IMG/VR virus record: IMGVR_UViG_3300032285_000892
Span: 55,149-119,148 of that record
Reading direction: 5' to 3' (one strand)
DNA: 64,000 nucleotides
DNA from: a virus
Made by a program: the position numbers and the translations under genes. Below are positions 1 through 64,000 of the stretch, piece after piece. Below the pieces are notes generated by a model. The model worked only from the letters and a program-made list of their open reading frames with translations, ran no database searches and was not told where the DNA came from. The first letter of the stretch is position 1. Every line of letters begins with the position of its first letter.

Positions 1-1025
1 AAGCTAGGTATGACCAAAGTGCTCAGAATACTACAATGCTAGATGATGTAAAAGTTGTAGCACCAATGGGCACAAGTGCACAATTTCCATCTCCTACAGA
101 TGAGGAAGGTAACTACTATATGCCTATAAGTGAACCCAATGGTTCTGGATTAGTTGATCCTAGAAATGCTGGATGGGATGGTACTGATGAATATCAATAT
201 AAATACCCATCTAATGATTCTAATCAAAAGCCTACTGTTCCTACTTCTAAAACTAATAATTGGGGAAATGTATTAAATTCTGCATTATCTTCAGTGGCAC
301 CGTTCTTCCGTCCAGGTGTAGGTAAACCTTTGGATCCTTCACAATTAATGGGAGAAATGTATGCATTAGGTAATAATCAAATTGAGCCAGTACAAGCTCA
401 ATTATATAGCCCAATGTTACAAGCTCAACCATATAGAGTTAGCTTGCAAGATCAATTAAATGAGGTGACAGCACAAACACGTGCTGCTGAGAGAATGGCA
501 CAAGGCAATCCTTCAGCATTAGCAATGATTGCTGCTCAAGGAGAACAAGCTAAGAGTAAGATATTAGGTGAGCAGTTCAGAATGAACCAAGCAGAATCAT
601 CTCGTGCTGCTGAAACTAATCGTGCACAATGGAATGATGCTCAACAAAAAAACTTAGGAATCTTAGATCAACAATACGCAAGACAAGAAGAGTCTAAGAG
701 TAAAACTAAAGCTCAAACAATTGAAGCATTGAAATCTATTTCTACTAAACAAGCTCAGAATAAGTATGAGAACTTGCAAGGAAACATTGCTGCAAACATG
801 TACAACTATAGATTTACTCCTGAAGGTGTAGCATATAACTTAAATCCTCCTGCACAATTTAATCCGTATGGTGGTGTTGGTAAAACTGGAAAAGGTCAAA
901 TTCCTGAAGGCATGTCTCCGACTTGGGAATCAGATGATTCTGGAAATCCAGTATTAAGTGGATACAAGAAAAAGAAAGAAACTGCTAGAAATGGTTCTCT
1001 TGTTAAAGCATTTAAAAATCTATAA
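1..1025 (+). CDS. Virion/ejection-associated protein, 5'-truncated by window edge
   Basis: Frame of the 36..1025 ORF is open back to base 3 (ARYDQSAQNTT-M...). Q/A-rich coiled-coil C-half; lies upstream of the ejection protein/RNAP block. Confidence 0.6.
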   Translation, partial: ARYDQSAQNTTMLDDVKVVAPMGTSAQFPSPTDEEGNYYMPISEPNGSGLVDPRNAGWDGTDEYQYKYPSNDSNQKPTVPTSKTNNWGNVLNSALSSVAPFFRPGVGKPLDPSQLMGEMYALGNNQIEPVQAQLYSPMLQAQPYRVSLQDQLNEVTAQTRAAERMAQGNPSALAMIAAQGEQAKSKILGEQFRMNQAESSRAAETNRAQWNDAQQKNLGILDQQYARQEESKSKTKAQTIEALKSISTKQAQNKYENLQGNIAANMYNYRFTPEGVAYNLNPPAQFNPYGGVGKTGKGQIPEGMSPTWESDDSGNPVLSGYKKKKETARNGSLVKAFKNL

Positions 1026-1035
1026 CTGAATTGAT

Positions 1036-1074
1036 TATACAAGATTACTAAGTTTTGTTAGTCTTCATTGTATA
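1036..1074. other. Imperfect three-stem hairpin just after the stop codon
   Basis: TATAC(1036-40)/GTATA(1070-74), AAGA/TCTT, CTAA/TTAG; 5' bulge TTA, 3' bulge CATT, loop GTTTTG. Confidence 0.45.
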
Positions 1075-1097
1075 TGTAATATTTTAAATTATATTTG
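1068..1097 (+). promoter_or_regulatory. Bacteroidota housekeeping-type promoter (-33/-7) for the ejection protein/vRNAP operon
   Basis: TTG(1068-70)-N19-TATATTTG(1090-97) matches the TTG-N19-TAnnTTTG consensus; ATG at 1114. Confidence 0.7.
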
Positions 1098-1113
1098 TTA
1101 ATTATACTAACTC

Positions 1114-3915
1114 ATGGCTTCATTTACAGATTCCATATCGCAATTCAACCCCTACATACAACAGCTTCCTGTTGATATGATGACAAAGGTGGGCATGTAT
1201 AAACAAGCTCAGTACGATCAGGGTGTGCAAAAAATTCAAGGATATATTGATAACATCTCAGGATTAGATATTTCTAGACCTATTGATTCTCAATACTTAA
1301 ATTCTAAGCTTAATGAATTAGGCGGTAAATTAAGAACAGTTGCTGCTGGAGATTTTTCAAATCAGCAATTAGTCAACTCTGTTGGTGGTATGGCCGCACA
1401 GGTTATTAAAGATCCTCATATTCAATCTGCTGTATATTCAACTTCTAATATTAAAAAACAAGAAGAGGTAATGGATAAAGCTAGACAGAAAGGTGAACTA
1501 GCTCCAGAGAATGAAGACTTATATAATACAGAAAGAAACAAGTATTTAAATTCTACAGATTTAGGTGCAAAGTTTGATGGTAAATATATTCCTTATGTAG
1601 ATGTATATAAGATCTTAAAAGAAGTTGCTGCAGATACAGGCATTGATGAGAGCATTATTCCACAGTTATTTGAAACAGATCGTAAAGGTGAGCTTGTAAT
1701 GCAAAAGGTTAAGCAAGCTGATGGTAGTATTAAAGAACAACCCATCATGAATCCTTTAATGGCAGAGAAACATCTTAAAGGTAAGTCTCCTGAGAAGATC
1801 TATCAAGCATTTGAGAACGCATTAACTCCTGCTGCAAGAAGACAATTAGCTATTACAGGTATATATAAAAACAAAAGTTTAACTCCTGAACAACTTGTTC
1901 CTAGAGCTGCTGTTAAATACAATAAACATATTCAAGAAGTTTCATCTGAGATTGATCAAATCAAACTAGCATTATATAATGAGGATAATGGTGATGATAA
2001 AAACTTAACAAAAGTACAAGATCTTGCTGAAGCATATCAGAATAGTAATAAGGTATTAGATAAACTTATTAGTGAAAGAGATAAAAATACTAACATTGAT
2101 TATGTTACTAAAAATGCTGATGCTGTAAGAGCTGATCTTTATAGCACTGATTATCTACAAGGCATTGCTAATCAAATGAAGAGTGTTGCTTCATGGACTG
2201 AATACAAAGTTAGTCCATTGCATACTATTCAAAACGATAATGATAACTTAGCTTTAAGAATTGAAGAAAAAGAAATAAGTATTAATCAATTCAATTACAA
2301 AAAACGTAGAGATATAATTGCTGATGAAAAATGGGCAGCAGAATATTATGCTAAGACTGGAATGACTCCTGATCAAGCAGCAAGACAAGCTGCAGGATTA
2401 GGTGCGCCAGGTACTATTTCAAAACCTTTAGTTATTGAAGGAAATGAAATTGGTATCAAACATGATTTTGAAAATGATTTTACAAATGATGTAGTTGCAA
2501 CAAATCAACTTGGTTTACAATTAACAAAAGAATTTTATAAACAAGCTTTTCCTAATTTAAGTGATTCAGAAGTAGATAAAAAGATGTATAAAGATGCTGC
2601 TGCATCTGGTCAATCACTTGATCCAAATTCTGGAAAACAAAATTCCATGACTACTTTTTATGCTAATAAAATGTTAGCTAAGTGGCAAAATCAAAAAGGA
2701 GGTATTCCTAAGAACATGCTTGAGTCAGTAAATGACTATAGTCAATTAGTTAAATCAGTTGCTGACAAAGGTAATTATATTCGAACTGTAGAAAAAAGAG
2801 CTCTTGAAGAAGCCAAGGCGTCAGGTATTGATGTTGAAAGTTATAAAAATGCAATAGCTACTGTAAAGCCTGCTATTATGAAAATAATTGATCCTAGTAT
2901 TCCTCAAACAGGTATTGCAAAACGTAATAAATCTGTTGCATTGAGTAAAGAAGATGTAATAGATTTTACTAGAATAATTCCAGAACGCTTTAATGAGCTT
3001 GGTTCATTTACAATAGATGATGATCAAGAATCTGCTAAGAGACAAGCAATAAATAGATTAAAGTTAAAGTTTGGAGATTTAGTTTTTTATCAATTAGCAG
3101 AAGATTTAACTGGTAAAAACTTTGATCCTAATTTTAAAGAACGTCTTAAATTTAATAAAGTTGCACTACAGTCAGGAGCCAATCCTGAAATAGATAGAGT
3201 AGGAGAGATATTACATGGTTCAAAAAATCTAGCTATATCAAAAATAATAGGATCTACTTATGCTAAAGATGGTTACGTACCAGTCCCTGTATCTCATCCT
3301 ATATTATCAGGTAAAGATAATGAAGGTGTTGTAACTGCTAAGCAAGCTGCTATTATTGGTAAGTATCCAGAAGCTAATGAAATAGAAGGATATGATCAAG
3401 CAAAATATAATGAAGTGTTAGGTGGAAAAATAACAGGACGTTATGTAGATATTAATATGGTGGGGGGAGTTCCTCAATATGATATGGTAACTGTTTCTGA
3501 TAAAGGAACTGCTAAAGTTAGAATCAGTGCTGACGACTATGCATCATTAGGATATAAGCCTTATAATAAAAATGAGACTCCTACAATGTTCCTTAATCTA
3601 AATGCTACTGGAACAACTAATAAGAAACCTTCATCAGATGCTCGTACAGATCGTACTACTGCAGAGTGGGGAGTTAGTCAATTTAAAAGAACAAAGAAAT
3701 GGGATGTTGCTGGAGATATAGTTTCAGAACCAAGAAATCCTAATCTTGCTTATGTAAAGTTATATGTATCAAAAAAAGGAAGTAATGAGGTCACTCCATA
3801 TTTTATTCCAGTACAAAAGATTATAGATGGTAAATTAAATGTTGATTTGGTTAATACACCATTAACAATCACAGATGATTTTATTGATAACTTAGTAAAA
3901 CAAAATAACAAGTAA
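1114..3915 (+). CDS. Large internal virion (ejection-type) protein, crAss-like
   Basis: 933 aa, helical. N-terminus (FNPYIQQLPV..KVGMYKQAQYDQGVQKIQ) is of the type found just upstream of crAss-like vRNAP genes. TAATG coupling to the next gene. Confidence 0.6.
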   Translation: MASFTDSISQFNPYIQQLPVDMMTKVGMYKQAQYDQGVQKIQGYIDNISGLDISRPIDSQYLNSKLNELGGKLRTVAAGDFSNQQLVNSVGGMAAQVIKDPHIQSAVYSTSNIKKQEEVMDKARQKGELAPENEDLYNTERNKYLNSTDLGAKFDGKYIPYVDVYKILKEVAADTGIDESIIPQLFETDRKGELVMQKVKQADGSIKEQPIMNPLMAEKHLKGKSPEKIYQAFENALTPAARRQLAITGIYKNKSLTPEQLVPRAAVKYNKHIQEVSSEIDQIKLALYNEDNGDDKNLTKVQDLAEAYQNSNKVLDKLISERDKNTNIDYVTKNADAVRADLYSTDYLQGIANQMKSVASWTEYKVSPLHTIQNDNDNLALRIEEKEISINQFNYKKRRDIIADEKWAAEYYAKTGMTPDQAARQAAGLGAPGTISKPLVIEGNEIGIKHDFENDFTNDVVATNQLGLQLTKEFYKQAFPNLSDSEVDKKMYKDAAASGQSLDPNSGKQNSMTTFYANKMLAKWQNQKGGIPKNMLESVNDYSQLVKSVADKGNYIRTVEKRALEEAKASGIDVESYKNAIATVKPAIMKIIDPSIPQTGIAKRNKSVALSKEDVIDFTRIIPERFNELGSFTIDDDQESAKRQAINRLKLKFGDLVFYQLAEDLTGKNFDPNFKERLKFNKVALQSGANPEIDRVGEILHGSKNLAISKIIGSTYAKDGYVPVPVSHPILSGKDNEGVVTAKQAAIIGKYPEANEIEGYDQAKYNEVLGGKITGRYVDINMVGGVPQYDMVTVSDKGTAKVRISADDYASLGYKPYNKNETPTMFLNLNATGTTNKKPSSDARTDRTTAEWGVSQFKRTKKWDVAGDIVSEPRNPNLAYVKLYVSKKGSNEVTPYFIPVQKIIDGKLNVDLVNTPLTITDDFIDNLVKQNNK

Positions 3916-6900
3916 TGGCAGATCAATTACCAGAGCAATTAAAACCTGTAAACTTAGCGGCATACATGCCTAGTAGAGTACCAGATCTTTCTGCACTAGT
4001 ACAGAGTGGTAATGTTGGTGGAGGTGAGCCAGATTTAGATATTGCAAGTCAGTTTCAATCTCTTATATCTCAAAACTCTAGCAAAGGTAATCCTCTGCCT
4101 GTGGTCTCTGGTGGTGATGTAGATTTTTCTGGTCGTTACCCATTGTTCTATACAGATAGAGACAATGAAGAAATGTATGCTCAAGCTCAAAGCTTTGGTG
4201 AAAAAGCATACAATGGTATTGCTAAGTTTACTGGTGTCACTACAGCAGCATTTCTTAATGGTACTGTTGGAGTAGTTGATGGTATATATAGTGCTATACA
4301 TGATTGGGATGCTTCTAAGTTTTGGAAGAATGATACATCTATAGCTCTAAATGATTGGACTAAGAATATGGAAGATTCTTACGCACATTATAAAACATTG
4401 CGTGAGAGAAACGGTAACTGGTGGGAGCCTGAGAATTTATTCACAGGTAATATGTTCTTTGATAATATTGTAAAGAATTTAGGATACACTGTAGGTTCTA
4501 TGGGAGCTGGAGTTGTCTGGGGAGGAGCATTGGGTCTTATTGGTAAAGCTGCAAAGTTATCTGCATATGGTACTGAAGCTGCTTCTATAGCAGATAGTAT
4601 TATTGCTGAAGGTGCTATGACAGGAGATGCAGCATCTATTGCTTCTAGTTCAGCCAAACTTGATGGAGCATTATCTAGTTTCCAAGCTAAGCTTGGTAAA
4701 GCTATGTTAGGATCAAATAGAGCAATAGTTGCTGCTACAGGTACTGCTGGTGAAGCAGGCTTTGAAGCATTGAATAACTCTCAAGAATTCAGACAAAGAA
4801 TGATTGATCAATTTAAAGCTACTCATGGTTATTCTCCTACAGAAGAAGATTTAAAAACAATTGATCAGTATGCTACTAGTGTTGGTAACTATAGCTGGTT
4901 AGCTAATTCAGCTTTGTTAACTGCTACTAACTATATCCAACTTCCTAAGATATTCTCATCTACATTCAAAGGTGAAAGATCTATTGCCAACACAATGCTC
5001 AGTGAAGGTAAGTGGGTATCTTCTTTAGCTGATAAAGGTATTGGAAAGTTTGCAACTAAGGCAAAGAACGTTGCTGGTTTATTCTTTGCTAAATCAGAAG
5101 CATTTGAAGAAGGTGCACAGTTTGCTATTCAAACTGGTACACAAAATTACTTTGATAAAAAATACAAAGGTGAAGGTGCATCTATTCTTAATGATGCAAT
5201 TGGACATGGTATTAAAGAAGCAGTAAGCACAGATGAAGGTTTATTAAATATCTTTCTTGGTGGTTTCTCTGGAGGTATGTCCATGGCTTATGGTAATATC
5301 AAACAAAGAGGAGTAACAGGATATGGTGGTCAAGAAGCTAAACTTAGAAACGAAGCTCTTGGTGCTTGGAAAGATTCAATGCTTACTGATAAACTTAAAG
5401 CATCTGTCAATGATATCAGGATTGCTGAAGCTGTACAAGAAGAAAGGAAGCAGGCTATTATTGATAACGACATTCAATTAGCTAAAGATAAAGAGTTTGA
5501 TTACGCACATACATTTATCAGATCTCGTTTGAGATATGGTGCTAAAGAAGCTATCGATGCAGAAATTGCTGACTTAAAGCAACGTGCTATAACTGATTTC
5601 ATCAAGTTACAGACAGAAGGTATAGCTGCTAATACAGATACAAAAGAAGCATTCTTAAATCGTTTAGAAACAGTTCAGCAACAAGCTAATGATGCTGCTA
5701 AGTTAAAAGAAGCTCTTGATGTTAAATACAAAGGCATTGTTGATCCTACTACAGGCAAACGTGCATACTCAGATGCTACTCTTGAGAAGTTATTATATGC
5801 TGGATCTAAGATCTCAGATTACAATAGACGTATCCCTCAACTAGATCAATCATTAGCTTCTTATGGAATCAGTACAACTGATGCATTAACTGAAGTGGTA
5901 GATACAGGAACTCTTTCTAAGGAAACTCAGGATGAGGTAATGAATGCTATTCAATCATTAACTAAATCTGGTATAGATTCTGATATTCAAGATACACTTA
6001 CTACAGACTTCAACGACATGATGAAGCTTGGTGTATTAAGAAAGAAGTTCTTAGAAGAATACAACAACCTTAAAACTACTCCTGAGAAGTTTGATAAACT
6101 AGATGAGAAGGCTGAAGAAGATAATAAGCCAGTAGATGAGAATGCTCCTAAAGAAGTTGTAACATACAAGAACGAAGAAGGAGAAGATGCTACACTTGAT
6201 ACTAATGAAGAGTATTACATTGGTACAGAAGCTAAGAACCGTAAAGATAAAACTGTTTATAGCTTCAAGAAGTTTACAGTATTGGGTGAGAATGAAGACG
6301 GTACCATTAAGGTTAAGACTGACGAAGGCGAAATAAAAAGTATTGACAAATCTTGGTTTACTGATAATGGTAAATACTTAGGTAAGACTAGTGATGTTAA
6401 AGCTGATCCAAAGAAAAGATTCTTTTTAAATAATAGAAACACTGTTTACACTTTTAACTTTGGTAAAGATAAAGGTGGAGAAGTAAATGGACGATTGAGA
6501 TATTCTGAGAAAGAAGGAGTATTAGAATTTGTTTATCTAGATAAGAAAGGAAAAGAAAGATCTCTTGAAGTTACAGGTGATCAGTTTACACCTAAGCCAG
6601 GATATAAGCAAGCAATCATTCGTGCAACAGCAGTAATGTCCCCATTACAAAAAGCTTCAGAAGAAGAGTTCATTGCAGATTCTAAAAACGATCCTCGTGT
6701 ATTAGAAAAAATTGCAAAACGTGCTGCCTTGTTAGAGACATTCTTTGATGAGATGGCTGAGAATCTTGCTAAGACTAAACGTATGGTTGAGTCTAAGAAA
6801 AGAGAACTCAACAAAACAGTAGAGAAGATCAAAGGTTTAAGAAAAACAGTGGAGGGCCCTGAGGCAATCACTGCTAAAACTAAACGGATTAAAGCTACTG

Positions 6901-9900
6901 TTCACACTGCTATTCAAAACATTGCATCCTTAACAAAGATGCAAGATCAGTTAAATGACGAGATCAAAAGTCTTGAAGCAGAACAAGAGCAATTAGAAAT
7001 CAATCTTGAGTATGTAACTGACTTAGCTTCTAGGTTAGATGAAATGCCAGCAGATCTTACTAAGTTCTATGCTGTTGTTAGACAAGAACGCAATGCATTA
7101 AAAGAAACCATATTAGAAAAAGGTAAGTTGATGAACGCTCTCCATAGAGTTATGGAGAACTTAGAATCTGCTCTTCAAAGCTTGATTAATCAAGTGATGG
7201 ATTTGATTGGTGGTTTTGAAACTAAGTATCCTGGCTTACCAATGAGTGCAAGTCAGATCAGTGAGTTCTTAACATACTTTAAAGGTAAGCCTTGGGAAAG
7301 ACCTTCCTTCATGAGCGTACATCCTGAGCTTATTCCTGACTTACAAGAACTAGATGCAGAGGTTGCACAAATTGATGAGATACAGATTACTCCTAAACAA
7401 GCTGCTATTGATAAAACATTAGAAGACATTATTACTTTAGAAGAGGAACTCACTCAATTAGATAAACAATTAAAAGCTGTTAGTGAAGTAGATACAAGAC
7501 TTAGAAAGATCTATGATGAGTATGTAGCTGGAATAAAGGAGACTGAAGACATCAAGAAAAACAAGGAGTTAAAAGAACAGGCTTTAGGAACTATTGATAA
7601 TAGTTTAGCTAATGTTCAATATGATAGAGCGTATAACCCTAGTAGTAAAAAAGCTACTGCAGTTATTCCTAATGCTACAATTGCTCCTTCTGAAGAATCT
7701 GAAGGTAAGCCATTAGCTGAACATCATTTACGTGCTAACTTGTTTGGTGCTAAGCTAGAAAATCTTCCTAATAGAGGAAACATTCAAGCTGTATATGTAA
7801 CTAAAGGTAATGAAGCTGAGTTAGGATTACCTGGCTTAATGGATGATCTTAAAGGAGACGCTGAAGGATTCTCTTCTAGTGATACTATTGCAATTGTAAT
7901 GGTACAGATGGTAGATGGTAAACCACGTCCTGTAGGAATTGATGGTGAAGTATTAGAAACTCCTAGCTTTGAGAATGCTATCTTCCAAGTAAAACCCACT
8001 GCTGAAAAGCTTGGTGATTTGTTTAGAGATGAGAAAGAAGGTGGCCCAACTAAAGATCAAAAGGATTTTATTGTTAATGAATACAGAGCTTGGAGAAAAG
8101 AAACTTTAGCAAATCCTTCATTAACTGCTTATCCTGTTGATGCATCGTTTGGTATTCCTGTACGTGAATCTTCATTAGATAGTGAACAAAACAAAGTGAT
8201 TGATTACACTGCTTCTACAGACGTAGTGTCTGCAGGACTTGTTGCTTCTAATGATAAGAAGAATGATCTTTCTACTAAGCAATTAGTCACTGTACCTACA
8301 ACAGAAGGCACGTTAAACCAAGGAACAACTAGCTATGCTAATCCAGTTGGTAGACCATTCTTGACTCTACCTAATGGTAATGTACCATTGAAAAATAGAA
8401 ACCTTACTAAGGCTGAAGCTGAGACAATCTATCAAGCTCTATTAAGACTTGCTATGCTTAAAAACTTCAAGTCTGATGAGGCTGTTAGATTAATGGACTG
8501 GTTGAGAACTATTGTATATTGGGGAGTTCCTAAAAACAATCCAGGATACAGCAGCTTATTCTTTAATGTTAAAGAAGATGGTACGTTAGCATTGTTTATC
8601 TCTGGTAAGGGAACAAACATTCCTTTCACTACATCTTCTATCAAATCTAATAAAGATAATCTATTAACTCTTCTAGGAGGTATGTATAACAATACCAATT
8701 CTAGATTAGTAGATAATGAAGAAGACTATAGAAAACCTTATGAGGAGATTGTATCTGTCTCTGAGGATGGCACTGTTCAATCTGTAACATGGAAGAACTA
8801 CCAAACCTATCTATTGTCTCCTAAGAATCCTGATGGATCAATTCGTAAGAATATTCCTCTAACAGTAGCAATGCATCCTATCACAGGAGAGAATGATACA
8901 AACAGAGAAGGTATTTACTTTATTGTAAATAGTAATGCTGATAGATATGCTATTCCTGATGTTCCTGCTGTATCGGCAGCACTAACTCCTATTGCTTCTA
9001 CAAGAGTACTAGGTGCAACACCAGTTGCACAACAAGCACCTGCACCAGCTGCACAACCTGCTACTCAATACAAGTTTGATGGTGAAACAGAGAACACAGC
9101 AATGGTTCATGGCAAGCCTGTTAAGTTTATTATAGATGCGGCTAAGTTTGATGATGAAGGATTTGTTAGTTTAGATATTGATAAGTCTGCTGCTGTAGCT
9201 ATTGGTAAAGCTATTGGCTCACAAGATGCTGATGAAATTGAGGCAGAAGCTGGTAATACAATCTATGCTGCTATCTATAAAGAATTAAAAGCTGCACAAG
9301 CTCCTGCTCCTGTAGTATCTACACCAGTTGCTGATGTAGCAGCTGCACCAGTTGTACAAACACCTGCTGCTTCTACAGATGCTAGTGCTGATACAATGGC
9401 TAAGATTAAAGCTATGCAGGGTGGAGCTATTCCTAATGAGTTCCGTGTAGCTATTAATAACTCTAATCAGAAAAGATTTGAGAGAGAAGATTGGAAGAAG
9501 TTTGAGAACTGGTTAAAGACTACGTTCCCTAATGTTCCTGTGTATCGTGTTAAGAATGTAATTCAAGCAACTAATGGTCAACAGGCTTGGGGTATGTTTA
9601 AGAATGGTGCCATCTATGTATATGAGAATGCTGAGGTTGGTACAGGATACCATGAAGTATTTGAGGCTGTATGGAAGATGTTCTCTGATAAAGATGAACG
9701 TGCTAATGTAATTAACGAATTCAAACAAAGAAGTGGAACATTCACTGATCGTCCTAGTGGAAGAACAGTTAACTATAAAGATGCTACAGATCAAGAGATC
9801 AAAGAACAATTAGCTGAAGAGTTTAGAGATTATGTATTAAAAGGTAAGATACCTGCTAAGCCTACACAAGGAAGACCGTTCATTGTTAAACTATTTGCTG

Positions 9901-12900
9901 ATTTAGTAAACTTCATCAAAGAATTCTTTACAGGAAAGAAAGCAGAGATTAATACAGCAAACTTATTTGATAAGATTGGTAGAGGATATTATAAACAATA
10001 TTCTCCGTATGAATCCAAACTTGCCTTTGCCAAAGAAGGAATCATTGATATAGAAGATGCGTATGCTGATTCTGAAAGTGACTTCCGTGTAGCTGGATTT
10101 ACAAGTGGTCAAGAGCATGATGTCATGCAAGAGATGACTTACTTAACTCTAGCTGAGCTTACAACTACTAACAAATCTTTATTCAATATCTCCGACACTG
10201 TATTCAAGAAAGATGAGCATTACAATAAGTTAAAGACTTATATGCTTACCACTCTTGCTAATGCTATTCAAGTAGTACAAGAAGATACAACCAAAGGAGA
10301 TAAGGAAAAACAAACTGATATTGATAACTATGCTGCATTGTTTGAGAACATTGATAACCAATGGCCTGCATTAGTTCAAAGACATGCTGAGTATCTAGTT
10401 CCTTACAATGTTGAGTTTGATGAGAATGATCATATTACATTAAAGGATGAAGACAACTCTGGTAAAGAATTGTATCAAGATGCTAATAAGATTGATGCAT
10501 TTAGAAAAGCAAACTCTGCTGTTAAGTTATTGTTGTCAACAATCCCAAGAGTAGATACAACAGGTAAACCTACGTTATCTTCTATTGGTGGACACACCCT
10601 TATTCCTTATTCTGAAATTAGTGTTTCATTAATGAATAAGATTGCTTCTTCTCGCACTGTAGATCAGATGGTTCAGAGGATTGCAGATATGGCTAAGAAT
10701 GACATCAAGTATAAAGTGTTGTACCAACGTATCACTAGATCTAAAGCATATCCTAATGGTGATGATTATACAAATCCTAGATTCAGTCTTAATCAACTTG
10801 GCGAAGAGCATGAGGTACGTTTAATTAATACACTATGGCGTACGTTTAAGAAAAACAATCCAGAGGTATTAAATCTTTATGTATTAGATAATGGTGAGGT
10901 TCAAGTAGGTGATTCTAATTTCACTACTGCTTCAGCACAAGTGTTTAATGATTTCCAAGAAAGCATTGTTGAGTCTGTTAGAAATAATAAGAGTCCGTTC
11001 TTTGTTTACTCTGCTGAAGCTAGAGGTTACATTGGTGTTGCAGGATCTGCTAGTAAGCCCTTGAGTAGTACTGCTGCTAGGGTTAAGTTCTTAAAAGATT
11101 TAGGTATATCATTCACTGCTAAAGAAATAGATAAGCTTGCTTCAAAAAAGGATTTTACAAGATTTAATAAAGCTGTAGATGGTATTCGTACCAGTATCAA
11201 TGAGGCAGATAAGATTGCTACAATTAGTGGTAAGACTGTTGACATTACAGGTAGATTAAAACAATTAGCTGAGATAAGAGCTAAGATTGATAACCCTGAG
11301 TTTAGTAGCACGTACTTTAATATTAATGGTGAGCGTGTACAAGTGTTTATTGGTACTAATGCCAACAGTGATTTGTATGATGCTTTAGCTAATATTGATA
11401 ACTTGAATGACTTAAAAGGTTCACAATACGGATACCTTACTACAGATTCATTTGTAAAAGGTTCAGTGAAACTGAATGCTATGTTTGATCCTGAAACTGG
11501 AGAACGTATTGAAGGAGCACAACAGTTATTAAAGAGTACCTACGCTGATGGTACAGTTAACTCTGCTAAGGGTAAGAGAAAGTCTTCTTCTAAGTTAACA
11601 TATAAAGAACGTCTTGTTCAACAAATGAACATGATGTTAGAAGGATATTATCCTAACCTTGTTCCTGGAGATGCTTCTATGGAGCAAATGGTATACATGG
11701 GTAATGAGTTCTCTGCAAAAGATATGGCAAACTTTGAGAACAAGATCATGCCTGTCTTTAGAGATTACTTCTTAAGTGAAGTGAATCTATCTAAAGAAGA
11801 TCGTCCTGTAGTTAGAGGAAATACAACAGACTTACGTTTCTTCAAACCTATCTTAGCTGATAATAATGCTAAGACTGAAGAAGAACGTAACTCTTTACAT
11901 ACTGATATAGTTAAAGCTATTAAAGAAGGTGGTAGTGCAGAAAGTATCTACAAATCATTTGATAGCAGAATAACAAAAGCAGTGAAGGACTTCATTACTT
12001 CTGAGAGTGGCAATCTTCAGGACTTATTAGAGTTCTACGGCATCTTAACTGAAGAAGAAGGAAGCTATAACTTTGAGAACATTGCTATTGGTAAAGATCT
12101 CAATACAGATGAGATGAACAGACAAGTACAAGCAATTGCTGTCAACTTCATGATTAATAATATTGAACTTCATAAGTTATTATACTCTGATCCATATCAG
12201 TATCTAGATGAGTTAAAGCGTATCAAGAACTTCATTTCTCCAAGACAGTCTATCATTAGTCAGTCTCCAGCAATGAACTCTGCTATGGATAACGTTTACA
12301 ATAAAAGATATAGTAAGGAAGTAGATAAAGATGGTAACCTTATAGATATTGGTAATACTAATTTCTTAAAGGATTCATTTACATCCATCACTCTTTCTGA
12401 TGTAAATGCTGTTGATCCAAAGTTAAAAGGATACATAGAAGAAGCTTACAAAGAGACTGACGGTGGTGGTGTCATCATGTATAAGGCTTATCGTAACTTC
12501 CGTATTCGTGCTGGAGAATGGAATGATCTAGAAGAGAAGCAGTATCGTTATGATATTGCTTGGGAGAAGATGGACAAAGGATTGTTTGATCAGATGTCTG
12601 ATTATGAGCAAGAGTTATTAAATGAAGGTAATCCTCAAGTGAAGAGTGCTTACACGCCTATCAAACCTATTGTATCTGGTAACAAAGCTAACGGTAGAGA
12701 TTACAATGATGTAATGCTTGATAAGTTTGCCCTTTATCCTTTATCTTACAGAATTCAAAAAGAAATTAATAGTACATCTAATGCTATCAAGTTGTATGAC
12801 AAGATGCAGAAAGAGAATATTGACTATGCTGTATTCAGTAGTAGTAGAAAGGTAGGAGCTGAAGAGACAAATGATTTGTACAATCCTGAAACTGGAGACT

Positions 12901-15900
12901 TTGTTAACGAGCCATTCAAAGGATTAATCGAAGTTCCATTTGCCATCATGAGTATTCAATCTGAGGTTCCTTCTAAGGACACTGCAGACATCACTCGTGG
13001 TTCTCAAGTAACTAAGTTAATCACTCTTGACTTAATGCAAGCAGGTGTTCCTGTAGACTTTAAGTCTAATGTAAAAGACTTTGCAAAAAGATATGAAGCT
13101 TGGTACAACCTATCAGATGCTGAAAGAATGAAACAATCTGAGTTATACACTGAGATTGTTAATAATCAAAAATATCTTGAGCTTATCATGGAGAACGGAT
13201 TTAATGTTCTATTAGATAAGTTAGGTATTACAGTTACTAAGACTGGAGCTTACAAGATATCAGATGTTGCAAAGCTAGAGAAAACTCTTCGTGATGAAAT
13301 GTTGAAGAGAGAGATCAATGATAACATTTCAGATGCTTTAACTGGATTCTTAAATGGTGATGTTGTTCTTGAGGCTACTCCTGCTTACCAACAAATCAGA
13401 AACATTTTATACTCTATTGCAGATAAGAATGTAATGTCTCCTACAATCTCTGGAGGTATGAAGGTACAGATCTCTCCTGCATTGTTAGAGAGTGTCAAAG
13501 CCAAAGCTATAACAGATAAAAAAGGCAAGACTGCATATGTTAATGATACACTAGACTTCTATGAATTAGAAGAAGGTGGTAAGAAGATTAAGGTGTGTGA
13601 GATCTTGGTAGGTAGATGGTTCAATAGTGATATGAGTGATGAGGCATTACTTAAGTATCTAAATACCACAGATGAAGGAAAGAAAATCTTATCTGGCTTA
13701 GCATATCGTATCCCTTCACAAAAGCAGAACTCTATTGATGTATTCCGTATTAAGAAGTTTCTTCCTAAAGAGTTTGGTGACTCAGTAGTTATTCCATCAC
13801 AACTAGTAAACAAAGCAGGATCTGACTTTGACATAGATAAGTTGAACATCTACTTTAAGTCCTTGTTCATTAATCTTGAAGGTAAGCCAGAGATGTTTAA
13901 ATATCAAGGATCTGAGCAAGCTACTAAAGATTACTATGGTAACATGTTTGATACATTGATTCAAAGTAAAGAATCTAATGTACTTAAGCAATTACTAAAT
14001 CTATCTTTTAGTGAGTTTGATGATCCTGAATATGAAGCTAAGTTGCAAGATAGATTAGAAAAGATTGATAAGAGTAAGATCAATCGTGAGAACTTTATTA
14101 ACAATGCTTATAGAAGATCTCTCGAGAATGAATACATTCAGTCTTCTGAGAACCTAGCTAGTCATCCTGCTAACTTTGAGCAGTTAACTAAACCTAACTC
14201 TTCAAAAGACTTCCAAGACTTATCTATTGAAATTGTTGACAAGCTTGGTAAGAAAACTTTTGACTATTCATCTACAGGTAACATGTTAAGTATTCCGTTC
14301 ATGACTGAACTAAGACATGCTTTTGTTACAGGTAAATATGCAATTGGTATTGCTGCTCAAGCACAAACTAATCACTCATTGAATCAACGTCAACCAATGT
14401 ACATTGATCCTGAGAGAAGAAAGTTAGCTGATGAAGTTGATAGAAAATGGTTAGGTAACGGTGAGGTTAATTTTGAGCAATACAATAAGATTGACATCAA
14501 AGGTAAGATGTACCCTACTTTATCATTCATCAAGAATGCTATTGGAGAAAACATCTCTGACTTAATTAGTCAGTTTATTGATGGCTATGTAGATATCTCT
14601 AAGGGTCCTTGGATCATGGCAATGGGTGCTACACCAAACGTTGCTGGTACATGGATGTTCTTAACTAAGATTGGTGTACCTATCAAAACTGTAGGATACT
14701 TCATGAACCAACCTATTGTTCGTGATTACTTATTGTCTATTGAGAAGGCTGGTTACTCATACTTGTTTATGGATGACTTTGTTGATGCTGCTAAAGCTAA
14801 CTATAAAACATCATCTACTAATCAAATTAAAACTATTCCTTCTGAATCTGCATTAGGTAAGATGCTTGGTAATACAGAATTAACTGAAGATCAAAAAGCA
14901 GAACAACAATTCATCTTAGATGAGTTCTTGAAATATGCTAAGATGGCAGAACAGTTATTCTTAGTTGCTCAAGGATCTAACTATGATACAGCTACATTCA
15001 GCGATGGTTATTTAGTATTCAAGAAACAAATTCAATTAGAGAAAGCACAAAGATCTATTATTACATCTGTAGATGATCTATTAAAAAACTCATTCATTGG
15101 TAGACTTAAGGAGCTTACAGGCGATGTGCGTAATGCATTAGCAGAAACAGTATTAAAATCTGACGAACCATCTAGAGTGAGAGGTGTTGTACAGAAGGTA
15201 TTAAGACCTTATGTAAACATGAATGATAGAGACTTTGTTAAGGTGGCACAGACTGTTGTATCTAACTTGTTTGACTGGGCAGTACAAATTGATTCGGGAC
15301 TGAATAGCAGAATCAAGACCATCTTAATAGGTGATGAGAAGAATAAAACAGCTGTTGCAGGTGAAGTGATGAAGTATGTTAATGATATCAAGGAAGATTC
15401 AGAACATCCTTTATTTAATAACTATGCTATAGAATTGTTCTCTTCTAAGTATGCACAGTCTGAAGGTAAAGTGAACAACTTGATTGTTAAGAACAAAGAC
15501 AACCAAGTGTATAATCAGAATCAATTGATTTATGCATTTGAAGAAATCAAAGCTGACAATCCTGAGATCTATGGTAAGATGGTGAGACTTGCAGTGTTAC
15601 AATCTGGTTTAACTAACTCAGGTATATCATTTACATTCTTACTTCCTTATAAAGACTTCAAAGCAGTTTATAATAAAACCTTGTCTGTTATCGAAGAATT
15701 TGCTAACTTAGATGACTTCTATGAGATGAATGTATTTGAGAGAAACAATTGGAATAACTCAGATATGGTTCCTTATGTAAAAGCTAACTGGATTCAATCT
15801 AAGAAGACTGGTAAATTTTATTACAATCCAGGAATGTCATTTATTGACAAAGGAATTAATACTGCTATAAGACAAGGAACCGTTCCACAATTACTTCAGT

Positions 15901-16409
15901 TATCTCCATATGGAGCAGCTGCTGATAAAGATGTTATTGTTTACTCATGGGAAGAGGGAACTAAGAATGAGAAGAAAGCAATGAGAGCTGCTAATGATTA
16001 CTCTTACATCAAGAAAGGATTATTTAAAAGAGTATATCAAGGTGGCACACCATTAATTCATACATACACAAGTTCTGATGGAACTGTTAGAGAGAACTAT
16101 GTATACAAGATGATGAACGCATGGGGTCAAGCAATGAATGCTAATGAGTTCTACATTGGACCAAGAGCTTCAGTAATTGAGAATGGATTTGAGAAAGTAT
16201 TTGCATCCACTACAGTTATCGAACCGTCTAAAGGAATCTTCTTCACTAATGTAACTAGTGATGAGGTGAGTGACGATCCAGTAGTTAGCTTATACAACAA
16301 CACTCCATTGCCTACAGCTACTAATGAATTGATTGAAAATCCTGTTAAAGAAGGACAAACTGAAGACTGGCAAGAAGAAGATAACACTTGCACTAACCCA
16401 ATTGGATAA
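3915..16409 (+). CDS. Giant virion-packaged single-chain RNA polymerase (crAss-like/phi14:2 gp66 type) with zincin-like domain
   Basis: 4164 aa. Catalytic GSDFDIDKL (DFDID at 13824-13838) preceded by RIPSQ. Zincin-like YHEVFE (9651-9665) with downstream LAEEF. Gly/Ala-rich hydrophobic N-terminal region, coiled coils and A/P-rich linkers. Confidence 0.85.
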   Translation: MADQLPEQLKPVNLAAYMPSRVPDLSALVQSGNVGGGEPDLDIASQFQSLISQNSSKGNPLPVVSGGDVDFSGRYPLFYTDRDNEEMYAQAQSFGEKAYNGIAKFTGVTTAAFLNGTVGVVDGIYSAIHDWDASKFWKNDTSIALNDWTKNMEDSYAHYKTLRERNGNWWEPENLFTGNMFFDNIVKNLGYTVGSMGAGVVWGGALGLIGKAAKLSAYGTEAASIADSIIAEGAMTGDAASIASSSAKLDGALSSFQAKLGKAMLGSNRAIVAATGTAGEAGFEALNNSQEFRQRMIDQFKATHGYSPTEEDLKTIDQYATSVGNYSWLANSALLTATNYIQLPKIFSSTFKGERSIANTMLSEGKWVSSLADKGIGKFATKAKNVAGLFFAKSEAFEEGAQFAIQTGTQNYFDKKYKGEGASILNDAIGHGIKEAVSTDEGLLNIFLGGFSGGMSMAYGNIKQRGVTGYGGQEAKLRNEALGAWKDSMLTDKLKASVNDIRIAEAVQEERKQAIIDNDIQLAKDKEFDYAHTFIRSRLRYGAKEAIDAEIADLKQRAITDFIKLQTEGIAANTDTKEAFLNRLETVQQQANDAAKLKEALDVKYKGIVDPTTGKRAYSDATLEKLLYAGSKISDYNRRIPQLDQSLASYGISTTDALTEVVDTGTLSKETQDEVMNAIQSLTKSGIDSDIQDTLTTDFNDMMKLGVLRKKFLEEYNNLKTTPEKFDKLDEKAEEDNKPVDENAPKEVVTYKNEEGEDATLDTNEEYYIGTEAKNRKDKTVYSFKKFTVLGENEDGTIKVKTDEGEIKSIDKSWFTDNGKYLGKTSDVKADPKKRFFLNNRNTVYTFNFGKDKGGEVNGRLRYSEKEGVLEFVYLDKKGKERSLEVTGDQFTPKPGYKQAIIRATAVMSPLQKASEEEFIADSKNDPRVLEKIAKRAALLETFFDEMAENLAKTKRMVESKKRELNKTVEKIKGLRKTVEGPEAITAKTKRIKATVHTAIQNIASLTKMQDQLNDEIKSLEAEQEQLEINLEYVTDLASRLDEMPADLTKFYAVVRQERNALKETILEKGKLMNALHRVMENLESALQSLINQVMDLIGGFETKYPGLPMSASQISEFLTYFKGKPWERPSFMSVHPELIPDLQELDAEVAQIDEIQITPKQAAIDKTLEDIITLEEELTQLDKQLKAVSEVDTRLRKIYDEYVAGIKETEDIKKNKELKEQALGTIDNSLANVQYDRAYNPSSKKATAVIPNATIAPSEESEGKPLAEHHLRANLFGAKLENLPNRGNIQAVYVTKGNEAELGLPGLMDDLKGDAEGFSSSDTIAIVMVQMVDGKPRPVGIDGEVLETPSFENAIFQVKPTAEKLGDLFRDEKEGGPTKDQKDFIVNEYRAWRKETLANPSLTAYPVDASFGIPVRESSLDSEQNKVIDYTASTDVVSAGLVASNDKKNDLSTKQLVTVPTTEGTLNQGTTSYANPVGRPFLTLPNGNVPLKNRNLTKAEAETIYQALLRLAMLKNFKSDEAVRLMDWLRTIVYWGVPKNNPGYSSLFFNVKEDGTLALFISGKGTNIPFTTSSIKSNKDNLLTLLGGMYNNTNSRLVDNEEDYRKPYEEIVSVSEDGTVQSVTWKNYQTYLLSPKNPDGSIRKNIPLTVAMHPITGENDTNREGIYFIVNSNADRYAIPDVPAVSAALTPIASTRVLGATPVAQQAPAPAAQPATQYKFDGETENTAMVHGKPVKFIIDAAKFDDEGFVSLDIDKSAAVAIGKAIGSQDADEIEAEAGNTIYAAIYKELKAAQAPAPVVSTPVADVAAAPVVQTPAASTDASADTMAKIKAMQGGAIPNEFRVAINNSNQKRFEREDWKKFENWLKTTFPNVPVYRVKNVIQATNGQQAWGMFKNGAIYVYENAEVGTGYHEVFEAVWKMFSDKDERANVINEFKQRSGTFTDRPSGRTVNYKDATDQEIKEQLAEEFRDYVLKGKIPAKPTQGRPFIVKLFADLVNFIKEFFTGKKAEINTANLFDKIGRGYYKQYSPYESKLAFAKEGIIDIEDAYADSESDFRVAGFTSGQEHDVMQEMTYLTLAELTTTNKSLFNISDTVFKKDEHYNKLKTYMLTTLANAIQVVQEDTTKGDKEKQTDIDNYAALFENIDNQWPALVQRHAEYLVPYNVEFDENDHITLKDEDNSGKELYQDANKIDAFRKANSAVKLLLSTIPRVDTTGKPTLSSIGGHTLIPYSEISVSLMNKIASSRTVDQMVQRIADMAKNDIKYKVLYQRITRSKAYPNGDDYTNPRFSLNQLGEEHEVRLINTLWRTFKKNNPEVLNLYVLDNGEVQVGDSNFTTASAQVFNDFQESIVESVRNNKSPFFVYSAEARGYIGVAGSASKPLSSTAARVKFLKDLGISFTAKEIDKLASKKDFTRFNKAVDGIRTSINEADKIATISGKTVDITGRLKQLAEIRAKIDNPEFSSTYFNINGERVQVFIGTNANSDLYDALANIDNLNDLKGSQYGYLTTDSFVKGSVKLNAMFDPETGERIEGAQQLLKSTYADGTVNSAKGKRKSSSKLTYKERLVQQMNMMLEGYYPNLVPGDASMEQMVYMGNEFSAKDMANFENKIMPVFRDYFLSEVNLSKEDRPVVRGNTTDLRFFKPILADNNAKTEEERNSLHTDIVKAIKEGGSAESIYKSFDSRITKAVKDFITSESGNLQDLLEFYGILTEEEGSYNFENIAIGKDLNTDEMNRQVQAIAVNFMINNIELHKLLYSDPYQYLDELKRIKNFISPRQSIISQSPAMNSAMDNVYNKRYSKEVDKDGNLIDIGNTNFLKDSFTSITLSDVNAVDPKLKGYIEEAYKETDGGGVIMYKAYRNFRIRAGEWNDLEEKQYRYDIAWEKMDKGLFDQMSDYEQELLNEGNPQVKSAYTPIKPIVSGNKANGRDYNDVMLDKFALYPLSYRIQKEINSTSNAIKLYDKMQKENIDYAVFSSSRKVGAEETNDLYNPETGDFVNEPFKGLIEVPFAIMSIQSEVPSKDTADITRGSQVTKLITLDLMQAGVPVDFKSNVKDFAKRYEAWYNLSDAERMKQSELYTEIVNNQKYLELIMENGFNVLLDKLGITVTKTGAYKISDVAKLEKTLRDEMLKREINDNISDALTGFLNGDVVLEATPAYQQIRNILYSIADKNVMSPTISGGMKVQISPALLESVKAKAITDKKGKTAYVNDTLDFYELEEGGKKIKVCEILVGRWFNSDMSDEALLKYLNTTDEGKKILSGLAYRIPSQKQNSIDVFRIKKFLPKEFGDSVVIPSQLVNKAGSDFDIDKLNIYFKSLFINLEGKPEMFKYQGSEQATKDYYGNMFDTLIQSKESNVLKQLLNLSFSEFDDPEYEAKLQDRLEKIDKSKINRENFINNAYRRSLENEYIQSSENLASHPANFEQLTKPNSSKDFQDLSIEIVDKLGKKTFDYSSTGNMLSIPFMTELRHAFVTGKYAIGIAAQAQTNHSLNQRQPMYIDPERRKLADEVDRKWLGNGEVNFEQYNKIDIKGKMYPTLSFIKNAIGENISDLISQFIDGYVDISKGPWIMAMGATPNVAGTWMFLTKIGVPIKTVGYFMNQPIVRDYLLSIEKAGYSYLFMDDFVDAAKANYKTSSTNQIKTIPSESALGKMLGNTELTEDQKAEQQFILDEFLKYAKMAEQLFLVAQGSNYDTATFSDGYLVFKKQIQLEKAQRSIITSVDDLLKNSFIGRLKELTGDVRNALAETVLKSDEPSRVRGVVQKVLRPYVNMNDRDFVKVAQTVVSNLFDWAVQIDSGLNSRIKTILIGDEKNKTAVAGEVMKYVNDIKEDSEHPLFNNYAIELFSSKYAQSEGKVNNLIVKNKDNQVYNQNQLIYAFEEIKADNPEIYGKMVRLAVLQSGLTNSGISFTFLLPYKDFKAVYNKTLSVIEEFANLDDFYEMNVFERNNWNNSDMVPYVKANWIQSKKTGKFYYNPGMSFIDKGINTAIRQGTVPQLLQLSPYGAAADKDVIVYSWEEGTKNEKKAMRAANDYSYIKKGLFKRVYQGGTPLIHTYTSSDGTVRENYVYKMMNAWGQAMNANEFYIGPRASVIENGFEKVFASTTVIEPSKGIFFTNVTSDEVSDDPVVSLYNNTPLPTATNELIENPVKEGQTEDWQEEDNTCTNPIG

Positions 16410-16411
16410 AC

Positions 16412-19400
16412 ATGAGTACTTGTAAAGACACACAAAAGTTTAGGACATCTGAAGCATCCACTAAAGCAGCAATGCGTACACAGGGTGCTATAGATGGATT
16501 TTTGAACATACTCGATTTGGGTTTATTTAGAACGCTTAATGGTAAGTGGTCTAGAGATGCTAAGGAAAGATTCAACGTGCAAGAGATGTTATTCTTTGAA
16601 GAGGATAATGGTAGAAAAGCCAAACCTAATAAGCCAGCATTCAAACAAATTGATAATGCTAAAGGCATCTACTATCAAGAAGATGGGATGGCTCAATCAG
16701 TTGCAGACTCTCAGGTAATTGCTAATGTCAAGAAGCTTTTAGATAAGATGGGTGTGTCTATTCAGGACATATCTACTTATGCTAAGGAAGCTGGATTGGA
16801 TGTAACAGGGATCAATGGTATTGCTGATTTAACAAGAGGTATCATTGCTCTAGCTGATGGTAAAGAAGCTGCTGCTATTACAGAGGAGATGGTTCACATT
16901 GCCACTGCTATTATAGAGAAGAGAAATCCTGGAATGATTACAGAGATGATCTCTAAGATTGATCGGTTCAAGATATATAATGAAACATTAAAACAATACA
17001 AAGACAATCCTAAGTATCAACTACCTACTGGCAAACCTGACATTCGTAAGATTAAGAAGGAAGCTGTAGACAAATTAATCTCTGAGTTAATTATTAATGG
17101 TGGTAATCCGTCTGAGTCTTTCCCAGAACTTGCAGAAGATGTTGAAAGATCTACTATTCAGATCTGGTGGAACAAGATACTTGATTGGTTTAGAGGACAA
17201 TATAAAAACGCAAACATTGATATCTTTCAAGAAGCTAAGGAACAAATCTTAGAAGGAGATTTAGGAACTGTACAAGAAGCTGGTCTTGAAGGAACGTACT
17301 ATCAGTTAAGTGATGAGCAACAAAAGATTATAAACAATCTTAAAAATACAGGATTAATTAAAACAGAATCTGAAGAAAAAACAGATCCTGTTCTAATGGA
17401 TACAGAAGAAGCTACTAGCTTCTATGAAGTACAGAATGCTGAAGGTACATTAACTCGTGTTAAGAACAGGGTTACTGACTTGGTTAAAAACTATTACAAT
17501 AGTATTCCTGCATTCAGAAACAAAACTTTTACACCAGAAGAACAGAAGTTCAATGATCTTAAAAGAAGACTAGGTATTAGAGGCCATAAAGATTTTGAAT
17601 TAATCCATGGTAGATACTTTAATGAAGATGGTACAAAGAGAACAAGTCCTCTTCCACGTCCAGAAAAGTTTGATAATTTATCTGAAGACATGTACATATT
17701 GCTTGAGCAATACTACGTTGACTTAGTTAATAGTTTACCAAAGGATACAATTATTCTATCTGAGGTAAAGGTATATGATCCTAAAGCAGATAGAGCTGGT
17801 ACGATTGACTTCTTGGCTATTGATCCTACTGGTAAAGCTCACATCCTTGACTGGAAGTTTATGCAGATCAATGGTGATGATGTTGCATGGTTTAAGAAAG
17901 GAGCATATGATGTTCAGTTAGGAGAGTATAAAAAAATCCTACGTGAGAACTATGGTATCACTCAGTTTGGAATGAACAGAGCTATTCCTATCTCTATGGA
18001 ATTCCAATATCAAACTAAAGGAGATAAGTCATCACCACTAGTTCTTAAGAGTATTGCTATTGGAAGTGTTGATAAGTCTAAGTCTGTACCGTTATATCTA
18101 CAACCTGTACCTGAATCAAGTGAGTCTACAGGGTTTGCAGAACTAGATACATTGGTTAGTAAGTTGACAGCATTACTTAATGACTTAAGCAATGTAAGAT
18201 CTAAGACTGAAGACGAGCGTGAGTTCAAGATTGAATCTTTAAACACTCTTAGAAAAGCTATTAGACTTCTTCAAGTGACACAAGATAGGCAACCTTTGAT
18301 TCATGCAATTGAAGTAATGCGTCAAGAAGGAGAGCAGATCACAGATGATTACAAGATGATCTATGATAAGATGCCTGCTAAGTCTACTGATGTAGATAAT
18401 GCATCTTTATCTGACTTTGCTAATAAGATGAATGACTATATCAAGAACTCTGATATATTTGCAAACATTGGAGATCAGATTGGACATCTCATCTATACTG
18501 AAGACATGGATGCTTTAGCTAAAACTAAAGAGGAGAAAGCATTAGTTGAAAGTAGAAAAAGCACATTAAAGAACTTAGAAGCTGAATCTAAGAAAATTAG
18601 AATGTCTAAGACTGACATCATTGAATCAGCTAAGAAGTTCAATGATAAGTTTGTAGGACAGAGAAATAACATTACTGGTATTCTTAAACCTGAAGCTGTT
18701 GTAAAAGGATTAGTTTCTTGGTTTAGAGGAGTATCTGAATTAAGTTCTGCTTCTTTGAATGCATTGTATTCATTATATTCTAAAGGAGTGAGTGAAGCAA
18801 ATGCTAATGCGTTAGTTAATGTCAATAAGATAATGGACATTAGAACTAAGCTATTAGAAAGAGGTGGTGATATAAGAGCAATGGTTCGTCAGATCTATCA
18901 GTCAGATGAGAAAGGTGGATTAGTTAATAAACTTATCCGTAAGTATTCTAAAGATTTCTATTCTGAAGTTGATGAGAATGCTAAGAAAGATACAGGTAAG
19001 AAAGACTGGTTAAAGAGTAATGTTGATATTGAAGCTTATAAAGAAGCAGCAAGCAAAAGACTAGAACAAGATATTGCTAGAGTTAAAGCTGGTAAGTATC
19101 CTAAGGGTCAAGAGGAAGAAATCATTGAAGACCTTATTCTAAAGAAGCAACGTTTCTATGATATTGAGCGTGAGGACTTTAATGGTTGGAAGAATCCTTT
19201 ATTAAAGAAATTCCCTAAAGAAAAATGGTTATCAGAAGAATACAAAAAGATATCTAAGGATAAAGAATTGTTTGAGTTATATAACTTCATTGTTGAATTC
19301 AATGAACAGAAAGCTCAACCTTCTGGATACTTAGCTAACCAGACAGCATCTACATTCTTACCTTTCATTAGAAAGAGTATGGCTGAGCAAATCTCTTTTG

Positions 19401-21424
19401 ACTTTAATCTATCAGCACTACTTAACTTCTCAGACAATCTTAAAGCAAGAGTGGATGATGTAGGTTATCAGAATGTTAGTGAGATTGATGGACAGGTACA
19501 ACACGCTGTACCTAAATACTATACCACTGACTTTAGTAAAACTGATACAGGAGTAAATGATTACTCTGATGTAAGTGAAGACTTATTTGCTAACATGATT
19601 CTTTATGTTAAGCAAGTAGAGAAGTATGTACAGATGACAGAGATCGAAGGTCAAGTTAACTTGATGAAGACTCTGGAAGAGATGAAGGATCACTTAGATA
19701 CAAGTAAGTGGGGTGGTGTTATCTTAAAGAATGGTAAGACTCAAGAGATTAGAGGCAATAGTGAGAATGCTAAATTGTTTGATGACTTTAGAAGAGCATT
19801 ACTATATGAGGAGAAGTATCCATTAACAGACACTGATGTTAACTTTAACATTAAAAATAATGTTAAGAAGTTAGTTAATGGAATGACTGGTAGAGAGACA
19901 TTCAAGATTGATGAGAACGAGAGTGGTATATCAATGATGAAAACCATTGATGCTGTTAATAGAGGATTTCAATTAAAAACATTAGGATTAGAAATCATTC
20001 CTGGTGTAGTTAACTGGTTTGGTACAAACGTACAGTTGTCTGCTCAATCAGGAAACTACTTTAAAGCAAGAGAGATTCTTGAGAATCAATCTAAGCTTAT
20101 CGCTCAAGCATTTGAGAGTAAGGATGATGAGGAAATGTTTGTACAATTAGTCAATACATTCATGCCATTTAAAGATGACCCTGTTGGAGAACTTTACAAG
20201 AAAGCTGGTATGACTACTCTTACTCGTGGTAATCTAGGAGACATGTTAATGTTCTTCATGAGAAAACCAGAACAAGCTCTTGAGAAAACGGTATTTATGA
20301 CATTGTTAGATAATACAATGGTTGTTGATGGTAACATTGTTAGTATTAGAGAATATGTAAAAGCTAAGCGTGAAGGTCAAAGATTTAATTCTTCTAGCTC
20401 ATATAAATCTTCTAAGCAAGAAATTGAGAAGGAGATAGAGGAATTAAAGAAGACTAAGTCTATTAGTGCTACTAAAAAGCTAGTGGATGGTAAACTTGTT
20501 ATTCCTGGACTAAACTTAAACAATAGAGAAGAGATATTACGATTAACAGATCTTACAAGACGTATATCTAGAAATGCAACTGGAGGTATGTCAGATGGTG
20601 ACTTGAACCGTGCAGGAATGAACATCTGGACATCTAGTATGTTGATCTTTAAGAAATGGATTCCTAAGCTAGCTGATACACGTTTCTCTGAATTCAGAAA
20701 GGTGGGAGATGATTTCTCTGTACGTATTGATGATGCAGGTGAAGTGAGTGGACAGAAATATGATGTAGGTCGTATTAGACTACTTGCAGAAATCTTAATG
20801 GATAGTATCAGTAAAAGACAAATGAATATTGTGAACATTCTAAATATGAATGAAGACGGTATTGTTTATCTTGATCAACTATACGAACGTTATCAGAAAG
20901 AGTACGAAGCTAGAACAGGAGAGAAATTAAACATGACTCCTGACCAATTCAAAGATATGATTATAAACAACGTTCGTAATCAAATGAAAGAGATTGGTAT
21001 TCTTGTTAGTTTAGTTGCTGCTACAATTGCATCAGGTTATATGGCTCCAGATGACGATGATGACAGAGCTGCTAAGAATGCTTTCCGTTTTGCTCAAAGA
21101 ACAATGGATAAGTTTGTTAGTGAACTTTCATTCTTCTATAATCCATTTGAATTAGAGAAGATGCTTAGTGGAAACATGTTCCCTGCTATTGGTTTGATTA
21201 CAGATATTCAAAAGTTCATGTCTAATTTCTATAGTGAAATTACAGGATATGATTTTTCTGATAATACAGATACTCCTGAAGATGTTAGAAAGAAAGCTAA
21301 GCCTATTAAGTATTTAGCAAAGCTATTTCCAGGATCTAAAGCTTGGTTAACATATGGTGCTATGGTTAGTCCTGAGTTTGCTAAAGAGTATGATATTACA
21401 ATACAAGCCGAAAGCAATAGGTAA
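16412..21424 (+). CDS. Large ejection-type protein with zincin-like (EExxH) and PD-(D/E)xK nuclease-like domains
   Basis: 1670 aa. TEEMVHIA (16883-16897); GTIDFLAIDPTGKAHILDWK..VQLGEY (17798-17930) is a RecB-family nuclease pattern. Directly follows the RNAP gene. Confidence 0.65.
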   Translation: MSTCKDTQKFRTSEASTKAAMRTQGAIDGFLNILDLGLFRTLNGKWSRDAKERFNVQEMLFFEEDNGRKAKPNKPAFKQIDNAKGIYYQEDGMAQSVADSQVIANVKKLLDKMGVSIQDISTYAKEAGLDVTGINGIADLTRGIIALADGKEAAAITEEMVHIATAIIEKRNPGMITEMISKIDRFKIYNETLKQYKDNPKYQLPTGKPDIRKIKKEAVDKLISELIINGGNPSESFPELAEDVERSTIQIWWNKILDWFRGQYKNANIDIFQEAKEQILEGDLGTVQEAGLEGTYYQLSDEQQKIINNLKNTGLIKTESEEKTDPVLMDTEEATSFYEVQNAEGTLTRVKNRVTDLVKNYYNSIPAFRNKTFTPEEQKFNDLKRRLGIRGHKDFELIHGRYFNEDGTKRTSPLPRPEKFDNLSEDMYILLEQYYVDLVNSLPKDTIILSEVKVYDPKADRAGTIDFLAIDPTGKAHILDWKFMQINGDDVAWFKKGAYDVQLGEYKKILRENYGITQFGMNRAIPISMEFQYQTKGDKSSPLVLKSIAIGSVDKSKSVPLYLQPVPESSESTGFAELDTLVSKLTALLNDLSNVRSKTEDEREFKIESLNTLRKAIRLLQVTQDRQPLIHAIEVMRQEGEQITDDYKMIYDKMPAKSTDVDNASLSDFANKMNDYIKNSDIFANIGDQIGHLIYTEDMDALAKTKEEKALVESRKSTLKNLEAESKKIRMSKTDIIESAKKFNDKFVGQRNNITGILKPEAVVKGLVSWFRGVSELSSASLNALYSLYSKGVSEANANALVNVNKIMDIRTKLLERGGDIRAMVRQIYQSDEKGGLVNKLIRKYSKDFYSEVDENAKKDTGKKDWLKSNVDIEAYKEAASKRLEQDIARVKAGKYPKGQEEEIIEDLILKKQRFYDIEREDFNGWKNPLLKKFPKEKWLSEEYKKISKDKELFELYNFIVEFNEQKAQPSGYLANQTASTFLPFIRKSMAEQISFDFNLSALLNFSDNLKARVDDVGYQNVSEIDGQVQHAVPKYYTTDFSKTDTGVNDYSDVSEDLFANMILYVKQVEKYVQMTEIEGQVNLMKTLEEMKDHLDTSKWGGVILKNGKTQEIRGNSENAKLFDDFRRALLYEEKYPLTDTDVNFNIKNNVKKLVNGMTGRETFKIDENESGISMMKTIDAVNRGFQLKTLGLEIIPGVVNWFGTNVQLSAQSGNYFKAREILENQSKLIAQAFESKDDEEMFVQLVNTFMPFKDDPVGELYKKAGMTTLTRGNLGDMLMFFMRKPEQALEKTVFMTLLDNTMVVDGNIVSIREYVKAKREGQRFNSSSSYKSSKQEIEKEIEELKKTKSISATKKLVDGKLVIPGLNLNNREEILRLTDLTRRISRNATGGMSDGDLNRAGMNIWTSSMLIFKKWIPKLADTRFSEFRKVGDDFSVRIDDAGEVSGQKYDVGRIRLLAEILMDSISKRQMNIVNILNMNEDGIVYLDQLYERYQKEYEARTGEKLNMTPDQFKDMIINNVRNQMKEIGILVSLVAATIASGYMAPDDDDDRAAKNAFRFAQRTMDKFVSELSFFYNPFELEKMLSGNMFPAIGLITDIQKFMSNFYSEITGYDFSDNTDTPEDVRKKAKPIKYLAKLFPGSKAWLTYGAMVSPEFAKEYDITIQAESNR

Positions 21425-21548
21425 TAGCTATATTATGTAGTATAGTTTATAGGCTACATTAACAACTAAAATTATTTAACTATTTTTACTACCATTTGGT
21501 TACTCTATGTAGCCATTTGGTATGTAAGAAATTTACAAATATCTCACT

Positions 21549-24500
21549 ATGGACGTATCTTGTTCAACCTTTGAATGTCCCATTATATTAAACTCCCAAT
21601 GCGTATTTTACGAAGGGAGAAATTTAGTATACACAGGTGTTAATACTAATGATAACTTAGAAGTAGTTATACAGAAGATTGATGCAGCGTTTGGTGACGC
21701 TATGGTGGGATATATATTCTACAATGGTGTTGAACAATTAGCACCAGGAGATCCTGTAGGACTTGGTGGATCATTAAGTCATGATACAACAATATCAGGA
21801 AACTATAAATTAACTCTTGAAGGTCCTATACAATCAGCAGCATTTATTACTGCAGGTGGTACAAACCATCAAGTGGTATTAGGAGATGGTACATTAGGTA
21901 ACTTTGATACAGGAACTTCTGGTACTACAGGTACAAGCGGTACAAATGGTACAAGTGGAACAGCTGGTAGTTCAGGTACTTCTGCAACAAGTGGTAGACA
22001 AGGATCATCAGGAACATCTGGTAGTTCAGGATCTACAGGTACAAGTGCTTCTTCAGGTAGAAGTGGAAGCTCTGGAACATCTGGCTCTAGTGCATCATCA
22101 GGATCTAGTGGATCTTCAGGTAGTTCAGGATCTAGTGGATCTAGTGCATCATCTGGTACAAGTGCATCTTCTGGAACATCAGGAAGAACAGGTACTGCAG
22201 GTACTTCAGGATCATCTGGAGCAGCAGGAGATAGATTTAGAACATTCTCAACAGATACTCTTACATTAGGAGACGGTGGTAACTTGACTGTTGAGATAGG
22301 GTTAGCATATACACCTGGTCAGTTATTATTAATTTCACATGATTATAATAACTATCAAGAATGTCAACTTGTTAGTTATGATAGTGCCACTGGGGTGATG
22401 ACATTCTTAGCACCTCAACCAGATAATGTTGTTGGTTCAGGTACATATAGTGTTTGGACTGTTAACTTAGGAGGTGCTGCAGGTGGTGATGGTTCATCAG
22501 GTACTAGTGGATCTTCAGGAAGAGATGGAACTAGTGGTATAAATGGTACTTCAGGAACTAATGGTACAACAGGTACCTCAGGTAGAAGTGGTACTAATGG
22601 AACAACAGGTACAAGTGCTACATCTGGTACTAACGGAACATCTGGAAGAAATGGTACTTCAGGTACAACAGGAACTAGTGGTACTAACGGTACTTCAGGT
22701 ACTTCAGGATCAGCTGGTACTAACGGTACTTCTGCTTCTTCAGGTACTTCTGGTACAAGTGCAAGTTCAGGAACTAATGGTACAGCAGGTACTTCAGGAG
22801 CTAATGGAACAAGTGGTACTAGTGGATCGTCAGGTTCATCTGGTTCGTCAGGGTCTAGTGGATCTTCTGGCTCTAGTGGAAGTTCAGGAATTAGTGGTAA
22901 TGCTGGAACAAGTGGTTCATCAGGAACAAGTGCAAGAAATGGTACATCAGGAATAGATGGTTCATCAGGTGTATCGGGTACATCTGGATTAACAGGAACA
23001 TCAGGAGTATCAGGAACTGATGGTAGTTCTGGTACAAGTTCAACTTCAGGTACAAGTGGATCTTCAGGAACGTCAGGTTCAAATGGAACATCAGGAACTT
23101 CTGCATCTAGTGGTACTTCAGGAGAATCAGGTACTATGGGAACTAGTGGAACTTCTGGATCAAGTGGAAGTTCAGGCTCAAGTGCAACTGCAGGTACTAC
23201 TGGAACTAGTGGTACTACTGGAACTAGTGGTACAAGTGGAGCAGGTGGTGCTACAGGTACAGGAGGTACTTCAGGTACATCTGCCACAAGTGGTATATCA
23301 GGTATATCTGGTGGACAGGTATATTACATGAATCAATCTATCAATACATCATCTGCTTTTGGTAGCCCTACATATAAACAATTAAGTAGCACTCCTTCAG
23401 GAGCCGCACAACAAACTGTCACTACAACAGTACCAAGTAACACAACACAAACATTAGCAACTTTTGCTACAGATAGTAATGTTCCAGGAATTGCATCTCT
23501 CCCTGGTGGTAACTGGGGAGTTACAGCTCACTTCTTATCAAACACTAGTAATTCAGATTGGAACATCTATTATGAAGTATGGAAATACACAGTAGGAGGA
23601 ACATCCACATTATTAGGAACCACTAATGATGTATTGATTACATTAAATACCACTGTAGTTCAACAAGTGTATGCTGATACATTTATACCAGCTCAATCAT
23701 TAAACATAACAGATAGAATTTATGTTAACGTTGTTGCAATCAATTCTAGCAATCAGCCACATACTTTAATATTCTATACAGAGGGTACAAGTTACTATTC
23801 ATACGTACAAACAACATTCAATGCCCCTTCAGGAACATCAGGATCATCTGGTAGTTCTGGAACTTCTAGCACTTCAGGAACCAATGGTACAAGTGGTGTA
23901 AGTGGATCATCAGGTATTTCAGGTACTAATGGTACATCAGCATCTAGTGGTACAACTGGTACATCAGGTACCTCAGCAAGTTCTGGTTCATCAGGATCAT
24001 CAGGATCAAGTGCAACTAGTGGTACATCGGCTACAAGCGGTATATCAGGTGTAGAGGGAACAAGTGGTACATCTGCAAGTTCTGGTACATCAGCATCTTC
24101 AGGTACTTCTGGATCTACAGGTACATCAGGTTCTTCAGGATCAAGTGCAAGTAGTGGAACTAGTGGAACTAGTGGAAGTGATGGATCAAGTGGAGCAAGT
24201 GGTACTTCTGGTTCTTCTGGAACATCATCTACTAGTGGAGCTGATGGTACAAGTGGTACTTCTGGTTCTTCTGGTGTAAGTGGTGGTACAGGATCTACAG
24301 GTACTGCAGGAACCACTGGAACTAGTGGTACAACTGGTACAAGTGGAGTGAGCGGTACTAATGGTACTAGTGGTGCAGGAGGAGCAGGTGGTACTAATGG
24401 TACATCAGCTACTTCAGGTACATCAGCTACTTCAGGTACAAATGGTACCTCAGGTGCTGGTGGTGCAGCAGGAACAAGTGGTACAAATGGAACAACTGGT

Positions 24501-27500
24501 ACTTCAGGTACCAATGGAACTTCTGGAGCAGGCGGTGCAGCAGGAACATCAGGAACTAATGGCACAACTGGTACATCAGGTACTAACGGTACATCTGGTG
24601 CAGGTGGTGCAGCAGGTACCTCAGGTACAAATGGAACAAGTGGTGTTGCTGGAACTAGTGGAACAAATGGTACTTCTGGTGTAGGAGGAGCTGCTGGTAC
24701 ATCAGGTACCTCTGGTACAAACGGTACTAGTGCTACATCAGGTACCAATGGTACATCGGGTGCTGGTGGTGCAGCAGGAACTAGTGGTACAAACGGTACT
24801 AGTGCTACATCAGGTACCAATGGTACATCGGGTGCTGGTGGTGCTGCTGGTACATCTGGTACAAACGGAACTTCAGGTACAAACGGAACTTCAGGTACTG
24901 CAGGTGTAGGTTATGCTAACATTACATCAACAACATCTGCAACACCTGCATCAACTGGTACGATCACTCTAACAACAAATTCTCAGGGAGCATTTGTTAC
25001 AGGAAATAGAGTAAGAGCAGTCAATACTGTATCCAATTTATTTGAGGGTATTGTAACTATTACAGGTGGTACTTCATTTGCTATTGCAGCAGATTATAAC
25101 CTTGGTACAACCACTGCAACCTCTTGGACAATAAGCTTAGCAGGTGTTAGAGGAGTAGCAGGTACTGCAGGAACAAGTGGTACATCTGGTACCAATGGAA
25201 CATCAGGTGCTGGTGGTGCTGCTGGAACTGCTGGAACTAGTGGAACATCTGGTACTAATGGTACATCTGGTGCTGGAGGTGCAGCAGGTACAAGTGGTAC
25301 AAATGGTACTAGTGCTACGTCTGGTACAAACGGAACATCAGGTGCAGGAGGAGCTGCTGGTACCTCTGGTACAAATGGTACAAGTGCCACATCAGGAACC
25401 AATGGTACTTCTGGTGCTGGTGGTGCTGCTGGAACAAGTGGTACATCTGGTACTAATGGAACTTCTGCTTCGTCAGGTACATCAGGTACAAACGGAACGT
25501 CTGGTATAGCAGGTACTTCAGGAACCAATGGTACTTCTGGAATTTCTGGTACATCAGGTGCAGGTGGTGCTACTGGTACTGGTGGTACTGGTGGTACATC
25601 AGGTACAAATGGAACTAGCGGTGCTGGTGGTGCTGCAGGTACTTCAGGAACAAACGGTACATCAGGAATAACTGGTACATCAGGTACCAATGGTACATCG
25701 GGTGCTGGAGGTGCAGCAGGAACTAGTGGTACAAATGGAACATCAGGAGCTGGTGGTACTGGTGGTACTGGCGGAACGTCTGGTACTAATGGTACATCAG
25801 GTGTAGGATATGCTAATATTACATCAACTACATCAGCTACACCAGCCTCAACAGGTACAATAACATTAACTACAAACTCTCAAGGTGCGTTTGTTACAGG
25901 CGATAGAGTGAGAGCTATTAATACAGCAGCTAACTTATTTGAAGGGATTGTTACAATCACAGGTGGTACATCTTTTGCTATTGCTGCTGACTATAATTTA
26001 GGTACTACTACTGCTACATCCTGGACTATTACTTTAGCAGGTGTCAGAGGAATTGCAGGTACTTCAGGTACTGCAGGTACAAATGGTACATCAGGTGTAA
26101 GTGGTACATCTGGTGCAAGTGGTGCTGGTGGAACTGGTGGTACAAATGGTACGTCTGGTACAACAGGAACATCAGGAACAAACGGTACGTCAGGAGCTGG
26201 CGGTGCTGCTGGTACAAGCGGTACAAATGGTACAAGCGGTATTGCTGGTACCTCTGGAACAAGTGGTACATCAGGTGGTGGTGGAGCTGCTGGTACATCA
26301 GGTACAAATGGAACATCAGGAATAACTGGTACATCTGGTACAAACGGAACATCTGGTGCTGGAGGAGCTGCTGGTACAAGTGGAACATCAGCTACTAATG
26401 GAACTTCAGGTACATCAGGTGGTGGTGGAGCAGCAGGTACAAGTGGTACAAACGGTACAACTGGTACTTCAGGTGCTGGTGGTACTGGTGGGACTAGTGG
26501 TACAAGTGCTACAAGTGGTACATCAGGATTTGGTGGAACTGGTGGAACTAATGGTACAAGTGGTACAACAGGAACAAATGGTTCAAATGGTACCTCTGGA
26601 ACTAATGGTACAACAGGTACATCAGGAACTTCAAGTACTAGTGGTACTAATGGTACTTCTGGTGCTGGAGGAGCAACTGGTACTGGTGGTACATCAGGTA
26701 CAAACGGTACTAGTGGTGCAAGTGGTACATCAGGAATTAATGGTACCTCAGGACTTAATGGTACATCAGGAGTTAGTGGAGCACAAGGAACAGGTGGAGC
26801 TAACGGTACATCAGGACTTAGTGGTACCTCAGGAGTCAGTGGTACATCAGGTACAAGTTCTGCTATTAGAACTATACAAGTGTTCACTGCTACATCAGGA
26901 CAAAGTGTATTTACTATTAGTGGTGGATATACTCCTGGTCAGATAGATATGTATGTTAATGGTGTTAAACTGACAGCTGCTGAATATGATGCAACTAGTG
27001 GAACAACAGTAACTATAACAAGTGGTGTGATCCTTAATGATATTGTAGAAGCTTATATGTTCCAATCATTGATTGGATATATGGCTAACACTGCAACATC
27101 AGGTACATCAGGATCTAGTGGTAATGGTACAAACGGAACTTCTGGTACTACTTTTGGTACAGCAGGAACGTCTGGTGTTAGTGGTAATGGTACAGGAGGT
27201 ACTTCAGGTACTAATGGTACATCAGGAGCAAATGGTACCTTTGGAACTAGTGGTACCAATGGTACCAACGGTACAGCTGGAACATCTGGATCTAGTGGTC
27301 TATCTGTAGCATTTGCTGCTGGTGGTGTTACAAGTACAGGTGTATCTACTCTTGTATTCTCTAATGCTAATGGTGTATCATTTGGTATAAACAGTAACAC
27401 TATTACAGCGTCAGCTGCTGGTGGTGGAGCTGGTGTTCAGTCTTATTATGAGAATATGCCAGTACTTCCAGGTACTGCAGTTATACAATTAGCTGGAGCT

Positions 27501-28217
27501 GCCTCTAATTATTTTCAACCATTTAACCTTCCTTACGACGTAAGTGCTTCTTATGTTAGAATGCCTGTGCAGATGTCATTCTCTTCATTGACAGCAGCTA
27601 CTGGTAATAGTACTCTATCTTATGCATATAGTCAATCTCAGACTATGTATTTTAATATTTACACAATGGGTACAGGTGCAAGTTCCGAATCTTTAGGGTT
27701 ATATACTCAAGCTACAGCAAGTATGGCATATGCTTTTAGTTTAAGTTATAATGCAACCAATGCTCAGACAATAAGACATAGTTTAAGTTATCCTGTTATT
27801 GGAGGATCTGCAACAGCATCTGCAAGTACACAATCTGCTACAGCTCAAATGTATATGGGAACTGGAGATTTAACTGCATTTTCTGGATTTAAACATTTTG
27901 ATATTCCTTTTGCTGCATCATTGCCATTAGGAGATTATTGGATGGGTATTCAAAGAAGTACACAATCATCTGCATCTACACAAGTAAGTTCTGCTGTAAG
28001 TGCTGCTACTTTCCAATTTTTCAACATAGGTGTATCTCAACAGAATGCTGCGTATAACTTAATGGGTACAACTGCTTCTACTAACCCAATTCAGTTAGGA
28101 GTAGGAGTTTATTCAGCAAGTGCTGTAGGTGCAACAAGTGCTTCAGTAGGTTTAAGTCAAATATCAACAGCAGCATCTAACTTAAGATTCCCTTTCCAGT
28201 TAATAAGACTAGCATAA
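21549..28217 (+). CDS. Collagen-like (Gly-X-Y, essentially Pro-free, Thr/Ser/Asn-rich) tail fibre/appendage protein with interspersed globular domains
   Basis: 2222 aa. Six blocks of GTS/GTN/GSS/GAG/ATS triplets with Gly (sometimes Ala) every third residue, separated by beta-rich domains. Cys-containing N-terminal anchor ([15 protein letters not shown]) and distinct C-terminal domain. Confidence 0.8.
24713..24844 (+). repeat. Perfect 60-nt direct repeat, 72-nt period, in the fibre gene
   Basis: tggtacaaacggtactagtgctacatcaggtaccaatggtacatcgggtgctggtggtgc at 24713-24772 and 24785-24844; an 18-nt tandem repeat follows at 24858-24893. Confidence 0.9.
24903..26051 (+). repeat. Duplicated 84-aa globular domain in the fibre (24903-25154 and 25800-26051)
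   Basis: 79/84 aa identical; DNA differs mostly at synonymous positions. Confidence 0.9.
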
Positions 28218-28269
28218 TATTATTTGAATAATTGGAAACAATTGTCTATCTTAGTTGCAAACTAAATAT

Positions 28270-28992
28270 ATGAGTGATATAAAGCCACAAATTGTAATGC
28301 ATGGGTTCGAAGGTTTTCACAACGAACAACGTTATGAAGACCTTGCCCAAAAGAATGTTTACAGGGACTTATCTACAATCTGTATTGTACCAACCAGAGG
28401 AATGATTTCTGCTAAGGTGGTTCAATCGTGGATGGGACTAATGTCATCAATGAACCAAAAGTTCATAAGGATGTTTGCAATCGGTATGGAAGTGGGTGCT
28501 GCCTATAGTCAAACTATAGAACAGATACTTCTACATCCAGAACTTTCTAAATGGAAATACATCTTGACTCTAGAGGAAGACAATTGTCCTCCACCAGATG
28601 GATTGATTAAGTTGTATGAACATATGGATGAGTATGATGCCATTGGTGGATTGTATTGGACTAAAGGTATAGAAGGTAAACCAATGTGTTACGGAAATCC
28701 TAAAGTGTTTCCAGTAAACTTTGTGCCATTTATGCCTGATCCTGATACGGTTACAAGATGTAACGGATTAGGAATGGGTTTTACTCTATTCAAACTAGAT
28801 ATGTTTAAGAACCCTAAGATGCCTAAACCTTTCTTTGAAACAGTTCAAAGATATACAGAAGGTAAAGGAGTGGAAGGATACACACAGGACCTAAAGTTCT
28901 TTGAAGAGGCAGGTAAACTTGGATATAAGTTTGCATGTGACTCAAGAGTAAAGGTAGGTCACTATGATGTGAATGAAGATCAAATGTGGTAA
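28270..28992 (+). CDS. GT-A fold glycosyltransferase (GT2-like)
   Basis: ICIVPTRG, YILTLEED (DxD-like), GMGFTL, TQDLKFF..GYKF..D..VKVGH. ATG 28270 preferred over TTG 28255. Confidence 0.7.
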   Translation: MSDIKPQIVMHGFEGFHNEQRYEDLAQKNVYRDLSTICIVPTRGMISAKVVQSWMGLMSSMNQKFIRMFAIGMEVGAAYSQTIEQILLHPELSKWKYILTLEEDNCPPPDGLIKLYEHMDEYDAIGGLYWTKGIEGKPMCYGNPKVFPVNFVPFMPDPDTVTRCNGLGMGFTLFKLDMFKNPKMPKPFFETVQRYTEGKGVEGYTQDLKFFEEAGKLGYKFACDSRVKVGHYDVNEDQMW

Positions 28993-29010
28993 ACCAACAA
29001 ATATAAACCA

Positions 29011-29586
29011 ATGAATGAACAATTAGAAGAAGTTATTGCAGTTGATTTAGGCTGCGGACAAAACAAAGCAACTATAGAGTTCTTTACAAACAATATGCAA
29101 GTCACTCCCACTAAAGTGATTGGTTTGGATATAGCTAACTGTGAAGGCGTAGATATTGTACACGACTTAACTGTATTTCCATATCCTATTGAGGATGAAT
29201 CAGTTGACGCAATACATACATCTCATTTCATAGAACACTTAGATGGGTTTGAGAGAATGAAGTTCTTTGATGAGTGCTATAGGATATTGAAGAAAGGCGG
29301 AAAGATTAGAGCTATCCATCCTTATTACAAATCTGTAAGAGCTATTCAAGATCCCACACATAAGTTTCCACCTATTGGTGAGACATCTTATTTGTATTGG
29401 GATAAGAATTGGAGAGAAGTCAACAAGCTTGACCATTATCCTATTAAGTGTGACTTTGAATTTAATATTTTTTATACTTGGCAAGACCCAAGTATACCAA
29501 ACAAGAATGAAGAAACAAGGAATTTCAGTATTGATAAATACTGGAATGTTGTGGCTGATATGATTGTCGATTTAAAGAAACGATAA
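29011..29586 (+). CDS. Class I SAM-dependent methyltransferase
   Basis: VDLGCGQ motif I; YPIEDESVDAIHTSHFIEHL; ECYRILKKGG. Confidence 0.85.
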   Translation: MNEQLEEVIAVDLGCGQNKATIEFFTNNMQVTPTKVIGLDIANCEGVDIVHDLTVFPYPIEDESVDAIHTSHFIEHLDGFERMKFFDECYRILKKGGKIRAIHPYYKSVRAIQDPTHKFPPIGETSYLYWDKNWREVNKLDHYPIKCDFEFNIFYTWQDPSIPNKNEETRNFSIDKYWNVVADMIVDLKKR

Positions 29587-29619
29587 TAAGATTACCAGAA
29601 ACAGATATAATTTTAGAAC

Positions 29620-32367
29620 ATGACTAAGAATAAAGATTTAGCGGAATTAATCAATTACGTTACAGTTGATACCTCAGCTGGTACTCAGGTACAGTTGGCA
29701 GGTAGTGTAAAGCAAACATCTGTAACCTCTGCTATGTTAAAAGCAAACTCTACAGGAGTACTTGTAGCTGCTACTGCTGGTACAGATTATCTTACGTCTG
29801 TTGGTATATCTAATTTAACTGCTACAGGAACTCCTTCTTCCACCACATATCTTCGTGGTGACAACACATGGGCTTCAGTATCTGGTGCTAGTGGTGTTAC
29901 ACTAGATACAGTTCAAACCATCACTGCACAAAAAACATTTCAAAGTCCAAGTGATGCTCCAGTTGCTGCAGGTGCTGAATTATTATCTACTGCTACTGCA
30001 GCTACAGGATGGACTGGAACAGCCTGGGCTACTGGTTTTACACACTCATCAGGAACAACAGTACAAACATTAAACTTTACACCAAGTACACTAACTGTTT
30101 ATAAAGTTGTTATAACCTGTAGTGGTTATAGTGGTAGTGGTACATGTCAAGTGAACGTAGGTAGTTTAGTTACAACTATAAGTGGAAATGGAACTACTAC
30201 CATATATCATTATCCAACAGCAACTACAACAAACAACTTAACTCCTACTACTGCTTTTGTAGGTACGATTGTATTAAGTATCAAGGTTGCTACAGCAAGT
30301 GTCCCTCCTGTCATTGTATCAAACTTAGCAAGTACAAGTCTAATTGAATTCAGAAATGCAAGAAGTCAAGGTGGATCAAATAGTATGTACATTGGATACA
30401 ACAGTGGTGCATTTGGCTATCAAGCTGGTACCAATATTGGAATTGGTGAATCCTCGTTATACAATAACATTAGTGGAACCTTTAATATTGCAATAGGTGA
30501 AAGAGCGTTGTATGGGGGACAAGGCGGTGTAACACAACAATACAATACTGCTATTGGATACTATTCACTGACGGCTTCTATTTCAGCAGCTAACTCTGTT
30601 GCTATTGGAGCTAATAGTATGCAAACTATAACAACAGGAAGTTTTAATGTAGGCATAGGTTCATTAGTAATGCAAAATGCAAATAGTACATCTAATAATG
30701 TTGCTATAGGATATTATGCATTTGCAAATAATACAAGTGGAGGAAACAACACTGCAATTGGTTTTCAAGCTGGATCTTATATATCAGGAGGTGTTACTGT
30801 TGCTGCAACTAATACTAACTCGATATATATTGGATATGCTGCGTATCCTCTTGCAAGTGGGCAGACTAATCAAATTGTAATTGGAACAAGTGCAGTGGGG
30901 CTAGGTTCTAATACAACCGTACTTGGAAATAGTTCTACTGTTGATACAGCAATTTACGGTAACCTTCTTTTAGGTAGTACCACTACAGGAGCATCATATA
31001 AGTTGAATGTAACTGGACAATCAATTGTTAGAGGAAATTCATCAGGAGAAACTCCTACAGTAACAAATACAGTAGCAACTGGTTGGGCGACAGGGGTTAC
31101 TGGTTGGACAGGCACTTATCCAAACTGGACAGTTGCAATTAGTGCAGGTACAATGACTAATAGTACCGTTGCAACAGTTGATGTACTTTATACAGTAGTT
31201 GTTACAGCAACGGTCACTAGTACTCCAAAAAGTATGGATATTATTATTGGTGGTAATGTATTAACACTTAATTTTCCAGTAGGAACATCCACTCAATATG
31301 CTGGTGCAATTGCAATTGCTGCTGGTACATTATCTATTATTACCAATGGAACTTTTAGTGGAACAATTTCTGCTTTTACTGTAGGAGCAAGAAGTAATAC
31401 ATTGAGTCCTATTATATCATTTACTTCTTCAGCAGGATTAAATCCTATTGAAATAAGAACAGATGCAGCAAGTGCTGCAGACAATATAGCAATAGGATAT
31501 CAAGCAGGACAAACGATTCTGACTGCTAATCAAACTGTTGCATTAGGATCATATGCTTTATCATCAAATCAGATTGCAGACGGATGTACTGCAATTGGAT
31601 ATGGTTCTCAACAATCTAATACTGGTGGAATTTATAATACTTCATTAGGAGCAATTGCATTACAATCAAATATTCAAGGTCGTGAAAATACTGCAATTGG
31701 ATGGAGTGCTGGAACTACTACAAAAGGAAATTATGGTACTTTTGTTGGAAGTCAAGCAGGATATTATATAAATACTGGAGATTATAATACTGCTGTTGGA
31801 AATCAAGCTATGCTTGGAGATACAATAACATCTGTTACAGGACTACATAATACTAGTATTGGAGCTTTTTCATTAACTGCTATTACAACAGCTTCATATA
31901 ATACAGTTTCTGGATCTAGTGCACTTCAAAATCTTGTTACTGGAGACAATAATATTGGAATAGGATATCTAGCAGGTTCACTTACCTCTGGTTCAGCAGC
32001 TAATGTAACAAATGCTAGTAATTCTATTTTTATTGGATGGAGTGCATTTCCTCTTGGAAACTCACAAACTAACCAAATTGTTATTGGATATGGTAGTGTT
32101 GGACTTGGTTCTAACACAACTGTAATTGGTAATAGTTCAACTACGTTAGCGTTGATTTATGGAGTACATATAATTGGAGGAACAAGTGCTAATGCAGCAG
32201 CACAATTACAGATTGACTCTACAACTAAGGGTGTGCTATTCCCAAGAATGACTACCACACAAAAGAATGCTATTGGAACACCTCCTGCTGGATTAGTTAT
32301 TTATGACACAACATTAAACAAGCTTTGTGTATATACAACTGCTTGGCAAACTATAACATCAGCATAA
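29620..32367 (+). CDS. Tail fibre/adhesin-like protein with N(T/I/V)AIG beta-helix repeats
   Basis: 915 aa. TTYLRGDNTW motif; two [Trp-containing beta module + NxAIG repeats] units; C-terminal DSTTKGVLFPRMTT..AGLVIYDT domain typical of Bacteroidota/phage fibres. Confidence 0.7.
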   Translation: MTKNKDLAELINYVTVDTSAGTQVQLAGSVKQTSVTSAMLKANSTGVLVAATAGTDYLTSVGISNLTATGTPSSTTYLRGDNTWASVSGASGVTLDTVQTITAQKTFQSPSDAPVAAGAELLSTATAATGWTGTAWATGFTHSSGTTVQTLNFTPSTLTVYKVVITCSGYSGSGTCQVNVGSLVTTISGNGTTTIYHYPTATTTNNLTPTTAFVGTIVLSIKVATASVPPVIVSNLASTSLIEFRNARSQGGSNSMYIGYNSGAFGYQAGTNIGIGESSLYNNISGTFNIAIGERALYGGQGGVTQQYNTAIGYYSLTASISAANSVAIGANSMQTITTGSFNVGIGSLVMQNANSTSNNVAIGYYAFANNTSGGNNTAIGFQAGSYISGGVTVAATNTNSIYIGYAAYPLASGQTNQIVIGTSAVGLGSNTTVLGNSSTVDTAIYGNLLLGSTTTGASYKLNVTGQSIVRGNSSGETPTVTNTVATGWATGVTGWTGTYPNWTVAISAGTMTNSTVATVDVLYTVVVTATVTSTPKSMDIIIGGNVLTLNFPVGTSTQYAGAIAIAAGTLSIITNGTFSGTISAFTVGARSNTLSPIISFTSSAGLNPIEIRTDAASAADNIAIGYQAGQTILTANQTVALGSYALSSNQIADGCTAIGYGSQQSNTGGIYNTSLGAIALQSNIQGRENTAIGWSAGTTTKGNYGTFVGSQAGYYINTGDYNTAVGNQAMLGDTITSVTGLHNTSIGAFSLTAITTASYNTVSGSSALQNLVTGDNNIGIGYLAGSLTSGSAANVTNASNSIFIGWSAFPLGNSQTNQIVIGYGSVGLGSNTTVIGNSSTTLALIYGVHIIGGTSANAAAQLQIDSTTKGVLFPRMTTTQKNAIGTPPAGLVIYDTTLNKLCVYTTAWQTITSA

Positions 32368-32382
32368 TAAATAATAAATAAT

Positions 32383-32697
32383 ATGAATACTTACGAATGG
32401 ATTATTTCAAAATTAGAAGTTATGCCTCAAGTTGGTAGTATAAATGATTATGTTGTTCGTTGCCATTGGAAATATGTAGCAACAGATGGTACAATAACAA
32501 AAGAAGAATATGGGTTGCAAGCATTTGAACCAGACCCTGCTCAACAAAATTATGTTCCATATGAGTCTTTAACAAAAGAAGTTGTAGAGGGATGGTTAAA
32601 TAGTTCTATAAATGTAGAAGCAATGAAAGCATCATTAGATGGTAAGATTCAAGATGAATTACAACCATCTATTGTTAGTTTACCTATTCCTTGGTAA
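32383..32697 (+). CDS. Conserved small phage protein following fibre genes (fibre assembly-like)
   Basis: 104 aa; YEWII..VVRCHW...YVPYESLTKE.VEGW...LPIPW. Confidence 0.5.
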   Translation: MNTYEWIISKLEVMPQVGSINDYVVRCHWKYVATDGTITKEEYGLQAFEPDPAQQNYVPYESLTKEVVEGWLNSSINVEAMKASLDGKIQDELQPSIVSLPIPW

Positions 32698-32701
32698 CGT
32701 A

Positions 32702-32732
32702 TTGCAAATATTTAAAACATTATATACATTTG
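32702..32732 (+). promoter_or_regulatory. Bacteroidota-type promoter
   Basis: TTG(32702-04)-N20-TACATTTG(32725-32); ATG at 32754. Confidence 0.55.
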
Positions 32733-32753
32733 CATAAACTAACAGACATTATT

Positions 32754-33023
32754 ATGAAATTAAATTTTAACTTCAACTTGGTTAACCTAGATGGTATAGA
32801 GATCGAGAATGCTAATGCAGGAAAAGTATTAGCAAACGCACTAGTTCAACAACCTAAAGGAGATGCTCTTAAAATATGGGAAATATCATTAGCTCTCAAC
32901 AAGGGAGAGATTGTTGATTTAGATTCTTCTGATCAAGAACTTATTAAAAACTTCATTAGAGAGACTGACGCAATTAATATTATTGCTAAGGGTCAAATCC
33001 TAACTGTTTTTAATAAAGGGTAG
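32754..33023 (+). CDS. Hypothetical protein (89 aa)
   Basis: Likely start ATG 32754 (MKLNFNFNLVNLDG...) after a promoter; its 3' end overlaps the convergent gene by 24 nt. Confidence 0.65.
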   Translation: MKLNFNFNLVNLDGIEIENANAGKVLANALVQQPKGDALKIWEISLALNKGEIVDLDSSDQELIKNFIRETDAINIIAKGQILTVFNKG

Positions 33024-34070
33024 TTTAACCATTACATCTTCTACGGAGATACTCTTATGGCATTCAAACTGTCTAGGAGTATCTTCGTGTTCAGGACACC
33101 AGTTCCAATTACCCTTATCAAATCTGAATTTAGGGTTATTCCAACATCCATTACATACACTTCTGTTTTCTATACGGATGCATTCAAACTCGTGATTAGC
33201 TTCTGTAAAGTTAGCTATCATTACAACAATAGTTTCTAATGCCCAGGCCAACCAGCTAATACCACTACTTAGTCCTATGTAGAAGTCACATCCATTAAGA
33301 TGATTAATGACGCTCTCTAGAGATGTATCTTCTAGTTTCTCTGCACCATAATCATCTGCCTCTTGTGATAATTCAATCACTCTATATCCTTGATCTTTTA
33401 GCCTACGTATAAGTTCTGGCCACTTATCCCAATGTTTGCATTGAGATGTACTTTTTGTAGATATACAGATATACTTTTCATCTTCCAGTAATAATCCTGG
33501 TAGATCAATTATCCTTGGTCTCATCTCCTTGTATGGTAGATGTAGAATATTACATGCGGCTTTCTGTAATGGTATCGTTACAGGATTAACAGGTTCTTTA
33601 TTACTATCCCAATGCCATCCTAAGTCTGGCATAGCTACAATATCATATACCACCTGCCCTGGTTGAACAAACTCAAGTTCAGGATACATACTTTCAAACA
33701 AGAAGTTCTTGAATGTGCTCACGATAACATCGCACTGATACTTCTTTTTGAACTCTAAACAATATGGCATCCATGCAATAGTATCTCCTAAGGAGCTGCT
33801 ACCAAATGCAATGAACACACGTTTATCTTTAAGATGTTGTAAGAAGCTTATGCGACGTTTCAATACACCCTTACTGTTCCTAGCTTCCAAAAAGAAGTTA
33901 CCAATGTAACGTATAGGAAACTTCATCCATGTATTCTTACTAAGAGTTGTACTATAGTGTTCTTTACGTTCACCATCAATCTCTTCAACAAATGTACATG
34001 TATAATCTTCATCACAGTCTGTAATTTCAAAGTACAAACCATCAATGTTATGGAAGTTATAATTAAACAT
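33000..34070 (-). CDS. Aah/TibC-like (BAHT) autotransporter-type protein O-heptosyltransferase homolog
   Basis: N-terminal beta domain; SSSLGDTIAWMPY; STSQCKHW; FYIGLSSGISWLAWA; four-Cys C-terminal pattern CNGCWN..WNWCPEH..RQFECHKSI like the TibC iron-binding motif. Confidence 0.8.
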   Translation of the reverse strand: MFNYNFHNIDGLYFEITDCDEDYTCTFVEEIDGERKEHYSTTLSKNTWMKFPIRYIGNFFLEARNSKGVLKRRISFLQHLKDKRVFIAFGSSSLGDTIAWMPYCLEFKKKYQCDVIVSTFKNFLFESMYPELEFVQPGQVVYDIVAMPDLGWHWDSNKEPVNPVTIPLQKAACNILHLPYKEMRPRIIDLPGLLLEDEKYICISTKSTSQCKHWDKWPELIRRLKDQGYRVIELSQEADDYGAEKLEDTSLESVINHLNGCDFYIGLSSGISWLAWALETIVVMIANFTEANHEFECIRIENRSVCNGCWNNPKFRFDKGNWNWCPEHEDTPRQFECHKSISVEDVMVKLPFIKNS

Positions 34071-35763
34071 ATGTTTCTATATAAGCTTTAGTTGTATCTT
34101 CACTTGTCCATCTCTTATTAATAATTCCTGCAGCATCGTACATCTTCTTTAATTGCTTACATATCACACTCCAATCATACTCTTCACGATGTTCTAGTTG
34201 ATCAGTGTAATATTTAAACCACCCTCTATCTAATGTTGCTAGTCCTTTTCTTGCTTCCATTTCTGTTACTTCTGACATTCTATACATACCAGGAACCTCT
34301 GCATTACATGTACCAACAATTGGTAATCCACAACTCATTGCTTCTAGAATGGCTAGGTTAGGATGGCCATACTCTAAGAATGATGGAGCCATGAATATAC
34401 TATGTGTTTGATAAAGCTCTAGTGTTTCTGCATCTGTAGGATTTGTACACTTTAAAGTTAACTTTTCATAGTCTAATAGATCTGGATGACCCTTAAAAAA
34501 CTCTAGGTTATTCTCAGGACCTGCAATAGTAATAGGTAACTTAAACCACTTAGCTGCAGCTATTGCTATCCTGAATCCTTTACGATCAATAGTGCTATCA
34601 CCTGCTAGTCCATTGTTACAGATCATTAATAGCTTCTTATCTTCACGCACATCTGGTAGAATAGGTTTGAAGAATTCTGTATCTACTCCATGAGATAGGA
34701 AGAATAACTTATCCGTATCATCAAAGTAATTAATGATGTGTTTACTATGACATATAGAAAACACAGATCCTTTGATAGCTGCTAGATTATTGTGGTATAC
34801 GCCACTGTCCTTCCCATAGTATTCAGCATGATGATCATGTAGAGAGTATACATATGGTATACCTTTGGCTAACATGTCAAGAGCTGTATTAGCCATATGA
34901 CAATGCACGAGTTGGTTCTCTTGCTTTGTTACTTCATTCCATTGTTGTATCTCTACATCTACGCCAAGTCTTCTAAGTCTATCTGTATATGACCAGATGA
35001 TACGTTCTACAGCTCCCCAACCATTAGGTGGGATAGTGATTAGGCCAGTGGCCACTTGTACTATCTTATATTTCATTTCTTTATTAATTTTCATTTCCCA
35101 TTTGTCTAGATATTTTTGTTCTCCTTGTCGCATTTTAATAATTGCAGAATCATTAAGATTTACTATGTTTAATGATTTAAGATGACTAACTAATGAATGT
35201 CTTACTAATGCATGCTTTATGCCTTTACTCTCTATTACTCTAGCATAGTCATTGTCCTGATAGTACATATCAAAGTTTTCATCCCAAGGACATACTAGAT
35301 CAAATACTCTTTTAGTCATTACAAAACACCAGCCACCTAAGAACTCTGTAACTTTATAACTTTCATAGTATGTATCATCACCATACATAAAATGATGGTC
35401 ATAGAATCTAGCATACAGTATAGGATCTCTAGGCGTGAATGATTCAATGTCTGGTCTTTCAGTATGTACATTTACAATCTCAGTGAACCAATTCTTTTCA
35501 AACAATAGATCATTGTTTATAATAACCACCCAGTCATTACTACAATACCTACTTGCTATATTGATATATTTATTATATCCAAAAGGTTCTTTTGAGATAA
35601 CGTAGCTATCTACATATTTAGAATAGTCCCAAGTCTCTCCTGATTCTACTAATATAATGTTAAATTTATGAGCCTTATCCGTATAGCGTAATGTGAACAA
35701 TGTTCTACATACCATCTCATAAGTTTCTGCATCTGTTTTAGTAAGACAAATTACATCTACCAT
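34063..35763 (-). CDS. Two-domain glycosyltransferase (GT2 + GT4)
   Basis: N-half: IINNDLLF, GWCF, YYQDNDY, VSHLKS. C-half: IPPNGWGAVE, HGVD, KGF, EYGHPNLAILEAMSCGLPIV. Confidence 0.85.
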   Translation of the reverse strand: MVDVICLTKTDAETYEMVCRTLFTLRYTDKAHKFNIILVESGETWDYSKYVDSYVISKEPFGYNKYINIASRYCSNDWVVIINNDLLFEKNWFTEIVNVHTERPDIESFTPRDPILYARFYDHHFMYGDDTYYESYKVTEFLGGWCFVMTKRVFDLVCPWDENFDMYYQDNDYARVIESKGIKHALVRHSLVSHLKSLNIVNLNDSAIIKMRQGEQKYLDKWEMKINKEMKYKIVQVATGLITIPPNGWGAVERIIWSYTDRLRRLGVDVEIQQWNEVTKQENQLVHCHMANTALDMLAKGIPYVYSLHDHHAEYYGKDSGVYHNNLAAIKGSVFSICHSKHIINYFDDTDKLFFLSHGVDTEFFKPILPDVREDKKLLMICNNGLAGDSTIDRKGFRIAIAAAKWFKLPITIAGPENNLEFFKGHPDLLDYEKLTLKCTNPTDAETLELYQTHSIFMAPSFLEYGHPNLAILEAMSCGLPIVGTCNAEVPGMYRMSEVTEMEARKGLATLDRGWFKYYTDQLEHREEYDWSVICKQLKKMYDAAGIINKRWTSEDTTKAYIETYV

Positions 35764-35768
35764 ATATA

Positions 35769-38396
35769 TTACTTTCTAAATGTTTTAAACTGCTGATCTA
35801 TTAATGAGTAACCATCTGCTTGTGTAGTGATACGATTGTGTACAATGCCCATCTCATATCCACTACCACGAAAAATGTTATTAAAATAAATATCTGCAGC
35901 ATCCCAAGGATGTGTTCTTAGTTTATCTTTTAAATAGTTCTTAACAAACTTAGGGAACATAATACATTGCATACCTATAAGATGGTTTGTAACATACATG
36001 TCTTCATTCACTTCTTTCACTACAGGACTCTGTGGCCAGCCAAAGTCTAAGGTATCTTTGTCACCAAATGACATGAATCCTATATTATTAGCTTCTAGCT
36101 TTGTGGCACATTCTTCCACCATGTAAACAAATTTGTTTACATCTACCTCAATTATGCAATCTCCTTCACACACTATTAGATAATCACATTCACTAAACTC
36201 ACCTAGGATAGCTTCTTTGAAGGCTGAATAGCAACCGTAGTGTGCTGGCGTAAGAGCTGTGCTTCTTTCTCTGACTGTAGCTTCATCGAATAACTCCATA
36301 GAGACTGCTTGTGGCCTGTTACAGTTATGGATGGGTGGGAGGCTACGATAAGGCTCGTTCGTGTGCAAGATGTACTCCCATCCATAATCTTGTACTTGCT
36401 CCAACGACGCTCTTGATAATTGTTCTCTGTCATCATTTAATGTAGTTTGTATGTGTACTAATTTAATCTTTGGTCTATTTGTTTTAGGAGCTGGTTCAGA
36501 TCCTGTTAATATCTTTATAGTTCCTTTTATATCGTTTACAGAAAACTCTCTTGTGGTTTGGTTTTCCACCAACTCTAAACTCACTGTAACAATATCATCA
36601 TCTAGTCGTAGATATGATTCTTTATACTTAAGATCTAGCTCTCTTGAGAACTCTCTCTTATTATTTAACAATCTCATCTTGTAGTAAGGAACAGTCTCAT
36701 TGTATGTATAGAAATAGAAGTAGTTACGATTGTCTTCTTCACATCTAACAATACCTATGTACTCACTATTAGAAGACTTGCCTTCGCCTGTATGTACTAA
36801 GAATGTTTCCTCTTCAGGATGTTCTACCCATATACCATCTGTTCTCTCTACCTTCTTCATCATGTAATCTTCTAAGAAGTTATGACATCCTATATACTCA
36901 CATAATGAATTGTATTGTTCAGGTGTACGTACATCATCTAATAATTTACTAATAAAGTTTGTATTAAAGAACATACAATTAGTTTGTATACCTTTACCAA
37001 ATGGCGTATTCAATGTAGCTAATACAGCTTTCCATTCTTCATCTAACTTATTAAAGTTATTATTGATGACATTAAAATCTCTTTCATCTATTACATGATC
37101 AAATGTTACATAGAACATCTTAGTAAAACCAAACACTTTAGCTGCTTTACCTGCATTAATTAAATTAGTTAGTACTGTTAATGACTGATTGGTAGGTCCT
37201 TCAATGCGCATCTCTACACTATAGTCTTCCTGACTGCGAGTGAATCTATTATAGTAGCTATGATGTGTCAAAGGATTATGCTCATCATAAATGTAGTAGT
37301 CTACCAGCTTCTGTACATCAGGATTTACAGGATAATGACTTACTAACATAATTGGTCTACCTAACTTCCTAGCGCTTTCTATACATGCAATAGTTAAGTT
37401 TTCTCTAATCTTAGTATCAGGATATGTTCCTATAACGATTAGTTCTTTATTAATTAATTCTAAGTTTAATATTTCTTTCATAGCAGCTATATCATTACTA
37501 ACGTTACCAGTTAAATAGGTGACGTCATCATAATCATTATACTTATTACAATACACATCTAGGTTGTACATCATCTTAGGTAGATCAGGATAGCATAATG
37601 CTTCTTTGATTGCAATAGGGTTAAGCTCTTTGTTACCTCTATCTCCTTTAGATGGAAATAAGAACATGTCAGACTCACTCACCCATTTACTTACTACATC
37701 TATTTCTCCATGAACTAAACAGTTGTCTGGTAGATCTTTCATTAATGGTTTCCAGTAGCTTTCAAAGTTACCAGCTTGATTACCTAAGAAGTGAAACTTT
37801 ATATTATAGTCTACAAGATGCTTAGCCATCTCAATAGCATAGCCTTGGTTTTTACGTTGTGTCCACAATCCTACAATTACTACATGTTTATAATCTCTTT
37901 GTTCTGGATAACGTACAATAGTATCTACAGGATACTCAATAACACGCATTGGTACTTCTAGATGAGCATACTTGAATACATTGTATGCACTAACAAACAC
38001 AAACTCATCTGGCATCCATCTCTTATGATCAGGATTGAATGAGCTATCATGTGTAGTTTCTACAATACGATAGGTTCTATCTCCACTGTACACTTCTCTG
38101 GTAAGATCATTGTCCATGAACATCTCTGGAAACTCTTCCATAGAGATGACATCAGGATTAAAGATTTCAATAAAATCTAAAAGCTCTCCCTTGTTATCTC
38201 CTAATGATTTAAAATTATCACCAAGGATATCAATCACCTTGTTGCGCTGTACTACATACTTCCATGCAATGAATGCATACTCAACTACCATGATATCAAA
38301 ATGATCCTTGAGTAGTTCTACTTTATTTAAAGTTACCTGTGGCGCTCCTCCTGTAGAGAAATGAGGAGATACTATTAAGAGCCTTTTTCGTGACAT
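35769..38396 (-). CDS. Three-domain glycosyltransferase (GT4 + unassigned middle domain + GT25-like)
   Basis: HFSTGGAPQV, RKNQ, ELNPIAIKEAL (GT4); middle domain VIGTYP..LVSHYP; C-terminal AHYGCY..LIVCEGD. Confidence 0.7.
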   Translation of the reverse strand: MSRKRLLIVSPHFSTGGAPQVTLNKVELLKDHFDIMVVEYAFIAWKYVVQRNKVIDILGDNFKSLGDNKGELLDFIEIFNPDVISMEEFPEMFMDNDLTREVYSGDRTYRIVETTHDSSFNPDHKRWMPDEFVFVSAYNVFKYAHLEVPMRVIEYPVDTIVRYPEQRDYKHVVIVGLWTQRKNQGYAIEMAKHLVDYNIKFHFLGNQAGNFESYWKPLMKDLPDNCLVHGEIDVVSKWVSESDMFLFPSKGDRGNKELNPIAIKEALCYPDLPKMMYNLDVYCNKYNDYDDVTYLTGNVSNDIAAMKEILNLELINKELIVIGTYPDTKIRENLTIACIESARKLGRPIMLVSHYPVNPDVQKLVDYYIYDEHNPLTHHSYYNRFTRSQEDYSVEMRIEGPTNQSLTVLTNLINAGKAAKVFGFTKMFYVTFDHVIDERDFNVINNNFNKLDEEWKAVLATLNTPFGKGIQTNCMFFNTNFISKLLDDVRTPEQYNSLCEYIGCHNFLEDYMMKKVERTDGIWVEHPEEETFLVHTGEGKSSNSEYIGIVRCEEDNRNYFYFYTYNETVPYYKMRLLNNKREFSRELDLKYKESYLRLDDDIVTVSLELVENQTTREFSVNDIKGTIKILTGSEPAPKTNRPKIKLVHIQTTLNDDREQLSRASLEQVQDYGWEYILHTNEPYRSLPPIHNCNRPQAVSMELFDEATVRERSTALTPAHYGCYSAFKEAILGEFSECDYLIVCEGDCIIEVDVNKFVYMVEECATKLEANNIGFMSFGDKDTLDFGWPQSPVVKEVNEDMYVTNHLIGMQCIMFPKFVKNYLKDKLRTHPWDAADIYFNNIFRGSGYEMGIVHNRITTQADGYSLIDQQFKTFRK

Positions 38397-39331
38397 GTTA
38401 TTGTTTTTGCAAGGTTATACACTCTATCTACGTCTGGTTGACACTCAAACGTTTCTTTGTTTTCTAAACATCCAATGAGTGGCTGCACATAATCTATAGT
38501 GGGCCAATACTCAAGGGCGTACTTCATATTGGAGCAGCAATGTAGATCACACGATCCCTCTACATAGTGGTATCGATACGTCTGACCATTGGCCCTATAA
38601 GGTATTCTAAATTCAGGAGATAGTGCAGATCCTAGATGAATGATCTCACTGCGTGTTGTACCTGCTAGATGTAGCAGTCCGCTATCCATTGTAATAAAAC
38701 ATGAAGCTTTGTTGATGAGGTGCCAGCAATCAGATATACTGGTCTTGTTCATTAGGTTCATACCTAATGGTATTTCAAAATTGAATGCAGGTTTTTCTAC
38801 ATTAAAGAACCCAGTCTCACTACTATCCTTACCTATACTGATGACATGTATACCTGCAGCATTAAGCTTCTCTGTTAAATCCATCCACTTATCTGCTGGC
38901 CATGTTCTATTAGCCCATGTGGTTACAGGATGTATCAATACATAATGTTCAGGGAGTTCCATCTCAAAGTCTGTGAGAGGAATGTAATCACATTTCATCT
39001 CACTCTTACGTAACATAAATCCTAAATGTATAGCATGGAACTGACGTATGTCCATGGTATTATGCTTCATCTCTACACCACGCTCATCTTTCTTACCTAC
39101 CAGATAGAAAGAGTTATGCATGATATAATTATCATTGAAGTAACCCCAGTCAATTGATGTATGTTTATAACTAGCCTCTACGTATGGTAGTTTCTTGAAC
39201 AACTCTGGCATAGGACTCACCACAGTTATCTTCTTTCCGTATGATTCAGCTAGCTTTCTTATCGTAGGCGTTGCACAGATAAGATCACCTAGAGCAGGAC
39301 ATTCACTAAGATTAAGACAAACAGGTTTCAT
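38375..39331 (-). CDS. GT9-family (heptosyltransferase-like) glycosyltransferase
   Basis: ALGDLICATP, WANRTWP, FITMDSGLLHLAG, Cys-rich C-terminus (CDLHCC..CL..C). Confidence 0.85.
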   Translation of the reverse strand: MKPVCLNLSECPALGDLICATPTIRKLAESYGKKITVVSPMPELFKKLPYVEASYKHTSIDWGYFNDNYIMHNSFYLVGKKDERGVEMKHNTMDIRQFHAIHLGFMLRKSEMKCDYIPLTDFEMELPEHYVLIHPVTTWANRTWPADKWMDLTEKLNAAGIHVISIGKDSSETGFFNVEKPAFNFEIPLGMNLMNKTSISDCWHLINKASCFITMDSGLLHLAGTTRSEIIHLGSALSPEFRIPYRANGQTYRYHYVEGSCDLHCCSNMKYALEYWPTIDYVQPLIGCLENKETFECQPDVDRVYNLAKTITCHEKGS

Positions 39332-39972
39332 GATTTTCTCATTAAGAAGTCAACTGTCTCATCGTTTCTCTCAATTATTTCATATCCTAATCCTGTTAGA
39401 AAATTCACTGCAGTGTTTGTATTATCTTCTAACCAGATAAGTGGTGCATCTCTATCAATCAACTTTAACATACCTTCAAATGCAGACATCTCATGACCTT
39501 CTATATCTATCTTAATGAATTCAACATGCTCATCTAAATGAAGATCATCTAAAGCTAAGACTATATTTCTATTATGTCCATATTGAACAATTCTTACAAC
39601 ACCACTATTTGAGTAATGTCCATCATCAAAATGCACAAGGGATGTTCTACTACCTACACCTACATTAAGTGCGGCTACATCAGAATACCTATCTGTATTC
39701 TGTTTTAATAAAGCAAAGTTTTCTGGATGAATTTCAAAAGCTATGATATTTAGCTCAGGAAAGTGGTGTTTGAATTGTACACAATGTGCACCTATGTTAG
39801 CACCAATGTCTAACATTAGTCCTGTAGAAGGGAAATGATGTTTCCATCTATTGAATATTTCAAATTCCCAAAAGTTATTATACTTAACTATATCGTCTGA
39901 TATAAACTCAGGACCCTCAAAAATAATCATAGGGTTACCTTGTATACTAGTAAGTCTAGTTCCTCTTCTCAT
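39328..39972 (-). CDS. FkbM-family methyltransferase
   Basis: LDIGANIGAH, AFEIHPEN, FIKIDIEGHE. Start ATG 39972 (or 39933) lies downstream of a minus-strand promoter. Confidence 0.85.
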   Translation of the reverse strand: MRRGTRLTSIQGNPMIIFEGPEFISDDIVKYNNFWEFEIFNRWKHHFPSTGLMLDIGANIGAHCVQFKHHFPELNIIAFEIHPENFALLKQNTDRYSDVAALNVGVGSRTSLVHFDDGHYSNSGVVRIVQYGHNRNIVLALDDLHLDEHVEFIKIDIEGHEMSAFEGMLKLIDRDAPLIWLEDNTNTAVNFLTGLGYEIIERNDETVDFLMRKS

Positions 39973-39975
39973 GTA

Positions 39976-40007
39976 TTTGTTGGTTTGGTCAAAGTTAAAT
40001 ATATTTG
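39976..40007 (+). promoter_or_regulatory. Bacteroidota-type promoter, overlapping and divergent to the minus-strand promoter
   Basis: TTTG(39976-79)-N20-TATATTTG(40000-07); ATG at 40024. Confidence 0.6.
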
Positions 40008-40020
40008 TATAAAAAAACAA
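39990..40020 (-). promoter_or_regulatory. Bacteroidota-type promoter driving the glycosylation cassette
   Basis: Minus strand TTG(40020-18)-N20-TAACTTTG(39997-39990). Confidence 0.6.
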
Positions 40021-40023
40021 GAC

Positions 40024-40392
40024 ATGTATATAGAAGTTAGTACAGGAGAAGTAGCTGATAAGATCAGCATCCTAGTTATTAAGAATGAGAAGATCACTGA
40101 TGAAACTAAGCTAGCTAATGTTCAGAAAGAACTCAGTGCATTGATTGAACTGTTTCCTGCAGAGATACTAATTGACAAGCTGTATAATGAATTATGTCAT
40201 GTAAACATTCAACTCTGGCATATAGAAGATGCTATTAGAGAGAAGGAAAGATTACGTGAATTTGATGAAGAATTCATCAAGCTTGCACGAGATGTTTACT
40301 TTACGAACGATCGAAGAGCTGCTATTAAAAAAGAAATAAATATTAAGTACGGATCTGATTTTGTAGAAGAAAAATCATATAAAGTATATTAA
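40024..40392 (+). CDS. DUF6165-like protein (often linked to GT loci)
   Basis: IEVSTGEVADKISIL.IK..KI; LWHIEDAIR..E; LAR.VY.TND.R..IKKEIN..YGS..VEEKSY. Start ATG 40024. Confidence 0.7.
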   Translation: MYIEVSTGEVADKISILVIKNEKITDETKLANVQKELSALIELFPAEILIDKLYNELCHVNIQLWHIEDAIREKERLREFDEEFIKLARDVYFTNDRRAAIKKEINIKYGSDFVEEKSYKVY

Positions 40393-40445
40393 TTAAAAAT
40401 TTATTTGCATAAGTGATAAGAATTACAGATATTTGTTACAACAGT

Positions 40446-40486
40446 ACTTACCACGCTTAAGTTATCAACTGCGTACCAGGGTAAGT
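40446..40486 (+). other. Three-stem hairpin in the leader of the lysis operon
   Basis: ACTTACC/GGTAAGT, ACGC/GCGT, AGTT/AACT; 5' bulge TTA, 3' bulge ACCAG. T-rich run downstream; near-consensus promoter TTTG(40404-07)-N20-GATATTTG(40428-35) just upstream. Confidence 0.55.
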
Positions 40487-40584
40487 CTTTTGCTTTTTTA
40501 CACTTCATGAATTTTTTTGTTAACTAAATAGCATCTCAATCCTTCTAAAGGGTAGGGATGTTATTGTTTTTTCTACTATGCGCA

Positions 40585-40878
40585 ATGGCTAATTTTACTT
40601 ACGATCAATTTAAAAGCTGGTTATTTCCAGCGTTAATATCCGCATTGGGTATGATGATTTGGAATGACGTTAATGAAATAAAAGCTGATGTAAAAGCTTT
40701 GATGGCTCAATCAAATATAGATAAGACACGTATAGATAACCTAGAACGTGAGGTATATAAGACTACAACATATAAAGTACCTTTTCCTATTGATTTCCCT
40801 CCTAAAGATTTAAAGATTAGGCCAGTTGCAATAATGAATAGAGATGAAGATGAAGACGTGGATAGTCAAGATATTTAA
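40585..40878 (+). CDS. Single-TM plus coiled-coil protein (holin/antiholin-like)
   Basis: WLFPALISALGMMIW then a coiled coil; first gene of the lysis block. Start ATG 40585. Confidence 0.5.
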   Translation: MANFTYDQFKSWLFPALISALGMMIWNDVNEIKADVKALMAQSNIDKTRIDNLEREVYKTTTYKVPFPIDFPPKDLKIRPVAIMNRDEDEDVDSQDI

Positions 40879-41116
40879 GTATATAGAGAACATGTGGATA
40901 GGTAAGGATGGTAAGCCGTCTATCCGTAGAGTGTTCGCTATTGCATTGGTTACAGATTTTATTAACAATACTAATTACGCAATACATAAATGGGAAGTAG
41001 GTAAGTCATATGCAGATGTGGCTATGCTATTAGGAATAGAAGCAGGACTTATTGCTGCACTACTTACACTAACTACATATTCAACAACAATTAAACAACC
41101 AACAATTACAGAATGA
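40844..41116 (+). CDS. Putative holin (2 TM)
   Basis: GKDGKPSIRRVFAIAL.. and ..AMLLGIEAGLIAALLTL; lies upstream of spanin/endolysin candidates. Confidence 0.5.
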   Translation: MKMKTWIVKIFKYIENMWIGKDGKPSIRRVFAIALVTDFINNTNYAIHKWEVGKSYADVAMLLGIEAGLIAALLTLTTYSTTIKQPTITE

Positions 41117-41748
41117 GAAATTACCAAATTAAAAACTATGTAACGATAGGTATAATAGGAGTGCTTATGGCAATCATCATCATGCAAAGAGCATGTACTC
41201 CTAGTGTAGACACCACAAAAAAAGACACAGTGGTAGTAACAAAGATAGTTTATGTACCAGTACATGACACAGTCTACACAGATCCTAAGATAGTAACAAG
41301 AGTAGTTCCTGGTAAAGTTCTACCTCCACAGTATCTACCTGATACAAACTATGTAGCTCTAAAGAAACAATACCAACGACTTGTTATTGAGCATCTATCT
41401 AAGAATGTATATGAGGATAAGTTAAACTTAGATACATTAGGTAATATCATTATACATGACACTACACAGTTTAATAGGTTGGGTAAAAGAAGTTATGAGC
41501 TCAATCTACGTATTCCTAAAAGAATTGACTCTGTATATGTAACCAATACTATCCTTGCTCCACCAACACGCCAGGTGTATTTAGGAATAGGTGCTAACGC
41601 TACACAAACATTAGGTACAATAGGACTACGAGCTTCATTGCTGTATAAAGATAAGAAAGATAATATCTTTAGTCCTAGTGTAATGATTAATACTAACGGT
41701 GGTATTATATACGGTATAGATACATATTTTAAAATAAAGCTACGATGA
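41113..41748 (+). CDS. N-terminally anchored periplasmic protein, spanin-like
   Basis: N-terminal TM, DTVVV/DTVY repeats, coiled coil and beta-rich C-terminus, as in Bacteroidota phage lysis modules. Confidence 0.45.
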   Translation: MRNYQIKNYVTIGIIGVLMAIIIMQRACTPSVDTTKKDTVVVTKIVYVPVHDTVYTDPKIVTRVVPGKVLPPQYLPDTNYVALKKQYQRLVIEHLSKNVYEDKLNLDTLGNIIIHDTTQFNRLGKRSYELNLRIPKRIDSVYVTNTILAPPTRQVYLGIGANATQTLGTIGLRASLLYKDKKDNIFSPSVMINTNGGIIYGIDTYFKIKLR

Positions 41749-41909
41749 AAAAAATAATTGATTTTGTTAAAGGATTGTTTTGCAAAGATTGTGGTATCAA
41801 AGCACAAATTGTTATCAAACCTTCTGAAGAGAAAAAAGAAGCTATTGCAAAAAAGAAAAACTTAGAAAAGCTAGCAACAGCAGTTAAGAAAAAGAATAAT
41901 GGTAAGTAG
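41745..41909 (+). CDS. Small basic protein (54 aa; not in ORF track)
   Basis: MKKIIDFVKGLFCKDCGIK...KKKNNGK; ATGA overlap with the upstream gene; overlaps the endolysin start. Confidence 0.55.
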   Translation: MKKIIDFVKGLFCKDCGIKAQIVIKPSEEKKEAIAKKKNLEKLATAVKKKNNGK

Positions 41910-42327
41910 CACACAAGCATTAAAAAAGTATGGACAGCCCGATCTTCTTGCTACACAAAACAAGAACATGTTGTTGTGGGATGTTCCTACAGAATTAGAA
42001 ATAGGTGTAATACCTAAGAAGATATTTTGTAATAAAGATATGGTGGAGCCTTTGACACAGGCGTTCAAAAATCTTATAGAGACAGGGCATGTAAAAGAGC
42101 TTAAGACATGGGATGGATGTTTTAATATTCGTAAAATGCGTGGGCTATCATCTATGTCATTACACTCATGGGGTATTGCTATTGATGTCAATGCCTTTGA
42201 GAATCAACTTAATCAAGTACCCAAGCTTTCATCTGGGTTTGTTAAATGTTTTACAGATGCAGGCTTTGATTGGGGTGGAGAATGGGAGAGAATGGATGGT
42301 ATGCACTTTCAACTTAAAAATATATAA
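41899..42327 (+). CDS. Endolysin, M15-family Zn peptidase
   Basis: FNIRKMRG, SLHSWGIAIDVN, WGGEW..DGMHFQL. Confidence 0.85.
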   Translation: MVSSTQALKKYGQPDLLATQNKNMLLWDVPTELEIGVIPKKIFCNKDMVEPLTQAFKNLIETGHVKELKTWDGCFNIRKMRGLSSMSLHSWGIAIDVNAFENQLNQVPKLSSGFVKCFTDAGFDWGGEWERMDGMHFQLKNI

Positions 42328-42329
42328 TA

Positions 42330-42947
42330 ATGATACAAAACTTTCCTCGTCCAGTAAATCCTAAGATCAATAAACAAACTGATGATCAGATTGCTAAGGT
42401 GGGACAATTGAACCAATTGGTTAGAGACATTAACCAACTAGATGTAACATCTTCATCTCCTACAGGTATTCCATTTGATTGGTATCCACCTGCTGGATTA
42501 ACTACAGCTGGTCCTAAGTTTACATATACAGATGGCGTAGAGCTCATCTCATATCATATCAAAGGCATACAGTTAATCACTAGTCCCGATTCAGATTTCC
42601 AAGAGTATTTGTGTACATTAAATTTTACAGAAGGTGGAATGGGTAGTCCTGGTATTTTTCCAGGAAGTATTACAGGAATGTTTCAAGTAACTATAGATGG
42701 TGAGGTTATATCTACTCCATTAGCACACGCTGGAATATTAGATAATAATGGAGCCCCTTCGTCTGTATTTGAATTAAAGCTTAGTCTACTTCCTTATAAT
42801 GATAACCCTCAACCAGACGGTTCATTTAATTATGCTCTTGTAATTCATGGTAATACAGATGGTGGTGTAGTGAACGGACTAGTTTGTTATGATTATGAAT
42901 TATTAATTCCAAACTTTATTACGCCTCCAACTATTTTCCAAGACTAA
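42330..42947 (+). CDS. Putative virion protein; shares an N-terminal leader with 43275
   Basis: IAKVGQLNQLVRDIN vs LAKLANLNKLIEDIN; beta-rich C-terminus. Confidence 0.5.
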   Translation: MIQNFPRPVNPKINKQTDDQIAKVGQLNQLVRDINQLDVTSSSPTGIPFDWYPPAGLTTAGPKFTYTDGVELISYHIKGIQLITSPDSDFQEYLCTLNFTEGGMGSPGIFPGSITGMFQVTIDGEVISTPLAHAGILDNNGAPSSVFELKLSLLPYNDNPQPDGSFNYALVIHGNTDGGVVNGLVCYDYELLIPNFITPPTIFQD

Positions 42948-42948
42948 T

Positions 42949-43041
42949 ATGGCATATCCATTCAACCCAGAGAACGCTCCTGTAACAGGAACCTCTCCAC
43001 AAGTTCAAGCAATTATTCAAGCTATTAAAGATAAGAAATAA
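42949..43041 (+). CDS. 30-aa peptide (not in ORF track)
   Basis: MAYPFNPENAPVTGTSPQVQAIIQAIKDKK; tightly packed, TAATG coupling to the next ORF. Confidence 0.45.
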   Translation: MAYPFNPENAPVTGTSPQVQAIIQAIKDKK

Positions 43042-43172
43042 TGGCAAAGGCAAAAGGCTCTACAGAATCTAAGAAGATTGTGTTTGGTGTGAGACGTAAA
43101 GGTAAGCATCAAAAGACATTTGGCCCCAAAGCTACTCCTAGTAAGAAAAAGTATAGAGGACAAGGACGATAA
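43041..43172 (+). CDS. Small Lys/Arg-rich protein (43 aa; not in ORF track)
   Basis: MAKAKGSTESKK...SKKKYRGQGR; the KKYRGQG ending is common in phage basic peptides. Confidence 0.6.
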   Translation: MAKAKGSTESKKIVFGVRRKGKHQKTFGPKATPSKKKYRGQGR

Positions 43173-43174
43173 TA

Positions 43175-43209
43175 CATTAGTATAACTAACTTAGTTAGAG
43201 TTACTAATG
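43175..43209. other. Imperfect hairpin after stop codon
   Basis: CATTAGTA/TACTAATG outer stem; CTAAC/GTTAG inner stem. Confidence 0.4.
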
Positions 43210-43262
43210 CAAATCATTAATCTATATTTTAACAATCCTAACAGAGTTTGTTAAAACAATAA

Positions 43263-43270
43263 TATATTTG
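43263..43270 (+). promoter_or_regulatory. -7 promoter-like element
   Basis: TATATTTG only 4 nt before ATG 43275; no correctly spaced -33 element. Confidence 0.3.
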
Positions 43271-43274
43271 TTAT

Positions 43275-45317
43275 ATGATACCTTATTTTACACCTTCCAC
43301 AGCAAGAAGAGATATCGGTAGACTCGTAGGAGATGCTGAACTTGCAAAGCTAGCAAACCTTAATAAGCTTATTGAGGATATAAATGCTATTGTGGCAATT
43401 GGTGGAACAAGTGGTACATCAGGTGGTGGTTCAGGTGGGTCAAGTACATCTGGTACATCTGGAATAAGTGGAGGAACAGGATCTGCTGGTACTAATGGAA
43501 CTTCAGGAATAAGCGGTGGTATAGGATCTGCTGGATCTGCTGGTACAGCAGGTACATCTGGTACAAGTCCTAATCCTGGTATAGGTCCCACAGTTACATA
43601 TACTGTTGGAGGAACTCTTGAAGAAATGACTCTTGGTTTTACTTTATTTGTAAACCCTAGTGATATTCCTATTTCAAATTCTACTAAAACTGTAGCAAGT
43701 ACATACGGTGCGGTTATTAATATACCTAGTGAGAATAATACAGTTAATACGTCACTTACATCTATTAATTTTCCAGATGCAGTATTGCTTGGAAGTATTA
43801 GTATTCCAGGAAGTAGTAGTTTAAATTTAGTGGGATTTCCTGTATTAACTAAAGTACTTGGTGGACAATTTAGTATAACTGCTTACGAGAACGGAAGTCA
43901 TATTATACCTATCAATGCACCTTTATTAGACTATATTGCAGGGGATATTAATTTTTATTATGTAGAATTTGATTTTCCTTTATTAACAGGTATGGATGGG
44001 CATTTGTTTATAAAGGGCAAACCTTCTGATATTAATTTTCCTGCATTAACAAGTATTGGTGATTATGTAGAAATAAGGAATTGTGCAAGTAATTCAAGTA
44101 TTAGTTTTCCTTTAATAACTTCTCTATCTACAAAGAATGCTGGTACTGACAAACCATGTTTCTCATTAAATGACTCTACTAATGTAACTAATTTAGATTT
44201 TCCATTATTAGTTACAACTACAGCTCCGTCATATGGTTTTGGTACTAATAGTTTTCAGATTGAATATTCTAGACTAGATAGTTTAAATCTTCCATTGTTA
44301 GAATCAACTAGTAACTTTATGCTAAATCACGTTACTGGACTAACAACATTAGATCTTCCTTCATTAGTAACTTGTGGAATAGATGCAGATACATTTACAA
44401 TAGATACTTGTTCTGATTTAACTACTATCAATATACCATCGCTCATACATATAAGAGCTATGAGTATTTATTATTGTGATGCATTAACGTCATTTAGTGC
44501 ACCATTAATAGACAATGCAACTAATGGTGGTATATCTATTACAGGTTGTAACAGTTTAACTTCTGTAAGTCTTCCTAATTATACAAATGCTGGCCAACTT
44601 AATTTAGTTAACTTACCTGCTTTTACAACATTAACATTAAGTAATACACTTTGGCCAGGAAAGGTATACATGAATGGTCTTCCTAATTTTACAACAGGTA
44701 CATTTCCTAATAATTATATTACCGTAGAAATTGGTGATGATTCTGGTTCTACTGGAATAACAAATTTAAATGCTCCTAATGCTACTGATTTAATCTGGCA
44801 AGATTATAGAGGAACTAGTTATCCTACGCCTTTGATATCTGCATCAGCACCTTTAGCAACACGTATATATTTCCGTACATCTAATGAAGGTCAATCACCA
44901 ACGCTTTCAGATTTTACAAGTGTTAATTTTCCTAGCGTAACTTATTTCGAGAGGCTAAAGATACGGTACAGTCAAATAACTACAGTAGATGTTTCAACAG
45001 TTGTCACTTATGATTCAGCAAACAGTATAGAATTACATAATAATCCTTATTTAACATCAGCAATCATAGGTGTTATTGGTACATTAAAAACTATAGGGGG
45101 TTCTACTGTATATTTAAGCAATAATGCATTAACAGAAACTTGTGTAAATAATGTATTAGCATTACTAGTTAGTCTAGATGGCACAAATGGAACAACAGAA
45201 TTTGGTTCTGGCAAAACCTTAGAGTTACAAGGAGGAACTAATGCTGCTCCAACAGGACAAGGAATTTTAGATGTAGCAACACTTCAAGCAAGAGGTTGCA
45301 CAGTAACAACAAACTAA
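43275..45317 (+). CDS. LRR/receptor-L-domain-like solenoid protein with a short N-terminal Gly-X-Y segment
   Basis: About 15 GXY triplets (43401-43568); repeats LDFPLL/LNLPLL/LDLPSL/INIPSL/FSAPLI; C-terminal cap NNALT..VNNVL..GTNAAP..LQARGCTV. Confidence 0.65.
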   Translation: MIPYFTPSTARRDIGRLVGDAELAKLANLNKLIEDINAIVAIGGTSGTSGGGSGGSSTSGTSGISGGTGSAGTNGTSGISGGIGSAGSAGTAGTSGTSPNPGIGPTVTYTVGGTLEEMTLGFTLFVNPSDIPISNSTKTVASTYGAVINIPSENNTVNTSLTSINFPDAVLLGSISIPGSSSLNLVGFPVLTKVLGGQFSITAYENGSHIIPINAPLLDYIAGDINFYYVEFDFPLLTGMDGHLFIKGKPSDINFPALTSIGDYVEIRNCASNSSISFPLITSLSTKNAGTDKPCFSLNDSTNVTNLDFPLLVTTTAPSYGFGTNSFQIEYSRLDSLNLPLLESTSNFMLNHVTGLTTLDLPSLVTCGIDADTFTIDTCSDLTTINIPSLIHIRAMSIYYCDALTSFSAPLIDNATNGGISITGCNSLTSVSLPNYTNAGQLNLVNLPAFTTLTLSNTLWPGKVYMNGLPNFTTGTFPNNYITVEIGDDSGSTGITNLNAPNATDLIWQDYRGTSYPTPLISASAPLATRIYFRTSNEGQSPTLSDFTSVNFPSVTYFERLKIRYSQITTVDVSTVVTYDSANSIELHNNPYLTSAIIGVIGTLKTIGGSTVYLSNNALTETCVNNVLALLVSLDGTNGTTEFGSGKTLELQGGTNAAPTGQGILDVATLQARGCTVTTN

Positions 45318-45329
45318 TTAATTAATAAC

Positions 45330-45848
45330 ATGGCTATACCATCTAAACAAACAGGTTGGGGAACAGAAGAAAATCTGTTGTGGCAGATCTCTAAACAATT
45401 GGAAGGTCTGACAGGCGTTGCAGCTAACATTGCTGGATATGTTCCTCCTGTTGCGCAATCATTTAATCCAGGGTTTACAGATGTTTCTGGAACATTAGCT
45501 GGTGTTACAGCAACCGCGTCATACACTATGATAACACCAAAGATTTGCTATTTTAGAATATACGTAGACTTTTCTGGTTGTACAAACTTTGGTACCTTAC
45601 AGTATCAATTTACCTTACCTTTTCCATCTGCTCAAACAATGCGTCAAGCTGATGGTTCATTACATCAAGTAACAGGATCTGCATTATATCACGTTGCTGG
45701 TATAACAGATATAGCAGTTAGTACAACTATTCATAAATTATATTACTCAGGAAGTACAACAGATCTAGCTTGGAAGTATAATACACCAGTGGGTGCTACA
45801 ACTGTAACTAGTCATTTTGATCTTTCAGGTACATACGAAATCGCTTAA
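45330..45848 (+). CDS. Putative virion protein (leader A + beta domain)
   Basis: MAIPSKQ.G...LLWQISKQLE leader shared with the next gene; YFRIYVDF..YQFTLPF fibre-tip-like beta domain. Confidence 0.55.
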   Translation: MAIPSKQTGWGTEENLLWQISKQLEGLTGVAANIAGYVPPVAQSFNPGFTDVSGTLAGVTATASYTMITPKICYFRIYVDFSGCTNFGTLQYQFTLPFPSAQTMRQADGSLHQVTGSALYHVAGITDIAVSTTIHKLYYSGSTTDLAWKYNTPVGATTVTSHFDLSGTYEIA

Positions 45849-45852
45849 TAAC

Positions 45853-46245
45853 ATGGCTATACCTTCAAAACAGATAGGGCAACCGTCTAGTACTAAAGCA
45901 GGATTACTCTGGCAGATCTCTAAGCAATTAGAAAGATTAACACGTGTATTATATAATGTTAATTATTCTGTTACTGCAAATAGTCAATCATTATCTTTCC
46001 CTATAAACTACACAAGTCTAATTACTAGGTGTAACGGAAGTAATGTAGGAAATTATATATATACAAGTGTGCCTGTTAATAATATATCTGAGGTAGTAAC
46101 ATTGTTTAATAACAATTTAGAAGCTCGGTTATTAGGAACATATAGTGCATTAGGAGAAGATGTCTTAGTGTTAACTACTACACCTACTATTAAAAATGCA
46201 CTTTGTCCTACAGGAGTATTATCATTATATGTGTTTAATGATTAA
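45853..46245 (+). CDS. Putative virion protein (leader A + domain Y)
   Basis: Start ATG 45853, MAIPSKQIG..LLWQISKQLE; C-domain resembles that of 47297. Confidence 0.55.
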   Translation: MAIPSKQIGQPSSTKAGLLWQISKQLERLTRVLYNVNYSVTANSQSLSFPINYTSLITRCNGSNVGNYIYTSVPVNNISEVVTLFNNNLEARLLGTYSALGEDVLVLTTTPTIKNALCPTGVLSLYVFND

Positions 46246-46274
46246 GAATTAAAAAAACCAACAACTAACTACAT

Positions 46275-47291
46275 ATGAGGGAATTAAAGTTTATCTGTGC
46301 ACAGCCAGATGATACGTATTATACGTGGCAGGTGCATTTATGGATTGAGAGTCTTAGAAATATAGGACACTCAGACAAAGCAATCGTTCTTATCTTTATT
46401 CCTAACTTCAGGGAGAAGAATGAGAAATGGCAACAGGTAATAGATCTATATCCAGAAACAGAATTTGTATTCTATAAGGATGTAGATGGTGTAAGTAATA
46501 AGCTAGGAGTTTACATTCCTGTTCTTAGGCCGTATGTGCTGATGAGATACTTCTACGAACATCCAGAGATGAAAGAGAAAGCAGTATTCTATTGCGACTC
46601 TGACGTAGTCTTTACAGATAAATTTAATGTTGATACATTTATTGATGATGATGTAAATTATTTATCAGATACAAACAGTTACATCAACGCCTCATATTTT
46701 GATAGTAAAATTCATCAAGTGCTTCCTGATAAGTTGGAAGCATATAAAAAGATAGATGTTCTAGCACAAGCTACAGAGATGTGTGATATCACACGCCAAA
46801 TAGCAGAAGCAAACAACGATCATTCTGGTGGTGCTCAGTATTTGTTAAAGAACATTGATGGAGCATTCTGGGAAAAAGTATTAAGAGATTGTATTTCAAT
46901 ACGTACGTATTTACAAAACATCAATCGTTTATACTTCAAAGATGAGAATAGTGGTTTCCAGAGTTGGTGTGCAGACATGTGGGCAGTTTTATGGGCTCTT
47001 TGGTTTAGAGGTGCTGAAACGAAGAATATTCCTGAGTTGGAATTCTCGTGGAGCTCAGATCCTATTGACAAAGTCCACAGGTTAGGTATTCTACACAATG
47101 CAGGAATAGTTAGTAATGACATGGGTGATTACCCAGCATTCTACAAAGGACATTATCACATGGGTAAAGATCCTATGTTAGACGCTCATTTAGAATATGT
47201 CTATAATGATGATAGAGCAAAACAAAAAGGAACACATTATTACGTTGAACAATTAATTAAATTAAAACAAAAGTATAAATTAAACTATTAA
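46275..47291 (+). CDS. GT-A glycosyltransferase resembling HPAT/SERGT (GT95/GT96) peptide O-glycosyltransferases
   Basis: N-terminal D.YY.WQ..L; VFYCDSDVVF (DxD); GGAQY; WCADMWAVLWAL; C-terminal HNAG. Confidence 0.55.
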   Translation: MRELKFICAQPDDTYYTWQVHLWIESLRNIGHSDKAIVLIFIPNFREKNEKWQQVIDLYPETEFVFYKDVDGVSNKLGVYIPVLRPYVLMRYFYEHPEMKEKAVFYCDSDVVFTDKFNVDTFIDDDVNYLSDTNSYINASYFDSKIHQVLPDKLEAYKKIDVLAQATEMCDITRQIAEANNDHSGGAQYLLKNIDGAFWEKVLRDCISIRTYLQNINRLYFKDENSGFQSWCADMWAVLWALWFRGAETKNIPELEFSWSSDPIDKVHRLGILHNAGIVSNDMGDYPAFYKGHYHMGKDPMLDAHLEYVYNDDRAKQKGTHYYVEQLIKLKQKYKLNY

Positions 47292-47296
47292 CAAAA

Positions 47297-47794
47297 ATGG
47301 CAAATCAGAAGAAATTAAAAGCATTTGTTCGCTTCGATGGAAGCGGAAGAGTTGTCTCAGACAGCCTTATTCTGAGAAAGAATAAACCTAAAGTGGGTAG
47401 ATGGCAAGAGATACAAGGGTATGCGTGTTGCAATGGCGTTACACTTACTACTACAGTAGCTACTACTATTACTAACTTCCAAGTTAAGTTGTTCTGTGGA
47501 GGAACATTAACTGAAACATTAATTTCAGGACAAAACTCTTCATCAGTAGCAGATTTAGTTACTAAGTTGAATGCAACCTATTCTTTATTAGGAGTATTCT
47601 CTACAACAGGTGGAACAAATCTTACACTTGTAATGACAGGTTCTCAAGTTCAGGCTATTTGCCCTAACTCAGCTCCAACATTTACAGTTACAGCAGTTCC
47701 TCCAGTTACTACAACTACTACAACAACTAGAGCTACTACGACTACAACTACAACTAGGGCTGCTACAACCACAACTACTACAACTATAGTATAA
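47297..47794 (+). CDS. Putative virion protein with mucin-like Thr tail
   Basis: C-terminus PPV-T7-RA-T7-RAA-T7-IV; domain Y; N-terminal KAFVRFDGSGRVV..CCN. Confidence 0.65.
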   Translation: MANQKKLKAFVRFDGSGRVVSDSLILRKNKPKVGRWQEIQGYACCNGVTLTTTVATTITNFQVKLFCGGTLTETLISGQNSSSVADLVTKLNATYSLLGVFSTTGGTNLTLVMTGSQVQAICPNSAPTFTVTAVPPVTTTTTTTRATTTTTTTRAATTTTTTTIV

Positions 47795-48213
47795 TGGCTA
47801 AGTCACTATTTCCAGAAGAAATGTTAGAAGCTAAAAGCAATAGTCTCACACTAGAGACTATTGCTGGAAAGCTATCTTACTTCTATGAAGAATTACATCT
47901 GTTACATTTTCAAACTACATCATATGCTGAGCATCAAGCTCTAGGTATTATATATGATAAGGTGGGAGATTTTCAAGATGAAATTATTGAGAAGATCATG
48001 GGCTATTCAGGTAAGAGAGTTAGAGCATACAGAATTGATGCTTTAAAAGATTACTCTGGAGGTATGCCAAATCAAGTGGTAAAAGAACTAGTAGCTTTTG
48101 CTAAAGATCTTGAAGAGTTTGGAGAAGCTAATAACATGCCAGATATAGAAAACATTGCTCAATCCTTATCAGGAGAAGCGGCACAAACTTTATATCGCTT
48201 AACCTTGTCTTAA
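47794..48213 (+). CDS. Ferritin/Dps-like four-helix protein (DUF5856-like)
   Basis: LHLLHFQTTSYAEHQALG..YD....QDEIIEKIMG. Confidence 0.65.
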   Translation: MAKSLFPEEMLEAKSNSLTLETIAGKLSYFYEELHLLHFQTTSYAEHQALGIIYDKVGDFQDEIIEKIMGYSGKRVRAYRIDALKDYSGGMPNQVVKELVAFAKDLEEFGEANNMPDIENIAQSLSGEAAQTLYRLTLS

Positions 48214-48497
48214 TGCAAGTAGAGAAGAGATTCTTTCCCAAAATAATGTCAGATAACGATGAGATATATTTCTCACATCTTGAAGGCATTATAGATAGCG
48301 TTGATGAGCTATCCACCATGGAGGTGGTAAAACATCCTAAACACTATTCATTCAGGATTGCACCTTCTCTACCTAAATATACAAACATGTTAATAGAGGA
48401 GCTTTTTAAGTTCCATAATAGATTTCACATTAAACTAAACATGTCCAAGAGCATTAAAACAAATGCTGTTATTTCTTTTGAAATAACAATGGGATAA
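48213..48497 (+). CDS. Hypothetical protein
   Basis: 94 aa, TAATG-coupled. Confidence 0.6.
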   Translation: MQVEKRFFPKIMSDNDEIYFSHLEGIIDSVDELSTMEVVKHPKHYSFRIAPSLPKYTNMLIEELFKFHNRFHIKLNMSKSIKTNAVISFEITMG

Positions 48498-48507
48498 TTT
48501 ATATTTG
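48477..48507 (+). promoter_or_regulatory. Bacteroidota-type promoter
   Basis: TTTG(48477-80)-N19-TATATTTG(48500-07); ATG at 48532. Confidence 0.7.
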
Positions 48508-48531
48508 TAACAAACCAAAATAATTACAATC

Positions 48532-48795
48532 ATGCAAATAGTTAAAGACGAGGAACAAACCTCAGCAACAGAAGTACCTCAATACGATCCTAGAAAGAAA
48601 TACACCTGGTCTCCAGACACACAGTTTGTACTTTCTGGAAATGAATTCGGTATATTATTAAACTCATTACGTCAAATTGTTTCTACAAGAGAAGCACAGG
48701 CTATCTTAAGAGCAGCTGATGCAGCTGATGTCATAGAAAACCTAATGTCACAAGGTGTAGCAAACGGAGATATTTTAGAACACCCAGAACAATAA
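48532..48795 (+). CDS. Hypothetical acidic protein
   Basis: 87 aa with its own promoter. Confidence 0.6.
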   Translation: MQIVKDEEQTSATEVPQYDPRKKYTWSPDTQFVLSGNEFGILLNSLRQIVSTREAQAILRAADAADVIENLMSQGVANGDILEHPEQ

Positions 48796-48800
48796 ATAAA

Positions 48801-48986
48801 ATGGCAACAGCAAAGAAATCAGGAGGAAGCTTAACAGGAATGAAAGCTTCTGACAAACGTGTAGGACCTGTAGATCCTAAAGGTGCTTGGACAAAAGTTC
48901 AAGAGAAGACTTTAGCTGGTGCTAAAGGTAAAGCTACATTAAAAAAAGATAAGCAACTTGGTGCTACCAAGATGGGCAAGAAGTAA
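48801..48986 (+). CDS. Small Lys-rich protein
   Basis: 61 aa, MATAKKSGG...MGKK. Confidence 0.6.
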   Translation: MATAKKSGGSLTGMKASDKRVGPVDPKGAWTKVQEKTLAGAKGKATLKKDKQLGATKMGKK

Positions 48987-49186
48987 TGATCTTCGAACCT
49001 GCTAACAGAATAGATGTCATCACTCCTAAAGGTGATGGCATCATTTGGTTAGTTACAGAGTACGGTCACGAAACAGACACAATTTATACCATTATCATTA
49101 ATGCCACTGGGGAGCTCTGGCAATTTACTCATAAAGATATTATAGTAAAACCCAACTTAACATTCAGAAGAAATGGCAAAGGATAA
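48986..49186 (+). CDS. Hypothetical protein
   Basis: 66 aa, TAATG-coupled, beta-rich. Confidence 0.6.
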   Translation: MIFEPANRIDVITPKGDGIIWLVTEYGHETDTIYTIIINATGELWQFTHKDIIVKPNLTFRRNGKG

Positions 49187-49325
49187 GAATTGGATTCAAA
49201 AGGCAGTAAACCCAAAACATAAGGGCTTCTGTACTCCTATGACTAAAGCTACATGCACTCCAAAACGCAAGGCATTAGCTAAAACTTTTAAAGCAATGGG
49301 CAGAGCTCGTAAAGCTGGTAAATAA
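49173..49325 (+). CDS. Small basic protein (50 aa; not in ORF track)
   Basis: MAKDKNWIQKAVNPKHKGFCTPMTKATCTPKRKALAKTFKAMGRARKAGK. Confidence 0.65.
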   Translation: MAKDKNWIQKAVNPKHKGFCTPMTKATCTPKRKALAKTFKAMGRARKAGK

Positions 49326-49326
49326 A

Positions 49327-49653
49327 ATGGCTATCACACCTGTACCTAATGGACATCTCATCAAGAAAGATGGAACATCATTAAAGAATGGTGGCAAGCT
49401 AAAGGCTATTGTTAAAGCTGGTGGTCAAACACATAAGGTATTTAAAAAGAAAGTTGATAGGGGCATAGGAGATAAGGGAGATATAGTATTAGATCACATA
49501 GGTGGTCCTTCTGCAGGTAAGTGGGATAAGATTAATCTCACAAACATGTCAAAAGCTAAAACTGTTAAACAAGGTGTTGCTTCTGTAAAGAAGTGGCACA
49601 AAAATCATCCTGAATATGGCAAAAAGTCCAGCATGGCAAAGAAAGGAAGGTAA
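49327..49653 (+). CDS. Basic hypothetical protein
   Basis: 108 aa, Lys-rich. Confidence 0.6.
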   Translation: MAITPVPNGHLIKKDGTSLKNGGKLKAIVKAGGQTHKVFKKKVDRGIGDKGDIVLDHIGGPSAGKWDKINLTNMSKAKTVKQGVASVKKWHKNHPEYGKKSSMAKKGR

Positions 49654-49861
49654 AAGTCCTTCTGGTGGCCTAAACGCAAAAGGACGTGCATCCCTTAAGG
49701 CTGCAGGTCACGACATTAAAGCCCCTCAACCTGGTGGAGGTCCTCGCAAGAAATCATTCTGTGCTAGGATGTCAGGTATGAAGAAGAAACTAACTAGCTC
49801 TAAGACAGCTAACGATCCTAATTCACGTATCAATAAATCACTTAGAAAATGGAAATGCTAA
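49616..49861 (+). CDS. Small basic phage protein (DUF6321-like)
   Basis: AWQRKEGK.PSGGLNAKGRAS..RKKSFCARMSG..DPNSRINKSLRKWKC. Confidence 0.7.
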   Translation: MAKSPAWQRKEGKSPSGGLNAKGRASLKAAGHDIKAPQPGGGPRKKSFCARMSGMKKKLTSSKTANDPNSRINKSLRKWKC

Positions 49862-49995
49862 AACGTAAAGACGGTTCTACATCTAAACGTGGATTGTGGG
49901 ATAATATCCGTGCTAACAAAGGTTCAGGTAAGAAGCCTACAGCTGCTATGTTAAAGCAGGAGAAAAAGATTAAAGCTCAAACTAAGAAGAAGTAA
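49855..49995 (+). CDS. Small basic protein (46 aa; not in ORF track)
   Basis: MLKRKDGSTSKRGLWDNIRANKGSGKKPTAAMLKQEKKIKAQTKKK. Confidence 0.65.
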   Translation: MLKRKDGSTSKRGLWDNIRANKGSGKKPTAAMLKQEKKIKAQTKKK

Positions 49996-50005
49996 AATAT
50001 ATTAA

Positions 50006-50692
50006 ATGGAACTTAAAAAAGTTCATATAGCTACTGCAAATTTTGGTAGACCAAACGCAGCTGATGTTGTAAATATGGTTGAACAAGATACAGAACACAG
50101 TATAACTACCATTGCATATACAGATAGTAATTCTAAATATAGTCGTGAGTTAGCACTACATCCTAGATTAAAGGGTAAAATCCCTAGAATGTTAGAATGG
50201 ATGAATATTGATGCTGATTTCTACATATGGATGGATTCAAATTTTAAAATAACTTCTCCTTTATTCATTGAAGAAATGATTAAGGCGCTTGGTAATTATG
50301 ATATTTGTTTACATCCTCATGAACATAGAAGTTCTATTTTAGAAGAAGGAAAATTTGTACATCATCATCTTATAAATAATGAAGATGAGTTTGCTCATAA
50401 GTATTTAGTTGATAGATATAAAGGAGAGCCAATAATGGATCAAGTAGAGTCATATTTACTTGATGACTCTTTTCAAGATTTAAATTTGTTTTCTACAGGA
50501 TTTTTTATCTTTAACAAAAGGATTATAGAGAACAAGAATTATAATTTAATGACGGATTGGTTCTTTCATAACTGTTACTGGACAGTGCAAGATCAATTAT
50601 CACTTCCGTATTTATTACATAAGCATAATATTAACTATACAACTTTTCCGTATAATGTTTATAGTAATCCATACGCACAGTATGTTTGGTAA
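50006..50692 (+). CDS. DUF616/TOD1-MUCI70-like glycosyltransferase domain protein
   Basis: KIPR, YIWMDSNF, HPH.HRSSILEE, QDQLSLPYLL. Confidence 0.7.
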   Translation: MELKKVHIATANFGRPNAADVVNMVEQDTEHSITTIAYTDSNSKYSRELALHPRLKGKIPRMLEWMNIDADFYIWMDSNFKITSPLFIEEMIKALGNYDICLHPHEHRSSILEEGKFVHHHLINNEDEFAHKYLVDRYKGEPIMDQVESYLLDDSFQDLNLFSTGFFIFNKRIIENKNYNLMTDWFFHNCYWTVQDQLSLPYLLHKHNINYTTFPYNVYSNPYAQYVW

Positions 50693-50722
50693 ATAAAATT
50701 ATTAACTTTAAAAAAAATAACA

Positions 50723-51085
50723 ATGGCAAAGATGATGAAAAAAGCTGCACTAGGTGCAATGATGAAACCTAAACCTAAAGGTAAAGGATTACCTCCAGCA
50801 GGTCAACAACGTCCTGTAGACTTTGAACCTAAGTCTAAATATCCTGTTACAAAAAATGGTGGGGATAACTACGATGAGACCATCAAGCTTGACAAAGAGC
50901 GTAAAGCAAAAGGTATTATGAAAATGGGTGGTAAATTAAAGAAAGCTAAAGCTGGTGGAAGTTTTCCAGACCTTAATAAAGATGGTAAAATCTCTCAAGC
51001 TGATGTTTTAATAGGAAAAGGTGTTCTTCCTAAAAAGGCTAAGTCTGGTGCTTCTATGAAAAAATGTAAATATGGCTGCCACTAA
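50723..51085 (+). CDS. Lys/Met-rich basic protein with EF-hand-like loop
   Basis: DLNKDGKISQADV motif; KKAKAGG/KKAKSG repeats. Confidence 0.6.
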   Translation: MAKMMKKAALGAMMKPKPKGKGLPPAGQQRPVDFEPKSKYPVTKNGGDNYDETIKLDKERKAKGIMKMGGKLKKAKAGGSFPDLNKDGKISQADVLIGKGVLPKKAKSGASMKKCKYGCH

Positions 51086-51242
51086 AAAGAAAAAGCCTGT
51101 GCTAAAAATGCACAAGCCTGCAAAAGCTCCTAAGATATCTCCTCCTAAACCAGCTGATGCTAATTTTATGAGGGAAGCTGACGTGCCTTCAAGATTAAAA
51201 AGCCCTATGCTTCCTATGAAGCAAAAAAGATTAAGTAAATAA
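51072..51242 (+). CDS. Small Lys/Pro-rich protein (56 aa; not in ORF track)
   Basis: MAATKKKKPVLKMHKPAKAPK...KQKRLSK. Confidence 0.6.
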   Translation: MAATKKKKPVLKMHKPAKAPKISPPKPADANFMREADVPSRLKSPMLPMKQKRLSK

Positions 51243-51279
51243 TTTGTTCATTTCATAATTGTGATTCATTTCGTTAAGT

Positions 51280-51312
51280 AAAAAGGAGACCATTGGCCTC
51301 CTTTTTCTTTTT
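51280..51312. terminator. Bidirectional intrinsic terminator between convergent blocks
   Basis: AAAAAGGAG-a-CC-att-GG-c-CTCCTTTTT with T/A tracts on both sides. Confidence 0.75.
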
Positions 51313-51958
51313 ACAATCCTAAGAATGATTTATATGAAGATGAATGTGACGCATGTTCTATATAATACTTGAATTCTTTATCTTTATCGTATTCTTCTGG
51401 AGTGTATTCCCAAGGATAATGTCTAGCTGTATAGGGATTTATTGTACTAGCTCCTCCTATATAATAATGATGGAATTTATATAGTGCAAATGTTGTATCT
51501 GTAGGAACATCAAGTGCTACATCTTGTTCTATTCTAGAGTTTTCCCATCTAGTTTTTTCATATCCTTGCATATGATTATAATATCTAGAATACTCAGTAA
51601 CTCTTTTCCAATCTAAACCCAGTCCTATCTTATCTAAATCTAAACTTTTTAGTTTGTCTAGTAGATATAGAAGAGTATCACTAGGTGTATCATCTAGTCC
51701 AAGATCTGAATCTGTAACTATATAATATTCACAATTTAATGAATCTACTACTCCTGAAACCCAAGGACCTCCGTGACCTAAGTTAGTAGCCTTGTGTATC
51801 TTACAAGGGCTTGTTTCATACCAATCTAATAAAGGTGGATATGTTGATCCATTATCTACAATAATAACATCACCTACTCCTTCATATGTTTGAATTTTTT
51901 CAACCATAGCTTTTGGCCAGGTAAACAAATCTCTGTTATTAATTACAACTGGTATCAT
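51311..51958 (-). CDS. GT2-like glycosyltransferase
   Basis: IPVVINNRD, IIVDNGSTYPPL, YYIVTDSDL. Confidence 0.75.
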   Translation of the reverse strand: MIPVVINNRDLFTWPKAMVEKIQTYEGVGDVIIVDNGSTYPPLLDWYETSPCKIHKATNLGHGGPWVSGVVDSLNCEYYIVTDSDLGLDDTPSDTLLYLLDKLKSLDLDKIGLGLDWKRVTEYSRYYNHMQGYEKTRWENSRIEQDVALDVPTDTTFALYKFHHYYIGGASTINPYTARHYPWEYTPEEYDKDKEFKYYIEHASHSSSYKSFLGL

Positions 51959-52500
51959 TTATGTATAACTAATAATTTCTTATCACATAACCATTCAATG
52001 TTTTGATATGATTTATTAGATAAGATACTCATTATATCATCGTATGTCTTATCTACTTCAGCATGACCTGCATGAAGATCTTCTATAAAATAATAACCTC
52101 CTTTTGTAAGGCGGTCGTAAAGTATCTTAAATGAGTTAACAATATCTGAACGATTGTGGCTACCATCATCTATAATGAAATCTGGAGTTCCTGATTTCTC
52201 TAGTACGGTATTTAAAAAAACTTCATCTGATTGATCGCCTATATATATTTTGATGTTATCTGTTTCATTAACATATTTATATACATTAGTATCAATATCT
52301 ATAGCATGAATATTTAGTTGTGGGTTATAATCATTCCACATACGTAATGAATCACCATGCCATATTCCTATTTCTAATAGAGTGAACTTACCTGTTTCAG
52401 GAATATAAAAATCATACTGTTCAGTATATCCATGCTTTTCGTAATGTTCTGTACCTTTATCTACTTTATGTAGATTAGCAATTTGTGTAAGTCTTCTCAT
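51955..52500 (-). CDS. Class I SAM methyltransferase (sugar O-methyltransferase-like)
   Basis: DKGT.H.Y...Y; LLEIGIWHGDSLRMW; IIDDGSH; GGYYFIEDL. Confidence 0.8.
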   Translation of the reverse strand: MRRLTQIANLHKVDKGTEHYEKHGYTEQYDFYIPETGKFTLLEIGIWHGDSLRMWNDYNPQLNIHAIDIDTNVYKYVNETDNIKIYIGDQSDEVFLNTVLEKSGTPDFIIDDGSHNRSDIVNSFKILYDRLTKGGYYFIEDLHAGHAEVDKTYDDIMSILSNKSYQNIEWLCDKKLLVIHK

Positions 52501-53066
52501 TAGTTATGTACAAATAATATTTTTTCAATCTTTAAATTAGGTTCTTGTGGAAATTTTGTAAGATAATCTAATATGTAATAACCATCAGCGTCATATCTTT
52601 TACCTAATTCTATTTGTTTAGCAATATCATTTCTTGTAGCAAATGCTCCCATATCTATTTGATTATTACCTAATCTAGAATCAAAAAACTGATAGTCAAA
52701 ATGAGAATGTACCATGTTCCAATAAATAAGACCTGGTTTATTTTTAGAAGCTTTGTCTAATTCATCTACAAAATTAGGAGTGTAATAATTATCATCTCCT
52801 GTCATGATGATATATTCTGCCTCACTCATTTGTTTACCCACTTCTCTAGGAGTGTGTCCTAAATCATTATATCTTCTGTCAAGGAATGTATATTTAATTC
52901 TAGGATCATTAAATTGATTAATCATATTAACAATATCATCATTATGAGTATCATCTATTACAATATTAGCAGCCCAGTCTTTATTATACTGAGCTACTAA
53001 TGATGCAATTGTACACCTTAATAAATCAATTCTATCATATGTAGGAATTATAAAGTCTACTTTCAT
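52500..53066 (-). CDS. GT2-family glycosyltransferase
   Basis: IIPTYDR, GHTPRE.G, IMTGDDNYY, IDMG.F, ADG. Confidence 0.8.
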   Translation of the reverse strand: MKVDFIIPTYDRIDLLRCTIASLVAQYNKDWAANIVIDDTHNDDIVNMINQFNDPRIKYTFLDRRYNDLGHTPREVGKQMSEAEYIIMTGDDNYYTPNFVDELDKASKNKPGLIYWNMVHSHFDYQFFDSRLGNNQIDMGAFATRNDIAKQIELGKRYDADGYYILDYLTKFPQEPNLKIEKILFVHN

Positions 53067-53818
53067 TTACTTATATGATCTTTAAGCAATTGTTGATAAT
53101 CTATATTCCAATGAGGATTAATGATAATTTCTCCAGTGGGTATATTTCCTAACTCTCTTTCTGATTCTACATGAGCAGAATGTCTTTGAATAGCATTAGG
53201 TCTTTCTCCATCGTCAGTACCCTGACCACTCATATGATAACCTCTACCTCCCCACATATAAAACCAACTCACTTCTTCATTAGATGGGTATGCTACGATC
53301 ATTGGTTTAGCACCTTGTCTGTAAATAATTTGGTTAACAAATGTAGTATCGTATCCAGCATTCTCAAGAGGATGTCCTCCTAACTCTTCCCAGATCTTTT
53401 TAGTATACACTATACCTGAGTTACCAAGTCCTGTTAACTCATGTATATTACCACCATTAACTAACGCACCGTTTCCCCACAATAAAAGTTCTCCTTCTTC
53501 TGTAAAGTACTTAGCAATATTAGAAAGATGATTTGGCAAAGCTATATCATCATCATCCCATACAGCAATTAGTTCTCCTGAACATTGTTCTAATGTAAAG
53601 TTTTCCTTTTCACCTATGGTGAGAAATGTCTCTTCTAGATTGATTATCTTGATTTCTGGATGATCATATGATAACTTTTGTAGAGGATAGTCATTAACAA
53701 TAATTAACTCTTTCTGTCCAGCATAATCTTGCTTTAAGAAAGACTCTACTGCCTCTTCTAGAAAATGCAATCTACCATAGGTGATACATTTACATGATAT
53801 GAAAGGAAGACGTTCCAT
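53063..53818 (-). CDS. GT2-family glycosyltransferase
   Basis: CITYGR..LEEAVESFL.QDY.G.KELIIVND; AVWDDDDI; GYD. Start ATG 53818. Confidence 0.85.
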   Translation of the reverse strand: MERLPFISCKCITYGRLHFLEEAVESFLKQDYAGQKELIIVNDYPLQKLSYDHPEIKIINLEETFLTIGEKENFTLEQCSGELIAVWDDDDIALPNHLSNIAKYFTEEGELLLWGNGALVNGGNIHELTGLGNSGIVYTKKIWEELGGHPLENAGYDTTFVNQIIYRQGAKPMIVAYPSNEEVSWFYMWGGRGYHMSGQGTDDGERPNAIQRHSAHVESERELGNIPTGEIIINPHWNIDYQQLLKDHISK

Positions 53819-54105
53819 TACCAAACAAGGATTACATCAAATGGAGATACTAATAACTTGTTCTCTCCATTGATAGGAATCACTGGTGCTTTACCTAAAG
53901 ATGATGGATCTACCAAGATCTCATCTCCTGCTTTAATGTCTGTAATAAGATCACCTACAGCATACACAGTGAGCTTGTTAAGCTTTTGCATCATCTCTTT
54001 CTCAAGAGCTTCTTTTGTGTTCTCATCCACAATAAGTTTACCTTCGTCTTTCTTGGGAAGGTCTAGCAATATTCTATTGCCACGTAATAATTTAAAGTCT
54101 GCCAT
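53818..54105 (-). CDS. groES: GroES-like co-chaperonin
   Basis: LRGNRILL, VYAVG, IKAGDEILV, LLVS..DVI: Cpn10 pattern with a helical mobile loop. Confidence 0.6.
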   Translation of the reverse strand: MADFKLLRGNRILLDLPKKDEGKLIVDENTKEALEKEMMQKLNKLTVYAVGDLITDIKAGDEILVDPSSLGKAPVIPINGENKLLVSPFDVILVW

Positions 54106-54383
54106 TATGCTATCTCAGTTAAGTTTTTAAATCTTAGCATGTCTTCACCTGTTAAGTGAATTTCTGATTGATACACATCACGTTTACGTGTTACGCCAAT
54201 CATCTTGTTGGTTTTAGTATTGATGTTAGGTGTCTCAATAACACGCTCATGGATGTCATCTAATAATACTAAGAGATCATCAGCATCCATCTGTACTGTA
54301 CGAATCACTTTGTTGATGTTAAAAGAGTCAATGAAGTGACTACCGTTCTCCTCTTTACGACTGTAAAAAAATTGATTTGTCAT
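54105..54383 (-). CDS. Hypothetical protein
   Basis: 92 aa, coupled to its neighbours. Confidence 0.6.
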   Translation of the reverse strand: MTNQFFYSRKEENGSHFIDSFNINKVIRTVQMDADDLLVLLDDIHERVIETPNINTKTNKMIGVTRKRDVYQSEIHLTGEDMLRFKNLTEIA

Positions 54384-54790
54384 TGGTTTAATTGGTTTAA
54401 TAAATGAATACGTCTTTTATTAACTTCTTCATACTTATATATGTCTGCTTCGACATTAGTATGCTCATCCAAAGTTAATAAAATAATATTAGATTTATTA
54501 TACGCAAGCTCAGGATATTTTTCTTTAGGAAGGATATGATGAAAGAATGTTGATAATGGCTCAGATCCTAGATAGTCACCGCTTACTTCTGAGTAGTGTT
54601 TACGCTCTTTCCAGATCTCTAAAAAAAAGTTTCTCATTGTCTCTATCTTAGTCTTCTGTACAAACATATCACGCTTAGCTACAAGAAGTCCACCACGCTT
54701 AGGAGTGATAGGTTTACGCTTGATGTGACTCAAGCATAAACCCTTTCCCCATATACGATTCTCACAACCCTCTACACTACACGTCTTCAC
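54380..54790 (-). CDS. Zn-finger + HNH-like endonuclease
   Basis: CSVEGC..GLCLSH; HHILPK.KYP.L.Y..SNIILL...EH. Confidence 0.65.
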   Translation of the reverse strand: MKTCSVEGCENRIWGKGLCLSHIKRKPITPKRGGLLVAKRDMFVQKTKIETMRNFFLEIWKERKHYSEVSGDYLGSEPLSTFFHHILPKEKYPELAYNKSNIILLTLDEHTNVEADIYKYEEVNKRRIHLLNQLNQ

Positions 54791-55061
54791 AATCTTCTTC
54801 TTCTACTAGGTTACTTATTTCTCTATTTATATACCAGATGGCCTTTTTAAGGTCTTGATTAGCACTACCTTTCTTATTAGATCTAAGTATATACTTGATA
54901 GCATTGCCTAGAGAGAATCCTAAGTCATAGTTTTCAATGATATCTATAACTTCCATACCACCACTACCCTGATAATGATCAGGATGATTAACCATCTCTC
55001 TTTTTTGTATATCTTTCATAATTTTTCGTGCTCCGTATGGATCATTTTCCTGTGCTACCAT
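54777..55061 (-). CDS. DUF3310 / T7 gp1.7-like protein
   Basis: VNHPDHY, EVIDII, F.LGNAIKYILR..KK..QDLKKAIWYI. Confidence 0.8.
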   Translation of the reverse strand: MVAQENDPYGARKIMKDIQKREMVNHPDHYQGSGGMEVIDIIENYDLGFSLGNAIKYILRSNKKGSANQDLKKAIWYINREISNLVEEEDCEDV

Positions 55062-55473
55062 GTCCTTCTGTTCCTCTTTGTGTTTCTGATAATTCTTCTA
55101 CTTCTGTATACTGTACTAATGGTACAGGCATGATTACTAACTGAGCAATACGATCACCCACTGAATAAACTCCTCTTTTACCCAATTGTCCCCATTTCAT
55201 ATTAAATGTAACCATGATCTCGCCTCTGTATCCACTATCAATAACACCAACAGAATTGGCCATAACCAAGTCTGTATTTCTTATAGAGGAACGTGGAAAC
55301 ACAAGTCCCACCATTCCCTCAGGTATTTCTACAGCAATTCCTGTACCATATATCATTTGATCATCTCCATGTATGGTAATTGATGTAGCTGTAAGATCTG
55401 CACCTGCATCTCCTGGTTTGCCAAACTTAGGCTTCTGTGCTTCCTGCACTAACTTCTTGAATTGAATCTTCAT
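55042..55473 (-). CDS. dut: Trimeric dUTPase
   Basis: AGADL, PRSS, GVIDSGYRGEI, GDRIAQL, RGTEGHGSTG. Confidence 0.95.
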   Translation of the reverse strand: MKIQFKKLVQEAQKPKFGKPGDAGADLTATSITIHGDDQMIYGTGIAVEIPEGMVGLVFPRSSIRNTDLVMANSVGVIDSGYRGEIMVTFNMKWGQLGKRGVYSVGDRIAQLVIMPVPLVQYTEVEELSETQRGTEGHGSTGK

Positions 55474-56491
55474 TTTCTGTTTCGTTTATAATTTCTGTAT
55501 TTTTAATAGCATCAACAATATCCTGACGTAGTTTATCAAAGAACTCTTCATTGTCTTCTAGTAACAGTCTGAATTCATCTGTTGAATACTTTGTCTCATT
55601 GTAAGTGATAGTCTTACCATACTTACGTAAGATCTCAAAATCACTACCTAGTGTCATAATCTCATTGAATGTATCAATACCTGTACCAAACACGATCTCA
55701 AAGTCCACTGCTTTGAATGGAGGAGCCATCTTGTTCTTAATAGTCTTGATCTTAGTGACATTACCATAAGCTTCTGTACCTTCCTTAGCAAGAGTCTTGC
55801 TCACCTCTACACGAACGTCTGCATAGAACTTTAATGCATGCCCTCCCTGGGTTGTACGAGGATCACCAAACATCATACCAATCTTCTCACGATACTGACT
55901 CACTACAATAACACAAGTTTGATGTTTAGATAGCATACCTTTAAGCTTAGGATATACATCACTATTAAGCTTAGCCTTTCTACCAATAGAGCTATCACCT
56001 ACGTCACCATCTAATACCTTCTTAGGAATCAACGATGAGTCTGAGTCAATGATAACTAAATCAATCTCTCCAGTGCTTATCATATCCATTGCAATTTGAA
56101 AACCCTCCTCGCCACATGATGGCTGAGCAATTAACATGTTTGCAATATCTACACCTAATGCAGTGAAGTAATTAGGATCAACAGCATGCTCGCCATCTAT
56201 ATATAAGACTTTGCCATTTGCCTTCTGACAGTTAGCAACAGCATGACCACAGATAGTAGATTTACCACTACCCTCCCAGCCAACAAGCTCATACAATTTA
56301 CCTTTAACAAAACCTCCCACGCCTAGAGCGACGTGATCAAATGCAATAGATCCTGTAGAAATAAGATCATAGTCATTGTGATTCTTATCACCTAATGATA
56401 AGATTGTACCCTCACCATATTTTTTATTGAGCGCATCTAGTGCCTCCTGGAATTTGGATTTTCCAGTGTTAACGTCTTGCTTTTTTGCCAT
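55427..56491 (-). CDS. recA: RecA recombinase
   Basis: GWEGSGKST P-loop, YIDGEHA.D, IIDS, QYREKIGMMFGDPRTTQGG.ALKFYADVR, KNKMAPPFK. Start ATG 56491. Confidence 0.95.
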   Translation of the reverse strand: MAKKQDVNTGKSKFQEALDALNKKYGEGTILSLGDKNHNDYDLISTGSIAFDHVALGVGGFVKGKLYELVGWEGSGKSTICGHAVANCQKANGKVLYIDGEHAVDPNYFTALGVDIANMLIAQPSCGEEGFQIAMDMISTGEIDLVIIDSDSSLIPKKVLDGDVGDSSIGRKAKLNSDVYPKLKGMLSKHQTCVIVVSQYREKIGMMFGDPRTTQGGHALKFYADVRVEVSKTLAKEGTEAYGNVTKIKTIKNKMAPPFKAVDFEIVFGTGIDTFNEIMTLGSDFEILRKYGKTITYNETKYSTDEFRLLLEDNEEFFDKLRQDIVDAIKNTEIINETENEDSIQEVSAGSTEA

Positions 56492-56534
56492 TTCATTATG
56501 TTTTTTGTTCACTTAAATTTACGAATAATTGATG

Positions 56535-56574
56535 AAAAAAGAAATAGCCTAGACGTAAAACACCTAGGCTATTT
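56535..56574 (-). terminator. Intrinsic terminator downstream of the nrdJ block
   Basis: Perfect 11-bp stem AAATAGCCTAG/CTAGGCTATTT followed by a T-run on the minus strand. Confidence 0.7.
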
Positions 56575-56594
56575 GTACCAAACACAATTTAAAT

Positions 56595-56741
56595 TTAACA
56601 CAACGTTAAATCTTTATTGCCCTTAATCCACTTAGGAATATAAGGACAATTTTTACATTTGTTACCGCAGCATTTGCCTCGACTTGCTAAGAATTCCTTA
56701 GACAAGCTCGCAGGCACCTCCTCCACAGGCAACTGATTCAT
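56595..56741 (-). CDS. Small Cys-rich protein (DUF5522-like)
   Basis: LSKEFLASRGKCCGNKCKNCPY; start uncertain (ATG 56741 or TTG 56705), overlapping the nrdJ end. Confidence 0.6.
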   Translation of the reverse strand: MNQLPVEEVPASLSKEFLASRGKCCGNKCKNCPYIPKWIKGNKDLTLC

Positions 56742-58632
56742 TAAAGTTAACTTCGTCTTCAACTTCTTTAATTTTAGTGATATCAATCTCTTTTAATTCA
56801 CTTATTAGTGAATTGTATTTCTCTTCAGTGATGTCCTCAAAAGGAGCTTGCTGATATGTTCCACCCCAATAAGGTAGTACAGATAAACCATTATAGAACT
56901 CACGGTTCTCCCACATCCATTCACCTACAACTTCCCACTCATCTAGTGTACCATCTTCAGATACTTTGTAGACAGAATCATTTGGTGGAAAAGCTCCCAT
57001 AGGACTAAACTCAGTATACTTTCTAGTACTATCTATAGAAATAGTAGCAGATACATTATGAGTGTTCTCACCATTAACGTGTCCTGAACCAATCCAGTTG
57101 GTAGAGAAATGTTTAACTCTCTCTAGTGTATCAATAGCACTTTCTGTACGTAAGATAGATCCTTCTGGTGCTTTTACTGGAATACGTACACATACAGTAT
57201 CTGTAGGGCGTAACACATCATCTTCACATAGCTCAGGATGATTAGCCATTAGATACTGTGCAATGTCTTCATTCTTGTTGAAACGCATTGTACGTAAATA
57301 GTAATCATTATGCCAAGCATGGATACCAGATGCTGTTCCCAACACTAAAGATGTAGTACCTGAAGGTTTAACACACGTGATACGTGCTGCTTCATTGATA
57401 CCTGTCTTCTCTGTGATTAGTTGATTCACCTTCTTAGCAATGTGTGCTGCTACTTCTAGTTTATACTTCATGATTTCTCCTGAACCAATACCAGTCATAC
57501 CAATACCTAACAATGCATCCTTCTGTGTAGTTGCAGCCCAGATAGGACGCAAATAATGAAAGTTTGTAAACCCTGCTTGTAATGTACCAAAGAATGATGC
57601 TGCAGCTACACGCTCATTAAGATCGTCCTGACTAGTCACATCACTAACATTTACCTCACATAGATTACAGAATTGATATGGGCGTAATGCAATCTCACAA
57701 CATGGATTAGTTCCCCAGTCTAAGTTGTTACTCCAATACAATCCTGGTTCTCCTGAACCTGATGCTTCTACACGTTTCCATAATTCCATAAACTGCTCTT
57801 CCGTCACTTCTCCACGAGGTAACACTGCAGAGTTATTAGAACGACCACGTTGCTCATTAAGCTCCCACCAGTTGCCATACTTGCATGTAATCATCTCTTC
57901 ATCAAAGTAATCAAACAAACAGATCATAGCGCTTCTACGAATACCACCAGCTAACACTGAGTTAGCGATGTGACATAGGATATCATGACATTCTAGAGGA
58001 GATAATGTCTCACCTGGATGCTTTCTATCTAAGATGGCCTGAACGTGCGTAAGGCAAAGCTTGAGAGGTTCTGGGCCTGGTGCTTTACCACCTGCTGTTA
58101 CAAGACGTGCACCTTTCTCACGAATAGCACGGAAATCAAACTTAGGCATGAATCCACCTTCAAGATAAGCTTTCATCAATACCTTTACAGCATCAGCCCA
58201 GCCCATGATACTATCCTCTACAAGGTAGGTGCGAGCTTTGCCTGGTTTAGTGATGTCTGGTAGTTCACTTACGTGATGTGATTGTACTGAGTATCCTACG
58301 CCTGTACCTCCTAACAATAAGAACATTGTCTCAGAGAATGAATGAATACTATCGATTGGTAAGAAACAACAGTTGTAGATACGTGCGTTGTTTACTTCAG
58401 CTGCAGGACCTGCAAACTGTAATGCTCTCATAGAAGGTAAGACCTTCTTGTTACGAATCATTAAGATGTTACTAGAGATGGCTTCTTTCAAGTATGGATA
58501 TTTCTTAACCATCATTGCCTCGTAGCGATCTACAATTTCATCCCATGTTTCTCTTCTGTTTAGTTCAGGGATGTACTTGGCGTACTTGCTGAACACTGTA
58601 ATTTTACTCAAGGCTTCTAATCCTAAATCCAT
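56698..58632 (-). CDS. nrdJ: Class II (AdoCbl-dependent, monomeric RTPR-type) ribonucleotide reductase
   Basis: RIYNC, GGIRRSA, TNPCCEI, TCVKPSGTTS, C-terminal ACGGGACE; no beta-subunit gene nearby. Confidence 0.9.
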   Translation of the reverse strand: MDLGLEALSKITVFSKYAKYIPELNRRETWDEIVDRYEAMMVKKYPYLKEAISSNILMIRNKKVLPSMRALQFAGPAAEVNNARIYNCCFLPIDSIHSFSETMFLLLGGTGVGYSVQSHHVSELPDITKPGKARTYLVEDSIMGWADAVKVLMKAYLEGGFMPKFDFRAIREKGARLVTAGGKAPGPEPLKLCLTHVQAILDRKHPGETLSPLECHDILCHIANSVLAGGIRRSAMICLFDYFDEEMITCKYGNWWELNEQRGRSNNSAVLPRGEVTEEQFMELWKRVEASGSGEPGLYWSNNLDWGTNPCCEIALRPYQFCNLCEVNVSDVTSQDDLNERVAAASFFGTLQAGFTNFHYLRPIWAATTQKDALLGIGMTGIGSGEIMKYKLEVAAHIAKKVNQLITEKTGINEAARITCVKPSGTTSLVLGTASGIHAWHNDYYLRTMRFNKNEDIAQYLMANHPELCEDDVLRPTDTVCVRIPVKAPEGSILRTESAIDTLERVKHFSTNWIGSGHVNGENTHNVSATISIDSTRKYTEFSPMGAFPPNDSVYKVSEDGTLDEWEVVGEWMWENREFYNGLSVLPYWGGTYQQAPFEDITEEKYNSLISELKEIDITKIKEVEDEVNFNESVACGGGACELV

Positions 58633-58663
58633 ATAGTTGATTATTTTAAATGTTGAAAATTAA

Positions 58664-58691
58664 AGGGCTACAAATGTAACTTCGTAGCCCT
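58664..58691 (-). terminator. Hairpin/terminator with an embedded promoter element
   Basis: AGGGCTAC/GTAGCCCT stem, T-rich tail on the minus strand. Confidence 0.55.
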
Positions 58692-58701
58692 CAATAATCA
58701 A
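58671..58701 (-). promoter_or_regulatory. Bacteroidota-type promoter for nrdJ
   Basis: Minus strand TTG(58701-699)-N20-TACATTTG(58678-71). Confidence 0.6.
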
Positions 58702-58720
58702 CTAATTGCAAAAATTAAGT

Positions 58721-59128
58721 TTAACCATTTTCCTTAGTACTAACTGATTTAGTTAGTTGTTCTTCAAGTAGATCTATTGCGATATCTACAGCAAATTTTT
58801 CAGAATCTTTTCTGCGTGAGGATGTTGTACCACCCATCTCTCCATTAATTATAGGAACAAACTGTCCTGTCATTGGTAGCTCAGGCATAAAGGTCATCTC
58901 GATAATGATATCATGCTCATCAAAGAAATAAAACAATGATGCTGGATTTGATTCAGTCACAGCTACAATAGTGTCATCGATATGAGCAGAGCCGTGCTCT
59001 TTTACCATTTGCTTGAATTCATCAGTAACATCATTTGTGTTATTGATTGATTCTTCTAACTTGTTTACGTAATACGTTCTTAATGCATCTAATACATTAG
59101 GATACTTTTGTAATTCTTCTAGTGTCAT
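58721..59128 (-). CDS. Hypothetical protein
   Basis: 135 aa, acidic, coupled to the upstream gene. Confidence 0.6.
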   Translation of the reverse strand: MTLEELQKYPNVLDALRTYYVNKLEESINNTNDVTDEFKQMVKEHGSAHIDDTIVAVTESNPASLFYFFDEHDIIIEMTFMPELPMTGQFVPIINGEMGGTTSSRRKDSEKFAVDIAIDLLEEQLTKSVSTKENG

Positions 59129-59682
59129 ACTAATTCTTGTTGTTTTATTTTGTCTAAATTTAATGTTTCTAATACTTCATCAAAACCGTCCCATACTTCC
59201 ATATCTTCTGTGAATTCTATATCTAGTCTATTTTCCCAGTAGTCAAGCATGTCCACAGTCTTTTTGAATATTCTGTACTGTAAAGATATTTCATCTCTAT
59301 GTAAACCATCTTTTATAACTTTTAAGACTTTAGGAAATTGTTCCTGAAACTCTTTAGAAGTTTGAGAATATTTACCTTCTTTAATTAAAAGAAAATCTTT
59401 CTTCCATTTCTTATTTAATGTATATACAACAACTACAAAACCATCTTCATAATCATAATCATCTAGTAAAGATTTTGTTCTTGTTGCTTCATTATCTAAG
59501 AAGTCTCTAAACCTGTCTATATTATCTGGTTTAAATAAGAGATATACAGCATCTTTATACTGTACATCTCTTCTCATATCACTTATATAACCATTTATAT
59601 ATCCATTATCTTTAAGTTTGTCTCGATCAATCTTAAGAGTGGGAACAATAAATATACTAGTCACTGTTCTTTTTACATTCAT
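59125..59682 (-). CDS. Conserved hypothetical phage protein
   Basis: 185 aa; YLLFKP..; GKYSQTS.EF. Confidence 0.6.
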   Translation of the reverse strand: MNVKRTVTSIFIVPTLKIDRDKLKDNGYINGYISDMRRDVQYKDAVYLLFKPDNIDRFRDFLDNEATRTKSLLDDYDYEDGFVVVVYTLNKKWKKDFLLIKEGKYSQTSKEFQEQFPKVLKVIKDGLHRDEISLQYRIFKKTVDMLDYWENRLDIEFTEDMEVWDGFDEVLETLNLDKIKQQELV

Positions 59683-60728
59683 TAGCCTTTAACGTTTACA
59701 ATACCACCATTTAAATAATTCTTTCGAGATATGTTCCACTTGTCATTTTCAATGGCCCATTTTAAATCATCAATTGTTTCTAATACGCCTGGATACTTAT
59801 ATCCTCGTAGTTCAAAACCATCTCTAGCATTCTTCATGTCTTCTGTATCTAGTGTATAGATGAGAGGACTAAGATAGTTAGTGCTATCGCAGACAATAAA
59901 TCTAGGATACTCAACTTTATATCCTTGTTCTACTAGTTCATTGAAATGAAAATGACCTGCATGCCAATACAAAAATGCCTGGATGTAAGCTCTTCTATAA
60001 AGATAATATTCTTTGTAGAAACCTTCAACACTCCAAGTACATTTTAAATCATAAATCTGAATACTTTTATTCTTGTGATCTACAATGACTTTATCCATCA
60101 TAGACTTAAACTTATGACTATGTACTTGATAACCTTCTACCTGTAGTTGATTATACACATCAATATCAACTGTCTTTGTTTGATTGACAATTGCTGCAGT
60201 GATAGAATTATTTTGCAACTCCTCTACAATGCGCTCTGCGTTGGTTACATCTTTTATAGATACAACTGTCAAGCCTTGTGTTCTAACTGTCATGATCTCA
60301 TCAAAATACACTTCTGCTTCTGAGCCAATAAACTTCTTCATTACAGCATCATAAGTAATCTTGAATCCAGAATCTTTATATGCATCTAAGCATACATCAC
60401 CAAACTCACGAGTGATTGTACCGTCTTCACTAACAGCTGCTCTCATATGTTTATATAGAGCCTCTACAAAATCTAACATCAAACCTGTTGGTGCAGATTC
60501 ACACACAGATGGAAAGAACTTGTCATCAAACAATTCTGGTTCCATCAACTTAGTCTCAACAATCCTACCCATAGTGGCAGCTTTTGTCTCATCGTCTTCA
60601 ATCTTCTCTCCTAGTACATATTTACGATAGTACTTCTTGCGGTCCATTGAAAACTCTTTTAGACTAGAAGAGCTATCCATTACGATAGCTCTATAACTTG
60701 CTTCTGTTTTTAATTCTCCCTTTATCAT
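59682..60728 (-). CDS. PD-(D/E)xK (RecB/ExoVIII-like) exonuclease
   Basis: SSSSLK, KSMMDKVIVD..IYDLKCT, Y.QA.LY. Confidence 0.8.
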   Translation of the reverse strand: MIKGELKTEASYRAIVMDSSSSLKEFSMDRKKYYRKYVLGEKIEDDETKAATMGRIVETKLMEPELFDDKFFPSVCESAPTGLMLDFVEALYKHMRAAVSEDGTITREFGDVCLDAYKDSGFKITYDAVMKKFIGSEAEVYFDEIMTVRTQGLTVVSIKDVTNAERIVEELQNNSITAAIVNQTKTVDIDVYNQLQVEGYQVHSHKFKSMMDKVIVDHKNKSIQIYDLKCTWSVEGFYKEYYLYRRAYIQAFLYWHAGHFHFNELVEQGYKVEYPRFIVCDSTNYLSPLIYTLDTEDMKNARDGFELRGYKYPGVLETIDDLKWAIENDKWNISRKNYLNGGIVNVKG

Positions 60729-61009
60729 TTTTCGTTTCTCATTTCTAAATATGATTCAATAATCTTGTCATTCATTCTTCTAATTTCCATAGGAACTTGT
60801 TTGAAGAACCATCTCACTTCTATCTCATACACATTCCCTGCTGGGTCTGGTGTCTGAGGATCGATGAGCCAAAACTTGTGCTCTGCACCTTCTACAGTTA
60901 CAGAACCTTCGTACCACACCTCAACTATTGAGGGCTTACGATCTATACTAACTTGCACTTGTTTTTCCACTTCTTTCGTTTTGTGTTTTAACATCATGAC
61001 ACTTCTCAC
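60725..61009 (-). CDS. Hypothetical protein
   Basis: 94 aa; start uncertain, overlaps the upstream HNH gene. Confidence 0.5.
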   Translation of the reverse strand: MRSVMMLKHKTKEVEKQVQVSIDRKPSIVEVWYEGSVTVEGAEHKFWLIDPQTPDPAGNVYEIEVRWFFKQVPMEIRRMNDKIIESYLEMRNEK

Positions 61010-61364
61010 ACATTACCTGTAAGTTCTCTTGTTCACAGAATAAACGCTCTATGAATCCTGCAAGATCTTTAGAACAAGTTAGTGTACCTGCAGGGATAAT
61101 ATGATCAACGTTAATCTGTTTCTCTGGATACCATCCTTTACACTCGTTACACTGATACTCATACTTCATTCTCTTGTTAGGACCTGTGTACGGCCTCCTG
61201 GCTTTTTGTTTACACTCAGTGATTGGCTTCCACCATCTACTCTTATTTCTAAGTGCACTGCGTATAAACGACCAGAAGGCCGACTCAGTCATTGTTCCAC
61301 TATTTCTAGTTTTAGCAACTCTTGATCTCTTAACAGGTATTTTCTTTTGTATTCTCTTAGCCAT
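60948..61364 (-). CDS. HNH/Zn-ribbon endonuclease-like protein
   Basis: YQCNEC..VDHIIP..NLQVMCEKCH. Confidence 0.75.
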   Translation of the reverse strand: MAKRIQKKIPVKRSRVAKTRNSGTMTESAFWSFIRSALRNKSRWWKPITECKQKARRPYTGPNKRMKYEYQCNECKGWYPEKQINVDHIIPAGTLTCSKDLAGFIERLFCEQENLQVMCEKCHDVKTQNERSGKTSAS

Positions 61365-61382
61365 ATCTCACTTTAAGTGATA

Positions 61383-61390
61383 CAAAGCTA
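61383..61390 (-). promoter_or_regulatory. -7 promoter-like element
   Basis: Minus strand TAGCTTTG 18 nt upstream of ATG 61364; no spaced -33 seen. Confidence 0.3.
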
Positions 61391-61391
61391 A

Positions 61392-62936
61392 TTAAATTTC
61401 GTTAACTCTCTTAGAAATGACATAATTCATTCTAGTAAGATTGCTAACGATATTAGTCACCTCTTCCATAGAGACGGTAGGAAAATTAACAGAATACTTC
61501 TTAGCTTCTGCTGTGAATCCCACCTTAACTTTGTTCTCAAGACCTGTCATCTCACGGATAGTAAACTCTTCATCTAACTGCATAGTATCAAAGTCTAGAT
61601 CATGAAGAAGCTTTGTAGCCTCCTCACGAGGAACAGTCATGATTGGAAGATACTCCCAACATCTACCCTTGCTTTCACCAATACCAACAACCTTCATTGG
61701 ATTGATTAACACAAGGACAGATTGATCACCACAGCCTACATAATGGATCTCATCAGATGTGAAGTGCAAACCTTCTGCACCACAATCGTCTGTATTCCAA
61801 CGACACTTAGCAGGATCCATGTTTACCACTTGTCCAATACGAATGTCAAATGTACCAGTGTGTGCATCTGTAAAACGATTCTCCTCACGATTAGGTAGAT
61901 CAAGATACAACTCTGTTAAGTTACCAATGAATTCACCATGATTTACAGCCCACGTGTTAGTGTGAGTGTATTCATCTACATCTCCTGCACCACCGCATTG
62001 TTCACATTCTATCCATTCCTCTTCACCATATGGCATACCATAATAATCACGATCTTCATCATCAGCTTCCCGTCCACCTTCTCCTAAACAGTCTGGACAT
62101 GTTGTAGTTGTATGAGTTTCGTCTTTAAATAGATCTTCATGATGTACAAGCTTGTATTGACCATCTTGTAAGAACACACCATAGTTGTCTGGACTCTTCT
62201 TCCATACAGCTTTCACTTTGTTGTAAGACTCACTGACAAACTGTACAAACTCTGTACCACCATGGATAGTGACAACGTTACGTAGAGCTGTGAAGAAACC
62301 TTGCTTGGTAATCTTAAAACTATTCTTCTTCAAGAAGTTGAATAGCTTATCGGCTACCTCAGCACGTGGATTCAAACAGCACCACATCCAGAAGTTGTAT
62401 AGAGCTGTGAAGTTATCATCATAGTCTAAGCTCACTAATGGATTGTGCTTAGATATAACCAATAAGAATTCCTCTACTAACAATGGAGGAAGACTACGGC
62501 TGATACCTTTAACATACACAGAACCATCACGCACCTCGAAGTAATCAGGATAGCTAGCAAGCTTCTTAGCACCTTCTGCTAAAGCTTTCATCTTCTCGAT
62601 CTCTTGTTCCTTTGAGCGTTTGTCATCATACACTTCTTGCACCATACAGATAGCAAACAGTTCCACTTCATTCTTTGCATTACGTGCTCTTTGGAAATCA
62701 TCAACACTAGCAGGATGCTTGCTGATAATATTCCCATCGTTTAACACAACAGTAAGCACATCATTAACAAACTTGATGTTTGAATACGGCTTATCATTTA
62801 TACCATTAGTACCAGATATACCATCAGCACCTGATGTTCCATTAGTACCAGATGGAGTGTTGTCTTTCAACAACATCTCCATAACCTTTGTGTCTCTATC
62901 AATAAGAGACTTGAAAAACTCTAAACTTGTGTTCAT
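61392..62936 (-). CDS. rIIB: rIIB-like protein with inserted DnaJ-type Zn finger and Gly-X-Y linker
   Basis: F.ITKQGFF.ALR.V; GQVVNMD..C..EGLH..LVLINP.KVV..KGRCWEY is the rIIB C-terminal pattern. Confidence 0.7.
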   Translation of the reverse strand: MNTSLEFFKSLIDRDTKVMEMLLKDNTPSGTNGTSGADGISGTNGINDKPYSNIKFVNDVLTVVLNDGNIISKHPASVDDFQRARNAKNEVELFAICMVQEVYDDKRSKEQEIEKMKALAEGAKKLASYPDYFEVRDGSVYVKGISRSLPPLLVEEFLLVISKHNPLVSLDYDDNFTALYNFWMWCCLNPRAEVADKLFNFLKKNSFKITKQGFFTALRNVVTIHGGTEFVQFVSESYNKVKAVWKKSPDNYGVFLQDGQYKLVHHEDLFKDETHTTTTCPDCLGEGGREADDEDRDYYGMPYGEEEWIECEQCGGAGDVDEYTHTNTWAVNHGEFIGNLTELYLDLPNREENRFTDAHTGTFDIRIGQVVNMDPAKCRWNTDDCGAEGLHFTSDEIHYVGCGDQSVLVLINPMKVVGIGESKGRCWEYLPIMTVPREEATKLLHDLDFDTMQLDEEFTIREMTGLENKVKVGFTAEAKKYSVNFPTVSMEEVTNIVSNLTRMNYVISKRVNEI

Positions 62937-62948
62937 TTTTGTGATTGT

Positions 62949-64000
62949 TTATACTATTTTATAATTACTAAGATTCATACGCATATTCTTGTAACGACAC
63001 ATATCCTTTAAGACATCCATCATCGCATTGTTATGTAACACTTGACCAGAATAACCTGTCATTGTACCACAGATCTTATTGATAAAAGTATGTTTAGATA
63101 ATAGCTTCTCCACACGAGAGAGCTTTGTAAACACCTCTAAGTCATAAAGATTGTATTTGGCTGCATGTTCTTCTAGCTTAAGCTCTTTACCAGTAGCTTC
63201 ACCTTTTGCCCATGACCAATTTCTAAGTTCATAGTATGCAGCCAACTCAGTTAGATCATCACTCAATTGTTCAGATAAGCCTGATAATCTTTTACGGCAA
63301 TTGAATGTGTTTCTATAAACTTCTCTTACACGCCCTATCAACAAAGCTGTCATCATTCTCTTAAATGGTTTGTTATGACCCTTCAGGAATGTATCTAAAG
63401 GCATAAAGTTATGAAGATTGTATATCTCCAATACCTTAATCTCTCTATCAGACATAATGACAAACTTTATCTCTCTCTCTTGTTGTTTGAACAAGCCAAA
63501 TAGATAGTCAAGCTTAGCACGATCTTCTTCCTTAGCATAAACAGTGAGCATCTTTCTCTTGTGAAGATCTTTACCATCATACACTGTAGGAACAAACTTA
63601 GCATTAGATCCTGTCTCTCTTTCTGGAGATGTAGCTTCCTTAAAATTTACATCACCCTTCTCCTTCACCTTACCATTCTTGGCAGCTTTAGGTTTAGGCT
63701 TGTAGTTCTTAAGTTTGTCTGCAACAATCCATGCTTCAGGAACATCAATAGCATCTAAGTCTATAAATCCTTTAGTGAGACCAGCTTGCAATCTTTGGAA
63801 TTCTGTGATAATAGCTCTCCATTGTGCTTTAGGATGACGATATAGCTTTAACAAGTCATGATAACAACGCATGTCTGGATTGCTAAAAGCACTATCAGTT
63901 GTCCAGTCTTTGCTCTTAGAGAACAATGTGAAAGGTTTGCTCTTTCTAATGAACTTTACACTTTGTTTTGCCCATAGCTCCTTGATGTAACGACGCTTAC
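62949..64000 (-). CDS. Probable rIIA-like protein, C-terminal part (5'-truncated)
   Basis: Frame is open to the window end (KRRYIKELWAKQ...); lies directly upstream of rIIB. Assigned mainly by synteny. Confidence 0.5.
   Translation of the reverse strand, partial: KRRYIKELWAKQSVKFIRKSKPFTLFSKSKDWTTDSAFSNPDMRCYHDLLKLYRHPKAQWRAIITEFQRLQAGLTKGFIDLDAIDVPEAWIVADKLKNYKPKPKAAKNGKVKEKGDVNFKEATSPERETGSNAKFVPTVYDGKDLHKRKMLTVYAKEEDRAKLDYLFGLFKQQEREIKFVIMSDREIKVLEIYNLHNFMPLDTFLKGHNKPFKRMMTALLIGRVREVYRNTFNCRKRLSGLSEQLSDDLTELAAYYELRNWSWAKGEATGKELKLEEHAAKYNLYDLEVFTKLSRVEKLLSKHTFINKICGTMTGYSGQVLHNNAMMDVLKDMCRYKNMRMNLSNYKIV

Follow-up and report, generated by a model that had tools for sequence, protein, structure and literature searches.

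What does a phage do with some ten glycosyltransferase (GT) genes interleaved with the genes of its fibres? The window analysed here, a stretch of 64 kb, is the second half of the 119,148-bp genome of a complete crAss-like freshwater phage. A preliminary description of it proposed a single integrated pathway of ten GTs that would decorate collagen-like and Thr-rich virion proteins. As an observation this largely holds, being confirmed in part, and its interpretation is partly supported: the best reading of our sequence comparisons, to which we give a probability of roughly 0.65, is that the virion fibres would be glycosylated by the phage's own enzymes. A member of a protein O-glycosyltransferase family, the bacterial autotransporter heptosyltransferases (BAHT), is indeed present. 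Rather than one system, the GT/fibre island is at least three modules, because its gene sets differ in conservation and in partners (Table 1): a TibC-like operon found with Gly-X-Y fibres, a core GT-A almost always adjoining poly-Thr-tailed proteins, and a trio of fibre tip, GT-A and methyltransferase.

Table 1. Features of the GT/fibre island in window coordinates; genes are named in the text by their first coordinate.
Feature	Coordinates	Strand	Basis
2222-aa fibre	21549–28217	+	translation, PF01391, composition
Probable GT-A-type glycosyltransferase, 240 aa	28270–28992	+	PHROG 1574, homologue naming
Class I SAM methyltransferase	29011–29586	+	Methyltransf_11, E 3.8e-10
915-aa fibre/tail-spike-like protein	29620–32367	+	PHROG tail spike/virion structural protein, E 5e-27
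TibC/Aah-type (BAHT) protein O-glycosyltransferase, thumb-less clade	33000–34070	-	TIGR04414, PDB 4rap
Two-domain GT: N-terminal GT2 (GT-A), C-terminal GT4/GT1 (GT-B)	34063–35763	-	PF00535, PF13692/PF00534, PHROG glycosyltransferases
875-aa multidomain GT	35769–38396	-	Pfam PF13692 (GT1_4)
Divergent GT9 (heptosyltransferase-family) enzyme	38375–39331	-	PF01075, E 5e-18
FkbM-family methyltransferase, first gene of operon	39328–40020	-	PF05050, E 1.3e-15
680-aa putative tail-fibre-like protein	43275–45317	+	PHROG tail fiber, E 9e-4; Recep_L/LRR_5 weak
Core glycosyltransferase, predicted GT-A fold, invariant D108-x-D110	46275–47291	+	AF2 model, Foldseek
165-aa protein: conserved N-domain, C-terminal T7-RA-T7-RAA-T7 tail	47297–47794	+	translation
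Probable TOD1/MUCI70-like GT-A	50006–50692	+	Atlas: PF04765 in 29/30 nearest clusters, score 0.98
Probable GT-A/GT2-like glycosyltransferase	51311–51958	-	VDNGS and DSD motifs, JGI homologue names 'glycosyltransferase'
SAM methyltransferase, Methyltransf_24	51955–52500	-	PF13578, E 5e-8
Short GT2	52500–53066	-	PF00535, E 4.7e-10
GT2, near-core in phage family	53063–53824	-	PF00535, E 1.8e-12

Seven GT genes are firm, six through Pfam domains (33000, 34063, 35769, 38375, 52500 and 53063) and one through its fold (46275); the other three of the ten originally counted (28270, 50006 and 51311) are probable, and the firm number of GT domains is eight rather than the suggested twelve or more. The three methyltransferases were all recovered by Pfam. 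Two family labels did not survive: PF01755 found no match for a 'GT25', and PF23452 found none for an 'HPAT/SERGT-like' enzyme, in a search whose control was also silent, with a weak Atlas signal (10% of one cluster) as the sole link. Nucleotide-sugar synthesis and export genes had been noted as missing, and we found no nucleotide-sugar synthesis genes anywhere in the genome, heptose pathway included, and no lipid-linked or export machinery. The GTs are all soluble, with no transmembrane segments, and no multi-pass membrane protein, flippase, polymerase, ligase or Gtr-type protein is encoded in the genome. Elsewhere in the genome there is a divergent UDG-like gene with a weak Pfam match.

The collagen-like fibre matches PF01391 in 19 stretches (E 2.6e-101) and contains ~369 G-X-Y triplets in 27 runs, with globular inserts between them. 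These runs hold 498 Ser/Thr and no Pro; the triplets are of the G-T-S, G-T-N and G-S-S types, with Thr at X in 237 of them and Ser (197) or Asn (62) at Y. The fibre begins with an anchor domain (56–59% conserved in relatives) and ends in a tip domain of ~300 aa that is conserved in other phages, and a second collagen-like fibre of 975 aa lies upstream of the window. Among the other virion proteins described as Ser/Thr-rich, 47297 is so, with its three T7 runs, and 43275 is so only moderately (24% Ser/Thr, one 13-triplet run), which makes it a weak candidate acceptor. The translation of 29620 shows repeated N-x-[AS]-[IVL]-G motifs and 27% Ser/Thr, and Pfam and PDB sequence searches gave no match for it.

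The enzyme that would act on the fibre is encoded by 33000, for which the description as Aah/TibC-like proved apt. A GT9 protein in Pfam, it scores 227 bits against TIGR04414, the equivalog model of autotransporter O-heptosyltransferases (cut-off 200), and matches TibC (PDB 4rap) at E 4e-43, and by these measures is a genuine relative. Its catalytic Asp is retained, as are the Thr and Lys that contact phosphate, the Trp that contacts the sugar and the four iron-finger Cys; Asp110, Lys230, Trp305 and Cys339/342/358/370 are invariant in 28 phage homologues, and mutagenesis of TibC found these residues to be required. TibC–TibA and Aah–AIDA-I of E. coli are the closest known BAHT systems (TIGR04414; PDB 4RAP/4RB4; PMC4358343), and like them the phage enzyme is cytoplasmic and its gene adjoins a repetitive Ser/Thr-rich surface protein, the presumptive target of hyper-glycosylation. 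Unlike TibC, it has no β-hairpin thumb, the element that builds TibC's dodecameric ring, and the adenine-contacting Arg286 is replaced by Val, so its donor may be other than ADP-heptose. The neighbour is also different, a Pro-free collagen-like phage fibre rather than a β-helical autotransporter, and in phages the BAHT domain is frequently joined to other GTs or forms part of a protein whose annotation is FkbM methyltransferase.

The rest of the minus-strand operon (40020 to 33000) encodes, in order, the FkbM methyltransferase, the GT9, the GT4-multidomain protein and the GT2+GT4 enzyme, with the TibC-type gene last. Residues 1–313 of 35769 form a GT4-type GT-B domain (VIA-align Z 17), beyond which two α/β domains and a β-sandwich are predicted with low model confidence. 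Partners from this operon recur as BAHT fusions in other phages (GT4-BAHT, GT9-BAHT and (GT2+GT4)-like-BAHT): homologues of 35769 are fused to a BAHT domain in many phages, a GT9 of the 38375 type is fused to one in L020, and a protein of Microcystis phage Mel-JY01 annotated 'methyltransferase FkbM' (CDS 4750-8430, ~1226 aa) carries a C-terminal BAHT domain.

Enzyme and repeat occur together well beyond this genome. A large G-X-Y fibre, Pro-poor (1–2%) and Ser/Thr-rich, lies within 10 kb of the enzyme at 17 of 28 IMG/VR loci with BAHT, and the pairing is also present in further phage lineages, namely L020, L022, L026/27, Mel-JY01 and the 735-kb phage LR756501. When 111 BAHT domains were placed on a tree, the 31 G-X-Y-adjacent genes all grouped in the same half, which includes some bacteria and, L023/L024 apart, all of the phage copies; the Burkholderia/Bradyrhizobium/Acetobacter half has none among its 54 scored loci. 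The thumb-less clade includes every TibC-like gene found adjoining Pro-free Gly-Ser/Thr repeats, whether in phages or in bacterial chromosomes, and on a 5.2-Mb Arenicellales chromosome three (G-S/T-S)n lipoproteins flank the enzyme. In the phage's own family (capsid 95–98% identical), counting the genomes whose fibre-to-lysis interval is contiguous, G-X-Y fibre and BAHT are both present in 11 and both absent in three, and none is discordant. G003 has kept a beta-roll fibre and has no BAHT, from which it appears that the enzyme tracks the G-X-Y shaft and not beta-roll fibres. Mapped on a tree built from a neighbouring core gene, the joint state has changed at least twice. The enzyme and fibre genes are physically close, so linkage within a recombining cassette instead of function could explain the pattern within the family, behind which lie only ~2 independent events.

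We propose that glycosylation takes place in the host cytoplasm and draws on host nucleotide sugars. The O-glycan assembled by the operon would be short, may be methylated and would sit on Ser/Thr in the Pro-free Gly-Thr-Ser/Asn repeats of the 2222-aa fibre, and probably also of the 975-aa fibre: the TibC-type enzyme would make the protein–sugar bond, the fused or neighbouring GTs would extend the chain, and a methyl cap would come last. This reading is weakened by the facts that the characterised BAHT substrates are all β-helical autotransporter passengers and none a collagen-like repeat (PMC4358343), and that in ~4–5 BAHT phage lineages (L021, L023/24, L029, LR756504, L016-18) the available sequence shows no G-X-Y protein. 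The Val in place of Arg286 also counts against it, as does the cassette 51311–53824, which is oriented like the replication genes and largely private to this genome.

G-X-Y fibres co-vary only with the operon 33000–40020, and the other GTs keep other company. The core enzyme 46275 (AF2 pLDDT 91; best Foldseek matches glycogenin/GT6/UGGT, E 2e-6) has 2671 homologues and is kept in 13 of 13 relatives examined at 61–84% identity. Paralogues of 47297, with T/S runs of 7–50 residues, lie mostly 0.2–1.8 kb from this GT-A in nearly every relative examined, with none detected in G010/L261; 47297 is a candidate acceptor for 46275, which probably does a similar job on the poly-Thr tails. Gene 28270 starts 53 nt past the fibre stop codon (28217) and is probably a GT-A-type enzyme: it matches Pfam GT2 around a DxD region (E 0.12) and has 3248 homologues, one of which, at 78% identity, is named Glyco_tranf_GTA_type. 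The trio of fibre tip, 28270 and 29011 is kept in L195-L198, where 29011 accompanies 28270 at 68–76% identity, and this pair would probably serve the tip domain in the same way. In the second cassette (50006, 51311–52500), which is mostly private to this genome, the probable identity of 50006 comes from Atlas, its protein having no Pfam match, and that of 51311 from motifs and JGI names, hhalign and a PDB profile search having stayed below significance; 52500 is private against 11 relatives. Homologues of 53063 occur in 7 of 10 relatives at ~60% identity, and two more have one at ~30%.

This uneven distribution suits a second explanation, which overlaps in part with the best one and which we consider unlikely: that only the TibC-type enzyme and its fused partners glycosylate the fibre, the island being a hot-spot of independent morons whose other GTs and methyltransferases decorate, for example, the capsid, other virion proteins or small molecules. 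Genes 46275 and 53063 persist in relatives with neither G-X-Y fibre nor BAHT, whereas 28270, 29011, 50006, 51311, 51955 and 52500 are absent or only ~35% identical in all 10 near-complete relatives, and the 28270/29011 pair follows the tip domain also in phages with G-X-Y-free fibres. Against this, each module still adjoins a Ser/Thr-rich structural-type protein.

A rather improbable alternative is that in the course of infection the GTs alter a glycan of the host envelope, be it LPS core, O-antigen or exopolysaccharide. This could block superinfection or keep progeny off debris, and a shared fit to one host receptor would account for the co-variation of fibre type and GT set. GT9, GT2 and GT4 are mostly polysaccharide/LPS families, LPS-core GTs are likewise soluble or peripheral, the cassette 51311–53824 shares its orientation with replication genes, and the fibre/GT region is hypervariable (BAHT 42–65% identical against 95–98% for the capsid). 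The score of 38375 against LPS-heptosyltransferase models, which also points this way, is weak, far under all NCBIfam cut-offs. Yet the equivalog model that 33000 fits is that of a family acting on proteins, a flippase, polymerase, ligase, Gtr-type or any multi-pass membrane protein is missing, co-variation is with the G-X-Y shaft and not the tip, and the same clade adjoins the lipoproteins of bacterial chromosomes, where phage receptor logic is inapplicable. That the GTs hypermodify phage DNA against restriction, as many phage GTs do according to work cited in PMC12619734, and with which the UDG-like gene would agree, is very improbable, the genome having no thymidylate-synthase-type hydroxymethylase, BAHT enzymes being protein-specific and the GTs lying within or beside the fibre module.

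Glycosylation of fibres by phage enzymes would have partial precedents. Some mycobacteriophages are reported to glycosylate their virions (Freeman et al. 2023, Cell Host Microbe, as cited in PMC12619734 and PMC11256854). As those articles present it, there too soluble phage GTs beside structural genes would decorate Ser/Thr-rich virion segments, and their C-terminal acceptor extensions resemble the poly-Thr tails of the 47297 type. Differences from that account are the enzyme families (here BAHT/GT9), the host (here perhaps Gram-negative) and the acceptors, capsid and tail-tube subunits there and, as proposed, fibres and small tailed proteins here, where the capsid protein (13% S+T) lacks a Ser/Thr tail. 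BclA, from the exosporium of Bacillus anthracis, and the cuticle collagen of Riftia are glycosylated collagen-like proteins in which O-glycosylated Thr, able to stand in for hydroxyproline, is thought to stabilise the triple helix (PMC11923368). Their G-X-Y repeats are likewise Thr-rich, with little or no hydroxyproline; the phage fibre differs in having Thr mainly at X, Ser/Asn at Y, zero Pro and almost no charge, as well as a BAHT-family candidate transferase and a viral context. Giant viruses and chloroviruses also encode their own glycosylation, with cytoplasmic multidomain GTs that include methyltransferase domains and act on virion proteins (for example in PBCV-1), but they have eukaryotic hosts, other GT families and capsid acceptors.

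We found no description in the literature of a TibC-like enzyme paired with Pro-free Gly-Ser/Thr repeats. Sequence comparison supports a tie between the thumb-less BAHT clade and proteins with Pro-free Gly-Ser/Thr-X repeats across several unrelated phage lineages and bacterial chromosomes. What related phages and bacteria show suggests that this phage coats its own fibres with sugar, a coat that may stabilise the fibre helix, shield the fibre or serve in host binding.

We read these genes, at a probability of roughly 0.65, as a phage-encoded apparatus that would O-glycosylate fibres, made up of several modules and centred on a thumb-less member of the Aah/TibC-type autotransporter O-heptosyltransferase family (BAHT; TIGR04414). 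The Gly-Thr-Ser collagen fibre (21549) is exactly as the preliminary description had it: 369 G-X-Y triplets lie in 27 runs, with Thr at X in 237 of them and Ser or Asn at Y in 197 and 62, and the runs hold 498 Ser/Thr. The collagen repeat model PF01391 matches the protein in 19 stretches (E 2.6e-101); because this model is compositionally simple, the match shows the repeat and not the fold. A collagen triple helix is stabilised by Pro/Hyp or by charge pairs, hydroxyproline being the stabiliser of animal collagen. The fibre runs contain no Pro at all, and charge is likewise low, charged residues making up only 3.6% of the whole protein. The fibre-like protein at 29620 found no sequence match in Pfam or the PDB, and by visual reading it would be a YadA-head-like beta-roll.

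Coordinates of the features discussed (window positions unless a genome, locus or phage is named; single numbers are gene starts; GT, glycosyltransferase)
Position	Strand	Feature
3915-16409	+	4164-aa ORF, no significant Pfam domain
21549-28217	+	Collagen-like fibre, 2222 aa
28270		Probable GT
29011		Methyltransferase
29620-32367		Fibre-like protein
32383-32697	+	DUF7936 (E 1e-22)
33000-34070	-	BAHT enzyme (Pfam GT9)
34063	-	GT (Pfam GT2 plus GT4)
35769	-	GT (Pfam GT1_4), 875 aa
38375	-	GT (Pfam GT9)
39328	-	FkbM methyltransferase
40558-42947	+	Likely lysis cassette
40844-41116		One-TM small protein of lysis cassette
41113-41748		One-TM small protein of lysis cassette
41899-42327		Peptidase_M15_4 endolysin
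46275		GT-A enzyme
47794-48213	+	DUF5856 (E 4e-14)
50006		Probable GT
50723-51085	+	120 aa, very Lys/Gly/Ala-rich, C-x-Y-G-C-H at the C-terminus; lies after the TOD1-like GT and before the second GT cassette
51311		Probable GT
51311-53824		Second GT cassette
51955		Methyltransferase
52500		GT (Pfam GT2)
53063		GT (Pfam GT2)
55427-56512		RecA
Genome 1710-2426 (L001:1710-2426)	-	Weak uracil-DNA-glycosylase superfamily match (E 8e-4, below cut-off)
Genome 28675-30228 (L002:8675-10228)		Major capsid protein
G003:C1:68933-76384	+	Fibre of ~14-residue repeats
G004:C1:108095-113782	-	Fibre of ~14-residue repeats
L130:8495-12565 (OZ244198.1)		Arenicellales BAHT/lipoprotein locus
Mel-JY01 CDS 4750-8430		FkbM-BAHT fusion, ~1226 aa

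BAHT enzymes transfer heptose from ADP-heptose to Ser, on an autotransporter substrate whose gene lies nearby. No autotransporter was identified near the gene at 33000, whose neighbours are phage fibres. The protein scores 227 bits against TIGR04414 (equivalog cut-off 200), covering model positions 47-370 of 374, and it aligns with TibC (PDB 4rap) at E 4e-43 over 288 residues. BAHT enzymes are known to heptosylate autotransporters, and structure and mutagenesis have defined the key residues of TibC (PMC4358343). The catalytic base Asp110 and the sugar/phosphate contacts Thr226, Lys230 and Trp305 are all identical in the phage enzyme and invariant in 28 phage homologues and 50 clade-A rows of the tree described below, and the four cysteines of the 1Fe-0S iron finger (339, 342, 358 and 370) are kept here and in essentially all 109 homologues. 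Unlike TibC, the phage enzyme has Val in place of Arg286, which contacts adenine N1 and underlies ADP-sugar specificity, and it lacks the beta-hairpin thumb, a ten-residue deletion spanning TibC 261-270 (thumb tip Phe265/Val266). In TibC, the thumb joins dimers into a dodecamer ring (PMC4358343), and both the donor and the oligomeric state of the phage enzyme may differ from those of TibC, the predicted form being a dimer.

A FastTree phylogeny built on 111 BAHT domains, taken from phages and from GTDB genomes, falls into two halves. Clade B (59 rows) includes Burkholderia, Bradyrhizobium, Acetobacter, Sporomusa, Lentisphaerae and others, and clade A (50 rows) holds every phage copy except those of two loci (L023/24), plus some bacterial MAGs. 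Arg286 is present in 59/59 rows of clade B against 11/50 of clade A, and the thumb segment is 17-18 aa long in 59/59 against 8-10 aa in 43/50. Given the kept catalytic and iron-finger residues, the Arg286 substitution, the thumb deletion and the two-clade tree, the enzyme is by its sequence a BAHT family member, but one belonging to a distinct thumb-less clade.

The two clades also separate by neighbourhood: all 31 G-X-Y-adjacent genes found are in clade A, against 0 of the 54 clade-B loci scored. Of 28 IMG/VR loci with BAHT, 17 lie within 10 kb of a large G-X-Y fibre that is poor in Pro and rich in Ser/Thr, and the same combination recurs in independent lineages (L020, L022, L026/27, Microcystis phage Mel-JY01 and LR756501); some 4-5 BAHT-bearing phage lineages have no G-X-Y neighbour. 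On the bacterial side, G-X-Y neighbours occur at some clade-A loci. In a 5.2-Mb Arenicellales chromosome, lipoprotein genes flank a clade-A BAHT within 120-200 nt. This locus has three lipoprotein-like genes; each product has a signal peptide with a G-C lipobox at its end, (G-S/T-S)n repeats and poly-Asp at the C-terminus, and comparable pairs are seen in several Gammaproteobacteria MAGs (L126-L132).

Within the phage's own family, we compared 13 relatives, ten of them near-complete and three present as long fragments, scoring a genome only where the fibre-to-lysis interval was contiguous and counting triplets in stop-to-stop frames. Eleven genomes combine BAHT with a G-X-Y fibre of 156-553 triplets that is poor in Pro and built on Ser/Thr, three (G003, G008 and G010) lack BAHT and carry a non-collagen shaft on the same fibre N-terminal anchor, and none is discordant. 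On a tree of the neighbouring core gene, G003 pairs with G008 as its sister, G004 is nearly identical to that pair and has both features, and G010 stands apart, so that the joint state has changed at least twice. Since G003 keeps a beta-roll fibre segment and has no BAHT, the enzyme tracks the G-X-Y shaft and not beta-roll fibres such as that at 29620. Fibres of ~14-residue G-G-G-x-x-N-T-A-S-G-type repeats with an endosialidase-chaperone-like C-terminus occur in G004 and G003; in G003 this repeat shaft replaces the collagen-like one on the same anchor. The number of GT genes, whose co-occurrence with G-X-Y repeat length had been proposed as a check, shows no visible relation to it in 11 genomes: G002 has 553 triplets and few separate GT genes, and the window's genome, the richest in GT genes, has 475 triplets, in a count confounded by fusion proteins.

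These fusions tie other members of the operon to one pathway with BAHT. A GT4-type domain is fused to BAHT in other phages (680-1177 aa), GT9 in L020 and a 34063-like protein in L022-24, and in Mel-JY01 BAHT forms the C-terminal domain of a protein annotated 'methyltransferase FkbM'. Homologues of the DUF7936 protein adjoin BAHT in several relatives (L007, L016, L017, L030 and L031). The likely lysis cassette and the GT operon point away from each other, with a gap of ~540 bp between them.

About ten GT genes and at least 12 GT domains had been claimed; seven genes are firm and three only probable, and the firm domains number eight. All three proposed methyltransferases were confirmed. The GT at 46275 has no Pfam match, and a PDB profile search with its family (2671 homologues, D108-x-D110 invariant) returned nothing; its AF2 model (pLDDT 91.3) shows a GT-A fold, whose closest matches are glycogenin, the GT6 enzymes of blood groups and UGGT, and which lies nearest to GT8/GT6/GT24 structures. 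The protein at 50006 is probably a TOD1/MUCI70-like GT according to a protein atlas, that at 28270 is a probable GT from a homologue at 78% identity that bears the name of a GT-A-type domain, and that at 51311 is a probable GT from motifs and JGI names. For the 51311 family, the PDB profile search gave only spurious DtxR matches, and hhalign against the window's GT2s stayed below significance, though the GT-A motifs aligned. The 875-aa protein (35769) is assignable only in its N-terminal GT4 domain: it drew nothing in the PDB profile search, its middle and C-terminal thirds drew nothing in Pfam, and its AF2 model, from a 7-sequence alignment, is poor (pLDDT 63). GT25 enzymes are LPS/collagen galactosyltransferases, and HPAT/SERGT enzymes (GT95/GT96) are peptide O-glycosyltransferases. 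The proposed GT25 resemblance was not reproduced: PF01755 drew nothing from the genome at E<=1, with a positive control in B. thetaiotaomicron; the only GT25 lead is a Foldseek alignment of the low-confidence 875-aa model to COLGALT1 (rmsd ~22 Å), which we treat as a lead only. The HPAT model PF23452 drew nothing at E<=1 either, its control also matching nowhere, and the sole HPAT link is its presence on 10% of one neighbouring cluster in the atlas. We know of no solved HPAT structure among those searched.

Rather than the one integrated ten-enzyme system first envisaged, the organisation is one of several modules. The GT-A gene at 46275 is found in 13/13 relatives, even where G-X-Y or BAHT is missing, and in nearly every relative examined it has one to three small proteins nearby, mostly 0.2-1.8 kb away, with a conserved N-domain, T/S runs of 7-50 residues and often a variable C-terminal domain; such proteins were not detected beside it in G010/L261. 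The enzyme and these T/S-run proteins are a candidate second, separate enzyme-acceptor pair. The pair at 28270 and 29011 is absent from close relatives and recurs in another phage group (75-79% and 68-76% identity), directly after fibres that share with the 21549 fibre only its C-terminal ~300-aa tip domain and have no G-X-Y. The genes at 50006 and 51311-53824, the latter in the same orientation as the replication genes, are mostly private to this genome, except for the near-core GT2 at 53063. A fragment of the Lys/Gly/Ala-rich protein at 50723 is kept in G010 (74% over 39 aa).

An alternative is that the GT9, GT2 and GT4 enzymes may remodel host glycans, a reading that fits poorly with the bacterial lipoprotein pairing and with the BAHT identity of the enzyme at 33000. 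DNA glycosylation is argued against by the absence of a thymidylate-synthase-family hydroxymethylase (PF00303) from the complete genome, the control being positive in 10/14 genomes. A lipid-linked exported glycan pathway (Gtr-type, Wzx/Wzy) is not encoded, since hydropathy, scanned across all 107 ORFs, revealed neither a transmembrane segment in any GT nor a multi-pass protein; the TM segments seen are those of small lysis-type proteins with one or two each. For fibre O-glycosylation, the donor sugars must be host-derived: as the preliminary description had stated for the window, the whole genome lacks nucleotide-sugar synthesis and export genes, with no nucleotidyltransferase, epimerase, PfkB kinase, SIS isomerase, cytidylyltransferase-like or heptose-pathway gene found.

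The window is bases 55149-119148 of a single-contig virus record of 119,148 bp. The ends of the record overlap by ~123 bp; it is assigned to the direct-terminal-repeat class, and its completeness is rated at 100%. In its upstream half lie the genes for a major capsid protein of Crassvirus type (PF23898, E 1e-27), for a P22-like portal and for a second collagen-like fibre, which has a Peptidase_S74 chaperone, and the far end of the window encodes RecA, ribonucleotide reductase, an exonuclease and a rIIB-like protein. The nearest isolates, Leptolyngbya phage Lbo-JY46 (capsid identity 25%) and Flavobacterium FpV4-type phages, are very distant, megablast of the 28-48 kb region against GenBank phages gave no match, and a BAHT homologue occurs in only 4/50,697 GenBank phage records. 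Capsid relatives are present in more than 600 IMG/VR stretches, the best 80 loci listed being 96-98% identical, and the phage family is abundant and uncultured. Within the family, capsid identity is 95-98%, against 64-85% for RecA and 42-65% for BAHT in the same genomes, reflecting either unusually strong constraint on the capsid or a recent sweep of the capsid module through otherwise diverged genomes. The 4164-aa ORF, probably a crAss-type giant virion or cargo protein, is ~50% identical over 2287 aa to a 4518-aa ORF in G003, and G004 has one of similar size (4157 aa). Outside viral databases, the closest BAHT matches (47-51% identity) are on short MAG contigs labelled Bacteroides, Sediminibacterium and Chitinophaga (L115, L117 and L118), which are probably phage contigs; L115 has three G-X-Y fibre ORFs in addition to BAHT. 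Their binning with Bacteroidota hints at a Bacteroidota host.

A more specific proposal, which we regard as tentative and somewhat improbable, is that the thumb-less clade is a dedicated collagen-repeat O-glycosyltransferase whose Thr/Ser sugars on proline-free, uncharged G-T-S/G-S-S repeats would replace hydroxyproline stabilisation. Very long glyco-collagen fibres would then be built by phages, and on lipoproteins by some bacteria, and shaft and enzyme operon would be swapped jointly as a host-range/stability cassette between phages with near-identical capsids. To our knowledge, virion protein glycosylation is documented for very few bacteriophages, and our literature search found no paper joining heptosyltransferase, phage, collagen-like and glycosylation. 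Mycobacteriophages with glycosylated virions are mentioned in passages of PMC12619734 and PMC11256854, and Thr-rich glycosylated collagens are known (PMC11923368). The compact candidate enzyme-substrate pair defined here is testable by co-expression. If the fibre O-glycosylation reading is true, virion glycosylation would be routine in a very abundant environmental phage family, the BAHT family would reach a second substrate class beyond virulence autotransporters, and the stability of fibres built from proline-free, uncharged Gly-Thr-Ser repeats would have a possible explanation. Glycan-coated fibres would also bear on host range, on immune and protease shielding, and on how 'auxiliary' GT genes in metagenomes are read.
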